A stretch of DNA of 64,000 bases from an uncultured Acidobacteriota bacterium (GTDB taxonomy: Bacteria > Acidobacteriota > Thermoanaerobaculia > UBA5066): NCBI GenBank assembly GCA_963779415.1, contig CAVZYA010000002.1, positions 608,001 through 672,000 on the forward strand. The letters are read 5' to 3'. A program made the position numbers and the translations under genes. Below are positions 1-64,000 of this stretch, piece after piece; positions within the stretch are counted from its first letter, which is position 1, and every line of letters starts with the position of its first letter. The notes under the pieces are model-generated. The model made no database searches, was not told the DNA's origin, and was given only the letters and a program-made list of their open reading frames with translations.

Positions 1-225
1 ATGACGAACTACGAGAAGACGCCGCTCCACCGGGTCTTCGAGACCGTCCGGTCGGAGGCCGAGCGCCACGGCGTCGCGGTCGTCGGGTCCGAGATCGTCG
101 GGCTCGTCCCGAACGCGGCGCTTCTCGCGGCCGCGTCGCACGCTCTGCGCCTCGAGGCCGATCCGGGCCCCCAGGTCCTCGAGAACAAGCTCCTCGACCT
201 CGCCTTCTCCGAAAAGGGGGAGTGA
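1..225 (+). CDS. ftcD: Glutamate formimidoyltransferase, C-terminal part (5' truncated by window)
   Basis: MTNYEKTPLHRVFE..EAERHGV.VVGSEIVGLVP..AL and QVLENKL match the formiminotransferase C-terminal subdomain. Confidence 0.8.
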   Translation: MTNYEKTPLHRVFETVRSEAERHGVAVVGSEIVGLVPNAALLAAASHALRLEADPGPQVLENKLLDLAFSEKGE

Positions 226-247
226 CCTCGGGCTGTCGCCGCGAAGC

Positions 248-1648
248 TCAGGGCCGCTCTTCCTTCGTGCTCTCGAGGCCCCACGACCGGAGGCGGCGGT
301 GGAGCGTCGTCCGGTCGAGGCCCAGCCGTTCGGCGGCGCGAGAGACGTTTCCCTTCGTCTCGGCGAGGACCTTCTGGACGACCCGGCGCTCGAAGGCCTC
401 CCGCGCCTCGGAAAGCGTCTGCCCGGGGCGAAGGGGCGCGCCGTCCCCCTCGCCGTCGCGGCGCGGAAGTCCGTCATCCTCGGGCGGGAGATTGCCGGCG
501 TCGACCACCGATCCCGGCGTCATCAGGACGGCCCGCTCCACGAGGTTCTGCAGCTCGCGGACGTTTCCGGGCCAGCGTCGCGCGGCGAGTGCCTCGAGAG
601 CCCCGGGGGTGAACGTCTTCGGGCGGCGTCCGCGACGCCGCGCGAGCTGCGCGGCGAAGTGGGTCACGAGGGCGGGGATGTCCTCCGGCCGCTCGGAGAG
701 GGACGGAACCCGGAGCGGCACGACGGCGAGGCGGAAGTAGAGGTCCTCCCGGAACGTTCCGGCGCGGATCATGGCGGGGAGATCACGGTTCGTCGCCGCG
801 ACGATCCTCACGTCGGTCGCGATCGTCCGGTCGCCGCCGACGGGGGTGATCTTCCCGTCCTGGATCGCCCGGAGGATCTTGGCCTGCGTCCGCGGCGACA
901 TGTCCCCGATCTCGTCGAGGAAGAGCGTGCCGCCGTGCGCCTGCTCCCATTTTCCCTTCCGGTCGTCGTGCGCGCCGGTGAAGGAGCCCTTCACGTGGCC
1001 GAAAAGCTCGCTCTCGATCAGCTCCTCGGGAATGGCCGCGCCGTTCACCTCGACGAACGGTCCCGACGCCCGGGGCGAGGCCCGGTGAAGCGCGCGCGCC
1101 ACGAGCTCCTTCCCGACGCCGCTCCCTCCCGTGATCAGGACGCGCGCTTCGGAGGCTCCGGCGCGCCGGATCTCCTCGAGGAGGCGAGCCATCGCGGCGC
1201 CGTCTCCGAGGAGCGTCTCCTCCGTGGCGCCCCGCTCCTGCAGCGTCGCGAGCTCGCGCTTGAGAGCGTCCCGCTCCTGGAAGAGACGCCGCCGCTCGAG
1301 CGCTTTTTCGAGGGTCAGAAGGACGCGCTCGAGGGAGAGCGGCTTCTCGAGGAAGTCGTCGGCGCCCCGCTGGACGGCCTGGACCGCCGTCTCGACGGTC
1401 CCGTGGCCCGAGATCATCACGACCGGAAGACCCCGCCGCGCCGCGCGGATCCGGTCGAGGACGAGGAGCCCGTCGAGGTCGGGAAGCCAGACGTCGAGGA
1501 AGACCGCGTCGAAGGTGTCTCCCTCGAGTGCACGGGCAGCCGCCTGCTGTCCGAGGCCGACGGCCTCGACCTCGTACCCTTCGTCCTCGAGGATCTGGGA
1601 AAGGGTGCGCCGGATTCCCGGCTCGTCGTCGCAGACGAGGATCTTCAT
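248..1648 (-). CDS. Sigma-54-dependent response regulator, NtrX/NtrC-like (REC-AAA+-HTH)
   Basis: KILVCDDE receiver, DVWLP phospho-Asp, GGSGVGKE Walker A, ESELFGH/GSFTGA, FLDEIG, WPGNVREL, C-terminal Fis HTH; ATG at 1648 chosen over 1699. Confidence 0.93.
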   Translation of the reverse strand: MKILVCDDEPGIRRTLSQILEDEGYEVEAVGLGQQAAARALEGDTFDAVFLDVWLPDLDGLLVLDRIRAARRGLPVVMISGHGTVETAVQAVQRGADDFLEKPLSLERVLLTLEKALERRRLFQERDALKRELATLQERGATEETLLGDGAAMARLLEEIRRAGASEARVLITGGSGVGKELVARALHRASPRASGPFVEVNGAAIPEELIESELFGHVKGSFTGAHDDRKGKWEQAHGGTLFLDEIGDMSPRTQAKILRAIQDGKITPVGGDRTIATDVRIVAATNRDLPAMIRAGTFREDLYFRLAVVPLRVPSLSERPEDIPALVTHFAAQLARRRGRRPKTFTPGALEALAARRWPGNVRELQNLVERAVLMTPGSVVDAGNLPPEDDGLPRRDGEGDGAPLRPGQTLSEAREAFERRVVQKVLAETKGNVSRAAERLGLDRTTLHRRLRSWGLESTKEERP

Positions 1649-1652
1649 GGCG

Positions 1653-3822
1653 TCAGGCGGCCGGCCACTCGAGAACGAAACGGCAGCCGCGGGGGACATT
1701 CTCCTCTACGCGGACCCGGCCCGAGTGCTCGGCCGCGATCCGGGCCGTGATCGCGAGGCCGAGGCCGGAGCCGCGCTCCTTCGTCGAGAAGGTCGGGTCG
1801 AAGACGCGCTCCCGGTTCTCCGGCGGTATCCCAGGCCCGTCGTCCGCGACCGAAAGCTCCGCACGCCCCCGGACGACCCCCGCCTCGATCCGGATGCGAC
1901 CCTCCGGGTGGCGTCGCCGCCACCGCGTTGTCGACGAGGTTCACGAGGGCGCGCTTGATCTGCTCGGCGTCGGCCCGCACCTCCGGCAGCCCCTCCGGCA
2001 CCTCCGCGTCGACCGTCACGCCGGGCTTCAGGTCGCCGTAGAGCTTCACGACCTGGGCGACGACGGCCGAGAGGTCGGTCGGGGCGAGGGTCGCGGCGGG
2101 AAGCCGGGCGAACCGGCCGAACGAGTCGACCAGCCCCGAGAGGGTGCCGACCTCGTCCACGATCGTGGAGGCACCCTCCTCGACGATCGACTTCAGCTCG
2201 GCGGCTCCGGCGTCCGGCGACGTGCACGCGGCGGCGCGCCGGCGCATCCGCTCGGCCGCGAGGCGGATCGGCGTGAGCGGGTTCCGGATCTCGTGCGCCA
2301 TCTTTCGCGCCGCCTCCTCCCATGCCGCGGCGCGCTCCGCGCGAACGAGGGCCGTCGTGTCCTCGAGCGTGACGACCCACGAGGCCGGCTCGTCGGGCTT
2401 GGCCGGGACCCTCGCCACGCGGGCGTCGAGAACCCGGCCGGAGAGGGTGAAGGTCGCCTCGCGCGCCCCCCGCTCGCCCCGCGCGCGGGCGAGGAAGCGG
2501 GCCAGCGGCGCGAGGATGGGGGCGGCGAGGAGGGAGTCGAGCGACGGCTCGTCGGCGGCGCCGGGCGACTCGAGGAGGCGCCGCGCGGTGTCGTTGATCG
2601 CCAGGAGGGTCCCGTCCTCCGCGAAGGCGAGGACGCCGGCCTCGAGGTGGGCGAGGATCGTCGCGACGCGCCTCCGCTCGCCGTCGAGACGGCGGTTCGA
2701 GGTCGAAAGCTCATCGTTCGCGCGGACGAGCTGTCCGCGGCTCTCGCCCAGCTCCGTCGTCATCGCGTTGAAGGCTCCGGAGAGCGCCGCGATCTCGTCC
2801 CCCCCTTCCACTTCGACGCGGGCGCCGAAGTCTCCGGCCCCGACGCGCCGGGCCGACGCCGCGAGAGCCGCGATCGGGCGCGTGACGCGCCGGGCGAGGA
2901 CGAGGCCGACCCAGACCGCCGCGAGAAGGACGAGGAACGCGAGGAGGAGAAAGAGGAGAACCTGGATCGCGGCGAGCGAAGCCCTCTCGGCCGAGAGCAT
3001 CGCGTAGGCCGAGGTGGCCTCGGAGAGGCGTCGTACCGCCGTGGCATCCTCGGGAGGGAGATACGTCCCGACGAGGAGAAGCCCTCCCGGCACCGCGACG
3101 ATCGTCCGCCCCGTCCGCCCGCCGCCCGCCGTCTCCTCGACGCGGCGGGACGAGCCGAGTTCCCGGGCGTCCGCGAGCCATTCGGGATCCGGCTCCTTCA
3201 CGTCGCGCACCGGCCAGCGCGGCGCGCTCACGGCGACGGCGGGGCTCCCCGGCGGGGCGGCAGCGGGGCGCCACTCGATCAGGTCGACCCCGGAGTCCTC
3301 CCGCGCGGCGGCGAGGAGAGCGACGAGTTCGGAATTGGTCCGCGCCGCGGCGAGGCGTGGGGCGAGCCGCTCGGCCGTCCTCGCTTCGAGGCCGGCGGTC
3401 CGCTTCCGGAGAATCTCCACGACGTCCCGCCCGGAGCGGACGGTCTCTTCCACGGCGGGCGCGAACCACTGTTCGACGCTTCGCTGGAGGAGACCCGTCG
3501 TCGGGAGGAGGAGCAGGACGATCGGGAGGAGGGCGAGACCGACGTTCGTCGCCACGATCCGGACGCGGAACCGCGAGCCGAAGACGCCCCGCCGGGCCTC
3601 GAGGACCAGCCGGACGGCAGCCCGGACGAGGACGAAGAGGAGGACGAGAATGAGGATGACGACGATGTAGAAGAGGACGAAGAGGACGACGCGGTTCGTG
3701 GCGGCCGCCGGCGTCAGCGCCCGTGTCCGGAGGACGAGGGCATAGAGGCCCGCGAGGGCGGCGCCGAGGCTCAGGAAGACGGCCGCGAGGATCCGGTTGT
3801 CGCGGGACCAGCGAACGCTCAT
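1653..3822 (-). CDS. NtrY-like membrane sensor histidine kinase (HAMP-PAS-HisKA-HATPase); one frameshift near 1905
   Basis: TM helices, HAMP (DEIAALSGAFNAM), H-box AHEIRNPLTPI, N-box NLVDNA; G1/G2 boxes (DDGPGI, TKERGSGLGL) continue in another frame to TGA at 1653. Confidence 0.88.
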
Positions 3823-4394
3823 CGGGCGTCCTTCGGCGGCCAGTCGAAGATTCCGGAACGGACCCAGTCGGTCTCCACCGTCGTCGGAACGACGCCGAGC
3901 GCCACGCCGCGCGCATAGGCGCACTTGACGCGGACGACGAGCCGCTTGCCTTCGAGATGCGAGCCCATGATGAAGAGGGGGAGCCCGGGGACCTCCGAGA
4001 GGGCCGCGAGGGCGTCGGCCTTCGAGGCGACGACCTTCGACCCGAGGAGGCGCCCGTCCAGCCGGCGCTCCACGAGGAAGTCGCCCGAGACCGGGCGGAA
4101 GGTGGCGGTCACTTCGTACTGCCGCTCGTCCTTCAGGCCGTCCCACCAGAGGTTCCGGAAGGCGAAGAGGCGGACGCGCCAGAGGACGGTCGTGGCGAGC
4201 CCCGAGACGAGCCGCTCCTCGACGTCGCGCGGCAGGCCGGGAGAGAGCTTCGCCGAGACGTGCAGCTCGAGCCCGTTCACCCAGGTCGAGACGCCGGGGA
4301 GGTCCGTGGGGCCCTGCGGCTCGCCCCCCGTGGCGAATCCGGCCAGAGCGAGCGCGGTGGCGAAGAGGAGGGCGAAAAGGGGGCGCGCAGCCAC
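3819..4394 (-). CDS. DUF4390-like exported protein
   Basis: Signal peptide, RLVSGLATTV.W.VRL...R.LWWD pattern, position directly upstream of ntrY with stop/start overlap. Confidence 0.7.
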   Translation of the reverse strand: MAARPLFALLFATALALAGFATGGEPQGPTDLPGVSTWVNGLELHVSAKLSPGLPRDVEERLVSGLATTVLWRVRLFAFRNLWWDGLKDERQYEVTATFRPVSGDFLVERRLDGRLLGSKVVASKADALAALSEVPGLPLFIMGSHLEGKRLVVRVKCAYARGVALGVVPTTVETDWVRSGIFDWPPKDAR

Positions 4395-4440
4395 GCCCCA
4401 CTTTAGCGCGCGGCGCGGCGGGGACGGGCTCCCCGAAGGG

Positions 4441-5331
4441 TCAGAGGCTGGCGGAGGCGCTCAAGGAGGCGCTCGCCGAGGTGGTTCCGCCGGTCGCGGC
4501 TGCCGAGAGCATCTCCTCGCGAAGACGCCGCGCGAGCGCGGCATGGAGGGCGTGTCCCGCCCGGTTCGCCACGACGTGGCCGAGGACGGGCCGCCCGACG
4601 AGGGCGAGGTCGCCGAGGAGGTCGAGGGCTTTGTGCCGGACGAACTCGTCCGGGAAACGGAGGTCGCCCCCTTCGACGCCCTCCTCGCCGACGACGATGC
4701 AGTTCTCGAGGCTCGCGCCTCGGGCGAGGCCGTGCGCCTTGAGGGTCTCGTACTCTGCGAGGAAACCGAACGTCCGGGCCGGGGCGAGATGCTGCGAGTA
4801 GCTCTCCGGCGTCACGACGACCGTGATCGACTGCCGGCCGATCGCGGGATGCGGGAAATCGATCGTATAGGTGACGCGGAGGTCGCGCGCAGGGCGGAAC
4901 TCGATCCGCTTTCCGCCCGGTCCCGTCACCGAGACCGTCGCCGCCGGCGTGAACGGGGGGAGAACGTCCCGCAGGCGGGAGAGGCCCCCCTCGTGAAGCG
5001 CCACGAGCCACGGGGCCGCGCTCCCGTCGAGGATCGGAAGCTCGGGTCCGTCCACCTCGACGAGGAGATCGTGGACCCCGGTCCCGACGAGCGCCGAAAG
5101 AAGGTGCTCCACGGTCCCGACCTCGCGCCCCGGCCTTCCCAGGGAGGTCGCATGGTCGAACCGGGCCGTCTCCTCGGCGACGGCGGGGATCACGGCCCCG
5201 ACGTCCGTCCGGAAGAAGACGATTCCCCGTCCGGACTCGGCGGGATGGAGGGTCACGTGGGCATGCCGGCCGGTGTGGAGTCCCACGCCCGTGACACGCA
5301 CCGGACGCGAAAGAGTGAAGCAACGGTCCAT
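4441..5331 (-). CDS. lpxC: UDP-3-O-acyl-N-acetylglucosamine deacetylase
   Basis: GVGLHTG, TVEHLLSAL, ELPILDGSA, APARTFGF, EFVRHKALDLLGDL, AGHALH motifs. Confidence 0.97.
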   Translation of the reverse strand: MDRCFTLSRPVRVTGVGLHTGRHAHVTLHPAESGRGIVFFRTDVGAVIPAVAEETARFDHATSLGRPGREVGTVEHLLSALVGTGVHDLLVEVDGPELPILDGSAAPWLVALHEGGLSRLRDVLPPFTPAATVSVTGPGGKRIEFRPARDLRVTYTIDFPHPAIGRQSITVVVTPESYSQHLAPARTFGFLAEYETLKAHGLARGASLENCIVVGEEGVEGGDLRFPDEFVRHKALDLLGDLALVGRPVLGHVVANRAGHALHAALARRLREEMLSAAATGGTTSASASLSASASL

Positions 5332-5504
5332 TGCGGCTCTGGTGAGAGCATGGGGAATGCCAGCGTCGGGAGCCCGGAATTCAGGGACATCTGAAGGGGT
5401 TGGGACGGGATTTCGGGCGCGAGGCGTGGCGGAACCGCCACAGTCTGACGCAGGTCGTCCACAGGCGGGGAGGTGACGCGGGAGAGACCTTCGCCCGGGC
5501 CGGC

Positions 5505-5513
5505 TGCTATCCT
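5505..5513 (+). promoter_or_regulatory. Extended -10 promoter candidate (TGcTATCCT) for the HD-GYP/smpB operon
   Basis: TGn-TANNNT followed by AGGAAA and an in-frame GTG at 5532. Confidence 0.45.
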
Positions 5514-5531
5514 TTCGACAGGAAACGGGCC

Positions 5532-7310
5532 GTGCTTGCCCCCGAAGACGAAAAACCGTACGCGGACTTCCTGGCGGCGCTGCGGAAGCGCTGGCAACCT
5601 CTCAAGGCGGCCATCTACACGTACGACTCGAGCGGCCTTTTCCGACTGAAGTCGCAGTTCGGCTTTTCGCGTACCGACAAGCTTCTCGAACGATTCAGCC
5701 GGATGGACCCGCTCGCGACGCACGTCTACGAGCATCGCGAGCCCTTCTTCATCAACAGCCTGCGGCAGGCCGGGAAGCTCGTCGATCTCCTCGAAGGGGC
5801 GCAGACGACGAAGATCCTGACCGCGCCGATCTACCTCGACGGCCGGATCATCGGGATCCTCGACATCCGCGACAAGGGGGCCCGGCTCCCCTTCACGCAC
5901 GAGGACGTGCAGGAGCTGACGGACCTTCTCCGCCGCTTCATGGTCCTTCTGAAACGGCATCCGCAGTACCGGCCCGAAGGGATCACGGTGCAGGGGAACG
6001 AAGGGCGCGGCTTCACGCCGGCGCCGGACACCCCGGCCCTCAGGGGAGCCCCCGGGATCCTCCCGTACGGCGCGCGCGGGGGCGAGTCCGGGATCGTCTT
6101 CGAGACGGTCTCTCCGGATACCGGCGGCCCCCGCGGCGCGACCGAGGCGATGGAGCGGACGCCGAACCCTTCGCTCGCTTCTTCGGGCGAGATGCTCGCC
6201 CCGGCCGCCGGAACGTCCGCTCCCCAGTTGCTGCGCCTCATCGAGGAAACTCTCTCGCGGATCCCTTCCTCGAAGCCCCCGGTCCCGTCGGCGCCGGGAA
6301 CCCTCCCTTCCGAGGCCGACTTCTCGCACCTCTACCTCCAGACCTGTCTCTCGCTCACCGACGTCGAGGTGGCGGCCCTCTCCGTCTTCACCCCTTCTCG
6401 GCTCGACGTGACGTACGGCAGCCGGCGTCCGCTCGACACGGACCTGAAGCCCGCCCTCCTCGAGAATCTCGAGAAGGTGGCCGTCAAGCACGGCCCGGCG
6501 TTTCCCCTCCCGTCCGAAAGCACGTTCAAGTCGCTCGAGGTCGCGGCCGCGGATGTCGAGCCCGTCCGTCGTGCCGAGATCGCGGCGATCCAGTCGTCGG
6601 TTCTCGCGGCCTCTCCGGAAGGGATCGCCGTCTTCTCGCTCCTCTTCCGGCACGGCCCTGCCCCGGAATCGCGGGAGGCCCTCCGCGCCGCCCACGTCGT
6701 CCTCAAGAACGCCCTCTCGCAGATCCGGAACGAGACCCGCTTCCGGGAGGCTTACCGCGGACTCGTGAACAAGCTCATCGAGCCGGGACTCCGCCGCCGG
6801 ACGGCGCTGAAGACCCACTCCTTCAACGTCGGGAGGATGGCGCGGAAGTTCGCGTCGCACCTCGGCCTCCCGCCGTTCGAGGTGGAGCAGATCACCGTCG
6901 CCGCGATCCTCCACGACGTCGGGATGCGCGAGCTGAACTACGACGACCTCTACACGAAGCGATCCCTCACCGACGACGAGGTCCGCGTCATCCGGCAGCA
7001 CCCTCGCGTCGGCGCGCATCTCGTCGACGAGATCACCTGGCCCTACCCGGTCGCGCCGCTCGTCCGCCATCACCACGAGCGGTGGGATGGCGCGGGCTAC
7101 CCGGACGGCCTGAAGGGCGAGCGGATCCCCTTCGGCTCCCGCCTCATCCACATCTGCGAGGCCTACGACGCGATGACCTCCCCCTCCTCCTACCGCGCCG
7201 TCATCGGCGAGGGGCCGGCGCTCGACATCATCCAGTCGAAGTCCGGGACGCAGTTCGATCCGGATCTCGGGCCGCGCTTCCGGACGATGCTCCAGAGTTC
7301 GCCGGAATGA
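5532..7310 (+). CDS. GAF + HD-GYP domain protein (putative cyclic-dinucleotide phosphodiesterase)
   Basis: N-terminal GAF-like segment (LTAPIYLDGRIIGILDI), Pro-rich linker, HSFNV, LHDVG, HHHERWDGAGYPDGLKGERIP. Confidence 0.85.
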   Translation: MLAPEDEKPYADFLAALRKRWQPLKAAIYTYDSSGLFRLKSQFGFSRTDKLLERFSRMDPLATHVYEHREPFFINSLRQAGKLVDLLEGAQTTKILTAPIYLDGRIIGILDIRDKGARLPFTHEDVQELTDLLRRFMVLLKRHPQYRPEGITVQGNEGRGFTPAPDTPALRGAPGILPYGARGGESGIVFETVSPDTGGPRGATEAMERTPNPSLASSGEMLAPAAGTSAPQLLRLIEETLSRIPSSKPPVPSAPGTLPSEADFSHLYLQTCLSLTDVEVAALSVFTPSRLDVTYGSRRPLDTDLKPALLENLEKVAVKHGPAFPLPSESTFKSLEVAAADVEPVRRAEIAAIQSSVLAASPEGIAVFSLLFRHGPAPESREALRAAHVVLKNALSQIRNETRFREAYRGLVNKLIEPGLRRRTALKTHSFNVGRMARKFASHLGLPPFEVEQITVAAILHDVGMRELNYDDLYTKRSLTDDEVRVIRQHPRVGAHLVDEITWPYPVAPLVRHHHERWDGAGYPDGLKGERIPFGSRLIHICEAYDAMTSPSSYRAVIGEGPALDIIQSKSGTQFDPDLGPRFRTMLQSSPE

Positions 7311-7807
7311 CCGGCCGAGAGGGCGCGACGAAGGGCGCCGCGGCGGAGGAGACGGTGAAGATCGTCGCCACGAATCGCCGGGCGTTCTACGAGTACCACG
7401 TCGAGGAGAAGATCGAGGCGGGGGTGGCCCTGACGGGGACCGAGGTCAAGTCGCTCCGCGAAGGGCGCGCGAGCCTCGCGGACGGCTATGTCGCCGTCGA
7501 GGGGCGCGAGGCGTGGCTCTGGAACGTCCACGTCCCGCCCTACACGGCGGGGAGCTGGAACAACCCCGACCCGAAGCGGAAGCGGAAGCTCCTTCTCCAC
7601 CGGCGCGAGATCGACCGCCTCGCCTCGAAGATCCAGCGGTCCGGCGCCACCTGCATCCCGCTCTCGATCTACTTCAAGGGGTCGCGGGTGAAGGTCCAGG
7701 TCGCCCTCGTCACCGGCAAGAAGCTCCGGGACAAACGCGAGACGATCCGCCGGCGCGAGGCCGACCGCGAGGCACGCGCCGCGATCAAGGAGAACCGGCG
7801 GCGGTGA
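7307..7807 (+). CDS. smpB: SsrA-binding protein
   Basis: NRRAFYEY, EAGVALTGTEVKSLR, RKRKLLLHRREI, GKKLRDKRETI; ATG overlaps the upstream TGA (ATGA). Confidence 0.97.
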   Translation: MTGREGATKGAAAEETVKIVATNRRAFYEYHVEEKIEAGVALTGTEVKSLREGRASLADGYVAVEGREAWLWNVHVPPYTAGSWNNPDPKRKRKLLLHRREIDRLASKIQRSGATCIPLSIYFKGSRVKVQVALVTGKKLRDKRETIRRREADREARAAIKENRRR

Positions 7808-9647
7808 TCTCCGCGATCCGCGCGGCGATCCGCTCCGCCGCGCGGCGCCACGTCCAGCGCTCGGCCATCTCGGCGGCGGCGTGCGCCCCCTTCGCCCGCG
7901 CTTCGTCACGGTTCTCGTAGACGTGACGCAGCAGGTGCGCGAGGTGCTCGGGGTCGGGCTCGGCCCAGCGGGAACCCTCGTAGTTCGGGTTGGACGAGAC
8001 GGCGGGTGCGAGCCCGCGAATCTCCAGTGGATACGCGATGCGCTCGTGCACGAACTCGCGGTGGGCGCCCCAATCCGTGGCAATGGCCGGCAGACCGCAC
8101 GCCATGGCCTCCATGAGGGGCATGTCCCAGCCCTCGCCCCGGCTCGCCGAGACGTAACACTCGGCGGATCGGTAGAGCATCCCCATCTGCGAGTAGGGGT
8201 ACTCCCTGTTGAGCAGGAAGGCGACGCGCCCTCCTCTCCTCCGCAGACCGAGCGCCCGCACCTCGGCCATGACGTTCCTGTCCCACCGACCGTTCAGCAC
8301 CTTGCACACGAGCAGCGCGGGCTCCGAGGCGCGGAACGTCTGGTTGAAGACCGTGAGCAGAAGCTGCGGCGCCTTCCGCTCGCTCCATTCGAAGTTCGCC
8401 AGGAAGACGAAATCGCCGTTCGGGTTCGGGAGGCCGCGGATCGAGGGATTGAAGTGGTCCGTGTCGACGCCGAGGGGCATGGCGTGGATGGGCCTGGTCA
8501 CTCCGGACTCGAGCATCCCCACGCGGTTGAACGTCGAGGGGACCCAGAGCTCGTCCATCGTGTTCGACTGCCGAACCCATTCGGGCTGGAACCTGTCCGC
8601 CTCCATCATCGTGAAGCCGATCCGGTACCTCCCGCGGTTCTTCCAAAAGACGTCCCCCTGCGCGTAGACGACCGAGACGGGAGGCCTCCGCCCCGGCCGA
8701 CGTCGCGCGATGACGTCGAGCCGGTGGTCGCCCGTCCCCTCGGACTCCGGGGTCGGGAAGGGAGTGCCGGGCCCGTAGACGTACTCGTAGCTCGCCCGGG
8801 TGCCTCGTTCGTCGAGGGCGCGAAGAAGCTCCCGCGCGCTGATGGCATAGCCGGTCGGGAAATTCAGGATCGACTGCCAGTGGAGAGCCTGCGTCTGGCG
8901 CCGCAGAAGCGCCCCTTCCCAGCGTCTCCGAAAGACGGCGCGACTCGCCCGGAAGAGCCGGGCGAACGTCTCGGGGGTGTCCTCGGTCGAGCCGTGCTCG
9001 CGGTGGACGAGCGTCACCGCACCGCAGCAGACCGTCCGGAATCCCCTCGCGCGGGCCCGGAGGCAGAAATCCGTGTCCTCGAAGTACGACGTGTACTCCT
9101 CGGAGAGGCCGCCGATGGCATCGAGCACCTCGCGCTTGAGATACGCGCAGGCGAAGACGATCCCTTCCACGTCGCGAGTGGCGGCGTACTGGTTCACATC
9201 CGTCTCCCGTGAGCCGAGCTGCTGGCCCCGGAGGGTGTCGGGAAGGATGTACGTTCCGGCGTGGGCGAGCCGCCCGTCCGGAAAGACGAGCCGGCAGCCG
9301 ACGATCCCGATGTCCGGCGACGCGTGCGCGGAGCGCCGCAGCTCGTCCAGCCAGCCCTTCTGCGTGATCTCGACGTCGTTGTTCAGGAGGAGGACGTCGC
9401 CCTTCGGGTCGGCCGCGCCGATCCCGGCGTTGTTCCCGCGGACGAATCCGAGGTTTCCGGGAAGCGTCACGACGCGGACCCAGTCGTAATCCTTCAGCCG
9501 CGACGGCGTCTCGTCGGCCGAGCCGTTGTCCACCGCGAGGACCGTGACGTCGGAAAGGTCCGTCTTTTCGCGGAGCGTCGCGAGGCAGCGCTCCGTCAGC
9601 GCCCACCGGTTCCAGCAGAGGATGACGACCGTGACCGGGCGCGGCAT
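7785..9647 (-). CDS. Two-domain glycosyltransferase (GT2 + GT4)
   Basis: VVILCWN..VDNGS..NLGF..GNN..LLNND and YFEDTDFC (GT2); SRGEGWDMPLMEAMACGLP (GT4). Confidence 0.9.
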   Translation of the reverse strand: MPRPVTVVILCWNRWALTERCLATLREKTDLSDVTVLAVDNGSADETPSRLKDYDWVRVVTLPGNLGFVRGNNAGIGAADPKGDVLLLNNDVEITQKGWLDELRRSAHASPDIGIVGCRLVFPDGRLAHAGTYILPDTLRGQQLGSRETDVNQYAATRDVEGIVFACAYLKREVLDAIGGLSEEYTSYFEDTDFCLRARARGFRTVCCGAVTLVHREHGSTEDTPETFARLFRASRAVFRRRWEGALLRRQTQALHWQSILNFPTGYAISARELLRALDERGTRASYEYVYGPGTPFPTPESEGTGDHRLDVIARRRPGRRPPVSVVYAQGDVFWKNRGRYRIGFTMMEADRFQPEWVRQSNTMDELWVPSTFNRVGMLESGVTRPIHAMPLGVDTDHFNPSIRGLPNPNGDFVFLANFEWSERKAPQLLLTVFNQTFRASEPALLVCKVLNGRWDRNVMAEVRALGLRRRGGRVAFLLNREYPYSQMGMLYRSAECYVSASRGEGWDMPLMEAMACGLPAIATDWGAHREFVHERIAYPLEIRGLAPAVSSNPNYEGSRWAEPDPEHLAHLLRHVYENRDEARAKGAHAAAEMAERWTWRRAAERIAARIAEITAAGSP

Positions 9648-9652
9648 CGTGG

Positions 9653-9934
9653 TCAGTCGTGCCCGGGCGGCGCGGTCCGCGCCCAGAGGCTCCGGATCTC
9701 GGGCTCCACGTCGGCCGGCGTCAGATGCGGGCCATCCTCGCCGGGGTGCATCACCGGCGGAACCGATCGACGCGCCTCTCCGGCGGACACGCCGAACTCC
9801 AGATCGTCGAGATACTCCGGCGGGAGGATCGCGGCGAGAGCGTCAAGCCGCTCGTGAAGGCGCCGGTTCACGGCCTCGAGCGCTTCGGCCCGGGCCTTCC
9901 AGTAAACCGCGCTCCTCCGGTCGGCCGTCGTCAC
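9653..9934 (-). CDS. Small hypothetical protein with N-terminal coiled coil
   Basis: 93 aa, tightly packed between neighbours on the same strand, heptad-like LEAVNRRLHERLDAL. Confidence 0.55.
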   Translation of the reverse strand: MTTADRRSAVYWKARAEALEAVNRRLHERLDALAAILPPEYLDDLEFGVSAGEARRSVPPVMHPGEDGPHLTPADVEPEIRSLWARTAPPGHD

Positions 9935-10203
9935 CAGCGTCTCCCGAAGAGGCCGCGGACGGCCTGAAGCGCCCTCCAGCCGGCCGAGCCGTGCAGGTTC
10001 CTGACGTACGTCTCCCGCTCGTTCAGCCGCCCGCGGACGGCGGCGAAATCCAGCTTCGAAAGCGCCAGCTCCTGCCGGAGCCGCCGGATCTCCTCTTCCG
10101 CGCTCCTGCGCGCCGTGCGGGCCAGGTCGCGTTCGGCGAGCGCCTCCTCGAGGCGCACCTCGAGAGCGGCGAGATCGCTTTCGAGGTTCCGCGCGTCTTC
10201 CAA
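9931..10203 (-). CDS. Small coiled-coil protein with C-terminal amphipathic helix
   Basis: 90 aa heptad-rich sequence ending in SAGWRALQAVRGLFGRRW; stop overlaps the next start. Confidence 0.65.
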   Translation of the reverse strand: MEDARNLESDLAALEVRLEEALAERDLARTARRSAEEEIRRLRQELALSKLDFAAVRGRLNERETYVRNLHGSAGWRALQAVRGLFGRRW

Positions 10204-10234
10204 GCGGATTCGAGTCTACCCTTCCGCCGCGCCG

Positions 10235-11341
10235 TCACAGCTCCCGGAGCGCCCGCGCGGGGCGGATCCGGAGGGCGTGGACGAGCGGCGGGAGAGACGC
10301 GACGAGTCCCGCGAGGAGAAGCGTTCCGATCCCCTCGATCGTCGTGGAGAGGCCAAGCCGCGCCGGAACGACGCCGAGAGTGTCCCTCTTTGCGAGGAAG
10401 TGCAGAAGGACCGACGCCGCGGGGAGGCCGAGCGCGGCTCCGGCGAGCGCGAGGAAGAGGCCCTCCGAGACCACGAGCCTCGCGATCCGCCCACGCCGCC
10501 AGCCGAGGGCGCGGAGAAGCCCCATCTCGCCCGTCCGCTCCGCGACGTTCATCGAGAGGGTGTTCGAGACGCCGAGCGTCGCGATGACGAGGGCGAGAAT
10601 CGCGAGCGCGCGGGCGAACCGCCGGAGGTCCTTCAGCCACTCCTGCTGCCGGGCGAAGATCTCCGCAGGCGTCGCCTCCAGCCCGGGGATCCTCGTGCCG
10701 ATCGACGCGGCCGCCTCTCCGGCGTCGGTTCCCGGGAGAAGGCCGACGAGCGCCAGGTTCGAGAGGCTCCCGAGCCGGAACGCCTGCTGCGCGAGGGGAA
10801 GGTCCATCACGACCCCGCCGTCCAGGAGCCGCCGTCCCGTCCGGTAGACGCCGACGACGTCGAACTCCCGCCGGCCGACGATGGAGACGCGGTCGCCGAG
10901 CGAAAGCTCCAGCTCGCGCGCCGCGACGTCGCCGACGAGAAGCTCGTCCTTCCCGGCCGCATAGATCCGTCCGGAGGAAAGCTCGAGCCCGAGAGTCTCG
11001 AGCGTCCCGGGGGCCGCGCCGAAGATGTAGAAGCGCGGCCGTGTCGCCACCCTCGTCACGCCCACGACGACCGGCGAGACTTTCGCCACGCCCGGGACGG
11101 TACGAAGCGCCTCCAGCTCCTCGGGCGCGATCCGAGAGTTCCACGGGATCGGGATCCCCTCCTTCTGGACGATCAGGTCGATCCGGAAGCTCCGGATCAC
11201 GGATTCGGTCTCGGCCTCGAGGCCGGCCGACGCCGAGGCGAGCACCACGTACGTTGCGGCGGCGATGGCGATGCCGAGAGCCGTCAGCCCGGTCCGGAGC
11301 GGGCGGCGGAGGAGGTTGCGCAGCGCGATCGGCAAGGTCAT
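10235..11341 (-). CDS. ABC transporter permease, MacB/LolC-E/FtsX family (paralogue 1)
   Basis: IALRNLLRRPLRTGLT, one TM + periplasmic domain + three TM, ERTGEMGLLRALGW. Confidence 0.9.
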   Translation of the reverse strand: MTLPIALRNLLRRPLRTGLTALGIAIAAATYVVLASASAGLEAETESVIRSFRIDLIVQKEGIPIPWNSRIAPEELEALRTVPGVAKVSPVVVGVTRVATRPRFYIFGAAPGTLETLGLELSSGRIYAAGKDELLVGDVAARELELSLGDRVSIVGRREFDVVGVYRTGRRLLDGGVVMDLPLAQQAFRLGSLSNLALVGLLPGTDAGEAAASIGTRIPGLEATPAEIFARQQEWLKDLRRFARALAILALVIATLGVSNTLSMNVAERTGEMGLLRALGWRRGRIARLVVSEGLFLALAGAALGLPAASVLLHFLAKRDTLGVVPARLGLSTTIEGIGTLLLAGLVASLPPLVHALRIRPARALREL

Positions 11342-11364
11342 CCCGAGTGCCTATAGTGTCGCCG

Positions 11365-12318
11365 ATGACGTGGCGCCACGGCTTCCTGCTCGCGCTGTGC
11401 CTCGCGGGATGCCGTCGGCCGGCTCCGGCGCCCGCGCCGGCTCCGGTCCCGCGCCCCGACGGCGCGATCGAGTCGCTCCGGCCGCTCTTCCGCACGGAGC
11501 GCTCCGAGTATTTCGCGCTGACGTACTGGAGCGACGGCCTCCGCGTGGAGGGCTTCCTGGGCCGCCCGCGCTCCGGCGCCCCGCACCCGGCGGTCGTCTT
11601 CAACCGCGCGGGGCATCTCAACCTCGCGTCGCTCCGCGGGCCCGAGATCGTCCCGCTCGTCGAGGCCGGATTCGTCACCGCCGCGTCGCAGTACCGGGGC
11701 AACGCCGGGAGCGAAGGGCGCGAGGAGTTCGGCGGGGCCGATGTGGACGATGTCCTCAATCTCGTCCCGCTCCTGAAGAGCCTTCCCGAGGTCGACCCGG
11801 AGCGGATCGGGATGCTGGGCTGGTCCCGGGGCGGGACGATGACCTACCTCGCCCTCCGGCAGGAGACGCGGCGCGGCGCGCACGACATCAAGGTCGGCGT
11901 CGCCATCGGCGCCACGGCCGACTTCACGGAGGGAGCCTGGGAAAGGCTCCAGATGCTGGCCGTCTTTGCCGAACAGGTCGGGAAGCGGAAGGAGTCGCAC
12001 GTCGACCCCTCCCGCGAGCGCTCGGCGGTGGCGTGGCCCGAGCTGATCAACGCGCCGCTCCTCATCGAGCACGGCGAAGCCGACGCCCTCGCGTCCGTCG
12101 AGAAGGCGCGGCTCCTCGCTTCCCTTCTCGAGAAGGCCGGAAAGACGGTGAAGCTCGTCACCTACCCGGGAGACGACCACGCGCTCGACGCGCACGAGAA
12201 CGGCTACCCCGAAGCGCTGGAATGGCTCGCGAAGTACATCGGCAGGCCGGGCGAGGACCACGCCTTCGCCCCCCACCGGGAGGAGATCTTCCGCGTCTTC
12301 AGGGCGTGGCCTCGTTAG
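11365..12318 (+). CDS. Lipoprotein alpha/beta hydrolase, S9 (prolyl oligopeptidase-like) family
   Basis: Lipobox LAGC, SQYRGN, nucleophile GWSRGG, HGEAD, GDDH. Confidence 0.85.
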   Translation: MTWRHGFLLALCLAGCRRPAPAPAPAPVPRPDGAIESLRPLFRTERSEYFALTYWSDGLRVEGFLGRPRSGAPHPAVVFNRAGHLNLASLRGPEIVPLVEAGFVTAASQYRGNAGSEGREEFGGADVDDVLNLVPLLKSLPEVDPERIGMLGWSRGGTMTYLALRQETRRGAHDIKVGVAIGATADFTEGAWERLQMLAVFAEQVGKRKESHVDPSRERSAVAWPELINAPLLIEHGEADALASVEKARLLASLLEKAGKTVKLVTYPGDDHALDAHENGYPEALEWLAKYIGRPGEDHAFAPHREEIFRVFRAWPR

Positions 12319-12334
12319 GGCCGCCGCCGCCCCG

Positions 12335-13435
12335 TCAAAGCTCGCGGAGCGCCCGCGCGGGGCGGATCCTCAGCGCGTGGAGAAGAGGCGGCACGCCCGC
12401 GATCAGGCCGGCGGCGAGGACGGCGGCAAGCCCGTTTGCGGCCGTCGCGACGGGGAGCGTCCCCGGGACGATCCCCATGTAGTCGCCCGTCCGGAGGGCG
12501 GCGAGAACCGCTGACGCGAGCGGAACGCCGAGCGCCGCGCCCGCGGCCGAAAGGATCAGCCCCTCGGAGAGAACGAGTCGGGCGATCCGGGAGCGCCGCC
12601 ACCCGAGCGCGCGCAGGAGTCCCAGTTCGCCCGTCCGCTCGGCCACGTTCATCGAAAGGGTGTTCGAGACGCCGAGCGCCGCGATGACGACGGCGAGGAG
12701 CGCGAGCGCGCGGGCGAAGCGGGCGAAGTCGCCCAGCCACTTCTGCTGGTTCGCGAAGAGATCGGCCGGCACGGCCTCCAGCTCGGGGGTCCTGGCGGCG
12801 ACGCCCGCCGCGACGGTATCCGCGCGCGCCCCGGGCGCGAGGCCGACGAGGACGAGGTTCACGACGTTCCCCTGCCGGAAGACCTCCTGCGCGGAGGGGA
12901 TGTCCAGAAGCACGCCGCCGTCGAGGATCTGCCTCCCGGTCCGGTAGATCCCGACCACCGTCAGCTCCCGCCGTCCGACGATGGCCACCCGGTCGCCGGG
13001 CGAAAGCGAAAGCTCCCGTGCGGCCTCGACGCCTGCGAGAAGCTCGCCCTTTCCCACGTCGAACGGACGCCCTTTTTCGATCGTGATGCCGAGAATCCCC
13101 GGCCGATCCGGCTCGAATCCGAAAACGAAGAAACGCGGCCGTGTCTCGAGCTTCGTCACGCCGATCACGACGGGGGAGACCTCGGCGACGCCGGGGAGCC
13201 GCCGGATGATCTCCACCTCCTCGGGCGAGATGCGTGACTGCCATGGGAACGGCATCCCGCCCCGCTGGACGATCAGGTCGATCCGGAGGCTCGCCACGAT
13301 CTTTCCGGTCTCCTCGACGACCCCGGCCGCCGCGGACGCGAGAACGAGGTACGTCGCGGCGCCGAGGGCGATTCCGAGCAGCGTCAGGAGGCTCCGGAGC
13401 GGGCGGCGGACGAGATTGCGGATGGCGAATGGCAT
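12335..13435 (-). CDS. ABC transporter permease, MacB/LolC-E/FtsX family (paralogue 2)
   Basis: FAIRNLVRRPLRSLLT...ERTGELGLLRALGW; collinear with 10235..11341 over its full length. Confidence 0.9.
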   Translation of the reverse strand: MPFAIRNLVRRPLRSLLTLLGIALGAATYLVLASAAAGVVEETGKIVASLRIDLIVQRGGMPFPWQSRISPEEVEIIRRLPGVAEVSPVVIGVTKLETRPRFFVFGFEPDRPGILGITIEKGRPFDVGKGELLAGVEAARELSLSPGDRVAIVGRRELTVVGIYRTGRQILDGGVLLDIPSAQEVFRQGNVVNLVLVGLAPGARADTVAAGVAARTPELEAVPADLFANQQKWLGDFARFARALALLAVVIAALGVSNTLSMNVAERTGELGLLRALGWRRSRIARLVLSEGLILSAAGAALGVPLASAVLAALRTGDYMGIVPGTLPVATAANGLAAVLAAGLIAGVPPLLHALRIRPARALREL

Positions 13436-13466
13436 GGCGGTGCGGGGTCCCCTATAGTCGCTCACG

Positions 13467-14156
13467 ATGCCGCCGGGTGTCTCGATCCGCCTCGAGAACG
13501 TCGCAAAGTCGTTCGACGGAGGCCTCGTGAAGGCGCTTCGCGGCGTCTCCTTGGAGGTCGCCGCCGGGGAGTCGGTCGCCATCATGGGGCCGACCGGGTG
13601 CGGCAAGTCGACGCTCCTTTCGATCGTCGGCCTCCTCGATGCGCCCGACTCGGGCGCCGTCTTCCTGGACGGCCGCCCGGCCTCCGATTTCGAGCCGGCC
13701 GAGGACTTCCGCGCCATGCGTGTCGGCTTCGTCTTCCAGTTCCACCACCTTCTCCCTCACCTCTCCGTCGTCGAGAACGTCGAGCTGCCTCTCGCGGGGC
13801 GGGTCGGCCGCGCCACGGCACGCTCGCGGGCCACGGAGGCGCTCACGCGCGTGGGGCTGGAGCACCGGGCGCGGACCCTCGCGGCCCGCGTCTCCGGAGG
13901 CGAGCGTCAGCTCGCGGCGCTTGCCCGCGCCCTCGTCGGGACGCCGGACCTGATCCTGGCCGACGAGCCGACGGGGAGCGTCGACTCCGAGACGGGGGGA
14001 CGGATCCTCGCGCTTCTCGAGGAGTGGTGCGCCACAACCTCGGGGACGCTCCTTCTCGTCTCGCACGACCTCACCGTCGCCGCTCGCTGCCGCCGTCTCG
14101 TGAAAATGCGTGACGGCGCCGTCACCGACGGCGCCGCCTCCACAGGCCAGGCCTGA
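13467..14156 (+). CDS. ABC transporter ATP-binding protein, LolD/MacB-like
   Basis: GPTGCGKS, GFVFQFHHLL, VSGGERQ, ILADEPTG, SHD. Confidence 0.93.
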   Translation: MPPGVSIRLENVAKSFDGGLVKALRGVSLEVAAGESVAIMGPTGCGKSTLLSIVGLLDAPDSGAVFLDGRPASDFEPAEDFRAMRVGFVFQFHHLLPHLSVVENVELPLAGRVGRATARSRATEALTRVGLEHRARTLAARVSGGERQLAALARALVGTPDLILADEPTGSVDSETGGRILALLEEWCATTSGTLLLVSHDLTVAARCRRLVKMRDGAVTDGAASTGQA

Positions 14157-14163
14157 ACGGGGA

Positions 14164-15246
14164 TCAGCGGTCTTCCACCTTCCGGAACATCGGTGCCGGC
14201 TCGGGATCGATGAGGCCCCGCGTCCGGAGCCAGTCCACGAACGGGTTGTTCTTGTAGACGTCGGCGCTCGGGCAGTGCTGGTTCTTGTAGGCCGTGACCC
14301 AGTTGTTGTAGCCCTGCCAGTCGATGAACGACGAGAGGACGAGCGGGTCTCCCGTTCCGTTGTCGGTCGTCGACGCGTAGGCGAAGAACGCCGGCTGGCT
14401 CGACAGGGCGTACTTCGTCGGGCAGTTCTTCGTGTCACAGGGGTTCGTGCAGAACGTGTTGGTCGCGGACGTGCAGGGGTCGGCCACCGTCGTCGGGTCG
14501 AGGCGGACCTCGATGCGGCCGGGGTTGGCGCCAAGAGTCGAGACCCCGAAGTTAGACATGCTCCACTGCTTGAAGGAGAGGGCCTCGACCGTCTGGGGCG
14601 ACTCCGGCACCACGAGAGCGCCGGCCGAGTTGAGGATCTTCACCAGAACCTTGATGCGGGTCGTCGAGAAGTTGGCTACGGAGAGGTTCGTCCGGTAGCC
14701 GGGGGCCGTCGTTCCGGTGTGGCGGACTCCCGGTATCACCGACGGGAAGGTCGTGATGTTCATCGCCGTCAGGTTCATGTCGGAGGCCGAGCTGTAGGTC
14801 CCTTTCGGGTCGCCGGTGTTGTAGGTCCGGGCGGTGATGGCGAGGAGGCCCGGGAACGCCGACGGCGGGCTCGATACGGCGCAGTTCACGGGGGTGATGT
14901 CCGCGAGAATCATGTAGCCCAGCGTTACGCCCGGCATGGGGGAGGCGTTCAGGTAGAGAGTGAGGGCGTCCTGCAACAGAGTGGTCTGTCCCGGCGAAAC
15001 GTTGAAGTAGACCGGAAAGGAGCCGGTGAATGTGTTGGCCACATTGGCCGGGAAGAGCTTCATCCCGACCTTGACGGTGGACGTCCCGAGGTTCGAGACC
15101 GAGATATCGGTCTGCCAGTAGGTACCGCCCTGTCCCTGTGCCTTCGTGACGACCGGGATGAAATAGAACGAATTGACGAGGTTCGCCGCCGCCGTGGTCG
15201 AGAGAAGAGAGAGCGCCACGACGACGGCGCCGAGAATCTTTCGCAT
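14164..15246 (-). CDS. Secreted hypothetical protein, beta-rich with Cys-rich C-terminal region
   Basis: GGAGG SD, signal peptide MRKILGAVVVALSLLSTTAAA, IPVVTKAQGQGGTYWQTDISVSN; alternative start at 15312. Confidence 0.75.
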   Translation of the reverse strand: MRKILGAVVVALSLLSTTAAANLVNSFYFIPVVTKAQGQGGTYWQTDISVSNLGTSTVKVGMKLFPANVANTFTGSFPVYFNVSPGQTTLLQDALTLYLNASPMPGVTLGYMILADITPVNCAVSSPPSAFPGLLAITARTYNTGDPKGTYSSASDMNLTAMNITTFPSVIPGVRHTGTTAPGYRTNLSVANFSTTRIKVLVKILNSAGALVVPESPQTVEALSFKQWSMSNFGVSTLGANPGRIEVRLDPTTVADPCTSATNTFCTNPCDTKNCPTKYALSSQPAFFAYASTTDNGTGDPLVLSSFIDWQGYNNWVTAYKNQHCPSADVYKNNPFVDWLRTRGLIDPEPAPMFRKVEDR

Positions 15247-15505
15247 ACCGCCTCCTCTGCGAGGAGCCGATAGACTCCCTTGGCGCGGAACACACGACCT
15301 CCGCGTTTCCATTGCTCCTCTTCTGTGAATTTAGGACGAACAGCGGCCGAACGCATGGTGCAGATGCTTCAAGCCGGAGATCCTCCCGGACCCGGTGATC
15401 GACATCCGCTCTCCACGAAGGGACATTTCGATCCCGTTACCGAGGGGAGATTTCCTCGGAGTCTCGACATTCAGAACCCGTCGACCTCGCAGCAGTTAGA
15501 CTTCA

Positions 15506-16339
15506 ATGGTTCGAATGGTCGCCGCGCCCCCGGTCTACGACTCCGCCCGCCACGACCTCCGCTTCGTCGAGGAGGCGCGTGACCTCTGGCGCTACCGGCA
15601 CCTGGTGGTCGAGCTCGTCCGGCGCGACATCACCGTCCGCTACAAACGTTCCGTTCTCGGGGTCGGCTGGACCATGCTGAGCCCTCTCCTGCAGATGCTC
15701 ACGATGACCTGGGTCTTTTCGGTCGTCCTCCGGCAGGACATCCGGAACTATCCCGTCTACTTCCTTTCGGGCCTGATCTTCTGGCAGTTTTTCGCGCAGG
15801 CGACCGGCCACGTGGCCTCCCTGCCCGTCGAAGCCCTCGAGATGGGCAAACGGATCTTCCTGCCGCGGTCCGCCTTCGTGCTGGCGGCGGTGGGCGTGGC
15901 CCTCGTTCACATGGTCCTGAGCCTCGTTCCTCTTCTCGTCATCGTCATCTGGACGGGGTCACCCGTCCATCTGACCTGGCTTTTTCTCCCCGTGGCCCTT
16001 GTCATCGGCGCCGCCTTCACGACGGGCGTGGGACTGCTGGTCTTCACCCTCGCGTCCCGCTTCGTCGATGTGAAGGAGATGTACATCATCGTCCTTCAAC
16101 TCTGGTTCTTCGTGACGCCGATCGTCTACTCGCCGAAGCTCGTCCCGGAGAGGTACCAGTTCGTGATCCGGTACAACCCGGCCACGTACCTCGTCGATCT
16201 CTTCCGAGCGCCGCTTTACAACGGCTGGCTTCCCGGCGTAAACACGCTGGCGTTCGCCATCATCGCCTCGCTCGTGAGCCTTTTTCTGGGCTGGCTTTTC
16301 TACTCGCAGAAGATGGAGGAGTATGGATCGCGGTTCTGA
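15506..16339 (+). CDS. wzm: ABC-2 polysaccharide export permease
   Basis: LWRYRHLV..LVRRDITVRYKRSVLG..W..LSPL, FFVTPIVY, YNP, six TM. Confidence 0.92.
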   Translation: MVRMVAAPPVYDSARHDLRFVEEARDLWRYRHLVVELVRRDITVRYKRSVLGVGWTMLSPLLQMLTMTWVFSVVLRQDIRNYPVYFLSGLIFWQFFAQATGHVASLPVEALEMGKRIFLPRSAFVLAAVGVALVHMVLSLVPLLVIVIWTGSPVHLTWLFLPVALVIGAAFTTGVGLLVFTLASRFVDVKEMYIIVLQLWFFVTPIVYSPKLVPERYQFVIRYNPATYLVDLFRAPLYNGWLPGVNTLAFAIIASLVSLFLGWLFYSQKMEEYGSRF

Positions 16340-17075
16340 GCCCGTGATCGAACTGCACGACGTCGGCGTTCGCTATCGTGTACCCAAAGAGGCCATCGCG
16401 TCCCTGAAGGAGTACGCGATCCGGAAGCTCCAGGGCCGCATCGAGCACGGTGAGTTTCGAGCCCTTCGGGGAGTCAATCTGACGATACTTCCCGGCGAGC
16501 GCGTCGGCGTCGTCGGCCCGAACGGCGCCGGCAAGAGCTCGCTCTTCAAGGTGATCGCCCGGGTGCGTCGGCCGAGCGAGGGACGGGTCGTCGTCCGGGG
16601 CGCCGTGGCGCCTCTGCTGGAGCTGGGATTCGGATTCCACGGGGAGCTGACGGGCCGCGAAAACGTCGTGCTGCACGGCACGCTGATGGGGTTCTCGCGG
16701 CGGGAGATGCTGGAGAGAATGGACCGGATCGCCGAATTCGCGGAACTCGAGTCGTTCCTGGACACCCCCATCCGGAACTATTCGAGCGGCATGGTGGCCC
16801 GCCTCGGGTTCGCGGTCGCGACGGACGTGGATCCCGACATTCTCCTGGTCGACGAGGCGCTCGCCGTGGGCGACGAGAGATTCAAGGCGAAATGCCAGGA
16901 GCGGATGGCGTCCTTCCGGGAAACAGGCCGGACGTTTCTGGTCGTCTCCCACGCGCTCGCGGAGGTCCGGCGCGTCTGCAATCGAGCGGTCTGGATTCTG
17001 CAGGGCGAGGCCGTCATGGACGGCCCGGCCGGCGACGTCTGCGACGCTTACCACGAGTGGGCCCAGCGGGGATGA
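16323..17075 (+). CDS. wzt: Polysaccharide export ATPase without C-terminal carbohydrate-binding domain
   Basis: GPNGAGKS, LTGRENV, YSSGMVARLGFAVA, LLVDEALAVGD; only 250 aa. Confidence 0.92.
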   Translation: MDRGSEPVIELHDVGVRYRVPKEAIASLKEYAIRKLQGRIEHGEFRALRGVNLTILPGERVGVVGPNGAGKSSLFKVIARVRRPSEGRVVVRGAVAPLLELGFGFHGELTGRENVVLHGTLMGFSRREMLERMDRIAEFAELESFLDTPIRNYSSGMVARLGFAVATDVDPDILLVDEALAVGDERFKAKCQERMASFRETGRTFLVVSHALAEVRRVCNRAVWILQGEAVMDGPAGDVCDAYHEWAQRG

Positions 17076-18202
17076 CGGCGCGGCTCAAGGTTCTCGTCGT
17101 GGCCGGAACCCGCCCGGAGGCGATCAAGATGGCGCCGGTCGTCAGGCGGCTGCGCGCGGATACTTCCCGTTTCGACGTCACGTTCTGCGTCACCGCGCAG
17201 CACCGGGAGATGCTCGATCAGGTCGTGGCGCTGTTCGGTCTTCGGCCGGACGTGGATCTCGATCTGATGCGTCCGGACCAGTCCCTGAACGAGCTGTCGT
17301 CCCGTGTCTTCACGGCGATGGACGCCTGCCTGCTCGAGAACCGGCCCGACTGGGTTCTGGTGCAGGGAGACACGACGACGGCGCTCTGTACGGCCCTGGC
17401 CGCCTTCCACCGGCACCTCCGTGTCGGACACGTCGAGGCCGGGCTTCGAACGGGTGATCTCGACGCCCCGTTCCCGGAAGAACTGAATCGGCGGGTCGTC
17501 GACCTTCTTGCCACGGCGCTCTTCGCCCCGACGCCGCGTTCGGTGGAGGAGCTGGAGCGCGAGGGGGCCCGGAGATCGGCGATTCACCTGACGGGGAACA
17601 CGGTGGTCGACGCCCTCGAGGCCATCGTGGCCCAGGAGGGCGCTGTCGAGACGGAGAACGTCGTCCTGGTGACGGTGCATCGTCGCGAGAGCTTCGGCGC
17701 GCCGCTCGAAGAGGTCGTGGAGGCCATCGCCGCCCTGGCGCGTCTCTTCCCGGCCGTACGGTTCATCCACGTCGAGCATCCCAATCCGAACGTCCGGGAC
17801 ATCGTCCGGCGGAACGCCGGCATCGGCAACGTGCAGATCGTTCCGCCGACCGACTACCGCACTCTCGTCCGGCTGCTCCGGCGCTGCCGTCTCGTCCTGA
17901 CGGATTCCGGAGGAATCCAGGAAGAGGCGCCGACGTTCGGAAAGCCGGTCCTCGTCATGAGACAGAAGACGGAGCGTCGCGAGGGCATCGAGGCGGGGAG
18001 CGCCCGGCTCGTCGGGACCGACAAGGAGGTCATCGTGCGGGAGGTCTCGCGCCTTCTGAACGATCCGGCGGCCTATCGCGCGATGAGCGCCTGCGTGAAC
18101 CCGTACGGCGACGGCCGGGCCTCCGAGCGGATCGCGCGAATTCTGCTCGGCGAGGACTTCGAGCCATTTCGACCCCTCCCGCTCAGGGACGGTGGCGCGT
18201 GA
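17072..18202 (+). CDS. wecB: UDP-N-acetylglucosamine 2-epimerase (non-hydrolysing; WecB/MnaA)
   Basis: GTRPEAIKMAPV, QHREML, VQGDTTT, HVEAGLR, TDSGGIQEEAP, NPYGDG. Confidence 0.96.
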   Translation: MTARLKVLVVAGTRPEAIKMAPVVRRLRADTSRFDVTFCVTAQHREMLDQVVALFGLRPDVDLDLMRPDQSLNELSSRVFTAMDACLLENRPDWVLVQGDTTTALCTALAAFHRHLRVGHVEAGLRTGDLDAPFPEELNRRVVDLLATALFAPTPRSVEELEREGARRSAIHLTGNTVVDALEAIVAQEGAVETENVVLVTVHRRESFGAPLEEVVEAIAALARLFPAVRFIHVEHPNPNVRDIVRRNAGIGNVQIVPPTDYRTLVRLLRRCRLVLTDSGGIQEEAPTFGKPVLVMRQKTERREGIEAGSARLVGTDKEVIVREVSRLLNDPAAYRAMSACVNPYGDGRASERIARILLGEDFEPFRPLPLRDGGA

Positions 18203-19593
18203 CCGACGACGAGGGTGCGCTTCGACGCCGTCTCCGGCTTCTCGAGCAGAAGCTGGCAGCCCAGGGGGCCGACCTTCGATCGATGCAGTGGGAGCTGCAG
18301 AAGATGGCTCTCGCCGCCAAGAGAGGTCGGTGGGCGGAAACGGAAATGTCTCGAGTTTGGGCGTCGGCGTTCGGCCCGGCAGGCGCCGCCGGGTGGGTCA
18401 TGCGCCGGCTCGGGAGAACGTTGCAATACGAGGCCGAAAGACGATTCCGGCGAGTTCCCGGGGCCCTCCCCGGGCGGCCGGTACCGTCGACCCGGCCTGC
18501 GTCGGACGGGCCACGCCCCGACATCTTCTGCTTCCCCATCATCGACTGGCACTACCGTTACCAGAGACCGCAGCAGCTGATGAGCCGCCTCGGAAAGCGG
18601 GGCCGGCGCGTCTTCTGGGTCGCTCCGTGGTTTCGCGGTGCCGGCCCCCTCGTCGACGTCCAGCCGCTCGCCCCCGGCGTCTGGCAGCTCTCTCTGCGGG
18701 GGCCGGACATGGACCTCTACGGAGAGGCGCCCGCCGAGGCGGCCGTCGACGCGATCGTGAGCGGACTCATGGACCTGGCACGCCAGGTCGACGTCTCCCG
18801 GGCGATCCAGGTCGTCGAGCTTCCGTTCTGGTGGCCCGTCGCCCGACGCCTCCGGGAGCAGTCCGGCTGGTTTCTCGTTTACGACTGCATGGATGACCAC
18901 GCGGGATTCTCGTTTCACTCCGCGGACGCGACGGCGCTGGAAGCCGGGCTGATCCGGGGAGCCGACGTCGTCCTGGCCTCCTCGCGCCCGCTCCAGACGA
19001 AGATCGCCCGTTCGAACCGGGAAGCCATCCTCGTCCGCAACGCCTGTGACTACGAACACTTCGCGTCGGTCACCCGTCAAGGCTCGGACCGCCCCGTGAT
19101 CGGGTACTACGGCGCGATCGCGGACTGGTTCGATTCAGACCTCGTGGCGGACCTCGCCGAGCGCCAGCCGGGCTGGGACTTCTTCCTGGTCGGTTCGACC
19201 TTCGCGGCCGACGTCAGCCGGCTTCGGAACCTCCCGAACATCCGGCTCGTGGGAGAGCGGCCGTATGCCGAGCTTCCCCGATGGCTCTCGCGGTTCGACG
19301 TCGCCCTGCTTCCTTTCCGGCGGACACCGCTGACGGAAGCGACGAATCCGGTCAAGGCCTACGAGATCATGGCCGCGGGACTCCCGCTGGTCTCCGTTCC
19401 CCTCCCGGAGATCGTCGAGTTCGGCGACCTCGTCCGGCTGGCGTCCACGCCGGCGGAATTCGAGCGGCAGATCCAGGCAGAACTCGCGGATCGGGACGAG
19501 AATCTCGTGGAGAGAAGACGGGCGTTTGCACGGCAGCAGACGTGGGACGATCGTGTCCGGCTCCTCGACGACCTCCTCCCCCAGCATGTCTGA
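18199..19593 (+). CDS. GT4-family glycosyltransferase with N-terminal coiled coil
   Basis: IIDWHYRYQRPQQL, YDCMDDH, IGYYGAIADW, TNPVKAYEIMAAGLP. Confidence 0.88.
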   Translation: MTDDEGALRRRLRLLEQKLAAQGADLRSMQWELQKMALAAKRGRWAETEMSRVWASAFGPAGAAGWVMRRLGRTLQYEAERRFRRVPGALPGRPVPSTRPASDGPRPDIFCFPIIDWHYRYQRPQQLMSRLGKRGRRVFWVAPWFRGAGPLVDVQPLAPGVWQLSLRGPDMDLYGEAPAEAAVDAIVSGLMDLARQVDVSRAIQVVELPFWWPVARRLREQSGWFLVYDCMDDHAGFSFHSADATALEAGLIRGADVVLASSRPLQTKIARSNREAILVRNACDYEHFASVTRQGSDRPVIGYYGAIADWFDSDLVADLAERQPGWDFFLVGSTFAADVSRLRNLPNIRLVGERPYAELPRWLSRFDVALLPFRRTPLTEATNPVKAYEIMAAGLPLVSVPLPEIVEFGDLVRLASTPAEFERQIQAELADRDENLVERRRAFARQQTWDDRVRLLDDLLPQHV

Positions 19594-20275
19594 CGCACGG
19601 AACGGGGCCGCCCCGGCACGCAGGCTCGACCTCGGAGCGGGCCTCGTCTCGCTCCCGGGCTTCGTCGGCGTCGACCGCTTCTTCCTCCCCGGGGCGCGTG
19701 TCGTGCTGGACCTGGACGCGCCCCGCCTCCCGTTTCCGGACGACACGTTTGACCTCGTTCACGCCTTCCACTCCCTCGAGCATGTCGCGGATCTCGTGGC
19801 CACCATGCGGGAGGTCTGGCGCGTCGGAAAACCCGGTGCACAGGTCTGCATCACGGCGCCCTACTACACGATGGGCCTGAACCTCGCGAATCCTTACCAC
19901 AAGCAGGTCTTCAACGAGCACACGCCCCGGTTCTGGACCGCTTCGCCTACGACGCGGATCGACGCCGCGGAATGGCGCCAGCCGCCGCTGGGCGAGATCT
20001 GGGGCCTCGCGAGGAGCGACAACAGCGACCCCGGCTTCGACCTGCGCTGCATCCGGATGGAGTTCTTCTATCTCGAAGAGTACTGGGGGATCCCGCCGGA
20101 TGAGCAGCGGCGGGCCCGCCGTTGCCACCTGGATGTCTGCGAACAGATCCTCTATCACCTCATCGTGTTCAAGTGCCCCCTGACGGAGGCCGACCTGGCC
20201 CGCGAAGGTCGCGATCTCTACATGCCGCCGCAGCTCGACGCGCGTCGGAAGGCTGCGGCCTTGAGGAAGCCGTAG
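19586..20275 (+). CDS. Class I SAM-dependent methyltransferase
   Basis: LDLGAG motif I, LPFPDDTFD, HSLEHV, EVWRVGKPG. Confidence 0.85.
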   Translation: MSDARNGAAPARRLDLGAGLVSLPGFVGVDRFFLPGARVVLDLDAPRLPFPDDTFDLVHAFHSLEHVADLVATMREVWRVGKPGAQVCITAPYYTMGLNLANPYHKQVFNEHTPRFWTASPTTRIDAAEWRQPPLGEIWGLARSDNSDPGFDLRCIRMEFFYLEEYWGIPPDEQRRARRCHLDVCEQILYHLIVFKCPLTEADLAREGRDLYMPPQLDARRKAAALRKP

Positions 20276-20397
20276 GCTGGCTCATACGGACGCGGAGGCT
20301 GAGCCCCGGCGTGCCGGAGCGTGCCCGGAACTCGGACGCCGGCTCGACCGGATTCTTCAGAAGCGTCTCGGCGTCGAATCCGTCGTACAGGCGCGCG

Positions 20398-20550
20398 ATG
20401 CGCAAGGCGTTCGAGGAGATCCATCGGACAAACGCCTGGAACGACGGCGAATCGGTCTCCGGGCCGGGCTCGACACTGCTTCAGACGGAGACGATCCGTG
20501 AAGAGCTGCCTCGTTCACTTCTCGTACGGCGACATCTTCGCCACGCTGCA
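20398..20550 (+). pseudogene. Internally deleted methyltransferase remnant
   Basis: FEEIHRTNAWNDGESVSGPGSTL..T..IREELP N-terminus joined directly, in another frame, to a CLVHFSYGDI motif; the SAM-binding middle is missing. Confidence 0.55.
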
Positions 20551-20659
20551 CATCGCTCAGCGCCGACACGCCACGGGTTCACGGATGGCGGCCGCGACAG
20601 TAGCGCCGATGAACCCAGATCGTGTCGTACTGCTGACCGACGATCTTTCGGGTCACCCC

Positions 20660-20959
20660 GTGACGTCCCTTTCAGACCGTTCGCGAGGCCGCCGAGTCCC
20701 TCGAGCGCGTCGAGAGTGGCGCCCTCCACGTCAATCTTCAGGATGTCGATGCCTTCGGCGCCGATCCCTCCACGGCGACCGCGCGGGCGTTCGGAAAGAG
20801 ATGACGTAGCTCCAGCGTGTCGCCGCCATCCATCGCTCCGAGATCCATGACGACGTGAATCTCTTCGGGATGAACGGACCCGAAGACGACCTGGGAGAAC
20901 TCGGACATGGTGATCACGCCCGGGAGCTTCGACGTCGGAGCGGGGAGCCGTTGCGTCAT
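20660..20959 (-). pseudogene. Internally deleted FkbM-family methyltransferase remnant
   Basis: VMDLGAMDGGD...FPNARAVAVE followed at once, in another frame, by IDILKIDVEGATLDALEG. Confidence 0.6.
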
Positions 20960-20971
20960 CGTTCGGCGGCG

Positions 20972-22105
20972 TCAACTGTTCGTCAGCTCGCGTAGCGCCG
21001 AGGCGACCCGCCGAACGTCTTCCCGCGTCAGGCGCAGGTGCATCGGAAGCGAGATGACCCGCTCGCTGGCGCGCCGCGCCCTCGGGCAGGGGGCCTGGTC
21101 GTCCTGGTACATCCGGTAGAAGAGGTTGTCCCGGTAGTGAACTCCGGGGTAGATCTCGCGGGCGTTCAGGCCGAGCATGACCTCGTCGCGGCGCTCGACG
21201 AGGACCTGGAAGAGGTGCCGTGACGGAACGCACTCCGGCGCCACCGGGACGAGACGGACGCCGGGGATGCCGGCTAGGTCCTCCGCATACCACTCCGCGA
21301 TCCGGCGGCGGGCCACGTTGTCCTCTTCCAGATACTTCAATCCGACCAGACCGAGCGCGGCCATGACCGCGTTGCCGTGGTACTTGAACCCCACGTGCTC
21401 GACGTCGTAGAGCCACTTGTAGGAGCCGCTTTCGATCGTCCGGGTGAACGTGTCCTTGTTGATCCCGAGCCAGGTCCACTTTCGAACCTCGGCATCGAGG
21501 CTCGCGTCGGAGAAGCAGATCATTCCGGCGTCCGCTGTCGGAAGGTTCTTGACGGCCTGGAAGGAGAAGACGGCGACGTCGGAGTCCCAGCCGGCCTGCC
21601 GGCCCCGGAGGCGGGTTCCCGCCATGTGGGCGGCGTCGAGGACGAGCTTCAGGCCCGTCTCCCGGCACAGCTGCAGGACCTTTTCGTACTGGCCCGCGTT
21701 CCCGCCGAGCCCCACGAAACAGACGGCGCGCGTCCGGGGGCCGATCCTCCGGCGGACCGACTCGGGGTCGAGGCAGAGGAAGTCGTCCACGTCCGCGAAG
21801 ACCGGACGAAGCCGTTCGTAGAGAATTGCGTGGTTCGTGGAGACGAAGGTCAGGGGCGTGGTGATGACCTCGTCGCCGTCCCGCCAGCCGCCGGCCTCCT
21901 TCAGAAGCCGGAAGGCGAGGTGCAGGCCCGCCGTCGCCGAGTTGAGGAAGTGGGCGTGGGGAAGGCCCATCTGCTCCCGCCATGCCTTCTCGAACTCGAC
22001 CGTCTTGTACCCCAGACCGGTCCACCCTTTCTCGAGACAGTCGCGGATTTCGGCGAGACACTCCTCGACCCGGAACGTCGGAACGAAAAGATGAATCGGG
22101 TTCAT
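20972..22105 (-). CDS. DegT/DnrJ/EryC1/StrS PLP-dependent sugar aminotransferase
   Basis: NSATAGLHLA, GDEVITTPLTF, LDAAH, FSFQAVKNL, GFKY, SLPMH. Confidence 0.93.
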   Translation of the reverse strand: MNPIHLFVPTFRVEECLAEIRDCLEKGWTGLGYKTVEFEKAWREQMGLPHAHFLNSATAGLHLAFRLLKEAGGWRDGDEVITTPLTFVSTNHAILYERLRPVFADVDDFLCLDPESVRRRIGPRTRAVCFVGLGGNAGQYEKVLQLCRETGLKLVLDAAHMAGTRLRGRQAGWDSDVAVFSFQAVKNLPTADAGMICFSDASLDAEVRKWTWLGINKDTFTRTIESGSYKWLYDVEHVGFKYHGNAVMAALGLVGLKYLEEDNVARRRIAEWYAEDLAGIPGVRLVPVAPECVPSRHLFQVLVERRDEVMLGLNAREIYPGVHYRDNLFYRMYQDDQAPCPRARRASERVISLPMHLRLTREDVRRVASALRELTNS

Positions 22106-22623
22106 CGGCTGGTCCCCTCGAGATCCAGGATCAGGTAGACAAATCGACGCCCGCCCTCGTCCCGGATCTCGACCTGGCGGAAACCGAGGCGTCGGTGGAT
22201 GGCGAGCGAAGGCTCGTTCCCTTCCAGAACGACCGATCGAAGGCGGCGAATGCCGAGGTCGCGGGCATGGCCGAGGAGAAGCCGGAAGGCTTCGCCGCCA
22301 TAGCCCTGTCCCCGCTGCGCCGGCGCGATGACGAGGCGACCCCACTCCGCCTCGGCGGCGTCGGGTGAGAGATCGTAAAGGGAAACGGTTCCGACCGGGT
22401 GGCCTTTCACCTCGACCACGAACCATCGATCCCGGTTGTCCGGCCGGAAGTAGTCGTCGAGGCGCTCGAGGTGCTTCTCGAAGGGGACGACGGCCGTCGA
22501 GCGGAACATCGGACGGCTCTCCGGGTCCATCCGCCACGAATAGAGCGCCTCGGCGTCTTCGCGGCGGATCTCCCGAAGCGTCAAGGCGTCCGTGCCGACG
22601 CGACGCGCGCCGCCCTGGATCAC
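22102..22623 (-). CDS. GNAT N-acetyltransferase (PseH/RimJ-like)
   Basis: LREIRREDAE.LYSWR, EWGRLVI, QRGQGYG, N..SLAIHRRLGF; GTG overlaps upstream TGA. Confidence 0.85.
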   Translation of the reverse strand: MIQGGARRVGTDALTLREIRREDAEALYSWRMDPESRPMFRSTAVVPFEKHLERLDDYFRPDNRDRWFVVEVKGHPVGTVSLYDLSPDAAEAEWGRLVIAPAQRGQGYGGEAFRLLLGHARDLGIRRLRSVVLEGNEPSLAIHRRLGFRQVEIRDEGGRRFVYLILDLEGTSR

Positions 22624-23627
22624 GGGCCGTCTCCCGCGAGAGAGCTCAGGATTTTCGGCCAGGCGCGCTTCCACGTGTGGTCTCGCAGGACCCGTGCGCG
22701 CCCCGCCTGGCGGATCGCCGCGGCCGCTTCCGGGTGATCCAGGCAGTAACGCACCTTCTCGATCAAATCCCCGGTCGACTCGAAGCCGAGGATCTCCCGG
22801 CCGAACGTCAGGTACTTCTCGACTTCGGGGAAGTGGTTCGTCGCGACGAGGGCCCCGGCGGCCGCGAAGTCGAAGAGGCCGACCTTGACGAGGGCATGCC
22901 CGCCTCCGGTCCGGAAGAAGACCACCGTGACGGCCGCCGAGGCGAGGGCCGCGAGAGTGTCGTCTCCGAAGATCAAGCCGCGGCTTGGGAGCGCGAACGG
23001 CTCCCATCCCTCGCCATAGAGGTGGACGTAGAAATCACGGAAGAGGGCGCGAACGGCCTCGACGCGGTCAGGGTGCGCCCGCCCCAGGACGAGAACGTCG
23101 CAGCGAAGCTCGGGCCGGGGCGGGACGGGCCGGAAGAACTCCTCGTTCGTGGCGATGGGCAGCGTATCGGCGCGGGCGCCGAGCTCCCGATAGGCGGGAA
23201 CGAGTTCGGGAGCATTCGTCAGAAACAGGTCGAAGTTGGGAGCGATCAGACGTGTCGCGGGGCGGAAGACGTCCGGGTCGGAGAGGGCGATGCCGAGAAG
23301 AGTGCCGCTCTCACGCACTCTCCGGGCGTCGTCGGGCCGGAAACTCAACCCGCCGGCGTTGCAGATGACGAGATGAGGTCGGCTCCTCTCGATCCACGGA
23401 CGGAGAGACTCCCAACGGAGCCAGACGGGGCCCGTCGATCCCCGGTCGTACGGCCGGTCCTCTGTGTCGAGGGCTTCGGGATGCTCGTCCGTAGAGAACT
23501 CCAGGACGTCGGCTCCGGCGGCGCGAAGTCCCAGCATCATCTGCCGGACCATGTCATTCGGTCCCCGCCAGTAGCCTCCGACGTGAAGAACCCGCAGCTT
23601 TCCCGGGTCGGACGTCGGGAGCCTCAT
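22620..23627 (-). CDS. CgeB-like GT-B glycosyltransferase
   Basis: DVLVLGRAHPDR, LYGEGW, LFDFAAAGALV, GRARVLRDHTW. Confidence 0.8.
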   Translation of the reverse strand: MRLPTSDPGKLRVLHVGGYWRGPNDMVRQMMLGLRAAGADVLEFSTDEHPEALDTEDRPYDRGSTGPVWLRWESLRPWIERSRPHLVICNAGGLSFRPDDARRVRESGTLLGIALSDPDVFRPATRLIAPNFDLFLTNAPELVPAYRELGARADTLPIATNEEFFRPVPPRPELRCDVLVLGRAHPDRVEAVRALFRDFYVHLYGEGWEPFALPSRGLIFGDDTLAALASAAVTVVFFRTGGGHALVKVGLFDFAAAGALVATNHFPEVEKYLTFGREILGFESTGDLIEKVRYCLDHPEAAAAIRQAGRARVLRDHTWKRAWPKILSSLAGDGP

Positions 23628-23709
23628 CGGCGCCGAGCATAGTCGCTTCCCGGGGAGGACCGGTTCGGGAGGTCGGCCGGCCGCGCTCGGCGGGTCGACC
23701 TCCCGGAAT

Positions 23710-24720
23710 TCAGTAGAGGAGGGGGATGTGGAAGGCGGTCACGAGGAAAGGCGCCATCTGCCAACGGGTGACGTTGCCTGCGGGGCAGTAGTTGCCGCCG
23801 CCACAGCCGGCGGTGACTCCTCCCGCATAGATGTAGTGGATGAACTTGCAGCCCGGGTCCGTCGGCGGGACGTCGCCGAAGAGGGAGTTGCCGCCCGAGG
23901 TGCAGTTGTAGGTGCCCACGCTCGGGACGGTCCCGCTGACGGGAACGGCCGCACCCGAGCCGGCCATGGCCGTAGCGAGGAAGACGGCCATCTGCCAGCG
24001 GTTGACGTTGCTGGCGGGACAGTAATTGCCGCCGCCGCAGCCCGTCGTGATCCCCTGGGCATAGATGTAATGGATGAACTTGCAGCCCGGGTCCGTCGGC
24101 GCAACGTCGCCGAAGAGGGAATGGCCGCCCGAGGTGCAATCGTAGGAGCCCACGCTCGGGACGGTCCCGCTCGTCGGCACGCTGCCGGTCGGGCCGACCA
24201 TGGCGGTGGCGAGGAAGACGGCCATCTGCCAGCGATTGACGTTGCCGGCGGAGCAGTAATTGCCTCCACCGCAGCCTGATGTGACTCCGTTGTGGAGGAG
24301 GGTTTCGACGAAGCGGTAGGCGCCGTCGGCGACGGGCACGTCTGTGAAGCTCATGCCGATGTGGAGCGTCCAGCCCTTCGTGCCACCCGTGCTGAGAGTC
24401 TCGAGGAAGGTGGCATCCCAGTGGGTGGCGGGGCGGGTTACGGGGTTAGAGACGGAGAGGCGATAGGAGGGCCCGCCGGCCGAGAAGCTGTCGGCGGTGG
24501 CTCCGGGGGCGATGGTCCCGTATCCGGCCGCCGTGTCGAGCAGGGTGTACGTCGCACCGGCAGGACCCGTGAAGGCGGAAGCCGTGCCTGTGAGGGCGAG
24601 CGGGGAGGAGCCGATGTTCTTCCAGGAGGGGTTTGCGAGAACCGTCTCGCCCGGCTCGAGAACGCCGTTGACGTTGGAGATCGTCGCGCCCGTGGCATGA
24701 GCGTCCTCGACGAGGCCGGC
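23710..24720 (-). repeat. Shared ~1 kb 3' cassette (EPGET domain + 3 SLH-like repeats), copy 1
   Basis: Near-identical DNA at 54370, 57287 and 61460 (e.g. cccgcatagatgtagtggatgaac). Confidence 0.9.
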
Positions 24721-26793
24721 GGGCTGGACGCCGACGCCCGTGGACGTAATCGTCAGGATCCCGGTCCCCGTGGACGTCTGGCCATCAGGGTTCGTGACGC
24801 TGACGTTTTTGGCTCCCGTGGTGGCCCCCGTCGTATTCAGGCTCAGCGTGACGTGCGTCGCATCGGTGTACGTGACGCTGTTGACGGCGACGCCGCCCGT
24901 GACCGCCGCCCCGATCCGCAGGCGGCACGGTTCGCCCGACATGCTGGAGGGCGTGTCGTAGAAGCCGGAGCCCGAAGACGACGTACCAGTGACGACGACG
25001 CTGACGCTGGACTGACCCGTCGCCACGGAGGAAGGGCTGGCGGAAGCGGGGGTCGCCGGGGGCGGCCCCTTCAGCTCGGCGAAGCGCGAACCGTACTGGT
25101 TGGCGACCGGGACGTACTCCTGGATCGTCCAGATGCTCTGGTCGTTGCACGGGTCGAGGCTCGTGAAGGAGAAGTCACCCCACCGCCGGCCGTGGCTGCC
25201 TCCGGTGTCCCAGCTCGGGTTGTACGCGTTGTTCGCCTGCGCGTAGACGTTGATCGACTGGAGCGTGCCGAGCGTATCGCCGGAGAGCCGCCCGGCCGTC
25301 CCCCCGCTGATGTAGGTGTTGTTCCCCGCGATCGTGAACCCTGCCGCGGCATGCCCCTGCCCGTTCGGGACGATCGTGCCGTAGCTGAAGAAGTTCGGGT
25401 TCAACGAGGCGACGTCGCAGACGATGCCGGCCTGGCGGATGGAAGGCGTCGATCCGGTCGGGATTCCCTGGATCTCCCACCAGTAGACGGCGTCCCGGTC
25501 TGCCGTCCCGCTGGCCACGCCGACGCAGTTTCCTCCGGAGACGGTGACCCCGACGGGCATCGCGGTCCAGAGACTCCCGGCTCGATACGTCGCGATCATT
25601 GGGCGGTTGTCGATCGCGTCGATATTTCCATTGGTTCCACCGGTATTGCCTTTATGGGGCTGGGTGATCGGGCTCCCCTGGTTCGCCGTGGCGATCGCGA
25701 CAGGCGACGAAAGCGTGGGACTGGCGCTCCCTGGACTGCTGACCCGGACGAGATCGAGCTGGCTCCACGAGAAGTTGTCGTTTCCGAGGAGCCACCCCTC
25801 GGTCGCCGCCGGATCGGCGTTGTCGACGCCGTGCGGCGTCCACGGGAAGGTTGCGTAGCCCGTGCTAGCGAATCCCGTGACGTGGATGGGGCCGGAACCG
25901 AGGACCGAGCTTTTCTGGACGACGAAGATGTCGGAACCCTTGTACGTCGCGGTCTCCAGGCTCGTGCCGCAGAACTGGTTGACGCCGATGTAGATCCCGT
26001 TCGCGTCGATTCCGGGCACCGGATAATCCGCGAGGCAGTTCGTGTGCGTCCCGATTCCGGACTGGAAGTAGAAGAAGTGCCAGACCGTGCTCGGCGTGAT
26101 CGTCGCCGAGTTGCTGACGGCGAGAAGGACCCGGTTGTTCGGGAACTTCACGTCGATGATGAAGAGAAACCAGCGCTGGCTGAGCCGGTCGTACCGGACG
26201 TGGGAGTCGCTGGTCCCGCTCGAGCGGACAGACGTGAAGAAGTTGTTCGGCGACGTGTTCAGGACGCCGTCGGGAAGGCCCGTCGCCTTGCTGTAGGTGA
26301 CGATGTTGCAGTTCTCGAAGACGACGAACTGAGTCGGACCGACGGCCCCCATGGTGTCCGGGGGCCAGGCGCTCGGGTTTGCGGCCGTCGGTGAATCTCC
26401 CGTCACGCCCACGGTCTGAGGCAGCGCCAGCTCGCCCCCCGTGGCGATCTCGGGCGACTGCGGGCCGGTGGCGGGCCCCTGCCGGCGGTTCATTGCATCC
26501 GGATCGACTTTCTTCAGGCTCGTGTCGGCCCGCCCCGGGAAGAGGTCGAGGGTCATCTGGGGGGCGACCTCACCCAGCCGCATCTGGCGGGCCATGATCT
26601 CGCCCGTCGTCTCGCTGACCGCGGGGAGTCCCGGAATGGATATTCCCTGAATCTGCTGGCCGTTCGGCGGCGCGGCAGAGGCGGGTTGCGCAATTCCAGC
26701 AAGTGCGGCTGCGAGAATCGCTCCCCTCGCGAAGCCGGCCGATCGGACGAATCGACTCAACGGTCGCCCGGAAGGCGAGTCGGTCATCATCAT
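23710..26793 (-). CDS. Secreted surface protein: PPD...WGD beta-domain, Ig/IPT-like domain, EPGET domain, three Cys-rich SLH-like repeats
   Basis: Signal peptide; PPDTMGAVGP...RWGDFS; C-terminal F.DV...GCGGGNYC...V.RWQMA.FL x3. Confidence 0.85.
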   Translation of the reverse strand: MMMTDSPSGRPLSRFVRSAGFARGAILAAALAGIAQPASAAPPNGQQIQGISIPGLPAVSETTGEIMARQMRLGEVAPQMTLDLFPGRADTSLKKVDPDAMNRRQGPATGPQSPEIATGGELALPQTVGVTGDSPTAANPSAWPPDTMGAVGPTQFVVFENCNIVTYSKATGLPDGVLNTSPNNFFTSVRSSGTSDSHVRYDRLSQRWFLFIIDVKFPNNRVLLAVSNSATITPSTVWHFFYFQSGIGTHTNCLADYPVPGIDANGIYIGVNQFCGTSLETATYKGSDIFVVQKSSVLGSGPIHVTGFASTGYATFPWTPHGVDNADPAATEGWLLGNDNFSWSQLDLVRVSSPGSASPTLSSPVAIATANQGSPITQPHKGNTGGTNGNIDAIDNRPMIATYRAGSLWTAMPVGVTVSGGNCVGVASGTADRDAVYWWEIQGIPTGSTPSIRQAGIVCDVASLNPNFFSYGTIVPNGQGHAAAGFTIAGNNTYISGGTAGRLSGDTLGTLQSINVYAQANNAYNPSWDTGGSHGRRWGDFSFTSLDPCNDQSIWTIQEYVPVANQYGSRFAELKGPPPATPASASPSSVATGQSSVSVVVTGTSSSGSGFYDTPSSMSGEPCRLRIGAAVTGGVAVNSVTYTDATHVTLSLNTTGATTGAKNVSVTNPDGQTSTGTGILTITSTGVGVQPAGLVEDAHATGATISNVNGVLEPGETVLANPSWKNIGSSPLALTGTASAFTGPAGATYTLLDTAAGYGTIAPGATADSFSAGGPSYRLSVSNPVTRPATHWDATFLETLSTGGTKGWTLHIGMSFTDVPVADGAYRFVETLLHNGVTSGCGGGNYCSAGNVNRWQMAVFLATAMVGPTGSVPTSGTVPSVGSYDCTSGGHSLFGDVAPTDPGCKFIHYIYAQGITTGCGGGNYCPASNVNRWQMAVFLATAMAGSGAAVPVSGTVPSVGTYNCTSGGNSLFGDVPPTDPGCKFIHYIYAGGVTAGCGGGNYCPAGNVTRWQMAPFLVTAFHIPLLY

Positions 26794-26917
26794 GCGGCCG
26801 AGAATACTAGAGCGCGGTCCCGGCGCATCGGCGTCTCGGAAGGGCCCCATGCGCTATCCTTCGCCGGCATTCCAATAGAGATGGTGCGTTCCGGAGACGA
26901 GACGTGACAGAGGACCC

Positions 26918-27970
26918 ATGAAACGAAAGCGCGGATGGTCGTCTTTCTCTTTCCATATCGCTCTCCCGTCGCTGCTCGCGGTGGTGGTGGCCGGCCCGAC
27001 CGCAGCCCGGGCGCAGGCGCCTCCGGCCTCCGCACCTGCCGGCGGCTCGTCGGTGGCGGGATCTCCGGACCGTGACGCCGAGCTGGGTCGCCGTCTCGAT
27101 TCCCTCCTCGCTACGGCCGATCCGGGGGTGACCTGGTCGATCTCCGTCGAGGCGGTCGACGAGAAGGACCGCCTTCTCCACCGGGTCCTGCTCTGGGCAG
27201 GCGGAATCGGGATCTGGGACGGCGAAAGCCAGTTCCGCCTGGAGCCTCCCGCACAGAACGAGATCTTCAAGGCCTTTCGCGACCAGGGCTTCTGCCGGAT
27301 GAACGACGATCTCTACAAGCCGGGATCCGGCCGGAGGCGACCGAACGGCCCGATCCAGGAACAGGCCATCACGCTCGAGATCGGAGGGGTGACGAAGACC
27401 GTCAGCCACACGGTCCCCAAGGACGGGAGATATCCCGACGTCGAGGAGGCCGCGCGGCCGCTCCTCGCAATCGTGAAGGTCGTCCGGACGGTCTGCAAGG
27501 GGCCGGCGGAGAAGGGGATCCGCGCGACCGATCTCGCCGACGGCCTCTCGAAGGTGGCCGGGCAGCAGCTTGCGGACGTCGCGTTCAAGCTCTTCGTGAA
27601 CCAGCCGGGAGAGGCGGGGGGAAGCGGATGGCTGGCGCGGGTCGACGGGAAGCGCGTCACGACCCAGGTGTCGACGAAGGGAAAGGGGTGGGCGCCTCCC
27701 GTGGAGATTCACTTGTCGACCGATGAATTCCTGGAATTCGTCCGGACGGTGTCGGCCGCGACGCCCGGCGCTTTCCCGAAGAACCTCTATGACGAGGGCT
27801 ACACGGACCTTACGCTCTCCGTCCTGAACCGCACCGTCAACGTCCAGGCCCGTCCCTTCTCCGGGATGGACCCGAAGGCGCACGAGGAGGCCCGCAAGGC
27901 CTTCCGGAGCGTGGTGGCAGCGGCCCGGAAGCTGCATGAGAAAGCTCTTCTCGAGGGTAAGAGACCCTAA
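26918..27970 (+). CDS. Secreted hypothetical protein
   Basis: GAGG SD, signal peptide ending ARA-Q, 350 aa with GC3-type codon use; no motif recognised. Confidence 0.7.
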   Translation: MKRKRGWSSFSFHIALPSLLAVVVAGPTAARAQAPPASAPAGGSSVAGSPDRDAELGRRLDSLLATADPGVTWSISVEAVDEKDRLLHRVLLWAGGIGIWDGESQFRLEPPAQNEIFKAFRDQGFCRMNDDLYKPGSGRRRPNGPIQEQAITLEIGGVTKTVSHTVPKDGRYPDVEEAARPLLAIVKVVRTVCKGPAEKGIRATDLADGLSKVAGQQLADVAFKLFVNQPGEAGGSGWLARVDGKRVTTQVSTKGKGWAPPVEIHLSTDEFLEFVRTVSAATPGAFPKNLYDEGYTDLTLSVLNRTVNVQARPFSGMDPKAHEEARKAFRSVVAAARKLHEKALLEGKRP

Positions 27971-28424
27971 GCCCTTGAGACCCAGGCCCACCGACCGGAG
28001 GCGCGAAAGCTCTTCGCACGGGCACCCTGTCGGGCAGCAGGTTCGCGAGTGAACGTCTTTCCCGGAAAACCCTGATGCATTTGCAGGGAAGACGATGAGA
28101 TGACTTGACTCGGTCCCCCTGCTGACATAGGTTTCGTCTCAGCTTAGGTCTCGTAATGGTCCAGTGACTCTTGAGGAGTGATTTTTCTGAAGAGAGTCTG
28201 GAGTCCTCGCGGATGGCGGAAGTGTCTCGTTGCTGGAGTGCCGTCCGACTTTCTGTCCCTCGCCCTCCCTCCTCCCCCCTCTCTTGGAATCCGACTTGAA
28301 ATCCCGTTCCCCGAAGCGGGGGAACGGAAAGATCCAGTCCTCGCTGTAGTGACATCCACGTCATGTCAGTAACTTTTTTCTTCGTTCGTTTCACTTTCTG
28401 GGCATCCCAGATTGGAAGGAGCAG

Positions 28425-31400
28425 GTGAACATGAGTCTGTCGAGAGCTTCGATGTTCCTTACTGCCCTCGCGGTGGCCGCGGGACTGGCCGCGCCGCCCG
28501 AGGCTCGAGCGGCCGCGCCGATAAAGCATCCGGCCCAGGTGATCTCCCCCGTCAAGGTGGACGTCTCTCCTCCGCTCAGAACCATTACACCCCTCACGGC
28601 GGTTCCGGAAGGGAAGAAGGCGCCCGAGAACCCGCCGATTCCAAAGCCGGGGCGTGCCCTCGGGAAGGGCAGCACCGCCCCCGACGCGGCGCTTCAAATG
28701 AAGCCCGGCCCGACGAACATGCCGGCCCCCATCCTGGACTTTGAGGGCGCCAACAACGTTTTCGGCGTCCTCCCGCCCGATACGACCGGCGATGTCGGCC
28801 CCAACCATTACATCCAGTGGGTGAACCTCGGCTTCGCCATCTACGACAAGACAACGGGCGCGAAGATCTACCCGTTGAGCGGCTTTGCCCTTGGCAACAC
28901 GCTCTGGGCCGGCTTCGGCGGAGCGTGCGAGACCAGCAACGACGGGGACATCCAGGTGAACTATGACAACCTGGCGGACCGCTGGGTCATGTCGCAGTTC
29001 GCATTTCCCAATTACCCCTCGGGACCCTTCCACCAGTGCTTTGCGGTTTCCACCTCTCCGGACCCGACCGGGAGCTGGTATCGCTACGACTACATCACCA
29101 GCGCGACGAAGCTGAACGACTACCCGAAGATCGGCGTCTGGCCCGACGGGTACTACATGACCGTCAACCAGTTCGACATGCCGGCCGGCTCATTCGCCGG
29201 CCTCGGCGCCTTTGTTTTCGAGCGTGACAAGATGATCGCCGGCACTCCGGCGCTCGGGATCTACTTCGACACCGGCGCCGTGACGCTGAACTACGGCGGC
29301 GACCTGCCGGCCGACCTCGACGGGCCTCCCCCGCCGGCCGGGACACCCGGCTACGTCATGGAGTGGGACCAGGCCGGTTGGATCGGAGACGCGAATGACA
29401 CGCTCCGAATCTGGGAGGTCAAGCCCGACTGGTCGAACCCGTCCAACTCCACCTTCGGGGCGAATGCGAACTACGACCCGAACTTCATGATCACGGACGC
29501 TGCCGGCACGGCGCCATGCATTGGCAACCGCAGGACTGCGTCCCGCAGCCCGGCACGGCGCAGGGGCTCGACGCGCATCGCCGACCGTCTCATGCAGCGG
29601 CTCCAGTACCGCAACATCGGAGGGGTCGGGAGGCTGACCTTCAACCACACGCTCGACGTGGGCAGTGGCCGCACGGGTGTTCGGTGGACTCAGCTCCAGA
29701 ACCCGGGCACCGGCTGGACGATGCTGGACGAGGGAACCTTCGGCGGCGACCCCGGTGACACCGACTAGCGCTGGATGGGCGCCGCGGCTCTCGACATCCA
29801 GGGGAACATGGCCGTCGGGTACAGCGTCTCGAGCAGCACGACCTACCCGTCGATCCGGTACAACGGGCGCCTGGCTGGCGACCCCGCCGGGACGCTCGGC
29901 ACCGAGGCGACCCTCATCGCCGGCGGCGGCTCCCAGCTCCACTCGGCCGACCGCTGGGGCGACTACAGCGCCATGACGGTCGACCCGGTGGACGAGTGCA
30001 CGTTCTGGTACACGCAGGAGTACTACCAGACCACGAGTTCCGCCACCTGGCAGACGCGGATCGGCTCCTTCAAGTTCCCCGGGTGCACCGCCGGGCCTTC
30101 CGGCACCATCGACGGGACCGTGAAGAGCACCGCGGGTGGCGGCCCGATCCCCGGGGCCCTCGTGCAGATCGGTCCGTCCTACTCGACGACCACGAACGGC
30201 GCGGGGTTCTTCACCGTGAACGTTCCCGTCGGAACTTACGACGTGACGGCCTCCAAGTTCGGATATACCCCGGCCACCGTCCCGGGCCAGGTCGTCACCG
30301 AAGGCAACACCACGCACGTCGGCGACATCCTGTTGACGCCGGTAGGCGCCTATCACGTCGACGGCTTCGTGACGGCGGCGGATCACAACTGGCCCCTCTG
30401 GGCGAAGATCGAGATCCGCGAGTCGGGGAATCTCGTCAACACCCTCTACACCTCTCCCTGGAACGGCTACTACGACGTGATCCTGCCCAACGGCTACACC
30501 TACCAGTTCACGGTGCTGCCGATGTACCAGGGCTACCAGAGCGAAGTGCGGCCGGTCATCGTGGCCTCGGGCGACCAGGTCCAGAACTTCACGCTCCTGG
30601 CGGCTTCCGGCAACCCGGCTTACAGCTGCTATCTCAACGGCGGCATCAACGAGAACTTCGACGGCGCTTTCCCGCCGCTCGGCTGGACCGTCATCAACAA
30701 CGGTTCGGTTCCCAACAACATCTGGAAGCGTAACGACCAGTGGGGCCGTTCGAACCTGACGGGCGGCACGGGCTTCGCGGCGGCTGCCGATTCCGATATG
30801 GCGGGCCCGGGCTCCGGACCCTTCGACACCGAGCTCTGGTCTCCGCCGATCATGATGCCGGCCACCCCGCGCAACCTGAAGTTCAAGAGCGCGTACACCA
30901 GTTACAGTGCCGAGACCGGCACCCTCGACGTCTCCACCAACGGGGGCGGGACCTGGACGAACCTCATCACCATCACGTCGTCTGCCGTGGCGGAACGGAC
31001 CGTCGACATGACGGCGTACGCCAACCAGATGATCGTCCTGCGCTGGAAATTCGTCTCGCCAAGTTGGGCGTACTACTGGCAGATCGACGACGTGCGGACC
31101 GAGACCATCCCGGTGCCGCCGCCGCCGCCGGCCGTAGTCTGGACCCAGAACTTCGACGGCGTGACCGCTCCGGCGATGCCGAGCCGGCTGGAGCGTCAGT
31201 ACTACCTTCGACGGTACCGCCGATCTGGACCAACAGCACGACGTCGAGTCGCCCGAGCGGCATCACGCCCCATTCCAGCCCCAACATGCTGATCTTCAAT
31301 TCGTGGTCAGCGTAGGTAGCGGCAGCGACGCGCTGGCTCTACAAGACCACCTCGGACGACGTCTCGAGCGGTACCGGGTACGTCGGTTTCTGGATGTACC

Positions 31401-33759
31401 ACGACACCGGGTACTCCGGCGCCGCCGACTATGTCCAGGTGGCCTACTCGACGAATGGCTCCAACTACTTCACAGTCGGACCCCAGATCACGCGGTACGA
31501 CGGGACGACGGGGTGGGTCCAGTACGAGGTCCCCCTGACGGGCGTCTCGAGTCCCAACCGTCTTGATCGTCCTCTATCGGATTCAGCTACTTCGGCAACG
31601 ACATTCACGTCGACGACGTGCAGCTTCTCAACGGCGCGGCGCCGTCGCCGCCCGTCGTCGACAACCCGAGCCTCCTCTGTGATGCGGTTCCGGGCTCCCT
31701 GGTCGCCGGCTTCGTGACCGACGCCAACACGGCGCTCGGCCTCGCGGGTGCGCAGGTCGCTCGCGACCTGGGCGGGGTGGCCATCACCATGCCGGCCTCG
31801 GAGGACCCGAACGTGGGCGCGGGCTTCTACTACATGTTCTCTTCGGCGGCCATGCCGACGGCGCCAAACGGCCCGTCGACCCGGACGTTCACGGCGAGCA
31901 AGACCGGCTACGGTTCTGTTCAGAAGTCCGTGAACCTCGTACCCAACACCGTCAACCGCCTCGACTTCGCCCTCCCGTCGGCCTCGCTCAGCTTCGCCGG
32001 CTGGCCGTTCGACCTCAACAGCCGCCTGTACCCGGACGGAATGCCGCCGTGGGACAAGCAGCACATCTTCTCCGTCATGAACAGCGGTGGCCTTGACGCC
32101 AACGTCAAGTTCAGCACGATAGCTCTGACTCCGGGTTGGACGCCGCCCCGCATGTGGCCTGCGTTCGCCCCGGAACCCCTCAGTCCAACCAGAACCAAGA
32201 GTTCGATCGGGCGGGCTGCGGCCGGACGGCACCCTTCAACTGCTACCAGGACCCGGTACACCGGACTGGCCGGTCCTCTGGCCGGCATCCCGGCGTTCGG
32301 AGTGGATCTCAACGCTTCGAACTTCGTCACCTGGCCGGACGCTTCTGTTCCGGGCACCTGGACCATCATCGCGCCCGAGCCCGGCAGCTCGTACTTCGGC
32401 GGTGACTTCCTGAACGGCGATTTCTCCAAGCTCTGGGTCGTGGATTACGCGCTGAACCAGCTCAGCACGCTGGACACCACGACCGGCGCGAAAACGGTCG
32501 TCGGCCCGATGACTCCAAACTCCGGCGAGTCATGGACCGGTCTCAAGAGCTCCTCGGATGGCAATGTTTACGCCGCGGCCACGACCTGCGCTTCGTCGAC
32601 GCTCTACACGGTCGACCCGGCGACAGGCCACGCGACGGCGATCGGTCCGATCACCAACGGCGGGTGCGTCATCGACATCGCCATCAACAACGCAGGCGAG
32701 ATCTATGGTGTCGACCTCGTCTCGGACAACCTGCTGAAGATCAACCCCGCCACCGGTGCCGGCACGGTCGTCGGCCCGCTGGGAATAGACGCCAACTACG
32801 CACAGGGGATGTCTTTCGAGAAGGACAGCGGAATTCTCTACTGGGCTGCGTTCAACAACGGAGCCTTCCAGGGCGAGCTTCGCACCATCGACACGGCGAC
32901 GGGTGCCAGCTTCCTGATTGGTCCCTTCCCCGGCGGTGCCGAGGTGGACGCCTTTGCCATCGCCTCCGGCGGTGGCGTGACGCTCCCGTGGGTCACCCTC
33001 ACTCCGACCGAGGGCGTGGTCCCGGCCAATGGCCAACTCGACATCCTCACCGAGTTCTTCCCTGAGGGTGTGCCGCCGGCCAACTTCGGCCTCTATCGGG
33101 CCCAGGTCAAGTCCACCAACGACACGCCGTCCCCCCTGCCGACGATCTCCGTCTACTTCACCAAGGCCTTCTGGGACGTTCCGCGCGGCTCCTTCGCCGA
33201 TGCCTTCATTCACGGCCTGGCCGGCGCGCGCGTCACGAAAGGCTGCGGCGGCGGGAACTTCTGCCCGAACGACCCCGTCAGCCGTGCCGAGATGGCCATC
33301 ATGGTGGTCCGTGGCATCCACGGTCCTGACTTCGTACCACCCCCCGCTGTCGGAATCTTCGCGGACGTGGTGATCTCCGACACCGACAACACCGCCGACT
33401 ACATCGAGCAGCTCTACACCGACGGCGTCGTCGCCGGCTGCGCAGTCGGCCCCCCGCTTCTCTACTGCCCCAACAGTCTCGTCAACCGTGCCCAGATGGC
33501 CGTCTTCATCTCCGCCGGCATCCTGCTTCCGCCGGTCAATCCTCCGACGGGCTACTTCACGGACATGGCCGGATATCACTGGGCCGATGGCTATGCCGAG
33601 GCTCTCTTCAACGCGGGAATCACCGCAGGGTGCGGCTCCCATATCTTCTGCCCGAGCACCAACATCACCCGTGCTCAGCTCTCCGTGTGGCTTGTGACCG
33701 GACTCGGTATTCCTTACTACACCCACCCGATCGGCCCGGACAAGCCGGCCGGCAAGTAA
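28425..33759 (+). CDS. Giant secreted surface protein (~1770 aa reconstructed): PPD...WGD domain, carboxypeptidase-regulatory-like, adhesin/MAM-like and beta-propeller domains, three SLH-like repeats; interrupted by indels and one in-frame TAG
   Basis: ORFs 28425, 29775, 31394 and 31618 read as one protein; PPDTTGDVGP...RWGDYS; ENFDGAFPPLGW; FWDVP...SRAEMA, NRAQMA, TRAQLS. Confidence 0.8.
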
Positions 33760-33768
33760 TCTCCAACC

Positions 33769-33841
33769 GACCGGGGGGAGTCGTCCCCCCGGTCATGGGC
33801 TCAACCGAGAGCCGGGCGCGCAAGCGCCCGGCTTCTTTTTT
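33769..33841 (+). terminator. Hairpin plus rho-independent terminator
   Basis: GACCGGGGGGA-gtcg-TCCCCCCGGTC, then AGCCGGGCGC-gcaa-GCGCCCGGCT followed by TCTTTTTT. Confidence 0.85.
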
Positions 33842-33890
33842 CGGTGCGCCGGGCAGGGCGTCTCATCTGTCGGGGTACTATCGAACGGAC

Positions 33891-36800
33891 GTGGCTACCG
33901 GATCGCACCGTATCGTCCTTGCCGGGTACTACGGATTCGGGAATGCCGGTGACGAGGCGATTCTGGCGTCTCTTCTCGCGGGACTCCGGAGCCGCGATCC
34001 CGGGATCCGGGCCACCGTCCTGTCGGGGAATCCGGCCGTCACGGTAGCCGCTCACGGAGTCTCCGCCGTGGCGTGGCCGGACATCGAAGGGCTCTCGGAC
34101 GCGATCGAGAACAGCGACATCGTCGTCGTCGGGGGGGGCGGTCTTTTCCACGACTATTGGGGAGTCGACCCGGACACCCTCTTGACGGACCGGGGATGGG
34201 GAATTCCGTCGTACGCGGCGCCCGTCCTGCTCGCGGCCCTTCACGAGACCCCTGCGCTGATCGTCGGCGTCGGGGTCGGCCCGCTCGATTCGTTGGCCGG
34301 CAAGAAGCTGACCCGGCAGATCTGCGAGCTGGCGGAGGGCGTCACCGTCAGGGATGCCGCATCGGCCGAGCTTCTCGCGGCGATCGGCGTCGCCCGGAAC
34401 CGGGTGGAGGTGACGGCCGACCCGGCATTCACGTTCACTCCGACGGCGTCCGATCGGGAGCGGGCCGCGCAGCGGGTGCCCGAGGGAGACGGACCTCTCG
34501 TCGCCCTGGCCCTCCGGGCCTGGGACATCGGCGTGCACTCGCCGCGCTGGGAGGGCGAGGTCGCGGCGGCGGCCGACGATCTTGTCCGGACGGCCGGGGC
34601 GCGGATCCTGTTCGTCCCGTTCCAGGACCTGCCGTCCGCCAAAGGAGAACGACGCCGCCGTCGCGGAGAGAGTCGCGGCGCGGATGACAGCCGGGCACCG
34701 CGCAGAAGTCGTGCGGCCTCCGCTGAGCGCCGGGGAGACGGCCGCTCTTCTCGCCCGGTGCGACGCCGTCGTCGGCATGCGGCTCCACGCCCTGATCTTC
34801 GCCCTGAGCGGAGGGGTTCCGGCGGTGGCCCTTTCCTACGACCCGAAGGTGGAAGCCACGATGTCGGCGCTGGGCCTCGAAGAGGAGACGATTCGGCTGG
34901 CCGACCTCGAGCGGACGTCGCTGGTCTCCGCCGTGACCAGAGTGCTCGAAGGCCGGGAAGAGCTGGGACGACGGCTCGCTCCGCTCCTCGAAAAGGCCCG
35001 GGCGGCGGCGACGAAGAACGTGGACCGGATCTGGGAGCGGCTCGAGCGGCCGACGGTGCGCTCCGCCCCCCGCGCGGGACGGGAACTCTTCGTGAAGGGG
35101 ATCCGGGCGCAGATCCGCGCGATCGCCCTGGCGAGGGCTGCCGCGGAGACGGACCGCTCCCGGATCACCCTACTTGAAAACGCAGTGGCTGAAGCGCAGC
35201 GCCGCGTGGTCGAAGCGGCTGAAGCGCAGCGCCGCACGGCGGAGGACGCCGCCTTGTTTCGGGAACAGCTCGCCATGGCGAAGGCGGAGGCGGCGGAAAC
35301 GCAGCGTCAAATAGCCGATTCGGCGGCTGAAGTGGAACAGGTCAGGGCGGGGGCGGCCGTCCTGGAGCGCGAGAACCTGCGGCTGATCGAGTCCCTGGAC
35401 AGTGCCCGCCGCGAGGTCCAGGCCTGGAAGGCGGCCCACGACGACGCCCGACACTCCCTGGAGGGGGTCCGTGAAGAGTTGAGCCGCTGGCACGCCTCGC
35501 GCCTCTTCCGGACGGGAACTCTCTACTGGCGCCTCCGGGGAATGCTGACGGGCCGGTCGTCGGGGTCGGCTCCGGCCGTGGGGACGAACCCGGCGGAGCG
35601 GTCCCGCGACGTTCCGGACCCGGCCCCGGCGTCTCTCGCGGCCGGTTCGGAGCCGCAGCCCCCGTCCGAGCCGGCCTGGCGTCCGGAGCGCCCGAGCGGC
35701 GTCGAATCCCTGCCCCGAGGGACGTACGACGTCATCGTCTTTTCGATCATCGACTGGGAATTCCGCTTCCAGCGTCCGCAACAGCTTGCAAGTCAGTTCG
35801 GACGGAAGGGGCACCGGGTCCTCTACGTCTCGTGTTCCCGGTTCCTGCCGGACGGAGGCCCGGCCTGGCAGACGGTCCGGCAGGCGGAGAACGTCGCCGA
35901 GGTGCGGATCCGGTCGGCCCGGGCTCTCGACATCTACGGGGGAAAGCTGGAAGGGCGGGACCTCGACGTTCTCGAGGAGGCGTTCTCGGTCCTGGCGCGG
36001 GACCTCGCAATCGCCGACGCCGTTTGCAAGGTGGACATTCCATTCTGGACTCCGCTCGTCCTGCGGCTTCGGGAGCGATTCGGGTGGCGCGTGGTCTATG
36101 ACTGCATGGACGAATGGAACAACTTCCCCGGATTCAAGGAGCCGGTCCTTGCGGCCGAAGCGACGCTCGTCCGCGACGCGGACGTGACCCTCGTCTCCGC
36201 CGACCGGCTGCTGGCGAAGTGGAGCGAGCACGACACGGCCCTTGATGGTGCGCAACGCCGTGGACCTCGATCACTACACCCGGCTCTACGGTCCGAACGA
36301 TCTCCTCGGGAAGGTTTCGCATCCGGTCATCGGCTATTACGGCGCTCTCGCGTCGTGGGTCGACGTCCCGTTGCTCAAGAAGGTGGCCGAGACCTTTCCG
36401 GACGGGACCATCGTCCTCGCGGGAGGCCACTTCGACGTCGATCTCGGCCCGATCGCTTCGACTCGAGAACGTTCGCCTCCTCGGGCAGCGGCCCTACGAG
36501 GAGATGCCGCTCCTTCTCTGGCACTTCGATGCCTGCATCATTCCGTTCCTCGTGAACGACATCACCGAGGCGACGAACCCCGTGAAGTTCTACGAGTACA
36601 TCTCGCAGGGGAAGCCGGTGGTCGTTCCCGACCTCACGGAGCTGCGCCCGTTCTCGGAAGTCTGCTACCTCGCGCGGGACCACGACGACTTCGTCGCGAA
36701 GCTCCGCCTCGCCCTGGCGGAGGCGCCGGACGACCCGCGGCGGAAAAAGAGGCAGGAACTCGCCGCGGAGAACGACTGGTCGGCCCGCGCGGAGACGATC

Positions 36801-37616
36801 GACCGCGCCGTCCGGGAGTCCTTCCCGCTCGTCTCGGTCGTCGTCGTCACGTACGGAGGGCTGGAGCTGACGAAGGAATGCCTCCGGTCGCTTCTCTTCG
36901 CGGAGACGTGGCCCCGTCTGGAAGTGATCGTCGTCGACAACGGCTCGTCGGACGGGACACCGGCGTTCCTCCGGGAGTTCGCCGGGACGGATGCGCGGAT
37001 GAAGACGATCCTCAACGCCACGAACCGCGGCTTTGCAGCGGCCAACAACCAGGGGATCGCCATGTCGGCTGGGGAGATCGTCGTCCTTCTCAACAACGAC
37101 ACGGTCGTCCCGCAGGGCCTGATGGGACGCCTCGTGGCCCACCTCAAGCGGGACGCCGGGCTCGGGATGGTCTGCCCGACGACGAACTTCTGCGGAAACG
37201 AGGCCAAGGTCGACCCGGACTACTCGGACATTTCCGGCCTGCCCGCATTCGCGGCGAAGCGGGCGGCGGAATACTCCGGAGTGGTCTTCGACATCCCGAT
37301 CGCCGCGATGTACTGCGTCGCGCTCCGTCGCGAGGTCCTGGAGAAGGTCGGGCCGCTCGACGAGGCGTTCGGCATCGGGATGTTCGAGGACGACGACTAC
37401 GCCCTCAGGATCCGGGAGGCCGGGCTTCGGGTCGTCTGCGCGGAGGACGCGTACGTCCACCACGTCGGACAGGGATCTTTCCGGAAACTCCCTCGCGAGG
37501 AGTACGAGAAGCTCTGGCGCGAGAACCGCGAAAAGTTCGAGCGGAAATGGGGACGGCCCTGGAAGCCGCACCGTGTCCGGGAAGGAGCCTCTCCGGTCGT
37601 CTCGAGGATAGAGTGA
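33891..37616 (+). CDS. CsaB-like polysaccharide pyruvyltransferase - coiled coil - GT4 - GT2 multidomain protein (~1240 aa after three +1 frameshifts near 34640, 36235, 36460)
   Basis: IVLAGYYGFGNAGDEAIL, VGGGGLFHD, VTVRD..S, TADP, GMRLHALI, LSYDPKV (CsaB); DWEFRFQRPQQL, TNPVKFYEY (GT4); VSVVVVTY, VDNGS, LLNNDT, FEDDDY (GT2); each break falls inside a domain. Confidence 0.8.
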
Positions 37617-37689
37617 GCCGCGGCGTACCGGTCACGCACGAGGCGGGCCCGGGCAGGAGGGCGTCCGACGTCCGCAGAGCCGGCTGGGC

Positions 37690-38883
37690 ATGAAGGACGT
37701 CCGGTACCTGATCCTCGGCGCCGGCCCGAGCGGGCTGGCTTTCGCCAGCACCCTCAAGGACCGTGGGGAGACGTCGTTCCTGGTCCTCGAGAAGGAGGAG
37801 GTCCCGGGGGGCCTCTGCCGAAGCAAGGTCGTCGACGGAGCCCCCCTCGACATCGGAGGCGGGCACTTCCTCGACGTGGCGCGCCCGCATGTTCTGAAGT
37901 TTCTTTTTCGCTTTCTTCCGGAGAGCGAATGGCAGGGGCACACCCGCCGGGCCCGGATCCGCCTGCGCGGGCGGGAGATCGATCACCCGATAGAGGCCAA
38001 CCTCTGGCAGCTTCCGCTCGATGCCCAGGTCGACTACCTCGAGTCGATAGCCGCCTCCGGCTCGGTGCGCGGTCTGCCGGAGCCGGAGGCGTTTGGCGAG
38101 TGGATCGCGTGGAAGCTCGGCTCGCGGATCGCGGGCGACTACATGCTCCCGTACAACGAGAAGCTCTTCGGATGCCCTCTCGCCGAGTTGGGAACGTACT
38201 GGCTCGAGAAGCTCCCGAGCGTCTCGTTTCGGGAGACGCTTCGCTCCTGCCTCGAGCGGAAGGCCTTCGGGACGCTGGCGGCCCATGGCCGGTTCCTCTA
38301 CCCGCGGAGCGGCGGGTACGGAGAGGTCTGGGCGCGGATGGGAGAGGCCCTCGGGGAGCGCCTCCTGACCGGTACGCCTTCCCGGGAGATCGACGTCGAA
38401 CGAAGGGTGGTGAACGGCCGCTACCGGGCGGAGACGATCGTGTCGAGCATCGCGTGGCCGCTCTGGCCCGGACTGACGAACTTGCCCCCGGAAGTCGGCG
38501 CGGCGATCAACCAACTGAGGCACGCATCCATCGACGTCACTTACCTCCCGGAGACCGTCGAGACCGACGCACACTGGATCTACGAGCCGGACCCGGAAGT
38601 TCCGCACCATCGCCTCCTTCCGCGTCCGAACTTTCTTGCCGGTTCCCGAGGGCATTGGACGGAAGCGAATGCCACCCGAAGCGTGCCCACCGCCTCGTTC
38701 CGTCACCACAACGCCTTCGCCTATCCCGTGAACACGCTGGGGAAGCGGGAAGCGATGGGAACGATTCTCGGGTGGGCACGGGCCCGGTCGATCGTCCCGA
38801 TCGGCCGCTGGGGCCTCTGGGAACACATGAACTCGGATGTCGCCGTCGCGAGGGCGATGGCGGCCGCAGAGGCATCGTGCTAG
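37690..38883 (+). CDS. FAD-dependent oxidoreductase (UDP-galactopyranose mutase/HemY-like)
   Basis: LILGAGPSG, GGLCRS, DIGGGH, PYNEKL, F.YP..GGY, AYPV, GRWG.WEH.NSD. Confidence 0.75.
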   Translation: MKDVRYLILGAGPSGLAFASTLKDRGETSFLVLEKEEVPGGLCRSKVVDGAPLDIGGGHFLDVARPHVLKFLFRFLPESEWQGHTRRARIRLRGREIDHPIEANLWQLPLDAQVDYLESIAASGSVRGLPEPEAFGEWIAWKLGSRIAGDYMLPYNEKLFGCPLAELGTYWLEKLPSVSFRETLRSCLERKAFGTLAAHGRFLYPRSGGYGEVWARMGEALGERLLTGTPSREIDVERRVVNGRYRAETIVSSIAWPLWPGLTNLPPEVGAAINQLRHASIDVTYLPETVETDAHWIYEPDPEVPHHRLLPRPNFLAGSRGHWTEANATRSVPTASFRHHNAFAYPVNTLGKREAMGTILGWARARSIVPIGRWGLWEHMNSDVAVARAMAAAEASC

Positions 38884-38932
38884 GCGGTTCGGATGTCGCT
38901 TTCGGCGCGGATGCCGCGGGAAGGGCTCGACC

Positions 38933-41195
38933 GTGAGGCTGGCGCTCTGTCTCCTGACCTGGAACGAAGTCGAGGGGTGCCGGCGGGACGTTCCCCGGCT
39001 CGACCGGTCGGCGTTCGAGGAGCTCTTCGCCATCGACGGGGGAAGCCGCGACGGAACGGTGGAGTATCTCGAAGGGGAGGGGATCCCCGTCTACCGGCAG
39101 AGCGAGCCGGGCCTCAATGCCGCCTACCACGACGCGATCGAGCGGACGACCTGCGACGCCCTCGTCGTTTTTCCTCCGAAGGGAACGATCGACCCGTCCG
39201 CAACGCTCGCTTTCCGAAAGCTGTTCGAGGGGGGCGCGGACCTGGTCGTTGCGGGCCGCTCGCTTCCAGGCGGGAGGACCGAGGAGGACGACCGGTTCAT
39301 CAAGCCGAGGAAGTGGGGCGTCGCCTGGCTCAGCCTCTTCACGTCGCTCGTCTGGCGCGGGGAGGGCCCGCGCATCCGCGACGTCCTCCATGGTTTTCGC
39401 GGGTTCAAGGTCGATGCCTTCCGGAAAATGGCTCCCTTGAGGACCGGATTGTCGATCGACCTGGAGACGGTCGTCCGTGCCTACCGCCTTGGTCTGCGCC
39501 GATGCGAATTCCCGGTGATCGAGAGGCCGAGGAGCTTACGGCGAGACGCACTTCCCCATCGCCCGGACGGCCAAGAAGCTCGCGGCGTACCTCGTGGAGG
39601 AGATTCGCCGGACGGACCCGAGAAGTACCGAGGCAGTGCCTGCAATCACCCGAGGTCCCGCGAACGACGAGGAGCCTCCGAAACAGGCCCCGGCGGGGGC
39701 CGCCGCGCTGGGACCTCGCGCCACGTGGTCGTTCTTTCTCGGAGTGTTCCTGACCCTTCTCTCGCTGTCGCCTGGCTCCATCAGTGGAATGGGCTACACG
39801 ATCGCGAACATGAAAGCGGCGAACCAGATCCTCGCGAAGCTGGGAATGACCTCGGCGGGCCCGGCCGCTGCGGCCTTCGAGATCCCCCTGCACGGCGTCC
39901 TCGAGGTGGGGTTGGAGCTGCCCTTCATGGCGATCGGGCATTTGACCACCCCCATCTGGATCGGTCCGGAGAGAGCCCTGTCCGCCCAGCCGGTCTTGTT
40001 CACGGCCCTGCTGGGAACGCTGGCCTTCGTCTGGGCGTTTCGGCTGGCGGGCAGTCGGGTCTGGGCACTCGTCATCGGTCTGTCGGCGGTCTTCGCGACG
40101 GTTCTCTGGCCCTACGCCTACATCGGTCTCGAGACGTCGCAGTCGTTGTGCCTGATCGCGGCGGCCTACATCGCCCTCGAAAGCGGTCCCCACGCCTCGT
40201 GGTCGCGTACGCTGGCGGTCGCCGTCGTCGGAGGGCTCGCGGTCAGCCTGAAGATCAACGGCATCTTCCTCGTGCCCGCGGTCGCCTTCGCCGTCTTCCG
40301 CTTCGTCTGGTCGGGGTCGAGCCGCGGCCGGAGCGCGAAGGTGGCCGTGATCACGACCCTGATGGCGGCGTTCTTCGTTGGAAACGTCCTGTTGCGGAAC
40401 AAGTTCTGGGCCAGACACGGCGGTAACTTTGAGGTGTTCAAGGGCTGGAGCGTCGACGGCCCGGTGACGTGGGCTCTCGTGATGGCGTCCCTCCTCTTCT
40501 CCGTGAACAAGGGGTTCTTCGTCTTCTCGCCGATCTGCGGGGTCGGGATGGCGGGACTTCGTCGGGCGATCGCGGTTCGAAAGGACGTGGCCGTCTTCGT
40601 TCTTCTGGCGCTTGCGGGCCCCCTCGCGGGAATGTCGTTCTTCGTGAACTGGGCGGACGAGACGTGGGGCGCGCGGTACCTTCACGGGGCGGTCGTTCCA
40701 GTTCTGTTGCTTCTCGCCGCCTCGCGCGCGGGGCAGCCGTTCAGGCCAAGGAGGGAGTGGCCGCTCATCTCCGCCATTGTCATCGGGGTCTCGATTTCGT
40801 TCCTCGGGTGCTTCGCGTACTACGGGAGTGTCAAGTCTGCCGCGGGGCGGACGAAGAGCTCGACGCTCGAGAACCTCGTCTACAACCTCGAGTTCAATCA
40901 GATTCGCTTCAACGCGAAACTGTTCTCGTTATGGGTGAGACGGCTTGCTGGACGCGGCGTCGCACCGGAGCCCTGGGTGCCGGCGGTGCACTGGTGGTAC
41001 GAGCGGCCGGCCGACATGAAGGTCCTCGAACCGGTTGAGATTGCGCCGTCTTTCGTACCTCAGCCGATTCTCTTTCGCGACCTCGGGCCGCATCCAATCA
41101 CGCCCGCGCGGGTGATCTGGTCGGCGTACTTCCTCTTCCTGTGCGGGGGTGTATGGCTTCTGGTCGGGCTGAGCCGGACCCTACTGAAGGAATGA
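38933..41195 (+). CDS. Polyprenol-phosphate GT2 fused to multi-TM GT-C-like domain (one +1 frameshift near 39533)
   Basis: WNE, IDGGSRDGT, DVLHGFRGF; RPRAYGETHF...AYLVEEIRR runs without a stop into the 39594 ORF (about 10 TM, WPYA, WGARYL). Confidence 0.7.
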
Positions 41196-41318
41196 CCGGC
41201 GGCGATGGCGATGTCGCCTGTGCGGCTCCGCGCCGGGGGCTTCACCTTCGGTCGGACTTCGATGCGTAAAGACCAGAGACCCCGAGGAACGGACAGAACT
41301 CCACGGAAGGATCCGGCC

Positions 41319-43764
41319 GTGACGGGCAGCCCGGACGAAGGAATGCGGCCGAACGGCGCGCGGCAGGCGGGGCTCGTTCTGGCGGCGCTGCTGGCCGTCC
41401 TTGTAGTCACGAACTTCAATATCGTCTTCCTCGGGCAGACGCTCGTCGCCAGCGCCAACCACCCGCCGTTCGATGACCGCACCACTCACCTCCGGCCAAC
41501 CCGCGGCGTGAGATTCGCGAATGCCAACTGGCACGACCTCGGCGGAACCTGGTGGCAATGGGAACCCGCCGGGGTCGCGGTCTCCGACGCTTTTCGGCGG
41601 GGGGAAGTTCCACTGTGGGACCCGACGATCGCGGGCGGTGTGGACGCGCACGCGAGCCTCTTTCCGAGCCAGTACTTTCCGCCCTATCTACCGGTGCTGC
41701 TGCTTGGCGACACTCCGGCACTGCGGGATGCCTACTACCTGGCGATCATTCTCGCGTCGGGACTGGCCATGGCAGGGCTGCTGCTTCGCAACCGCTTTCT
41801 GCCGGCCTCGGCGGCCGCAGGCGGGGTCGCGTACATGCTGTGCGGGGCCGTGATACAGACGGCCAACTCCAACCTGGGCCAGGCGACGGCCATGCTGCCT
41901 TTGATGCTGCTGGTCACGGACTGGCTCCTGGAGCGCCCCTCGGGGCCGCGTTTCGCCGCGACCGCAGCGGTTGTCGGGGCCAGCGCACTTGCAGGCTTTC
42001 TTCCGGTCGTCTTCTCGGGTTTCCTGCTGGTCGCGCTGCTGGCGGTGGCACACGCCGTGATCCCGGCGAACGCAGGCGAGAGCGGGCGCCGGCGAGGTGC
42101 GGCGACGGCTCGGTCCCTTGGCGATGGCTGCCGGGGCGGGGCTCCTCGGTCTCGCCCTTGCGGCGTTCCTCATCGTGCCGGCGGAGAAAGCCTCGGCGGC
42201 GTCGGCTGAGTTTCTCGGGTGGTACACCGGCCTCGGCCGCCAGGCTTACTCCGCGAACGAGTTCCTCACCCTTGTCTCACCGCTCCTGAGCTGGGACGTC
42301 AACCAAACCCAGGTGGTAACGAGCACACTCTTTCCGCCCCTGAATTCGTGGCAGGCACATCTTTTCCACGTGGGCCTCGTCGTGCTGCTCCTGGCCTCTT
42401 TGGCGAGACCGCTCGAGCGGCCAGCCTATCGCCGGTTGTTCCTCGCGTTCGGGTTGATTTCAGGGGTTGTCTTCGCGAAGCTCTTCGGGCTGCCCCCTGT
42501 GCAGTGGCTGGCCGATCTGCCGGTGCTTCGCTACACGCACTTCATTCCGTACTTCTGCGGCGCGCTCGCGGTCGGTCTCGCCGGCCTCGCGGCCTGCGGC
42601 GTCGAGTCGATCGTCTGTCGCGTTCCTCGCCGAAATGATCTTCTTGGGGGCGCTGCTGTCGTATTCGTCGTCCTGGGAAGTCTGGTTTTGTTCGCCCTTG
42701 CCCGAGGCTTCAATCGTTCCGCCGCTGGCGCGCAGTACCTGCGCTGGGCCCTGGAGCTGGACCGGGTCGTCGCGGCAGCCGTGGGAATCCTGGTGCTGGT
42801 GTGGTTGCGTCGGCAGGGCCTGCTCTCCGGGAAGAAGGCCGGCCTCGTGGCGGTGGGACTGCTCGTCCTCGAGCTGGGGCCGCTCGCCTACCACGGACGC
42901 TACGGCCGCGCCGACGTCTGGCGCGAGGTGCCGGAGTACGTCCGGTTTCTGCAACGCGACAAGGAGCTTTTCCGCATTCACAGCGTTCAAGACGTTGCCC
43001 TCACCCCCAACGTCTTTCAGGCCATGGGGATTCAGGGAATCGGCTCGCGGGCGGTCTTCAATCCGTCGCGATTCAGCTCGCTCGTCAAGTCGTACTTCGA
43101 CGACCGCCCGAGTTCCTCCTTCATCCTGCCGACCCAGCTTCTGCCCACGGACCGCGTCGTCCTCGATCTGCTGAACGTCAAATATGTCGTCTTACACGCT
43201 CCCACGGCGGAACAGCGAGCCGAGCTCGCGGCGGCCCGTCTCGAGGAAGCGTCGTCCGATGGGAAGTTCGTGATTTTTCGCAATCCGACCTGCTGGCCCA
43301 GGGCATACGTGGCCCGCCGATACAGGGTGGTTGGCAGTGCTACGGAGGCTCTGGCCAATTTGGCTACGCTGAAGGGCCCCGACGAGGTCATTCTGGAGGC
43401 GCGACCGGGCTTCGACTCGGGTGCCGGAGGGGCGTCGGAAGACGGGACGTGTCGGATCTCGGAGTACCGTGCGGACACCGTTACGCTGGAGGTCGATTCG
43501 CCCGGGCCTGCGATTGCGGTTCTCCTGGATAGTTTTGCGCCGGGCTGGACGGCAAGAGTGAATGGTGTGCCAGCTCCCATCGTACCTGCCAACGGTGCGT
43601 TCCGGGGCGTCGAGGTTGCGGCGGGACGCTCCGTCGTGACGATGCAATACCGTACGCCCGGACTTGACCTCGGACTGGCGATCTCCGGGCTTGCTCTGGC
43701 GGCGATGGCATTGTGCCTAGTTCCCGCGGTGCGTCGAGTCCGTCGGGGCGGTCCCGTCCGGTGA
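41319..43764 (+). CDS. YfhO-like GT-C membrane glycosyltransferase (frameshift near 42090; start uncertain)
   Basis: GEVPLWDP...G, many TM helices, LDLLNVKYV, PRAYV, PGWTARVNG, AN..FRGV.V..G...V...Y. Confidence 0.82.
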
Positions 43765-44517
43765 CGGCGACAGCCCGGCGCCTGCCTTCCAGAGTTCGCG
43801 GCGCAGTCGCCAGAGACCACGGAGCTGCTGCAGCACGATGAGAGGGAGCTTCGAAACGTAGAAGATCTGTGTGGCCCCGGCCTTGCGCGCGTAATGTGAG
43901 ACAGGCACCTCTGCGATGCGGTACCCTGCCTTGTGGCAGCGGACGACGAACTCCGCCGTGAAGAACGCGAAGTGACGCACCCGCGGGGCGAGCCTCGTGA
44001 CCGCCTCGCGACGCATCAGCCGGAACCCCGTATCCATGTCGGTATACGGTACCTGAAAGAGGCAGCGCAGCAGGAGGTTGAGTCCCCGTGAGAGAAGAAT
44101 CCGGTAGTGCGGGTCCATGCGGGGACTCTTCTTCCCCAGAATGACGTCGTGGCTGGCCATCAGGGGGACGAGGCGCCAGAAGTCGATCGCGGCGAATTGG
44201 TAGTCCGAGTCGACCAGGAAGACCCAGTCGCGCTCCGCGAGTGCGACGGCATCCTTGACGGCAGCGAGGTAGCCCTTGCGTCTTTCTCCTGTGTAGATCC
44301 GGATCGGCAAGGTGCCGCCGAGCCGGGACACCACCATCTTGGTGTCGTCCGTAGAGCCATCCTCGGCGACGATCATCTCGAACGGAACCTTCCCGTTCAG
44401 TTCGTCGAAATAGTTCCTGACGGTTTGCTCGATGATCATGGCCTCGTTGAAAACCGGGAAAACCACGGAGATACCGCTCCCGATGGCTGCCGGGTCGAGG
44501 CGAGGATCGAGGGCCAC
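43717..44517 (-). CDS. GT2 polyprenol-phosphate glycosyltransferase (DPM1/GtrB-like)
   Basis: ISVVFPVFNE, EDGSTDDT, VDSDYQF, DMDTGFRL, EVPVSHYARKAG. Confidence 0.88.
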   Translation of the reverse strand: MALDPRLDPAAIGSGISVVFPVFNEAMIIEQTVRNYFDELNGKVPFEMIVAEDGSTDDTKMVVSRLGGTLPIRIYTGERRKGYLAAVKDAVALAERDWVFLVDSDYQFAAIDFWRLVPLMASHDVILGKKSPRMDPHYRILLSRGLNLLLRCLFQVPYTDMDTGFRLMRREAVTRLAPRVRHFAFFTAEFVVRCHKAGYRIAEVPVSHYARKAGATQIFYVSKLPLIVLQQLRGLWRLRRELWKAGAGLSPSPDGTAPTDSTHRGN

Positions 44518-44527
44518 GTGGCGGGCG

Positions 44528-44555
44528 ACTGTAGCAGCGTGAAGGTCGGTGTCAA
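44528..44555 (-). promoter_or_regulatory. Sigma-70-type promoter TTGACA-16-TACAGT
   Basis: Consensus -35 and TGn-extended -10 ten bases before GTG 44517. Confidence 0.65.
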
Positions 44556-44655
44556 GCCGCGGAGAGGGTCGTGGGGTTGACCGCGTCACCGATCGGATAC
44601 TCTTCATCCAGCACGATGGAGGCGGCCGCGTCACGCGCCCGGCGTCGAGAGTCCG

Positions 44656-45168
44656 GTGAGCGCGGCAGTCGCGGACCGAGGGAGAGGTGGTGATCCGTTG
44701 AGCGCGCGGAGGCAGACGACGCGAACGGGCGCCTCCAGGGTCACCCTGGCCGTGGTGGCAGTGCTGTTCGTCTCGATCCAGCTGGCGATCGGGGCCCGGG
44801 GCATCTGGTCGGACTTCAGGATCGCGTTCCGGGACGCCGCCCTCGACGTTTTCAGTTCGGCCTTTCGTAAGCGTCTCGACTTCGTGCAAGCGAGGAACAG
44901 AACCGCTCAGCCGCTGATCCTTTTCCTCGAGCGGCCCGACGCCTGGTACGCGGGCCTCTGGCAGCGGGCGCTCTATCCGGTTCCCGTCTTCGTGGTCGAC
45001 GAAGTGAACATTCTCCACTCGCCGAGGTATCAGGCCCTCCGGTCCGAGCGCGACATCCACCTGGCGGTCGCGGTCGGGATCCCGCCCCCGGAGGCCGGCT
45101 TTCGGCCGATCGCCCAGCTCCCTCCAGAGCCGGGCCGCCCTGAGGCCTGGTTCGGGGAGGTTCCTTGA
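44656..45168 (+). CDS. Membrane-anchored hypothetical protein
   Basis: Single hydrophobic helix; stop overlaps start of the next gene. Confidence 0.6.
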   Translation: MSAAVADRGRGGDPLSARRQTTRTGASRVTLAVVAVLFVSIQLAIGARGIWSDFRIAFRDAALDVFSSAFRKRLDFVQARNRTAQPLILFLERPDAWYAGLWQRALYPVPVFVVDEVNILHSPRYQALRSERDIHLAVAVGIPPPEAGFRPIAQLPPEPGRPEAWFGEVP

Positions 45169-46538
45169 CCTTCAGGCTCGGGGCCCTCGCCGTCGTCCTG
45201 CTCTTTGGGTGGTCGTTCGTCTCGGCGGGAGATCTCATTTTGGGTCGCCGGTCGAGGGGCTTCGTGGAGCTGAACGAAGCGTTCCTCGTGGGGCTTTCGG
45301 CGGCGGCGTTTCTGATCTTCCCGCTGACCCTTCTCATGCCGCATGGCGCCATCCCGGCGCTCGTTGTCATTCTGGTGGTGGCCGTGTTGGCTCGTGCGTT
45401 CGGCCGGGGGCTGCCAACCGAACCGGCCGGTGAGAGAAAGCCGCCGGACGCGGGACCCCTCCGGGACGACCCGGTGGCGACAGGGCTCGTTTTCTGTCTC
45501 GTTCTTCTCGCCGCACTGTTCGCCATCCTGAATCTCCGATACAGCTATCTTTGGGATGGGTTCCAGATCTGGGCTTCGAAAGCGATGGTCCTGTTCCATC
45601 AGAAGGGACTGGTCAAGACGCTCTGGCCCGAGGCCGGACAGGTTGGCCGCGTCGTCAACTACCCGAATCTCGTTCCTCTCTACGAGGCGCTCCTGGCGTT
45701 CGTCAGGCGACAGTTCGTGTTCAATGAGCTGAAGCCGGTCTTCCTGGCCTTCTTCGTCTCGCTGATCGTCGCGACATACGATCTCGCCTCGGCCTTCGTG
45801 CCGCGCCGAGCGGCGCTCCTTGCGGCGCTGCTTGCCGGCTCACTTCCCGCCCTTGCCACGAAGGAAAGCGTCGGTGGGTATGCGGACATGCCGCTCGCCT
45901 GCTACTTCGCGGCAACGGCCGCGGCCGGTGTCGATGCCGGCCGCCGATGCCGGACCGGACGATCCGCCCTTCCTTTTCTCGCGGGGGGCGCGCTCCTGGT
46001 GAAGAACGAGGGGATTCTTTTCGTCGGCGTCGGCCTCGGGATCCTGGCCGTCGATGAGGCGCTTTCCGCGCGCCGGGACCTTCTCCAGCGACTGCGGGGT
46101 GCCGCTCTCCCGGTAGCGGTGATGGGGTGCTACCTGATCGAGCGGATCCTTTACCGGCAGTGGACAAAAGCCGTCGATATGGAATTCGCAGGGTTGGATG
46201 TCCCCTCGCTCTCCCGGGCGGTCTCGAGGATCGGTCTGGTCGCGACCGAGACCGTTCGGTACGCCTCTGACTTCCAGCAGTGGGGACTTCTCTGGCCCGT
46301 GTTCGTAGCCGCGGCCGTGGTGCTGATCTCCCGGGGAGATCGTTCCGAACGCCGGATGGCGCTGGCCGTCGCAGGCACATCCGTTCTCTACGCGGCGATT
46401 TTCCTCATGACGAACTGGGACGTGCCTCTCCATGTCGAGAATGCCTTTCCGAGGCTTCTCGGTCAGATCGCGCCGATCGCGGTGGTCGTCATCGTCTCTG
46501 CCTGGAGGCGCCTCCGTTCGGGCCTGCGGATCGGATGA
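45165..46538 (+). CDS. Multi-TM GT-C (ArnT/PMT-like) membrane protein
   Basis: WDGFQIW..KA loop, NYP.LVP, GYADMP, KNEG, PRL; about 11 TM. Confidence 0.72.
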   Translation: MTFRLGALAVVLLFGWSFVSAGDLILGRRSRGFVELNEAFLVGLSAAAFLIFPLTLLMPHGAIPALVVILVVAVLARAFGRGLPTEPAGERKPPDAGPLRDDPVATGLVFCLVLLAALFAILNLRYSYLWDGFQIWASKAMVLFHQKGLVKTLWPEAGQVGRVVNYPNLVPLYEALLAFVRRQFVFNELKPVFLAFFVSLIVATYDLASAFVPRRAALLAALLAGSLPALATKESVGGYADMPLACYFAATAAAGVDAGRRCRTGRSALPFLAGGALLVKNEGILFVGVGLGILAVDEALSARRDLLQRLRGAALPVAVMGCYLIERILYRQWTKAVDMEFAGLDVPSLSRAVSRIGLVATETVRYASDFQQWGLLWPVFVAAAVVLISRGDRSERRMALAVAGTSVLYAAIFLMTNWDVPLHVENAFPRLLGQIAPIAVVVIVSAWRRLRSGLRIG

Positions 46539-46571
46539 TCTTCTTTCAGCGCGAGGGAGGCCGGGAGGCCG

Positions 46572-48946
46572 CTATGGCGTGCGGCGAGCACGGAAGGCGA
46601 GCCCGGCCATGACGAGGAGGGCGGTTGCGGAGAGGGCGGTCAGAGCGGCTCCGAGGCGAAACGACGCCGGGGCGTACCGGAAGCGGACGGTGTGCGTGCC
46701 CGGGCCGAGCGGGACCCCCCGGAAGATGTAGTCGGCCCGGAGGAGAGGGGCCGGCCGGCCGTCCACGAGCGCGGTCCAGCCGGGGTAGTGAGTCTCCGAG
46801 ACGACGAGCAGGGCGTTCGACCCGACTTCGGCATCGACGGACGTCTCGCCGGACTCGGACCGGATTCCGGTGACGCGCATCTGTCCGGGTGTGGTCGTCC
46901 CCGCCCTCTGGCCAGGCGGGGGCGGTGTCCACGACGGCCCGGACGGCCGGGTCGAAGCCGGGCTGCTCGATCCGCTCGAGGGCGGCGCGGTCGTCCGGGA
47001 TCGTTTCGACTCCCTCCGAGGGAACGAGAAAAGCTCTCGGAAGCGACCGGACGTTCTCGAAGACGGAGACGGCTCCCTCTTTCCGGATCAGCCGGAAGCG
47101 GTCGGGGCGGGAGAGGAGGCGCTCGGCGCTTCCGTTGTAGGAATTTGCGACGAGATACTTGACGTTCATCAGGTCGAGGGACCGGTTGTTCGCCGAGATG
47201 ATCTGCTCGGATCTGAGGATTGGGCGAGAGGGATCCTCCGCGGCGTTCCGGTCAGCGGGGAGAGGAATTCCGACGTCCGCCTCAGGACGTAGAAAGAGCC
47301 CGTAGGAGCCTCGAATCCGAACGCGGTCTCGTCGCTTGGCGGCGCCGTCCCGTCCACGACGGCGATTCGATGGACCGAAGAGTCGGTCTCGCGGAGAAAA
47401 CGGTAGAGGGAGGGCTCGGGGAAGACGGCCTGCCGCGGGAAGAACGGAACGTTCCCGTACGCAAAGGGGATGAGGTCGAAAAGGACGATCAGGGACGCGC
47501 TGACGCCGAGGGCCCGCTCACGGCCCGGCGGACCGAGGAGAGCCCACGCGAGCCAGCCAGATGAGATGACGGCGAAGACCAGCGACGAGACGAGGCCGCA
47601 CGGCCCGGCGAGGATGGGAGGTTTCCCGGCGAAATGGAAGACAAGGGTGACGGTGGCCGCGATCAGAAGAAGCGCAGGGACAAATAGGGCGAGCCGTCGG
47701 ACCCTTTGCCTCACCAGCTGGTCGGTTGTCTTCTGGAGAGCGGTCAGCCCGAGACCCGCGAGGATGGCGATCGCGAAGTCGACGAGGAGGATGAGGCGAA
47801 AGGGATGCAGGGACCTGATGACGGGGATCGCGTGGTAGACCCAGAGAGCAGGAGGGAACCCGAAGGCGGTCAGGAAGGCCACGAGGAAAAGGCCGACGAA
47901 AAAAAGCGCTTCGCGCCGCCGGTTTCCCGTGAGAGCCAGCGGGACGAGGAGCAGAGGAAGGAGGCCCGCATATCCCGAGTGCTCCGGAATGAAAACCCCG
48001 ACCGGGCTCGGGTTCGTCGTGGCGTCGCGGGAGAGGAACATGACCAATTGCCGAAGTGGGATGCCGCCCCAAGGCGCGCAGTCTGTCTGACGCGAAAGCC
48101 GCGGAACCCACTCGAGAAACGGAACGATGTGAACGGCGGCGAGCCCGAGGGCGAGGAGCCCGGCAGCGGAGAGGGCGAGGAGGAAACGGGACCGCCCTCC
48201 CGGAGCCGCCCCTTCCGGCATGGGTGAAACCAGCCGGAACACGGCCCAGGCCGCGGTCGCCGCGAGAACGTAGACCGCGATCTCGGCGTGGCCGGCCAGG
48301 ATCGGAAGGGGAAACGCGAGGGCGGCAAGGACGATCCGGAGAAGAGTCGGGCGAGTTCTGATGGCCTCGACGGCCAGGAAGCAGAGGGGAAGGTAGATCG
48401 CGGTGTCGGACTGACACCACCCTTGCCACGAGACCAGGAACCCCGAAAGGGAAAAGACGGCCCCGGAAACGACCGCGCCCCCCGTCGAAGCGCCGAGCCG
48501 ACGGGCGAGGAGGGCTGCGAGGAGGAAAGCGACGAACATCCGGAAGGGGAACGCCACGGCCCAGAGGGTCTTCAGCGGAAGGAGGGTGCCGAGGAGGAAG
48601 GGCGGGTAGAAGACTGCCGAATCCGAATCCGCCGCGAGAGGCACTCCTGCAAAGGCGCGGGGATTCCAGAGAGGGAGATGGCCGGAGCGGAAGATCTCGT
48701 GGACGAGCTTTCTGGTCGGGTACTTGTCGACGACGAGATCCCCCATCTCGGCGTGCCGAAGGTGAAGGGCGGGGCCGGCACGCCAGGAATCCCAGAGAGG
48801 GAAGTTCGTCACGACCTCGGCCGGCAGGGGAATCCGGCCGAAGAGAAGCGGCCAGAAGAGGAGAAGCGCGGCGAATCCGGCGGCGAGACAAAGGATCCAG
48901 GGTGCGGTCTGGATCGGAAGCCCGTCCGGACAGGTTCCTCCGTCAT
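46572..48946 (-). CDS. YfhO-like GT-C glycosyltransferase, tandem copy B (frameshifts near 48914, 47200, 46900)
   Basis: Collinear with 48943..51339; PLWNP..FAGVP, MNVKY, PRAFLV, YPGW.A.VDG. Confidence 0.8.
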
Positions 48947-51339
48947 GGCCGGATACGGTCCCGGTGGGCGCCGCCCGCGCGGAAGGCAAGCCCCACCATG
49001 ACGAGGAGGGCGGTTGCGGAGAGGGCGGTCAGAGCGGCTCCGAGGCGAAACGACGCCGGGGCGTACCGGAAGCGGACGGTGTGCGTGCCCGGGCCGAGCG
49101 GGACCCCCCGGAAAATGTAGTCGGCCCGGAGGAGAGGGGCCGGCCGGCCGTCCACGAGCGCCGTCCAGCCGGGGTAGTGAGTCTCCGAGACGACGAGCAG
49201 GGCGTTCGACCCGACTTCGGCATCGACGGACGTCTCGCCGGACTCGGACCGGATTCCGGTGACGCGCATCTGTCCGGGTGTGGTCGTCCCGCCCTCTGGC
49301 CAGGCGGGGGCGGTGTCCACGACGGCCCGGACGGCCGGGTCGAAGCCGGGCTGCTCGATCCGCTCGAGGGCGGCGCGGTCGTCCGGGATCACCTCGACTC
49401 CCTCCGAGGGAACGAGAAAAGCTCTCGGAAGCGACCGGACGTTCTCGAAGACGGAGACGGCTCCCTCTTTCCGGATCAGCCGGAAGCGGTCGGGGCGGGA
49501 GAGGAGGCGCTCGGCGCTTCCGTTGTAGGAATTTGCGACGAGATACTTGACGTTCATCAGGTCGAGGGACCGGCTCTGGACCGAAATGAGCCGCTCGGAC
49601 TTGAGATAGGGGCTCAGGGCGGACCGCCGTGGAGCGCCGGTCAGCGGCGACAGGAACTCCGATGTCCGCCTCAGGGCGTAGAAGGAGCCAGTCGGGGCCT
49701 CGAATCCGTACGCCGTCTCGTTCCCGGGCGGCACCGTCGCGTCCACGGAGGCGACCCTGTGGGCCGACGAGTCGGTCTCGCGCAGGAAGCGATAGAGGGA
49801 CGGTTCGGGAAAGACGGCTTCCCGCGGGAAGAACGGGACGTTCCCGTATGCGAAGGGGATGAGGTCGAAAAGGACGATCAGGGAAGCGCTGACGCCGAGG
49901 GCCCGCTCACGGCCCGGCGGACCAAGGAGAGCCCAAGCAAGCCAGCAAGCCGAGAGGAGGGCGAAGACCAGCGACGAGACGAGGCCGCACGGTCCGGCGA
50001 GGATGGGAGGTTTCCCGGCGAAATGGAAGACAAGGGTGACGGTGGCGGCGATCAGAAGAAGCGCAGGGACAAATAGGGCGAGCCGTCGGACCCTTTGCCT
50101 CACGGGTCGGTCGGTTGTTCTCTGGAGAGCGGTCAACCCGAGACCCGCGAGGATGGCGATCGCGAAGTCGACGAGAAAGATGAGGCGAAATGGATGCAGG
50201 GACCTGATGACGGGGATCGCGTGGTAGACCCAGAGAGCAGGAGGGAACCCGAAGGCGGTCAGGAAGGCCACGAGGAAAAGGCCGACGAAAAAAAGCGCTT
50301 CGCGCCGCCGGTTTCCCGTGAGGGCCAGCGGGACGAGGAGCAGAGGAAGGAGGCCCGCATATCCCGAGTGCTCCGGAATGAAAACCCCGACCGGGCTCGG
50401 GTTCGTCGTGGCGTCGCGGGAGAGGAACGTGACCGCTTCCCGAAGTGGAATGCCGCCCCAGAACGCACCGTCTGTCCGACGCGCGAGCCGCGGAACCCAC
50501 TCGAGAAACGGAACGATGTGAACGGCGGCGAGCCCGAGGGCGAGGAGTCCGGCAGCCGAAAGGGCGAGGAGGAAACGGGACCGCCCTCCCGGGACCGCCC
50601 CTTCCGGCATGGGTGAAGCCAGCCGGAACACGGCCCAGGCCGCGGTCGCCGCGAGGACGTAGACCGCGATCTCGGCGTGGCCGGCCAGGATCGGAAGGGG
50701 AAACGCGAGGGCGGCGAGGACGATCCGGAGAAGAGTCGGGCGGGTCCTGATGGCCTCGACGGCCAGGAAGCAGAGGGGAAGCCAGATCGCGGTGTCGGAC
50801 TGACACCACCCTTGCCACGAGACCAGGAACCCCGAAAGAGAGAAGACGGTCCCGGAAACGACCGCGCCCCCCGTCGAAGCGCCGAGCCGACGGGCGAGAA
50901 GGGCTGCGAGGAGGAAAGCGACGAACATCCGGAAGGGGAACGCCACGGCCCAGAGGGTCTTCAGCGGAAAGAGGGTGCCGAGGAGGAAGGGCGGGTAGAA
51001 GACTGCCGACGCCGAATCCGCCGCGAGAGGCACTCCTGCGAAGGCGCCGGGATTCCAGAGAGGGAGATGGCCGGAACGGAAGATCTCGTGGACGAGCTTT
51101 CTGACCGGGTACTCGAAGACGACGAGATCTCCCATCTCGGCGTGCCGAAGGTGAAGGGCGGGACCGGCACGCCAGGAATCCCAGAGAGGGAAGTTCGTCA
51201 GGACCTCGGCCGGCAGGGGAATCCAGCTGAAGAGAAGCGGCCAGAAGAGGAGAAGCGCGGCGAATCCGGCGACGAGACAGAAGATCCAGGTGCTGCCCGT
51301 CTGGATCCGGAAGCCCGTCCGGACAGGTTCCTCCGTCAC
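46590..51339. repeat. Tandem ~2.39 kb gene duplication
   Basis: 46.6-48.9 kb and 49.0-51.3 kb align almost base for base apart from local patches. Confidence 0.92.
48943..51339 (-). CDS. YfhO-like GT-C glycosyltransferase, tandem copy A (intact)
   Basis: GTG overlapping upstream TGA; EMGDL, PLWNPGAFAGVP, FYP, LAGH, LDLMNVKY, YPGWTALVDG. Confidence 0.88.
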   Translation of the reverse strand: MTEEPVRTGFRIQTGSTWIFCLVAGFAALLLFWPLLFSWIPLPAEVLTNFPLWDSWRAGPALHLRHAEMGDLVVFEYPVRKLVHEIFRSGHLPLWNPGAFAGVPLAADSASAVFYPPFLLGTLFPLKTLWAVAFPFRMFVAFLLAALLARRLGASTGGAVVSGTVFSLSGFLVSWQGWCQSDTAIWLPLCFLAVEAIRTRPTLLRIVLAALAFPLPILAGHAEIAVYVLAATAAWAVFRLASPMPEGAVPGGRSRFLLALSAAGLLALGLAAVHIVPFLEWVPRLARRTDGAFWGGIPLREAVTFLSRDATTNPSPVGVFIPEHSGYAGLLPLLLVPLALTGNRRREALFFVGLFLVAFLTAFGFPPALWVYHAIPVIRSLHPFRLIFLVDFAIAILAGLGLTALQRTTDRPVRQRVRRLALFVPALLLIAATVTLVFHFAGKPPILAGPCGLVSSLVFALLSACWLAWALLGPPGRERALGVSASLIVLFDLIPFAYGNVPFFPREAVFPEPSLYRFLRETDSSAHRVASVDATVPPGNETAYGFEAPTGSFYALRRTSEFLSPLTGAPRRSALSPYLKSERLISVQSRSLDLMNVKYLVANSYNGSAERLLSRPDRFRLIRKEGAVSVFENVRSLPRAFLVPSEGVEVIPDDRAALERIEQPGFDPAVRAVVDTAPAWPEGGTTTPGQMRVTGIRSESGETSVDAEVGSNALLVVSETHYPGWTALVDGRPAPLLRADYIFRGVPLGPGTHTVRFRYAPASFRLGAALTALSATALLVMVGLAFRAGGAHRDRIRP

Positions 51340-52043
51340 GGCTGGATGACGAAGAAGGTGGGGGCCGAGAGCCCGCTCCTGGACTCCGCGTCCTTGACGA
51401 CGACCTTGACCCTTCTGGGCTTGGCGACGAGTTCCGGGGGGACGAAAGCAACGATGGCCACGGGGCTCTGGAAGATGGTCTTCAGCTCGACTCCGTCGAA
51501 GACGACGACCGACTTCGGGTCGAATCCGGACCCGGCCACACCCAGCGTCCATCGGCCGTCGGGCTGGACGCCGAACGGGATTCCGGCCTTGGCGCCGGGG
51601 GGAAAGAGATCCTTGATGACCGCCACCTCTCCAGCAGCCTTGGGAGGGAGAATCCGGAAGACCACGCTGGCGGACGTCCGGTCGGGATTCCGGTCGCGGA
51701 CCGTGACGGGGATGGAACCGGCGGCGGCGACGAGATCGTTCGGAACGATGGCGGCCACCGCCTTCGGGCTCTGATAGTTCGTCCGGAGCGCCCGGTCGCC
51801 GAAATAGACCTGCGACGAGTGGGTGAACCCGGTCCCGGCGACACCGAGGGATGACGAGCCGTCCTCGATCGCCTGGAACGGGACGCCGGCGGTGGCGATC
51901 GGAGGGAACAGCTCGCGAATCTCGGGTGCAGCAACGGAGGCGGCGGCCTGCGACCCCTTCGGCTCGGCGGGAGCGATCCTGTCGTCCTTGCCGCAAGCGG
52001 TCAGGAGCAGGGGGAAGACGAACAGGAAGATACGACTCTTCAT
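51336..52043 (-). CDS. Lipoprotein with two IPT/TIG-like repeats
   Basis: Lipobox LTAC; I.(E/D)LFPP.A.AG.PF....DG...LGVAG.GF...S.V.F occurs twice. Confidence 0.78.
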   Translation of the reverse strand: MKSRIFLFVFPLLLTACGKDDRIAPAEPKGSQAAASVAAPEIRELFPPIATAGVPFQAIEDGSSSLGVAGTGFTHSSQVYFGDRALRTNYQSPKAVAAIVPNDLVAAAGSIPVTVRDRNPDRTSASVVFRILPPKAAGEVAVIKDLFPPGAKAGIPFGVQPDGRWTLGVAGSGFDPKSVVVFDGVELKTIFQSPVAIVAFVPPELVAKPRRVKVVVKDAESRSGLSAPTFFVIQP

Positions 52044-54277
52044 TGCAGGTCCTCCTCCAGGGTGAGAACGAGAGTATCAGGAGCGGCGGAAGAGGTCGGG
52101 GATGGCCTCGCCGGCGCGGCCGGATTTCGGCCTGCAGCGACGTAGCCGAGGGACCGAAGCTGCTTCAGGACCTCCTCCGGGACCGGGGCCCGCGATCCCT
52201 CGTGGCTCGAAGGCGTCGCGAAGAGCTGCATGGAGCCGGGCACCGTCTTACGAGGAGCCGAGAGCCCTTCCCAGCTGAGCGTGGACCGCCCCCGGGGAAG
52301 CGCAGCACCGTCGTTTCTCACGACCGTGACGCCCCGCCGGCACCGAAGGCTCAGTTCCGTGCCGTCGCCGAAGCGCTCCGGCCGGAGGAAGAGCCACCTC
52401 GGGATCGGGCCGGCCGGCAGCGATCCCGCAACCTCCCTTTCCTGGTCTGTCTTCGCGATTGCCGACACCTCCGCGCCGCCGAGGGCCGTGACACTCTCCC
52501 AGCGGCCTGTCGTCCGGGCGCGAAACTCGACGCGCCCGGCCTCAGCGGGAACACGGACGACGAGGGCGCCCGACGACGCCGCGGGAAGGATCCGTTCAAG
52601 GTCGCCCAGGAATGGCTCGAGAAATGCGCGGTCCACGGCCCTCGGACTCTTCTCGTCCGGGTCGGCGGCGAGGTCGTAGGCCTCCATCGGCGGCATCGCC
52701 GGGTACGGATTTCCACCCCACCAGTTCGTCATCTCCTGGGTTGGCCGGAGGATCAGCTTCCTGCCGGCCCGTTCGAAGGCGAAGGCCGTGTACGGGGGGG
52801 ATAGCGAGAGGAGCAAGCGCGTTCTCGCGGCCGCTGGATCTTTCTCGAGGGTGAAGAGAGAGATCCCCTCGAAGGTCGGAGGAGCGGTCAGACCGGAGAG
52901 TTCGAGCAGGGTCGGAGCGACGTCGAGAAGAGTCGAAGGGGCCTTCAGAACCGCTCCGGGGCGCGGGGCTTTTGGAGCCAGAAGGAGAAACGGAACCCGG
53001 ATCTCCTCGTCGTGAAGGTAAGGGTGGCCGTGCCCGAAAATGAGGGGCTCGGGGATCGACGGCCGGTCGTCGAGCAACTCGCCGTGGTCGGACGTGGCGA
53101 CGAGAACGGTCCGCGCGGCGACTCCGGCCTCGGCCAGTCCCCGCCTGAGAATCCCGAGAGCCTCGTCGGTGAGGACGACCTGCTCGGCGTACTTCTTCCG
53201 GAGCGCCTCGGCCAGCTCACTCCGGCCGGGAACCGCCTCCGGAAGGAAAAGCGGTATGGCCGTGTACTGGTGGACCTGAAATGTGTGAAAGAAGACGAAG
53301 AGCGGCTCGCGTTGGTGGGCCCGGACGAGGTCGAGGACGCGGGAAACGCTCTGGACGACGCTCTCGTCTGTGATGTTGACCGTCAGGTAGCGCTCGAAGC
53401 CGCGCGCGAGGCCATAGCTTGAATCGACGAATCCGCCGTTCGTGACCGCGAAGGTCCGGTACCCGGCGAGCCGATACGTTTCGGCGAGAGTCGGAAGCCC
53501 GGGACCGAGGACCGAGTCTTCCGCGATGACGCCGTGCGTCGTCACCGCCGTCGAGGTGAAGAGCGAAGCATGGGAAGGGAGCGTCCAGGACGCGGGCGCC
53601 ACCATCCGTTCGACCCGGAGCCCCTCTCGCGCGAGACGGTCGAACTCGGGCGTTTCGGGGGCGACCGTCCCACCGTAGCAGCGGAGGTGATCCGCGCGGA
53701 GCGTGTCGACCATGAAGACGACGACGAGGGGAGGGTCGGCGGGCAGATGTTCCGGGACAAGGACGGGCTCGGAGACGAGCGCAGGCGTATCGACGGGGTC
53801 GTTCGCGGGCTCTCCCTTGATCCGCGAGCTGGCCTCGATCCGGAGCGCAGCTGCTTTCTCGTGCGGCGTCCAGGGGATCTCGACTTCAGTCCAGTTCGGC
53901 CTGACTCCCTTCGTGAGATGAACGGTCCGGAGGAGCGTGGTCGTCCCGCCCGCTTCCCGCGAAATACGGAAATCGGCCTCCACATCCGGTTCCGGATCGT
54001 CGGCCGCGAGACCGATGGAAAGCCAGAGGGTCGCGGCACGGGAAGAGGGGATCGTCCAGCGGAGGACCTGCCCCGCCGCGAGCCGTCTCGCCGGACGTGC
54101 ATCGCCGGAGATCTTGATCGCCTCCGCGCCGGCCAGAGGGAGGTGACGGACCATTTCCGGACGCGCCCGGCACCCGGAAAAGAGAACGAGGAGACTCGCC
54201 ACCAGCAACGCGAGACGGCCGCGCTCCGACAGGGTGCGTCCCTTCGGACCCGTCATCCGAAAACGTTGAGCCCTCAC
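52040..54277 (-). CDS. Sulfatase/alkaline-phosphatase-superfamily lipoprotein
   Basis: LFSGC lipobox-like, VDTLRADH, SWTLPSHASLFT, TSDHGE, GH, RVP, LRSLGY. Confidence 0.85.
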   Translation of the reverse strand: MRAQRFRMTGPKGRTLSERGRLALLVASLLVLFSGCRARPEMVRHLPLAGAEAIKISGDARPARRLAAGQVLRWTIPSSRAATLWLSIGLAADDPEPDVEADFRISREAGGTTTLLRTVHLTKGVRPNWTEVEIPWTPHEKAAALRIEASSRIKGEPANDPVDTPALVSEPVLVPEHLPADPPLVVVFMVDTLRADHLRCYGGTVAPETPEFDRLAREGLRVERMVAPASWTLPSHASLFTSTAVTTHGVIAEDSVLGPGLPTLAETYRLAGYRTFAVTNGGFVDSSYGLARGFERYLTVNITDESVVQSVSRVLDLVRAHQREPLFVFFHTFQVHQYTAIPLFLPEAVPGRSELAEALRKKYAEQVVLTDEALGILRRGLAEAGVAARTVLVATSDHGELLDDRPSIPEPLIFGHGHPYLHDEEIRVPFLLLAPKAPRPGAVLKAPSTLLDVAPTLLELSGLTAPPTFEGISLFTLEKDPAAARTRLLLSLSPPYTAFAFERAGRKLILRPTQEMTNWWGGNPYPAMPPMEAYDLAADPDEKSPRAVDRAFLEPFLGDLERILPAASSGALVVRVPAEAGRVEFRARTTGRWESVTALGGAEVSAIAKTDQEREVAGSLPAGPIPRWLFLRPERFGDGTELSLRCRRGVTVVRNDGAALPRGRSTLSWEGLSAPRKTVPGSMQLFATPSSHEGSRAPVPEEVLKQLRSLGYVAAGRNPAAPARPSPTSSAAPDTLVLTLEEDLQ

Positions 54278-54369
54278 GATTCGACTTTACCGCACCGGGC
54301 ACAGCCGTCTTCACGGCGGTCCGGCCCGAGGTCTCGTTCCTCGACGACGGTACCGGGTCAGTCGGCTCG

Positions 54370-55350
54370 TCAGTTCCAGAGCTGAAGGTTGAAGGCGGTC
54401 ACGAGGAAAGGCGCCATCTGCCAGCGGGTGACGTTGCCGGCGGGGCAGTACTTGCCGCCGCCGCAGCCTGCGGTGACCCCTCCCGCATAGATGTAGTGGA
54501 TGAACTTGCAGCCCCCGTCCGTCGGCGGGACGTCGCTGAAGAGGGAACTGCCGCCCAAGGTGCAGTTGTAGGGACCGACCAAAGGAACGGTTCCGCTGGC
54601 CGGAACTGCAGCGCCTGAGCCGGCCATGGCCGTAGCGAGGAAAACGGCCATCTGCCAGCGGTTGACGAGGCTGGAGGGACAGTAATTGCCGCCGCCGCAG
54701 CCGCCGGTGATTCCCCGAGCGTAGATGTAGTGGATGGACGGGCAGGCGCCGTCGGTGGGTGGCACGTCTCCGAAAAGCGAGATACCGCCGCTCGTGCAGT
54801 CATAGGGTCCGACACCGGAAACGGTGCCCGACACGGGAACCGGCACGCCGGGCCCGAGGAGAGAGGTGGCGAGGAAGACGGCCATCTGCCAGCGGGTGAC
54901 GTTTCCGGCGGGGCAGTAATTGCCGCCGCCGCAGCCTGCGGTGATGCCGTTGTGGAAGATGTTCTCGACGAAGCGGTAGGCGCCGTCGGAAGTCGGCACG
55001 TCAGTGAAGCTGTTTCCCACGTGCAGCGTCCAGCTCTTCGAAAAGCCGGTGCTCAACGTCTCGAGGAAGGTGGCGTCCCAGTGGGCGGCGGGACGGGTCG
55101 TCGGGGCGCTGACGCCGACGATGTAGCAGTTCCCCGTGGCCGTCCGGCAGTCCGTGGAAACTCCGTTCGGGATCGTTCCGTACGACGCCGCGCCGTCCGT
55201 CAGCGTGTAGTTGGCCCCCGGCGGGCCCGTGAACGCGGAGGCGGTTCCTGTCAGCGACAGCGGTGCGCCGGAGACGTTCTTCCATGACGGCGCGACAACC
55301 ACGGTCTCGCCCGGCTCGAGGACGCCATTTCCGTTCGGGTCCTCCGAGAG
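54370..55350 (-). repeat. Shared 3' cassette, copy 2
   Basis: Aligns with 23710, 57287 and 61460 cassettes. Confidence 0.88.
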
Positions 55351-57132
55351 CGCGGTCGGAACCGCGTTGACGTACGAGAAGATCCCCACGGCGGTCGCCG
55401 ACGTGGTGTCCGGATTCGTGATGGCGACGTCGACGTATCCTGCCGCGTGCGCGGGCGTCACGGCCGTGATCTTGTTCGATGTGACGACGACCACGGAGGT
55501 GGCGGCGATCCCGCCGAACGTCACTCCGGCACCCGAAACGAAGTTCGCCCCCGCGATCGTCACGGGCGTTCCCCCCTGCGGGGCCCCGTATGACGGGGAA
55601 AGGCCGGAGAGGACCGGACGGACGAACGCGAGATCCACCGCGGCCTTCGCGTCGAGGCGCCCCCATCCGTAAACGTCGTTCGGAGGAGAGGCGGGGCCGC
55701 AGGCTGAAGAGGCGATCGGGACGGCCGAGTCGGCGAGGATCCGCTCGGTCTGGTCGATCTGCCCGACGAGGGCCGGCTGCGCGGACCAGAGGAGGGCGAC
55801 CGCGCCGGCCACGTGCGGGCCGGCCATCGAGGTCCCCGACATCGAGCCGTAGCCGCCGCCGGGAACGGAGGAGCGGACGTTCGTCCCGGGTGCCGTGATG
55901 TCGGGCTTTGTTCTTCCGCTTCCGTCGATCGTAACGGGACCGAGGCTGCTGAACCCCGCGATCGTGTCGGTGCCCGTATTCAGGGCCCCGACGGAGAAGA
56001 CCTCGTCGTAGATCGCGGGAGGATCGCTCACGCTGGAACAGCCGGGTCCGTCGTTGCCGGCCGAGACGGCCGTGAAGATTCCGGCCGCACGCTGGGCGGC
56101 GGCGGCGGCCTGAAGCGTGAGCGCGCTGCAACCCTCCGACGTCGGACAGCCCCAGGAGTTGTTCGTGACGTTCGGGGCTTTCGCCGGATCGCCTTGCGAC
56201 GGGGAGCCCCCGACCGGATAGGGAGCCAGGAAGAACTGGAAGCACTCGAGGTACGTGGCCGGCGTGCCGGCGCCGCCGTCCATGTTCCGGCACCCGATCC
56301 ACTTCGCGCCCGGCGCCATCCCGATCTGGTTCGCGCCGGCGAGGCCGAGCACCGTCCCCATCGTGTGTGTCCCGTGGCCGTAGTCGTCGCAGGGAGCTGT
56401 GGCGTCGTGCCCGCAGCTCCCGGTCGAGGAATGAATCGCGTCGTGCCAGTTGTAGTCGTGGCTGGCGACCGTGCCGTTCCAGCCGCGGTACGCGGGCTTC
56501 AACGCCGGGTGAGTCCACTCGTATCCCGTGTCCTGCCCGCCGGCGACGATCCCCTGACCGGTGTAGCCGAGAGCCCAGACCTGGGGGGCGTGGCTGTAGG
56601 CGATTCCGGGCTCGACCGTGTCGGGGCTTAGAGTCGGAAAGAGAGTTCCTCCGGGTCGGGGAAGAGAGACCAAAACCCGGGGGTTTCCCTCCACGCGCGC
56701 CACATCGGGCCTCGCGGCCAGCTCGAGAACGAGGGCGCGGCCCCCGGTGACCGCGATGGCGTTGACGATGAAGAAGGGCTCGTAGGGAACGCCGAGTTGC
56801 TTCAGGCGCTCGATAAGAGGACCCTGCGTCCCGGCCGCCGTCCCGAGGAGCGCGTCGCGGACGAATCGCCCCTTTTCCACCCGTGAAGGGAGAGCGACGG
56901 CTTCGGAAAGGTCCGCCTGCCGGGAGAGGACGACGAGGAAGTCGGTCTGGCGGCCGGATTCCGTCGTCCTCATCACCCAGTCCGAGACTTTGGCCAGGGC
57001 GGTCGCTCTGGTTTCGGGCTGCCCGGGACCGGGCTGCGACACGGCAGGGCTTACGAAAAGAAGGAAAGAGACGAGGGTGGCAGCGGTCATTCCGCCCGTC
57101 GACTTCGCGCCGAAGATCGAGGTGACTTTCAT
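54370..57132 (-). CDS. Secreted S8 subtilase (bacillopeptidase F-like) + IPT + EPGET + SLH-like repeats
   Basis: QDTG, HGTHTMG, NNSWG, SAGN, GTSMAGPHVAG; shared C-terminal cassette. Confidence 0.92.
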   Translation of the reverse strand: MKVTSIFGAKSTGGMTAATLVSFLLFVSPAVSQPGPGQPETRATALAKVSDWVMRTTESGRQTDFLVVLSRQADLSEAVALPSRVEKGRFVRDALLGTAAGTQGPLIERLKQLGVPYEPFFIVNAIAVTGGRALVLELAARPDVARVEGNPRVLVSLPRPGGTLFPTLSPDTVEPGIAYSHAPQVWALGYTGQGIVAGGQDTGYEWTHPALKPAYRGWNGTVASHDYNWHDAIHSSTGSCGHDATAPCDDYGHGTHTMGTVLGLAGANQIGMAPGAKWIGCRNMDGGAGTPATYLECFQFFLAPYPVGGSPSQGDPAKAPNVTNNSWGCPTSEGCSALTLQAAAAAQRAAGIFTAVSAGNDGPGCSSVSDPPAIYDEVFSVGALNTGTDTIAGFSSLGPVTIDGSGRTKPDITAPGTNVRSSVPGGGYGSMSGTSMAGPHVAGAVALLWSAQPALVGQIDQTERILADSAVPIASSACGPASPPNDVYGWGRLDAKAAVDLAFVRPVLSGLSPSYGAPQGGTPVTIAGANFVSGAGVTFGGIAATSVVVVTSNKITAVTPAHAAGYVDVAITNPDTTSATAVGIFSYVNAVPTALSEDPNGNGVLEPGETVVVAPSWKNVSGAPLSLTGTASAFTGPPGANYTLTDGAASYGTIPNGVSTDCRTATGNCYIVGVSAPTTRPAAHWDATFLETLSTGFSKSWTLHVGNSFTDVPTSDGAYRFVENIFHNGITAGCGGGNYCPAGNVTRWQMAVFLATSLLGPGVPVPVSGTVSGVGPYDCTSGGISLFGDVPPTDGACPSIHYIYARGITGGCGGGNYCPSSLVNRWQMAVFLATAMAGSGAAVPASGTVPLVGPYNCTLGGSSLFSDVPPTDGGCKFIHYIYAGGVTAGCGGGKYCPAGNVTRWQMAPFLVTAFNLQLWN

Positions 57133-57286
57133 GGAACCTCTCGGCCGCGGGTCCCATGCTCCGTTCGTCCGCGAGGAACCGGAGGCTCGGACTCTGCGAC
57201 CCTTTTCTTCAGACTAACGCCGAGGAGCGGTGGATGGTCAATGAGGTAGATGGTTCACTCGCGGCCCTCCGCCGGATCGGAAATCA

Positions 57287-58300
57287 TCAGTAGAGAAGCG
57301 GGATCTGAAAAGCGGTGACGAGGAAGGGCGCCATCTGCCAGCGGGTGACGTCGCTTGCGGGGCAGTACTTGCCACCGCCACAGCCGGCGGTGACCCCTCC
57401 CGCATAGATGTAGTGGATGAACCTGCAGCCCGGGTCCGCCGGCGGGACGTCGCTGAAGAGGGAGTTGCCGCCCGAAGTACAGTCGTAGGTGCCCACACCC
57501 GGGACGGTACCGCTCGTCGGCACGGTGCCGGTCGGGCCGACCATGGCCGTGGCGAGAAAGACCGCCATCTGCCAGCGGCTGATGTTCGAGGCCGGGCAGT
57601 AGTTCCCGCCACCGCATCCGGCGGTGATTCCTGCCGCATAGATGTAGTGGATGAACTTGCAGCCCCCGTCCGTCGGCGGGATGTCGGCGAAGAGGGAGTT
57701 GCCGCCGGAGGTGCAGTTGTACGTGCCCACGCCCGGGACGATCCCGCTCGTCGGCACGGTGCCGGTCGGGCCGACCATGGCCGTGGCGAGGAAGACGGCC
57801 ATCTGCCAGCGGGTGACGTCGCTGGCGGGGCAGTAGTTGCCGCCGCCGCAGCCGGCGGTGATCAGGTTGTGGAGAAGGGTCTCGACGAAGCGGTAGGCGC
57901 CGTCGGAGACGGGCATGTCGGAAAAGCTCCGGCCGACGTGGAGCGTCCAGGTCTTGGGGAGGCCGATGCTGAGGGTCTCGAGAAAGGTGGCGTCCCAGTG
58001 GGCGGCGGGGCGGGTCGCCGGATTGGAGACGGAGAGTCGGTAAGAGGCCACCCCGACCGACCAGCTGTCGGCCGTGGCGCCGGGAGCGATGGTCCCGTAG
58101 TCGGCGGCGGAGTCGAGAAGGGAGTAGGTGGCGCCGGCCGGCCCGGTGAAGGCGGAGGCCGTTCCGGTGAGAGCCAGCGGCGACGCCCCGGTGTTCTTCC
58201 AGGAGGCGTTGACGAGGACCGTCTCACCCGGCTCGAGGATGCCGTTGACGTTCGAGCTCGTTCCGCCCGTGGCATGGGCATCCTCGACGACGCCGGTGGG
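57287..58300 (-). repeat. Shared 3' cassette, copy 3
   Basis: Aligns with the other three cassettes. Confidence 0.9.
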
Positions 58301-61249
58301 CTGGACGTCCACGATCGGGACGGATGCGTTGGCCGTCGGCGAGGTGCAGCCTCCCGCGTTCGTCTCGGTCACGGTGAGGGACACGGTGCCTGAGCTTCCG
58401 GCAGTGAAGGTGATCTGGTTCGTCGTACCGCCGGACGTGATCGAGCCGTTGGTGATCCCCCAGCTGTAACTGCTCCCGGCATGGAGCGGGACGCTCGCGA
58501 CGAGTCCCGTTGCCTCGGGGAACGCAAAGGCCGGCGCCGTGATGACGGGAAGGCCCGGCACGGTGCTGACGAGGACGACCGTTTGCCCGGCGGCCGAGGT
58601 GCAGCCGGCGGCGGTCACCGTGACGCTGTAGGTTCCGGAGGCTGCTGCTGTCGCACCGGGGATCGTCGGGTTCTGCAGCGCCGATGCGAAGCCGTTGGGA
58701 CCCGACCACGCATAGGTGGCACCGGCCACCGTCGGTGTCGAGAGCGAAACCGTATCCCCGACGCAGTAGGGCCCCCCGTTGAACGCGGTGGGGGTCCACG
58801 AGCACGAGTACGTGTACGCCGACGGCAGGCTTCCCGTCTGAAGGTCGGGGTTCGTCACGGCCACGGTCACGGCCCCGGCCGCGTGGACGGGGGTGAGGGC
58901 GTGAACCGTCGTCTCCGAGACGTAGGTGATCCCGATGGCCGAGGTACCGCCGAAGGTCACCGCGGCGCCCGGCTGGAACTGGGTCCCGGAGACCGTCACG
59001 ACGGTCCCGCCCGAGACGGGTCCGTTCGCAGGAGAGACTCCCGTCACCGTCGGCGAAGGTCCCGGGCCCGGCGTCAGACGAAAGACGACCCCGCCGGCAC
59101 GAGCCCCGGCCGAATAGGTCGTCCCGTAAGAGTTCCCGTCGGATCCCTGCACGAGGTCGGCTCGCGGATCTGCTCCGTCGCTTCCCGACAGGGAGTGGAG
59201 CGTCGTCAGCGCCCCGGCCGGCGTGATCTTGAAGATCGTGCCGTATCCCTTCGTGCCACCCGAGGACGTCGTCCCATAGAACCTGCCGTCGGTTTCCTGG
59301 ACGAGACCGGCGTAGGGATACGCCCCGTCGCTGTACGCGAACGAGTGGAGCGTCGTCAGCGCCCCGGCCGACGTGATCTTGAAGATCGTGCCGTAGCCGT
59401 CCGTGCCGCCCAGGGACGTCGTCCCGTAGAAATTGCCGTCGGTCCCCTGCCTGACACCGGCCTGCGGATTCGCCCCGTCGCTTCCGGCGAAGGAGTGGAG
59501 CGTCGTGAGCGCTCCTGCCGGCGTGACCTTGAAGACCGTGCCGTAGCCGCCCGAGCCGCCCGCGTACGTCGTCCCGTAGAAGTTGCCGTCGATTGCCTGC
59601 ACGAGGCCGGCATAAGGATTCGCCCCGTCGCTCCCCGCGAACGAGTAGAGCGTCGTCAGCGTTCCTGCGGGCGTGATCTTGAAGACCGTGCCGTTTCCGC
59701 CCGAGCCGCCCGAGGACGTCGTCCCATAGAAGTTGCCGTCGGTTGCCTTCACGAGGCTGGCTCGCGGATTTGTCCCGTCACTCCCCAAAAAGGAGTGGAG
59801 CGTCGTCAGCGTCCCCGTTGGGGTGATCCTGAAGATCGTTCCAGAGTCAACAGTGCCCCCGTAGTACGTCGTCCCATAGAAGTTGCCGTCGGTTCCCTGT
59901 AGGAGGCCGGAGTACGGATTATCCCCGTCACCCCCCGCGAAAGAGTAGAGCGTTGTCAGCACCCCCGCCGGCGTGATCTTGAAGACCGTGCCGTAGTTTC
60001 CCGGGTTTCCCTGACGCGTCGTCCCGTAGAAGTTTCCGTCGGTTCCCTGCACGAGGGTGCCGAGCGGAAGTGCCGCTTCGCTGCGTGTGAACGGGTAGAG
60101 CGTCGTGAGCGCCCCCGCCGACGTGATCCTGAAGATGGTGCCGACACCGCCTGAACCTCCGTTGTACGTGGTCCCGTAGAAATTCCCGTCGGTTCCCTGC
60201 GCGAGGCTGGCGTACGGAGCAGCCCCATCGCCCCAGACGAACGAGTGGAGCGTCGTGAGCGTCCCGGCAAGCGTGATCTTGAACGCCGTGCCGTATCCGG
60301 CGGCTCCACCGTGAGACGTCGTCCCGTACAGGTTGCTGTCGGCTCCCCGCACGAGGCCGGCGTAGGGAGCTGCCCCGTCGCTTCCCGCGAAGGTGTAGAG
60401 CGTCGTCAGCGCCCCGCCCGGCGTGATCATGAAGACCGTGCCGTTCCCGCTCGTGCCGCCCGAGGATGCCGTCCCGTAGAAGTTCCCGTCGATTCCCTGC
60501 GCGAGGCCGGCCAGCGGATTCGTTCCTTCGCTCGCCGTAAGAGAGTGGAGCGTCGTCAGCGCCCCCGCCGGCGTGATCTGAAAAGCCGTTCCGTTTCCGC
60601 TCGTGCCGCCCAGGTACGTCGTCCCGTAGAAGTTTCCGTCGCTTCCCTTCACGAGGCCGGCGTACGGAGCCGCCCCGTCGCTCCCCGCGAACGAGTAGAG
60701 CGTCGTCAGGGCCCCCGCCGGCGTGACCCTGAAAACCGTGCCGGAACTTGCCGTGCCGCCCGCATAGGTCGTCCCGTAGAAGTTCCCGTCGGATCCCTGC
60801 ACAAGGCCGCCCTGAGGATTCGCCCCGTCGCTTCCCGCGAAGGAGTAAAGCGTCGTCAGCACCCCGGCCGTCGTAACCTTGAAAACCGTACCGCTTCCGC
60901 TCGCGCCTCCCTGAGACGTCGTCCCGTAGAGGTTCCCGTCGGTTCCCTGCACGAGCGCCGCCTGGGGAGAGCTTCCATCGCTCCCCGCGAAGGAGTAGAG
61001 GGTCGTGAGCACCCCTGCGGACGTGATGCGGTAGACGCTGCCCTGACTGTTCGTCCCGCCCTGGCTCGTCGTACCGTAGAAGTTCCCGTCACCGGCCTGG
61101 ACCAGCCCTGCCGGATACGGCTGCCCGAACGCGAAGGTATGGAGGACCGTGTAGGTCTGCGCCGCGGCCGGGGCCGCAGCGATCAGGATGGCGGAGGCGA
61201 CGGCGATCAGAACGACGTGACCGCACGCGGAGACTCTTTCGACGCGCAT
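57287..61249 (-). CDS. Secreted tandem-repeat (GloVer/TIGR03803-like) protein + IPT + Ig-like + EPGET + SLH-like repeats
   Basis: GAGGGG SD, signal peptide, 14 x LVQG.DGNFYGTT..GG....GTVFKITP.G.LTTL.SF. Confidence 0.9.
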   Translation of the reverse strand: MRVERVSACGHVVLIAVASAILIAAAPAAAQTYTVLHTFAFGQPYPAGLVQAGDGNFYGTTSQGGTNSQGSVYRITSAGVLTTLYSFAGSDGSSPQAALVQGTDGNLYGTTSQGGASGSGTVFKVTTAGVLTTLYSFAGSDGANPQGGLVQGSDGNFYGTTYAGGTASSGTVFRVTPAGALTTLYSFAGSDGAAPYAGLVKGSDGNFYGTTYLGGTSGNGTAFQITPAGALTTLHSLTASEGTNPLAGLAQGIDGNFYGTASSGGTSGNGTVFMITPGGALTTLYTFAGSDGAAPYAGLVRGADSNLYGTTSHGGAAGYGTAFKITLAGTLTTLHSFVWGDGAAPYASLAQGTDGNFYGTTYNGGSGGVGTIFRITSAGALTTLYPFTRSEAALPLGTLVQGTDGNFYGTTRQGNPGNYGTVFKITPAGVLTTLYSFAGGDGDNPYSGLLQGTDGNFYGTTYYGGTVDSGTIFRITPTGTLTTLHSFLGSDGTNPRASLVKATDGNFYGTTSSGGSGGNGTVFKITPAGTLTTLYSFAGSDGANPYAGLVQAIDGNFYGTTYAGGSGGYGTVFKVTPAGALTTLHSFAGSDGANPQAGVRQGTDGNFYGTTSLGGTDGYGTIFKITSAGALTTLHSFAYSDGAYPYAGLVQETDGRFYGTTSSGGTKGYGTIFKITPAGALTTLHSLSGSDGADPRADLVQGSDGNSYGTTYSAGARAGGVVFRLTPGPGPSPTVTGVSPANGPVSGGTVVTVSGTQFQPGAAVTFGGTSAIGITYVSETTVHALTPVHAAGAVTVAVTNPDLQTGSLPSAYTYSCSWTPTAFNGGPYCVGDTVSLSTPTVAGATYAWSGPNGFASALQNPTIPGATAAASGTYSVTVTAAGCTSAAGQTVVLVSTVPGLPVITAPAFAFPEATGLVASVPLHAGSSYSWGITNGSITSGGTTNQITFTAGSSGTVSLTVTETNAGGCTSPTANASVPIVDVQPTGVVEDAHATGGTSSNVNGILEPGETVLVNASWKNTGASPLALTGTASAFTGPAGATYSLLDSAADYGTIAPGATADSWSVGVASYRLSVSNPATRPAAHWDATFLETLSIGLPKTWTLHVGRSFSDMPVSDGAYRFVETLLHNLITAGCGGGNYCPASDVTRWQMAVFLATAMVGPTGTVPTSGIVPGVGTYNCTSGGNSLFADIPPTDGGCKFIHYIYAAGITAGCGGGNYCPASNISRWQMAVFLATAMVGPTGTVPTSGTVPGVGTYDCTSGGNSLFSDVPPADPGCRFIHYIYAGGVTAGCGGGKYCPASDVTRWQMAPFLVTAFQIPLLY
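59080..61150 (-). repeat. Intragenic tandem repeat, 14 units of 150 bp (50 aa)
   Basis: gtcccgtaga-like word recurs every 150 bp from 59121 to 61071. Confidence 0.92.
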
Positions 61250-61459
61250 GTTTGCCCCTCTCACTGTCCTCGTGCCTTGACCGGCCGGTCCGTAAGAAGC
61301 CCGTTTCACGGGCCGAAGCGGCAGAGCGGAACCGCTTGGTTTCTGACGACCATCAGGCACTCAGTCCGCGAACTCGTCCAGGATTCTCCTTGATGAGGAG
61401 TGACGCCGGAGAGAGGCCATCTTACGCTGGAGACTCCGTGCGGCCGCCCGTTCAGGTGC

Positions 61460-62470
61460 TCAGTAGAGGAGCGGGATGTCGAATGCGGTGACGAGGAAGG
61501 GAGCCATCTGCCACCGGGTGACGTTGCTTGCGGGGCAGTACTTGCCGCCGCCACAGCCGGCGGTGACCCCTCCCGCATAGATGTAGTGGATGAACTTGCA
61601 GCCCCCGTCCGTCGGCGGGACGTCGCTGAAGAGGGAGTTGCCCCCCGAGGTGCAGTTGTAGGTGCCCACACCCGGGACGGTACCGCTCGTCGGCACGGTG
61701 CCGCTCGGACCGACCATGGCGGCCGCGAGGAAGACGGCCATCTGGTTCCGCGTGACGTTCGACGCCGGGCAGTAGTTGCCGCCGCCGCAGCCGGCGGTGA
61801 TCGCCTGGGCGTAGATGTAGTGGATGGAAGGGCAGGCGCCGTTGGTGGGCGCCACGTCTCCGAAGAGCGAGTTGCCGCCGCTGGCGCAGTCATAGGGTCC
61901 GACACCGGAAACGGTGCCCGACGCAGGAACCGGCACTCCAGGCCCGAGCAGGGACGTGGCGAGGAAGACGGCCATCTGCCAGCGGGTGACGTTGCTGGCG
62001 GGGCAGTAAATGCCGACGCCGCAGCCGGCGGTGATGCCGTTGTGGAGGAGGGTCTCGGCGAAGCGGTAGGCGCCGTCGGAGACGGGGACGTCGGTGAAGC
62101 TCTTGCCAATGTGGAGCGTCCAGCTCTTCGCGATACCGTTGCTGAGCGTCTCGAGGAAGGTGGCGTCCCAGTGAGTGGCGGGGCGGGAGACCGGGTTGGA
62201 GACGGAGAGGCGATAGGACGGCCCGCCGGCCGAGAAGCTGTCGGCGGTGGCTCCGGGGGCGATGGTGCCGTAGTCCGCCGACGAGTCGAGCAGGGAATAG
62301 GTCGCCCCGGCGAGACCCGCAAAGCCCGAAGCCGTGCCCGTGAGGGCGAGCGGGGAAGCACTGATGTTCTTCCAGGAAGGGTTGACGAGAACCGTCTCGC
62401 CCGGCTCGAGGATCGTGTTGACGTTCGAGACCGTGCCGATCGTGGCATGGGCATCTTCGACGAGGCCGGC
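61460..62470 (-). repeat. Shared 3' cassette, copy 4
   Basis: Aligns with the other three cassettes. Confidence 0.9.
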
Positions 62471-64000
62471 GGGCTCGCCGCTTATGTAGACGTTGACGAT
62501 CGTGGTCGGAGAGGCGCAGCCCGTGGCGGTCGTCGTCTCCACGACGGACAGGACGGTGGATCCCGAGGTTCCCGCCGTGAAGGTGATCTGGTTCGTCGTG
62601 GTGCCGGAGGTGATCGTCCCGTTGGTGATGCCCCAGCTGTAACCGTCTCCGGCGTGGGGCAGAACGCTCGCCACGAGTCCCGTCGCTCCCGGCAGGGCCG
62701 AAGCCGGGGCCGTGATGTACGGGTTGGGAACCGGATTGACGGTGACGGACGTCGTGCCGGGGGAAGAGGCGGTGCACCCGGGGACTGTCACGATGACGCT
62801 GTAGGTCCCGGCGTTCGCCGCGGTGGCGTTCGGGATGGTCGGGTTCTGGACGGCAGAGGCGAAGCCGTTCGGACCGGTCCATGCGTACGTCGCGCCGGAG
62901 ACCGTGGGCGTCGAGAGCGAAATGGTCGCGCCGGCGCAGTAGGGCCCGGTGTTGCCGGCCGTGGGCGTGGCGGTGGTGCAGAAGAAGTTGTATCCGCCGA
63001 CGAGCGTGTAGCCCTGATTTCCCGGATTGATCACCGTGACGTCTGCCGCGCCCGAGGCGTGGGCGGGCGTCGCGGCCGTGATCGTCGTGGCGTTCACCCT
63101 GACGACCGAGGTCGCGCTTGCGCCGCCGATCTTCACCGCGACTCCGCTGGCGAAGTTCGAGCCGCTGATCGTGACGGCGGTCCCGCCGAGGGGGGTACCC
63201 GACGGCGGCGAGATCCCCGTCACCACCGGGCCGGGCACCGTTCCGAAGCAGGACGACTGGCCTTCGACGAAGCTCCGGATCGTCGTCTTCACGACCTGGC
63301 TCGGTTCGCCCGTCACGCCGAGATACATCTTGATGGCGCTGTATCCGCCGATCAGGTGGCAGTAGCTCATGACCGTCCCCTTCTCCGGGGGGACGCTCGT
63401 CGGTCCGGAGTAGCAGCCCGCCTCGCCCGCGTAGCACTTGTCGACGGGCGGGCTGTAGCAGTGGGTATGCACCGATCCGAAGTTGTGCCCCAGCTCGTGC
63501 GTGACGGCGAAGAAGTCCCAGTAGGTCGTCGAGATGTTCGGGGGAGAGACGCCGCTCAGGTTCCCGGTGACTCCGTATGAGAACCAACTGCAGAGCGAAT
63601 CGAGATATGCGATCCCTCCGCCCAGTCCCCGTCCGGACAGCATGTGTGCCGTCGTACGTGGTACGGCGGTCCGGTTCGCATTCCAGTAGGTGACGAACTC
63701 GGACAGGGCACCCGACGAATTCGTGGCCGTCCACGGGTCGTCCGACGTCGTCCAGATGGAGAGATAGTTGACCTGTTGCGTGACGAGAACGTCGCGCTGG
63801 TAGACCGCAGAGATGGCGGCGAAGAGGTCGCCGACATAACTCGTGAGATTCGGGACCGAGTTGAACTTCGCATAGAGCTCGTGGTCGGTCTCGATGGCGA
63901 TCCCCGCGTAGTACATGACGCTGCTCAGAGGAGCTGTCGGAGATTTCGGGACCAGCGCCTCCGGGGGAACCGGCAAAGCGTCCGCATCGCAACGAAAGAG
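61460..64000 (-). CDS. Secreted M12B/reprolysin-like zinc metalloprotease + IPT + Ig-like + EPGET + SLH-like repeats (5' truncated by window)
   Basis: [11 protein letters not shown] zinc motif, Met-turn TVMSY, GGGIAY; shared C-terminal cassette. Confidence 0.9.

Follow-up and report, generated by a model that had tools for sequence, protein, structure and literature searches.

The 64-kb stretch of DNA analysed here (the window) holds the gene set of Gram-positive pyruvylated-polymer display in an LPS-making acidobacterium without the usual wall-fixing enzyme, and raises the question of whether proteins are displayed here in the same way; the anchoring may differ. On balance, the evidence pointed to a working system by which an LPS-type diderm of Acidobacteriota displays SLH proteins on a pyruvylated glycan.

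The host genome (G000) was placed in Acidobacteriota, nearest Thermoanaerobaculia. Genome-wide, its envelope genes included LpxC, LptD, Omp85/BamA and 9 OmpA-family matches. The OmpA-family proteins are of the Gracilicutes kind, unlike OmpM/SlpA-type diderm Terrabacteria, and OmpA/Pal-type tethers are already in the genome. No WaaL-like gene was found in the 64-kb window, and six Wzy_C matches lay elsewhere in the genome. The features of the window were as follows, Pfam calls being scores above the gathering score:

4441-5331 (-), lpxC, marking a lipid A/LPS producer (Pfam LpxC 300.5 bits)
15506-16339 (+), Wzm, ABC-2 permease of a glycan exporter (Pfam ABC2_membrane 59.5 bits; best NCBIfam match the galactan export permease Wzm/RfbD, below the model cut-off)
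16323-17075 (+), Wzt, ABC ATPase of 250 aa (Pfam ABC_tran; best NCBIfam matches TagH and Wzt/RfbE, both below cut-offs)
17066-18202 (+), WecB/MnaA, non-hydrolysing UDP-GlcNAc 2-epimerase (Epimerase_2 359.6 bits, in an ORF of 16892-18202, with the gene start placed at 17066; TIGR00236 wecB 423.7 bits, cut-off 210.15)
18199-19593 (+), GT4-type glycosyltransferase, TuaH-like (Glyco_trans_1_4, Glyco_trans_1_2; TuaH 81.9 bits, below cut-off)
19526-20275 (+), SAM methyltransferase (Methyltransf_11)
20972-22117 (-), DegT-family sugar aminotransferase (DegT_DnrJ_EryC1 263.8 bits; PseC/ArnB likeness below cut-offs)
22102-22626 (-), GNAT N-acetyltransferase, PseH-like (Acetyltransf_3 82.2 bits; PseH 48.3 bits, below cut-off)
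22620-23627 (-), glycosyltransferase (Glyco_trans_1_2 79.5 bits)
23710-26850 (-), SLH protein A, ~1000 aa, signal peptide, C-terminal triple SLH of the Cys variant (SLH 42.6 bits)
28425-33759 (+), SLH protein B, signal peptide at 28425, CarboxypepD_reg, DUF4394/DUF6923, C-terminal triple SLH (SRAE/NRAQ/TRAQ)
33795-37616 (+), a single gene of ~3.8 kb encoding a CsaB-type pyruvyltransferase, a long helix, a GT4-like domain and a GT2
37690-38883 (+), FAD/NAD-binding oxidoreductase (NAD_binding_8, Amino_oxidase), with weak UDP-galactopyranose mutase likeness (TIGR00031 26 bits, far below cut-off)
38837-41195 (+), GT2 domain and LA_3751/3752-like membrane glycosyltransferase, frame break near 39541
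41205-43764 (+), YfhO-like (GT-C) membrane glycosyltransferase (YfhO C-terminal match), frame break near 42094
43717-45060 (-), GT2, polyprenyl-phosphate sugar synthase-like (Glycos_transf_2 62.3 bits; AglJ/ArnC/PpgS likeness below cut-offs)
45165-46538 (+), 457-aa hydrophobic protein whose sequence suggests several membrane spans; no Pfam or NCBIfam match
46592-48989 (-), YfhO-like membrane protein (YfhO 22.2 bits, below cut-off), frame breaks near 46882 and 47248
48943-51340 (-), YfhO-like (GT-C) membrane glycosyltransferase (YfhO 76 bits), gene end taken from the frame track
51336-52043 (-), lipoprotein with TIG domains (TIG 44.8 bits), lipobox-like N-terminus
52040-54277 (-), Sulfatase/alkaline-phosphatase superfamily protein (Sulfatase 113.9 bits), lipoprotein-like signal at the N-terminus
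54370-57132 (-), SLH protein C, signal peptide, subtilase S8, TIG, triple SLH (Peptidase_S8 129.4 bits, SLH 57 bits)
57287-61360 (-), SLH protein D, TIG/PKD adhesin-like protein of 1357 aa, triple SLH; module modelled
61460-64000 (-), SLH protein E, reprolysin-like M12B metalloprotease, TIG, triple SLH

Pfam SLH was found in five of the eight large proteins scanned, with E-values of 4e-9 to 1.6e-15, in the ORFs 23710-26850 (-), 31618-33759 (+), 54370-57132 (-), 57287-61360 (-) and 61460-63976 (-). All five C-terminal modules consisted of three repeats, just as a sequence-only reading of this DNA had described for five large secreted proteins. The cargo of these signal-peptide proteins comprised two proteases, one DUF4394 protein and two adhesin-like proteins, and the signal peptides were only of Sec type. 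SLH protein B probably starts at 28425, at its signal peptide; in the assembly a stop at 29766-29768 interrupts it, and the frame changes near 31207 and again near 31567. The gene of SLH protein E continues past the window to 64471, where its signal peptide lies. A further five tandem genes, 3-8 kb past the window end, encoded small proteins with one C-terminal SLH each, and the whole genome had 22 SLH matches.

The triple SLH module is predicted to take the SLH trimer fold. The AF2 model of the protein D module had a pLDDT of 96.6 and a pTM of 0.90, and all listed Foldseek matches at E <= 0.001 were Sap or SpaA SLH trimers; the best was 3pyw (E 8.6e-8, TM 0.81 on the target), and the first match other than Sap/SpaA had an E-value of 1.2. 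The SLH trimer of protein B aligned with Bacillus anthracis Sap over three repeats (6bt4, E 1.3e-6; 3pyw, E 2.1e-6). The fold prediction, which the earlier reading had proposed as a check, thus came out in its favour. SLH-Arg43 and SLH-Gly29, given as pyruvate-contacting residues in an excerpt of PMC6081394, were kept in 15 of 15 repeats. The likeness to B. anthracis Sap and Paenibacillus alvei SpaA/SlhA therefore covers the triple SLH, the predicted three-pronged spindle fold and both residues. The repeats here differ from those of B. anthracis and P. alvei in a Cys loop (GCGGGNYCP), in TRWQ in place of TRAE, and in SLH-Trp13, which, read by eye, was not conserved in those parts of the Cys-variant repeats that aligned with Sap.

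The PS_pyruv_trans match lay at ~33942-34845 (+), with profile positions 1-223 and 230-280 in two frames, and TIGR03609 scored 142 + 54 bits over the two frames. The CsaB-like gene that had been proposed at 33891-35050 thus does contain the pyruvyltransferase domain; however, it is not a stand-alone gene but the N-terminal part, in two frames, of the ~3.8-kb fusion. SLH protein B stands directly upstream of csaB, as had been observed, since it stops at 33759 and csaB starts at ~33795. In the intact ortholog of the same-genus assembly G004, the CsaB domain scored 194-199 bits with TIGR03609, below the equivalog cut-off of 213.1. The order in Thermoanaerobaculia short-read MAGs was PS_pyruv_trans, GT2, GT4 and methyltransferase in a single open frame of 1584 or 1546 aa, the methyltransferase being fused to the CsaB enzyme in L017 and L015; among relatives the modules were variably fused or split. 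The glycosyltransferase at 18199-19593 shared 36% identity with the glycosyltransferase part of the fusion protein in G004. AF2 modelling showed a helix of 86 residues (391-476) after the CsaB domain, nine-tenths of it in blocks with a mean pLDDT of 93-98. The terminator-ruler-polymerases WbbB and WbdD, which serve ABC-exported O antigens, are laid out in this way.

Matches to Pfam Epimerase_2, ABC2_membrane, ABC_tran and LpxC and to NCBIfam wecB bore out that WecB/MnaA, Wzm/Wzt and lpxC occur together with the SLH genes, so that the expected ManNAc supply and ABC exporter are in the locus. Judged by its family, WecB/MnaA would be the source of UDP-ManNAc, and the GT2 at 43717-45060 probably makes the donor that the GT-C enzymes use. 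Wzt has no C-terminal carbohydrate-binding module (CBM), because 250 aa leave no space for one.

Co-occurrence was analysed in 31 genomes (the host and 30 relatives) and in a phylum sample of 251 genomes. TIGR03609 scores in the 31 genomes formed two groups, 11 genomes with at least 196 bits (frames summed) and the rest with at most 74; SLH was present in 11/11 of the CsaB-like-positive genomes and in 2/20 of the others. A CsaB-like match (E <= 1e-30) was found in 15 of the 251 phylum-sample genomes, four of these 15 being without SLH, and seven of the eight genomes with at least three SLH matches were CsaB-positive. TPR proteins with one SLH occurred in 58 of the 236 CsaB-negative genomes; therefore, there is no general link between SLH and CsaB within Acidobacteriota, and in this phylum only the multi-SLH display modules are linked to it. 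The co-occurrence expected by the sequence-only reading held for multi-SLH proteins but not for single SLH on TPR proteins. An ORF with the SLH variant of this locus lay within 10 kb of csaB in 22/33 acidobacterial and 13/19 chloroflexotal named loci.

The csaB fusion contained three frame breaks, all +1, at ~34641, ~36233 and ~36458; together with the breaks in SLH protein B and the GT-C genes, and with no same-strain reads covering the csaB sites, they could mean that this strain carries csaB and several glycan genes as true pseudogenes and has lost its display system. However, GC3 in csaB followed frames 3>1>2>3 and was coding-like in each shifted frame, and the G004 ortholog was uninterrupted across all three sites, although G004 was broken in other genes. 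Frameshift-like junctions numbered 685 genome-wide (14-19.5 per 100 kb), and the 9 in the window equalled the genome average, a density ~7 times that of 16 short-read acidobacterial loci (2.1 per 100 kb). Other long-read MAGs had rpoB in 4-5 pieces. Short-read contigs, from relatives and not from the same strain, had exactly one base fewer at each site; the contigs came from two studies for the first site and from one for the others. The three breaks are most likely assembly errors, and a decayed system is very improbable.

Two other explanations were considered. The genes might be chance neighbours, with Wzm/Wzt-WecB making an ordinary O antigen, the CsaB fusion making another glycan and SLH binding something else: the Wzm/Wzt block stands ~10 kb and several genes away from csaB, only 5/33 acidobacterial loci had Wzm and Wzt within 10 kb of csaB, and the single-SLH TPR proteins indicate that SLH can work here without CsaB. 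This was considered improbable, since multi-SLH genes closely track CsaB, the glycan genes of the window have SLH genes to either side, the fused csaB is flanked by Wzm and Wzt in 11/19 Chloroflexota loci, and coiled-coil terminators/rulers are described as a hallmark of ABC-exported glycans in an excerpt of PMC11231755. Somewhat less improbable, but still unlikely, is a periplasmic version as in Thermus and cyanobacteria, in which an unrecognised ligase joins the pyruvylated polymer to peptidoglycan and the SLH proteins lie under the outer membrane. It would agree with an excerpt of the preprint 10.1101/2021.05.31.446380, in which all SLH/CsaB systems characterised in diderms attach to modified peptidoglycan or to a polymer linked to the wall, with the Sec-type signal peptides, and with the Cys pairs of the modules, which fit any location outside the cytoplasm. 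Against it, the LCP ligase was found in 0/31 genomes of the host and relatives, in 0/5 named acidobacteria with an SLH/CsaB system and in 0/15 CsaB-positive phylum-sample genomes (3/251 of that sample had LCP, none CsaB-positive), whereas it was present in 4/4 SLH-positive control genomes and 5/5 Chloroflexota with the same system. With its subtilase, reprolysin-like protease and TIG/PKD arrays, the cargo also looks extracellular, and the OmpA/Pal-type tethers are already there. Because no LCP ligase was found, a polymer that is not wall-linked, and is possibly O-antigen-like, is plausible; this negative result lends indirect support to the earlier suggestion of an 'O-antigen-like or lipid-linked' glycan. 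We infer the location of the SLH proteins (surface or periplasm), as well as the ligand, its pyruvylation and its anchor. The observation made in the sequence-only reading was confirmed, and its interpretation as a whole was partly supported.

In the favoured display system, WecB would supply UDP-ManNAc, and cytoplasmic GT modules would build the glycan polymer on undecaprenyl phosphate. The long helix would be a ruler holding the N-terminal CsaB domain away from the polymerase, as in WbbB and WbdD, and the CsaB domain would cap the non-reducing end with ketal-pyruvate when the chain is long enough. The chain would be exported by Wzm/Wzt, and periplasmic decoration by GT-C (YfhO-like) enzymes may occur. 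Since no LCP ligase was found, a Gram-positive type of linkage to peptidoglycan is improbable, and the chain would more likely be placed on lipid A-core or kept on a lipid. The C-terminal SLH modules would dock the proteases, the DUF4394 protein, the adhesin-like proteins and the small SLH proteins on the pyruvate cap. In B. anthracis, pyruvylation is on the terminal repeat only, according to an excerpt of PMC6801904.

Like the SLH/CsaB anchoring of B. anthracis and P. alvei, the locus has a CsaB-like pyruvyltransferase, a UDP-GlcNAc 2-epimerase and SLH genes adjoining csaB. It differs in that the host is an LPS diderm of Acidobacteriota in which no LCP ligase was found, and in that one fusion joins CsaB with a ruler-like helix and with glycosyltransferases, whereas their CsaB is a stand-alone protein of ~370 aa. 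In Caulobacter, RsaA and similar S-layers are bound to LPS O antigen, RsaA having a non-SLH N-terminal domain and type I secretion. A possible analogous end state here is a classical outer membrane whose O-antigen-like glycan binds surface proteins non-covalently, the LPS linkage of the glycan being putative. The OmpM/SlpA systems (Thermus, Deinococcus, cyanobacteria, Negativicutes) are likewise diderms with both SLH and CsaB; however, OmpM/SlpA carries a single N-terminal SLH on a beta-barrel porin as a periplasmic outer-membrane tether, whereas here SLH is C-terminal on enzymes and adhesin-like proteins. The sequence-only reading had given the Gram-positive SLH/CsaB background but omitted the diderm cases, and it overstated the novelty, because diderms that anchor proteins by SLH/CsaB (Thermus, cyanobacteria, OmpM systems) are already known from an excerpt of the preprint 10.1101/2021.05.31.446380, which also calls CsaB/SLH 'practically absent in the Gracilicutes'.

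WbbB (Klebsiella O12), ORF6 (O7) and WbdD/WbdA (E. coli O9a) share with this locus an N-terminal end-modifying enzyme, a long helix, C-terminal GT modules and Wzm/Wzt in the locus. The terminator here is a CsaB-type pyruvyltransferase; in WbbB/ORF6/WbdD it is a Kdo transferase or a methyltransferase-kinase. In further contrast to those systems, Wzt here has no CBM to read a terminal cap, so that termination and export may be uncoupled as they are in Klebsiella O1, and the coiled-coil state of the modelled helix is putative. Pyruvate as a chain terminator with chain-length control has been proposed, but not validated, for Burkholderia and Pseudomonas in an excerpt of PMC10629545; in Klebsiella O1, chain length is not set by pyruvate, according to the excerpt of PMC11231755.

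The window (64 kb, about 68% G+C) belongs to contig 2 of genome G000 (4.36 Mb, three contigs, 92% complete). When compared with named genomes, the RpoB core of G000 showed 77% identity to two Thermoanaerobaculia MAGs, 76% to an Acidobacteriota MAG, 71% to Bryobacterales and Terriglobia, 62-66% to an Anaerolineae genome, and 58% to a Planctomycetota genome. LptD was encoded, and four Omp85 and nine OmpA-family matches were obtained; judged from its sequence, G000 is an LPS-type diderm of Acidobacteriota. Profile scans with Pfam and NCBIfam gave the following locus map.

4441-5331: lpxC
15506-23627: glycan block with Wzm, Wzt, WecB, a GT4, a methyltransferase, a DegT aminotransferase, a GNAT acetyltransferase, and a further glycosyltransferase
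15506-17075: Wzm/Wzt exporter within this block
23710-26850 (-): SLH protein A
28425-33759 (+): SLH protein B, directly before the pyruvyltransferase gene
33795-37616 (+): csaB fusion (CsaB-type pyruvyltransferase, long helix, glycosyltransferases)
then a run of membrane glycosyltransferases: three YfhO-like, one LA_3751-like, and a GT2 resembling polyprenyl-phosphate sugar synthases
then two lipoproteins
54370-57132 (-): SLH protein C (subtilase)
57287-61360 (-): SLH protein D (TIG/PKD)
61460-64471 (-): SLH protein E (reprolysin-like)

WecB matched TIGR00236 at 423.7 bits (cut-off 210), and the pyruvyltransferase locus was the only one in G000. The genes at 26918-27970, 45165-46538, 46546-47169, and 14164-15312 had no Pfam or NCBIfam match; the first (+) and the last (-) encode signal-peptide proteins flanking the glycan and SLH genes. 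A sulfatase-domain protein was considered as an LtaS-like synthase and rejected, its signal being of the lipoprotein type and a multi-span membrane domain being absent.

In G000, positions 1-223 of the PS_pyruv_trans profile matched in one frame and positions 230-280 in another, and a single extra base was located at each of about 34641, 36233, and 36458. Across csaB, GC3 tracked frames 3, 1, 2, and 3 with values of 0.84-0.92 in each, and this continuity therefore defined the csaB gene as 33795-37616. The ortholog in G004, a genome of the same genus, was 86% identical over the CsaB domain and formed one open frame, uninterrupted across the three break sites, that contained CsaB, the helical stretch, and the GT domains. 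Frame changes were counted by tblastn, by GC3 per frame, and by an HMM that tracked the reading frame and was run on short-read loci as a control; the G000-G004 nucleotide alignment, being unreliable in the repetitive SLH-protein genes, was set aside for these counts.

The HMM detected about 685 frameshift-like junctions in G000 (C1-C3; 14-19.5 per 100 kb), a density about seven times the short-read baseline of 2.1 per 100 kb measured in 16 short-read acidobacterial loci (286 kb); the corresponding values were 9.5 per 100 kb for 13 loci of long-read MAGs and 35 for the locus of G004. That the three csaB breaks are probably not real is suggested by several comparisons: orthologs of three neighbouring genes intact in G000 are broken in G004, the nine junctions in the window equal the genome average, rpoB is split into four to five pieces in other long-read MAGs, and the short-read contigs of relatives (90-95% identical) have exactly one base fewer at all three break sites (contigs from two studies for the first site, from one study for the second and third). 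Each sequencing run found contained at most 9% of the sampled words, and the contigs of run X1 identical to the window all lay away from the frameshift sites. Since no same-strain read covers these sites, true decay of csaB in G000 keeps a small probability. The junctions make many G000 genes look split, and the completeness figure of 92% was probably lowered thereby.

The PS_pyruv_trans domain (PF04230) scored 86.3 and 46.3 bits in the two frames of G000 (cut-off 25.3) and 137.3 bits over profile positions 1-280 in the G004 ortholog. CsaB was by far the best model for the G000 enzyme (WcaK, 60 bits), with TIGR03609 scoring 142 and 54 bits on the two sides of the frame break. The equivalog cut-off of TIGR03609 (213.1) was reached neither by G000 nor by the intact G004 ortholog (193.9-198.8 bits); it was passed by three of the 31 genomes in the relatives set (G000 and 30 relatives), at 218.6-229 bits. 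A Foldseek search with the model of the CsaB domain and helix returned only generic GT-B folds, e.g., UDP-GlcNAc 2-epimerases and GT4 enzymes; these matches to a predicted structure fit a pyruvyltransferase and are non-discriminating.

SLH domains (Pfam PF00395; PROSITE PS51272) were found above the Pfam gathering score in five of the eight large window proteins scanned, at 36.8-57.2 bits (cut-off 20.8), and signal peptides were readable at the N-termini of the SLH proteins. Genome-wide, G000 had 22 SLH matches. Just past the window end, five small SLH proteins scored 24-46.5 bits against the same cut-off and were the strongest SLH matches in G000. They are encoded by five tandem paralogous genes (L003:3812-9038, 3-8 kb past the window end), have 260-305 aa, and each consist of a signal peptide, an uncharacterised N-terminal domain, and one C-terminal Cys-variant SLH (TRGQ); such single-SLH proteins might trimerise into one SLH spindle. 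The SLH module was C-terminal in all 10 proteins in and beside the window, unlike that of OmpM-type porin tethers, in which an N-terminal SLH is followed by a beta-barrel.

The SLH module of protein B aligned with Bacillus anthracis Sap across all three repeats (E 1.3e-6). Modules A, C, D, and E shared 75-82% identity among themselves and represented a variant characterised by the loop sequence GCGGGNYCP and by TRWQ where TRAE is expected. The AF2 model of module D, built from 34 aligned sequences, had a pLDDT of 96.6 and a pTM of 0.90. When it was searched against the PDB with Foldseek, the matches listed at E ≤ 0.001 were all Sap or SpaA SLH trimers, with 3pyw, 6bt4, and 6cw*/7sv* entries at the top (TM 0.72-0.82 on the target), and several of the matched trimers hold pyruvylated ManNAc; no other fold was matched below E 1, the next other match having E 1.2. 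The three-repeat module is predicted to adopt the three-pronged spindle trimer fold. The CsaB-like pyruvyltransferase domain and the SLH-like C-terminal repeats of five large proteins, both proposed in the sequence-only reading, were confirmed by profile matches above cut-off, the former though split over two frames, and the SLH fold assumed there was recovered for module D in the AF2 and Foldseek predictions.

The accessible text of Blackler et al. (PMC6081394) names SLH-Arg43, SLH-Gly29, and SLH-Trp13 as ligand-contact residues. SLH-Arg43 (TRAE motif) was present in all 15 repeats, as TRWQ, NRWQ, SRWQ, TRNQ, SRAE, NRAQ, or TRAQ, and SLH-Gly29 (GIIxG) was represented by the Gly before the Cys loop in 15 of 15. 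The stacking residue SLH-Trp13 was absent, by eye, from the Cys variant where it was aligned with Sap; in protein D, the third repeat has Pro/Gly at this position, and only a nearby Tyr was seen in first repeats. In metagenomes, the Cys-variant module was frequent (718 cluster representatives matched at E ≤ 1e-30, and 16,313 when the limit was E ≤ 0.001), and its usual position was C-terminal.

TIGR03609 scores were bimodal in the relatives set, with nine genomes at 199-229 bits, G000 and G025 at about 196 and 201 bits with two frames summed, and the rest at or below 74 bits. SLH was found in 11 of 11 CsaB-like genomes vs. two of the 20 others (G006, four matches; G013, one match). Of 251 genomes sampled evenly across the phylum, 15 had a CsaB-like match (E ≤ 1e-30) and 69 had SLH. 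Here SLH occurred in 11 of 15 CsaB-positive genomes (all but G077, G085, G103, and G240) vs. 58 of 236 CsaB-negative ones, and seven of the eight genomes with at least three SLH matches were CsaB-positive. Most of the 58 CsaB-negative SLH genomes had a single match, located in a 450-540-aa frame; the two such genes examined, L093:1394-2401(-) and L095:1409-2401(-), encode a TPR protein with one SLH, the ligand of which cannot be a CsaB product in these genomes. The sequence-only reading was to be refuted if the module were common in relatives lacking the pyruvyltransferase; it withstood this test for the multi-SLH display modules and would not withstand it for the SLH domain as such.

About 6% of the genomes sampled across Acidobacteriota, and a third of those of the window's order, had the SLH/CsaB system. 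An ORF encoding the Cys-variant SLH was located at most 10 kb from the fused csaB in 22 of the 33 acidobacterial loci and in 13 of the 19 from Chloroflexota. Two genomes of the same order, G021 and G025, had 90 and 137 SLH matches, a scale like that of SLH-rich Firmicutes; both contained a CsaB-like gene and neither had an LCP match.

The architecture of csaB was surveyed in 80 named loci. The open frame, measured stop-to-stop and therefore an upper bound, was at least 560 aa in 31 of 33 Acidobacteriota, 19 of 19 Chloroflexota, and four of four Acidimicrobiia loci, and 315-489 aa in 19 Bacillota and two cyanobacterial-type loci. In the csaB tree (FastTree only, midpoint root), the stand-alone and fused clades were split with full local support, and Acidobacteriota and Chloroflexota were interleaved in the fused clade; this supported clade of CsaB-helix-GT proteins was common to Acidobacteriota, Chloroflexota, Acidimicrobiia, and a few Planctomycetota. 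Two short-read Thermoanaerobaculia MAGs (L017 and L015) had a single frame of 1584 or 1546 aa with PS_pyruv_trans, GT2, GT4, and methyltransferase domains, and the domain order of the fusion was seen in G000, G004, G003 (also of the same genus), L017, and L015. In the AF2 model of residues 1-612 (pLDDT 89.2), the CsaB domain was followed by an 86-residue helix at 391-476, nine-tenths of which lay within blocks of mean pLDDT 93-98; past the helix came short helices with the motif SRLW..LYWR (L017) or SRLF..LYWR (G000), and then the next domain. A complex prediction that paired the helical region of L017 (residues 355-560) with itself scored 0.20 against a mark of 0.32, which speaks neither for nor against an oligomer.

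As described in the available part of one source (PMC11231755), WbbB, Klebsiella O7 ORF6, and WbdD have an N-terminal terminator and polymerising GT modules at opposite ends of a coiled-coil ruler, a layout belonging to ABC-transporter-dependent pathways. The csaB fusion is like WbdD/WbbB in having an end-modifying domain, a long predicted helix, and GT modules in the same order, and, as in those pathways, a Wzm/Wzt exporter lies in its locus. Wzm together with Wzt lay no more than 10 kb from the fused csaB in five of the 33 loci from Acidobacteriota and in 11 of the 19 from Chloroflexota. In Pfam and NCBIfam scans, the window Wzt (250 aa) had only the ABC_tran domain and no CBM for a terminal cap. 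According to the accessible sections of the respective sources, pyruvate has been suggested, though not proven biochemically, to act as a length-controlling chain terminator in Burkholderia and Pseudomonas (PMC10629545), the chain length of Klebsiella O1 is not set by terminal pyruvate (PMC11231755), and the terminal repeat alone is pyruvylated in the B. anthracis secondary cell wall polymer (SCWP) (PMC6801904). In view of the pyruvate-cap precedents, including the terminal repeat of the B. anthracis SCWP, a terminal cap as the SLH ligand fits known chemistry.

SLH/CsaB anchoring is regarded as a trait of Terrabacteria and as tied to wall-linked polymers; SCWP and teichoic acids are attached to peptidoglycan by the LytR-CpsA-Psr (LCP) family (PF03816). 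A six-frame PF03816 search of G000 (92% complete) gave no match, and none was obtained in the 31 genomes of the relatives set or in five named acidobacterial genomes with the system. Three CsaB-negative genomes were the only ones with an LCP match among the 251 in the phylum sample; the family was present in each of the four SLH-positive controls and in all five Chloroflexota genomes with a fused csaB (3-5 copies each). The O-antigen ligase/polymerase family Wzy_C had six matches in G000, none within the window. The absence of LCP makes the canonical wall linkage of the polymer in G000 unlikely, and by the same absence a lipid A-core or other lipid anchor would be the simplest alternative.

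It is possible, though we consider it rather doubtful, that in this acidobacterial lineage the SLH/CsaB system known from Terrabacteria has been transferred to a classical LPS envelope. The ruler-coupled CsaB would put pyruvate on an ABC-exported, O-antigen-like chain, the capped chain would be ligated to lipid A-core and not to peptidoglycan, and secreted proteases, adhesins, and small SLH proteins would dock on the pyruvate tips beyond the outer membrane. If true, the system would be the first to display SLH proteins on LPS, and its pyruvate chain terminator the first to be controlled by a ruler.

Among diderms, SLH/CsaB is an established feature of Terrabacteria. The accessible text of Witwinowski et al. 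(10.1101/2021.05.31.446380) calls SLH/CsaB practically absent from Gracilicutes. Literature searches for S-layer homology in Acidobacteriota found no report, and supplementary tables of the cited surveys may list acidobacterial CsaB/SLH cases; searches for acidobacteria with SLH and pyruvyl found nothing beyond a general review, and those for pyruvyltransferase with coiled-coil and ABC transporter found no CsaB fusion described in the portions of text available. The main interest lies in the LCP ligase not being found together with possible SLH display on an LPS-type surface. The acidobacterial system combines large SLH gene sets, with up to 137 matches in one relative, with the lack of an LCP ligase, raising the questions of how a pyruvylated polymer is held in a classical Gram-negative envelope and whether LPS can support SLH display. 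With the fused CsaB-helix-GT enzymes, pyruvate would join the known chain terminators working with a molecular ruler, and the compact SLH module could become a display tag, provided that its ligand is confirmed.

Within the genus of G000, the CsaB domains of L010 (the G004 locus) and L011 (the G003 locus) were only about 40% identical and fell in different subclades, which suggests locus replacement as at O-antigen loci. G004 lacked the gene for SLH protein A, and its YfhO-like region was present in a second copy. In the window, a histidine kinase at 1645-4441(-), with HAMP and HisKA, no HATPase_c match, and frame changes at about 1654, 1912, and 3823, adjoins a sigma-54 response regulator at 248-1699. 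SmpB was located at 7082-7807, and two MacB/FtsX-type permeases with a divergent ABC ATPase at 10235-14156 could be a LolCDE-like or MacB-like system.

Follow-up and report, generated by a model that had tools for sequence, protein, structure and literature searches.

A putative pyruvyltransferase-coiled coil-glycosyltransferase fusion protein encoded beside SLH-domain genes in an uncultured Acidobacteriota bacterium

The window analyzed here, a stretch of 64,000 nucleotides of DNA from an uncultured Acidobacteriota bacterium, contains a gene that is spread over four ORF pieces in the deposited sequence (Table 1). The frames of the successive pieces are 0, 1, 2 and 0, so that each of the three junctions is a +1 shift, and each shift falls within a domain, as a preliminary description of the locus had claimed. 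Shift 1 interrupts the PS_pyruv_trans domain (PF04230), piece 1 covering profile positions 1-212/223 and piece 2 positions 230/231-280, and shifts 2 and 3 interrupt the GT-B domain. The GTG start of piece 1 coincides with the start of the orthologue P0001, and the stop codon of piece 4 is at 37614-37616. From N- to C-terminus the pieces encode a CsaB-like pyruvyltransferase, a coiled coil, a basic-aromatic motif, a Pro-rich linker, a GT4-like GT-B domain and a GT2 domain. This is the order originally proposed, and it was confirmed by Pfam profiles and by tiling of the pieces along P0001, whose residues 1-250 align with piece 1 (89% identity), 251-771 with piece 2 (82%), 775-848 with piece 3 (89%) and 850-1233 with piece 4 (89%). 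Across the four pieces, 133 of the 134 residues that are invariant in the homologue alignment are retained.

Table 1. Features of the gene and of its upstream neighborhood (positions in the window).
Feature	Position	Strand	Details
Wzm	15515-16336	+	PF01061
Short Wzt without CBM, 243 aa	16338-17066	+	PF00005, ABC_tran only
WecB, UDP-GlcNAc 2-epimerase	17066-18163	+	PF02350; TIGR00236, 423.9 bits vs cut-off 210.15
Paralogue of C-terminal part	18205-20242	+	Short coil, SRVW... motif, Pro linker, GT-B, then methyltransferase segment
SLH-domain protein	31618-33759	+	PF00395; directly upstream of the gene
Piece 1	33891-34640	+	Frame 0; N-terminal ~250 aa of CsaB-like pyruvyltransferase
Shift site 1	34641-34643	+	AAA; relatives one base shorter
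Piece 2	34642-36234	+	Frame 1; pyruvyltransferase C-terminal end, coiled coil, motif, linker, N-terminal half of GT-B
Coiled-coil spacer	35083-35496	+	~135-138 aa (predicted)
Conserved basic-aromatic motif SRLFRTGTLYWRLRGML (SRLFRTGTLYWRLRG in the earlier reading)	35497-35547	+	Foot of coil
Pro-rich linker, probably disordered	35548-35724	+	From sequence; homologous P0022 stretch has pLDDT <50
GT4-like GT-B	35725 to ~36792	+	Across pieces 2, 3 and 4
Shift site 2	36229-36233	+	CCCTT, one base in excess
Piece 3	36236-36460	+	Frame 2; middle of GT-B domain
Shift site 3	36457-36458	+	TT vs T in relatives
Piece 4	36462-37616	+	Frame 0; end of GT-B and GT2 (GT-A) domain
GT2	36834-37349	+	In piece 4; PF00535, E 1.1e-26

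The gene lies in a region rich in SLH-domain genes: 11 of the 22 SLH matches in the genome are within C2:631-680 kb, around the gene, and the orthologue in genome G022 likewise has an SLH-like ORF (822 aa) upstream. Genes for Wzm, Wzt and WecB are located 14-18 kb upstream, with the Wzm/Wzt pair, at 17 kb, near a paralogue of the protein's C-terminal part in the same interval. The paralogue has 38% identity to residues 360-525 of the query, and its GT-B domain begins with the same IIDW.YRYQRPQQL as that of the window gene. A Wzt_C domain (PF14524) was not matched in the window, all four matches in the genome being on contig C1. Linkage of the gene to Wzm/Wzt was not found to be conserved beyond close relatives, and ~680 kb separate the gene from the Wzm orthologue in G022. 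TagA/WecG (PF03808) was not found in the source genome, which is 92% complete.

The best NCBIfam family for piece 1 is TIGR03609, CsaB (profile 2-215). The intact orthologue P0001 scores 201.6 bits on this family, which is under the cut-off of 213.1, and TIGR03609 is still by far its best NCBIfam family; its match to PF04230 is full-length (profile 1-280, E 1.8e-39). Kelly et al. 2023 give NxGD, Rxxx(S/T) and H as conserved motifs. The NxGD residues N18, G20 and D21 occur in 27 of the 31 alignment rows, the other four rows being gapped, and R154, D155, S158, R297 and H299 are present in all 31. Elsewhere in the genome, no gene matches PF04230. Homologues match PF13692/PF13524/PF00534 over the GT-B region, and a fold search with the model of homologue P0022 returned MshA, sucrose-phosphate synthase and GumK as the top matches for this domain. 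The invariant residues of GT-B and GT2 are retained, and the two domains would represent polymerizing modules on the membrane side of the coil.

The spacer that separates the pyruvyltransferase from these domains has no Pro and is enriched in A/E/L/R/Q. Its assignment as a coil is based on this composition together with a 75-residue helix in the AlphaFold2 monomer model of P0022 and a dimer model of P0001 residues 385-552. The dimer model had a score of 0.53, compared to 0.00 for the best of three controls, and when the mark was applied to known structures, 20 of 30 same-chain pairs attained it, as did one of 23 proteins solved as single chains. Contact agreement between runs was at least 95%, with partner pLDDT at least 82, and residues 400-531 were modeled as a parallel two-chain coil, in register and with heptad-spaced contacts. 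The coiled coil of ~125 aa in the preliminary description is therefore predicted as a parallel, in-register coil of ~135-138 aa, which would be ~20 nm long if fully extended (by arithmetic, at 1.5 Å per residue). In 31 homologues the spacer measures 205-357 aa; that of P0004 is ~160 aa longer than in its close orthologues and its sequence is visibly repeated.

Directly at the foot of the coil is a motif with the consensus SR(L/V)(W/F)(R/K)x4-5YWR. A regular expression for this motif matched 25 of the 120 homologues listed, including proteins of the pyruvyltransferase, methyltransferase and sulfotransferase types. The motif had been described as an amphipathic helix, a label we have dropped because its Eisenberg helical moment (0.27-0.28) is average when set against all 18-mers of piece 2 (mean 0.30 +/- 0.15). 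We consider it a candidate membrane-interface or assembly motif.

The gene is a member of a large family that is mostly acidobacterial. The search identified 224 longer homologues at E <= 1e-10, and PF04230 is present in 53 of the 120 that were listed. Intact single-polypeptide orthologues with the same domain order, which the preliminary description had proposed to look for, were found in P0001 (1233 aa, 81%), P0002 (1239 aa, 78%) and P0003 (1214 aa, 74%). A scan of 15 homologues showed that different domains precede the GT-B-GT2 part. These were a pyruvyltransferase in P0001, P0022, P0054 and P0004, a Sulfotransfer_3 domain in P0064, a methyltransferase in P0075 and P0079, a glycosyltransferase in P0010 and P0014, and a methyltransferase plus kinase in P0088, whose methyltransferase region has a weak match to WbdD chains (E 2.5e-4 to 5.7e-4). 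In genomes G008 and G012 the pyruvyltransferase, coil and motif form a separate protein of 577 or 598 aa with the motif at its C-terminus, and these split proteins adjoin WecB and coil-motif-glycosyltransferase proteins. In G022 and G020 an additional GT4 domain is inserted after the pyruvyltransferase and before the coil. Either the coil-distal module does more than cap in some family members, or the chain end is acted on by a further glycosyltransferase.

Several lines of evidence speak against reading the three shifts as biology. The first is that breaks of this kind are in excess throughout the genome. A home-made codon-usage Viterbi frame tracer identified 612 candidate frame breaks at 2029 same-strand junctions in the 4.36 Mb assembly (140 per Mb), of which 465 (76%) were +1, compared to three breaks at 117 junctions (7.5 per Mb) in a control of 400 kb of the complete genome of G022, from the same order. 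The absolute number of breaks is rough since the Pfam check covers the window's breaks only; the robust parts of the count are the contrast with the control, a density ~19x higher, and the direction bias, and together these indicate a technical cause. There are 113 non-overlapping places with at least three breaks inside 3.7 kb, and the window's histidine kinase and YfhO genes are likewise split inside domains. A second line of evidence is that the extra bases are absent in relatives at all three sites. A search of sequencing runs found five with a small share (0.05-0.08) of the words, no RNA run being among them. Contigs from two of these, X4 and X5, are ~90% identical to the window sequence and represent relatives. 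One base at 34641 is absent from one contig of each run, the contigs of both are net -1 at 36227-36233, and both lack one base at 36458. The same-genus genome G004 has 1-base gaps at 34639, 36228 and 36457, and both G004 and P0001 read ...LPSAKEND... straight through site 1. In addition, the four pieces tile intact P0001 and retain nearly all invariant columns, as described above.

Based on these data, the three shifts are most likely assembly errors, one case of a genome-wide and mostly +1 excess of breaks, and the living organism would have a single intact gene of ~1240 codons to which an insertion-prone assembly added three bases. It could instead be proposed that the shifts are real mutations that recently turned the gene into a pseudogene in the source strain. 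The extra bases do stand in the deposited sequence, the exact-match records of run X1 (34040-34190, 34720-34931 and 35511-35607) all lie outside the shift sites, and G004 has a break of its own in the GT2 domain. However, the G004 assembly looks error-prone too, as the gene upstream, at the position of the SLH protein in the window, is also broken into several frame segments. Moreover, a recent pseudogene would account neither for the ~19-fold, largely unidirectional excess of breaks nor for the near-complete retention of invariant residues with no further damage, in what is the sole pyruvyltransferase gene of an SLH-rich genome, and we judge it improbable. That the shifts are programmed +1 ribosomal frameshifts tuning the amount of full-length protein has in its favor that all three have the same direction. 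We dropped this idea, whose probability we regard as vanishingly small, since the orthologues are uninterrupted at the sites, relatives lack the extra bases, neither a stop nor a known slippery context was noticed at the sites when read by eye, and hundreds of like breaks occur in unrelated genes. At ~140 breaks per Mb, any "frameshifted gene" from this assembly should be considered an artifact until reads show otherwise.

With an intact gene as the starting point, the reading that we favor, with confidence slightly better than even, is that its product is a pyruvyltransferase-ruler-polymerase in which pyruvate serves as the cap. In this proposal, the two glycosyltransferases would polymerize a lipid-linked glycan at the cytoplasmic face of the membrane, probably one with ManNAc supplied via the nearby WecB. 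The coiled coil would keep the pyruvyltransferase at a distance from the glycosyltransferases, such that only chains long enough to reach it would receive a pyruvate ketal, which would block their extension. The many SLH proteins encoded in the same region would then bind the pyruvylated chain end as their ligand. We infer terminal capping, ruler function, the identity of the sugar, the export route and SLH binding. The terminator-ruler-polymerase reading of the preliminary description is thus partly supported, by the architecture (intact orthologues and a modeled coil), by comparison within the family (swapped N-terminal enzymes and split forms) and by the presence of a single PF04230 gene in a genome with 22 SLH matches; a reading of the shifts as biology is not supported.

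Several observations weigh against this proposal: the sub-cut-off TIGR03609 score of P0001, the nearby Wzt without a CBM, the unconserved linkage to Wzm, the average helical moment of the motif, and the extra GT4 domain in G022 and G020. A CsaB-type enzyme also need not cap, as CsaB of Paenibacillus alvei pyruvylates every repeat, and the terminal pyruvate of Klebsiella O1 does not set chain length. In a different reading of the intact gene, the enzyme adds pyruvate to each repeat or to the lipid-linked primer, the coil only dimerizes or scaffolds, and some other process, such as coupling to export, determines chain length. The P. alvei enzyme acts on the ManNAc of each repeat and requires a lipid-linked acceptor, the local Wzt has no CBM, as in Klebsiella O1/O2, where length results from the coupling of extension and export, and a fusion by itself already unites enzymes of one pathway. 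We nevertheless consider this reading rather unlikely, because a WbdD-like methyltransferase-kinase or a sulfotransferase can head the same C-terminal part, because a long, length-variable parallel coil exceeds the needs of dimerization, and because the split forms reproduce the layout of WbdD.

If the pyruvyltransferase-ruler-polymerase reading is correct, it would address a question from another group of bacteria. In Bacillus anthracis, according to a 2019 review, the polymer that binds the S-layer protein carries pyruvyl-ManNAc at its terminus only, and the current model does not explain how pyruvate comes to be confined to that final sugar. Holding the pyruvyltransferase above its polymerase by means of a coiled-coil stalk would be a concrete and testable answer, and the large Acidobacteriota family has intact orthologues that are open to expression. 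Pyruvate would also join the proven ruler-placed caps, which so far are methyl, phospho-methyl and Kdo. As a more speculative extension, and one that is doubtful taken as a whole, the ruler-borne CsaB might both stop the wall polymer and make its single SLH-binding end, with the fast-changing coil length setting the distance of SLH-anchored proteins from peptidoglycan, the swapped heads constituting an Acidobacteriota kit of end groups and the split forms assembling via coil and motif. SLH-anchored surface or outer-membrane proteins would then be spaced from peptidoglycan by coil length, and methyl, phospho-methyl, sulfate and sugar heads would each place their own end group on a wall glycan whose length is fixed.

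That a ruler protein might use pyruvate to terminate chains has already been suggested in print for other bacteria. Kelly et al. 2023 name proteobacterial candidates for chain termination and length regulation by pyruvate, offer no biochemical proof for them, and cite Mann, Kimber and Whitfield 2019 for pyruvate-terminating candidates. A literature search for fusions of CsaB or another pyruvyltransferase with a coiled coil, confined to main-text passages, gave only Kelly et al. 2023 and 2024 as relevant. Among characterized pyruvyltransferases, CsaB of P. alvei and B. anthracis resembles the window protein, whose best-matching NCBIfam family is TIGR03609, in its NxGD/RxxxS/H motifs, the presence of SLH proteins and the supply of UDP-ManNAc. 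Its hosts are Gram-positive, however, a coil or fused glycosyltransferases are not described for it in the texts available, and a Wzx/Wzy route has been proposed for the B. anthracis polymer. WbbZ (K. pneumoniae O1b) and WbmX (O2c) pyruvylate the non-reducing end of glycans whose assembly depends on an ABC transporter, and a WbbZ-type pyruvyltransferase caused PEP-dependent premature termination in vitro. These enzymes differ in belonging to a clade other than CsaB, in having no coiled coil described in the accessible parts of Kelly et al. 2023/2024, and in being dispensable for chain-length control, with the terminal pyruvate added by WbbZ not setting chain length in Klebsiella O1.

The class with which we compare the architecture comprises WbdD, WbbB, O7 ORF6 and O4 ORF7, the coiled-coil terminator/ruler proteins of ABC-transporter-dependent glycans. 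As described by Kelly et al. 2024, the coiled coil is a characteristic marker of this assembly strategy, and every terminated O-antigen example has a CBM on Wzt. WbdD (E. coli O9a / K. pneumoniae O3, O5) has a catalytic head, a coiled-coil ruler and a C-terminal membrane-proximal segment, a layout matched by the split 577/598-aa proteins of G008 and G012. The cap added by WbdD is methyl or phospho-methyl, and its polymerase, WbdA, is a separate protein, whereas the window protein is fused and carries a pyruvyltransferase. K. pneumoniae O7 ORF6 resembles the window protein in that a single chain begins with the cap enzyme(s), has a coiled coil in its center and ends with two glycosyltransferases, and its orthologues exist with and without the glycosyltransferase modules; it differs in its methyl-phosphate cap, made by a methyltransferase-kinase with a CBM-like domain, and in that both of its glycosyltransferases are GT2 (Kelly et al. 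2024). WbbB (K. pneumoniae O12 / Raoultella terrigena) likewise combines an N-terminal terminator, a coiled coil and two C-terminal polymerizing glycosyltransferases in one polypeptide (Kelly et al. 2024). In WbbB the terminator is a beta-Kdo GT99, the polymerase is GT102/GT103 and the Wzt has a CBM, whereas the window protein has a predicted PEP-dependent pyruvyltransferase, GT4-like and GT2 domains and a Wzt without a CBM. The likeness to WbbB is one of architecture, and the window protein probably makes a wall polymer to which SLH proteins bind, not an O antigen.

The pyruvyltransferase-coil-glycosyltransferase gene at 33891-37616 (+) comprises four pieces that are open in frames 0, 1, 2 and 0, respectively, with junctions at ~34641, ~36230 and ~36458. 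The first shift interrupts a domain: of the PS_pyruv_trans profile (PF04230), Pfam matched positions 1-212/223 to piece 1 and positions 230/231-280 to piece 2. Glycos_transf_2 was matched in piece 4 (E 1.1e-26). The four pieces and three +1 shifts of the preliminary description are therefore correct as facts of the sequence, based on the frames and Pfam. The pieces tile residues 1-250, 251-771, 775-848 and 850-1233, respectively, of an intact 1233-aa orthologue (P0001) at 82-89% identity, and retain 133 of the 134 columns invariant among 31 aligned homologues. The N-terminus of P0001, MATGSHRIVLAGYYGFGN, agrees with a GTG start at 33891.

Two public runs yielded contigs with ~90% identity to the window; these have one base fewer at 34641 and at 36458 and a net minus one across 36227-36233, with one contig per run behind each shift site. 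In the same-genus relative G004, which is 88.5% identical in DNA across 3706 aligned bases, one base is missing at each of 34639, 36228 and 36457. Its orthologue has an extra base of its own at 36996, in the GT2 domain. In the window's own assembly (G000), the sites can be read as short homopolymers one base too long (AAA, CCC/TT and TT). The G004 locus (L009) showed many frame switches at 89-3332, in the upstream gene that holds the position of the G000 SLH protein, and one at 7078, within the orthologue's GT2 domain; the G004 assembly looks error-prone too.

Frame breaks were sought over all 4.36 Mb of G000 using a seven-state Viterbi model (six frames plus non-coding) with codon usage trained on 1308 of its long ORFs, counting a same-strand junction when its upstream frame stayed open for more than 60 nt past the switch. 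This identified 612 candidate breaks among 2029 same-strand junctions (140 per Mb; 368 and 201 under stricter cut-offs), of which 465 (76%) were +1, 146 were in the opposite direction and one had no net change. Applied in the same way to 400 kb of G022, a single-contig control genome of the same order with comparable G+C, the procedure flagged 3 of 117 junctions (7.5 per Mb). Three of the window's seven candidates were the gene's own shift sites, and at least three candidates fell inside 3.7 kb at 113 non-overlapping places genome-wide. Pfam showed a histidine kinase at 1656-3825 (-) to be split at 1910/1912: the HAMP and HisKA domains fall in 1912-3825, and HATPase_c is matched in the next frame, at 1656-1910, starting from position 26 of its profile. 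A YfhO gene at 46593-48887 (-) was spread across three frames. Every split gene in G000 is suspect.

Together, the genome-wide breaks, the relatives without the extra bases and the tiling of P0001 indicated that the three breaks most likely arose as erroneous insertions in the assembly, and the shifts were accordingly dropped as a trait of this gene. That the gene is instead a real, recent pseudogene is improbable, and keeps a small share of the probability because same-strain reads over the shift sites are absent.

A search with piece 2 for longer relatives in a collection of 5.8 billion proteins identified 224 at E <= 1e-10, from sources named as Thermoanaerobaculia, Acidobacteriota and Bryobacteraceae MAGs. 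In the best, P0001 (1233 aa, 81%), P0002 (1239 aa, 78%) and P0003 (1214 aa, 74%), PF04230 is N-terminal and PF00535 C-terminal. By far the top NCBIfam family for the PF04230 part was TIGR03609 (CsaB), at 201.6 bits, just below the 213.1 cut-off, and the pyruvyltransferase motifs NxGD, RxxxS/T and H, as listed by Kelly et al. (2023, PMC10629545), are conserved in the family. For the 1193-aa homologue P0022, AlphaFold2 (mean pLDDT 86.3, pTM 0.59) predicts a Rossmann-type N-terminal domain ending at about residue 352, helices at 354-384 and 394-468, a short helix at 471-481, disorder up to ~553, then GT-B and finally GT-A. Foldseek with this model returned GT4-type GT-B proteins first (MshA, sucrose-phosphate synthase and GumK) and GT-A enzymes next.

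Modelled in two copies from a 30-row alignment, P0001 residues 385-552 scored 0.53 versus 0.00 for the best of three controls, with contact agreement between runs of at least 95% and partner pLDDT of at least 82; among proteins of solved structure, 20 of 30 one-chain pairs and 1 of 23 single chains attain the two-copy mark. The model contacts are in register (495-495, 506-506) and heptad-spaced over residues 400-531. In this two-chain model the spacer is thus predicted to be a parallel coil of ~130 residues, roughly 20 nm by arithmetic. In 31 homologues of the pyruvyltransferase type, 205-357 residues separate the pyruvyltransferase end from the GT-B start, and the longest Pro-free stretch is 68-225, while the catalytic domains are conserved. 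From the pyruvyltransferase to the motif SR(L/V)(W/F)(R/K)x4-5YWR, located at the foot of the coil, there are 209-227 residues in close orthologues versus 380 in P0004 (1388 aa), whose coil has an extra stretch of visibly repeated sequence. We do not retain the label of amphipathic helix for this motif because its helical hydrophobic moment (0.27-0.28) is average (0.30 +/- 0.15).

A survey of N-terminal domains in 15 proteins showed that the coil-motif-linker-GT-B-GT2 part also occurs with a Sulfotransfer_3 head (P0064), a methyltransferase head (P0075, P0079), a methyltransferase plus kinase head (P0088) or a GT4 head (P0010, P0014). The methyltransferase region of P0088 matched WbdD chains (E 2.5e-4 to 5.7e-4) above other methyltransferases. 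Among 120 listed of the 224 relatives, we counted PF04230 in 53, methyltransferase in 10 (C-terminal in two, P0016 and P0066), kinase in two and sulfotransferase in one. The family-mates G008 and G012 encode a stand-alone pyruvyltransferase-coil protein, which adjoins WecB and a coil-motif-linker-GT-B protein, with a large coil-motif-GT-B-GT2-GT4-methyltransferase protein as a further neighbour. The two neighbouring GT proteins each begin with a short coil of their own and the same motif, which hints that these proteins assemble through the coil-motif segments. In G022 and G020, which belong to another family, an intact protein of 1725/1727 aa has an extra GT4 between pyruvyltransferase and coil and is here too encoded downstream of an SLH protein.

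Coordinates of features in the window and at related loci
Feature	Coordinates	Strand	Remarks
Other candidate frame-break sites in the window	1912, 31550, 39524, 46885
SLH-domain proteins (n=5)	23713-26628, 32278-33756, 54373-56622, 57290-61216, 61463-63919
Paralogue of the C-terminal part	18205-19578	+	Short coil, SRVW motif, Pro linker, GT-B; right after Wzm-Wzt-WecB
Methyltransferase segment after paralogue	within 18205-20242	+	Pfam match from profile position 47
YfhO-type membrane proteins	46593-48887, 48952-50064	-
Small GT2	43822-44529
Stand-alone pyruvyltransferase-coil-SRLWK..YWR	L014 7576-9306, L016 6838-8631	-	577/598 aa, ends at motif; G008/G012

Across the whole of G000, PF04230 was matched only in this gene, and 11 of the 22 SLH matches lie around it in C2:631-680 kb; several SLH proteins of the window carry TIG/PKD or protease (S8, M12) domains. 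The window also encodes Wzm, a 243-aa Wzt, WecB (423.9 bits, cut-off 210.15), an aminotransferase, an acetyltransferase and YfhO-type proteins. Searching G000, a 92%-complete genome, for the TagA/WecG family gave no match. The distance from the Wzm orthologue to the pyruvyltransferase gene is ~25 kb in G012 and ~680 kb in G022. The late Pfam start of the methyltransferase after the paralogue may reflect another frame break. The YfhO-type proteins and the small GT2 may belong to a CsbB/YfhO-like system for extracytoplasmic glycosylation. A second coil-bearing dual GT was observed at 7797-10236 (-), with a ~180-aa helical N-terminus, GT2 and GT4 and without a cap domain, broken into three frames at ~9656 and ~9944.

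The architecture, its conservation, the predicted coil, the head swapping, the split and fused forms and the context are observations; all that concerns the chemistry, the capping of chains and control of their length, export and the binding of SLH domains is inferred. In the best reading, the GT-B and GT2 domains would act at the membrane and polymerise a lipid-linked glycan that probably contains ManNAc, the coil keeping the pyruvyltransferase ~20 nm away. The ends of chains that reach the pyruvyltransferase would be ketalised, which would stop the chain, and the ketalised end would serve as the SLH ligand. The main rival, which we consider rather unlikely, has the same enzyme chemistry with pyruvate placed on each repeat or on the primer, the coil being a mere scaffold. 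Its precedent is Paenibacillus alvei, in which pyruvylation is per repeat; in Bacillus anthracis, pyruvyl-ManNAc is found at the terminus alone (both recorded by Hager et al. 2019, PMC6801904).

The terminator-ruler-polymerase reading of the preliminary description, modelled on WbdD and WbbB, is partly supported: the comparative architecture favours it, and full membership of the WbdD/WbbB class is weakened because the local Wzt has no CBM. According to Kelly et al. (2024, PMC11231755), all terminated O-antigen examples have a CBM on Wzt, whereas the window's 243-aa Wzt has none. Wzt_C (CBM) was matched at four places in G000, all on contig C1 (1677774-1945717), so the genome has further CBM-bearing Wzt exporters far from this locus. 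No account of a fusion between a CsaB-type enzyme, a coiled coil and glycosyltransferases came up in full-text literature searches, Mann et al. (2019) lying outside their coverage. WbbZ, as shown by Kelly et al. (2023, PMC10629545), places a pyruvate at the end of the O1 antigen and does not control its length. For ABC-transporter-dependent terminator systems, Kelly et al. (2024, PMC11231755) name the coiled coil as a characteristic marker, and describe both fused (O12 WbbB, O7 ORF6) and split (WbdD, O4 ORF7) formats.
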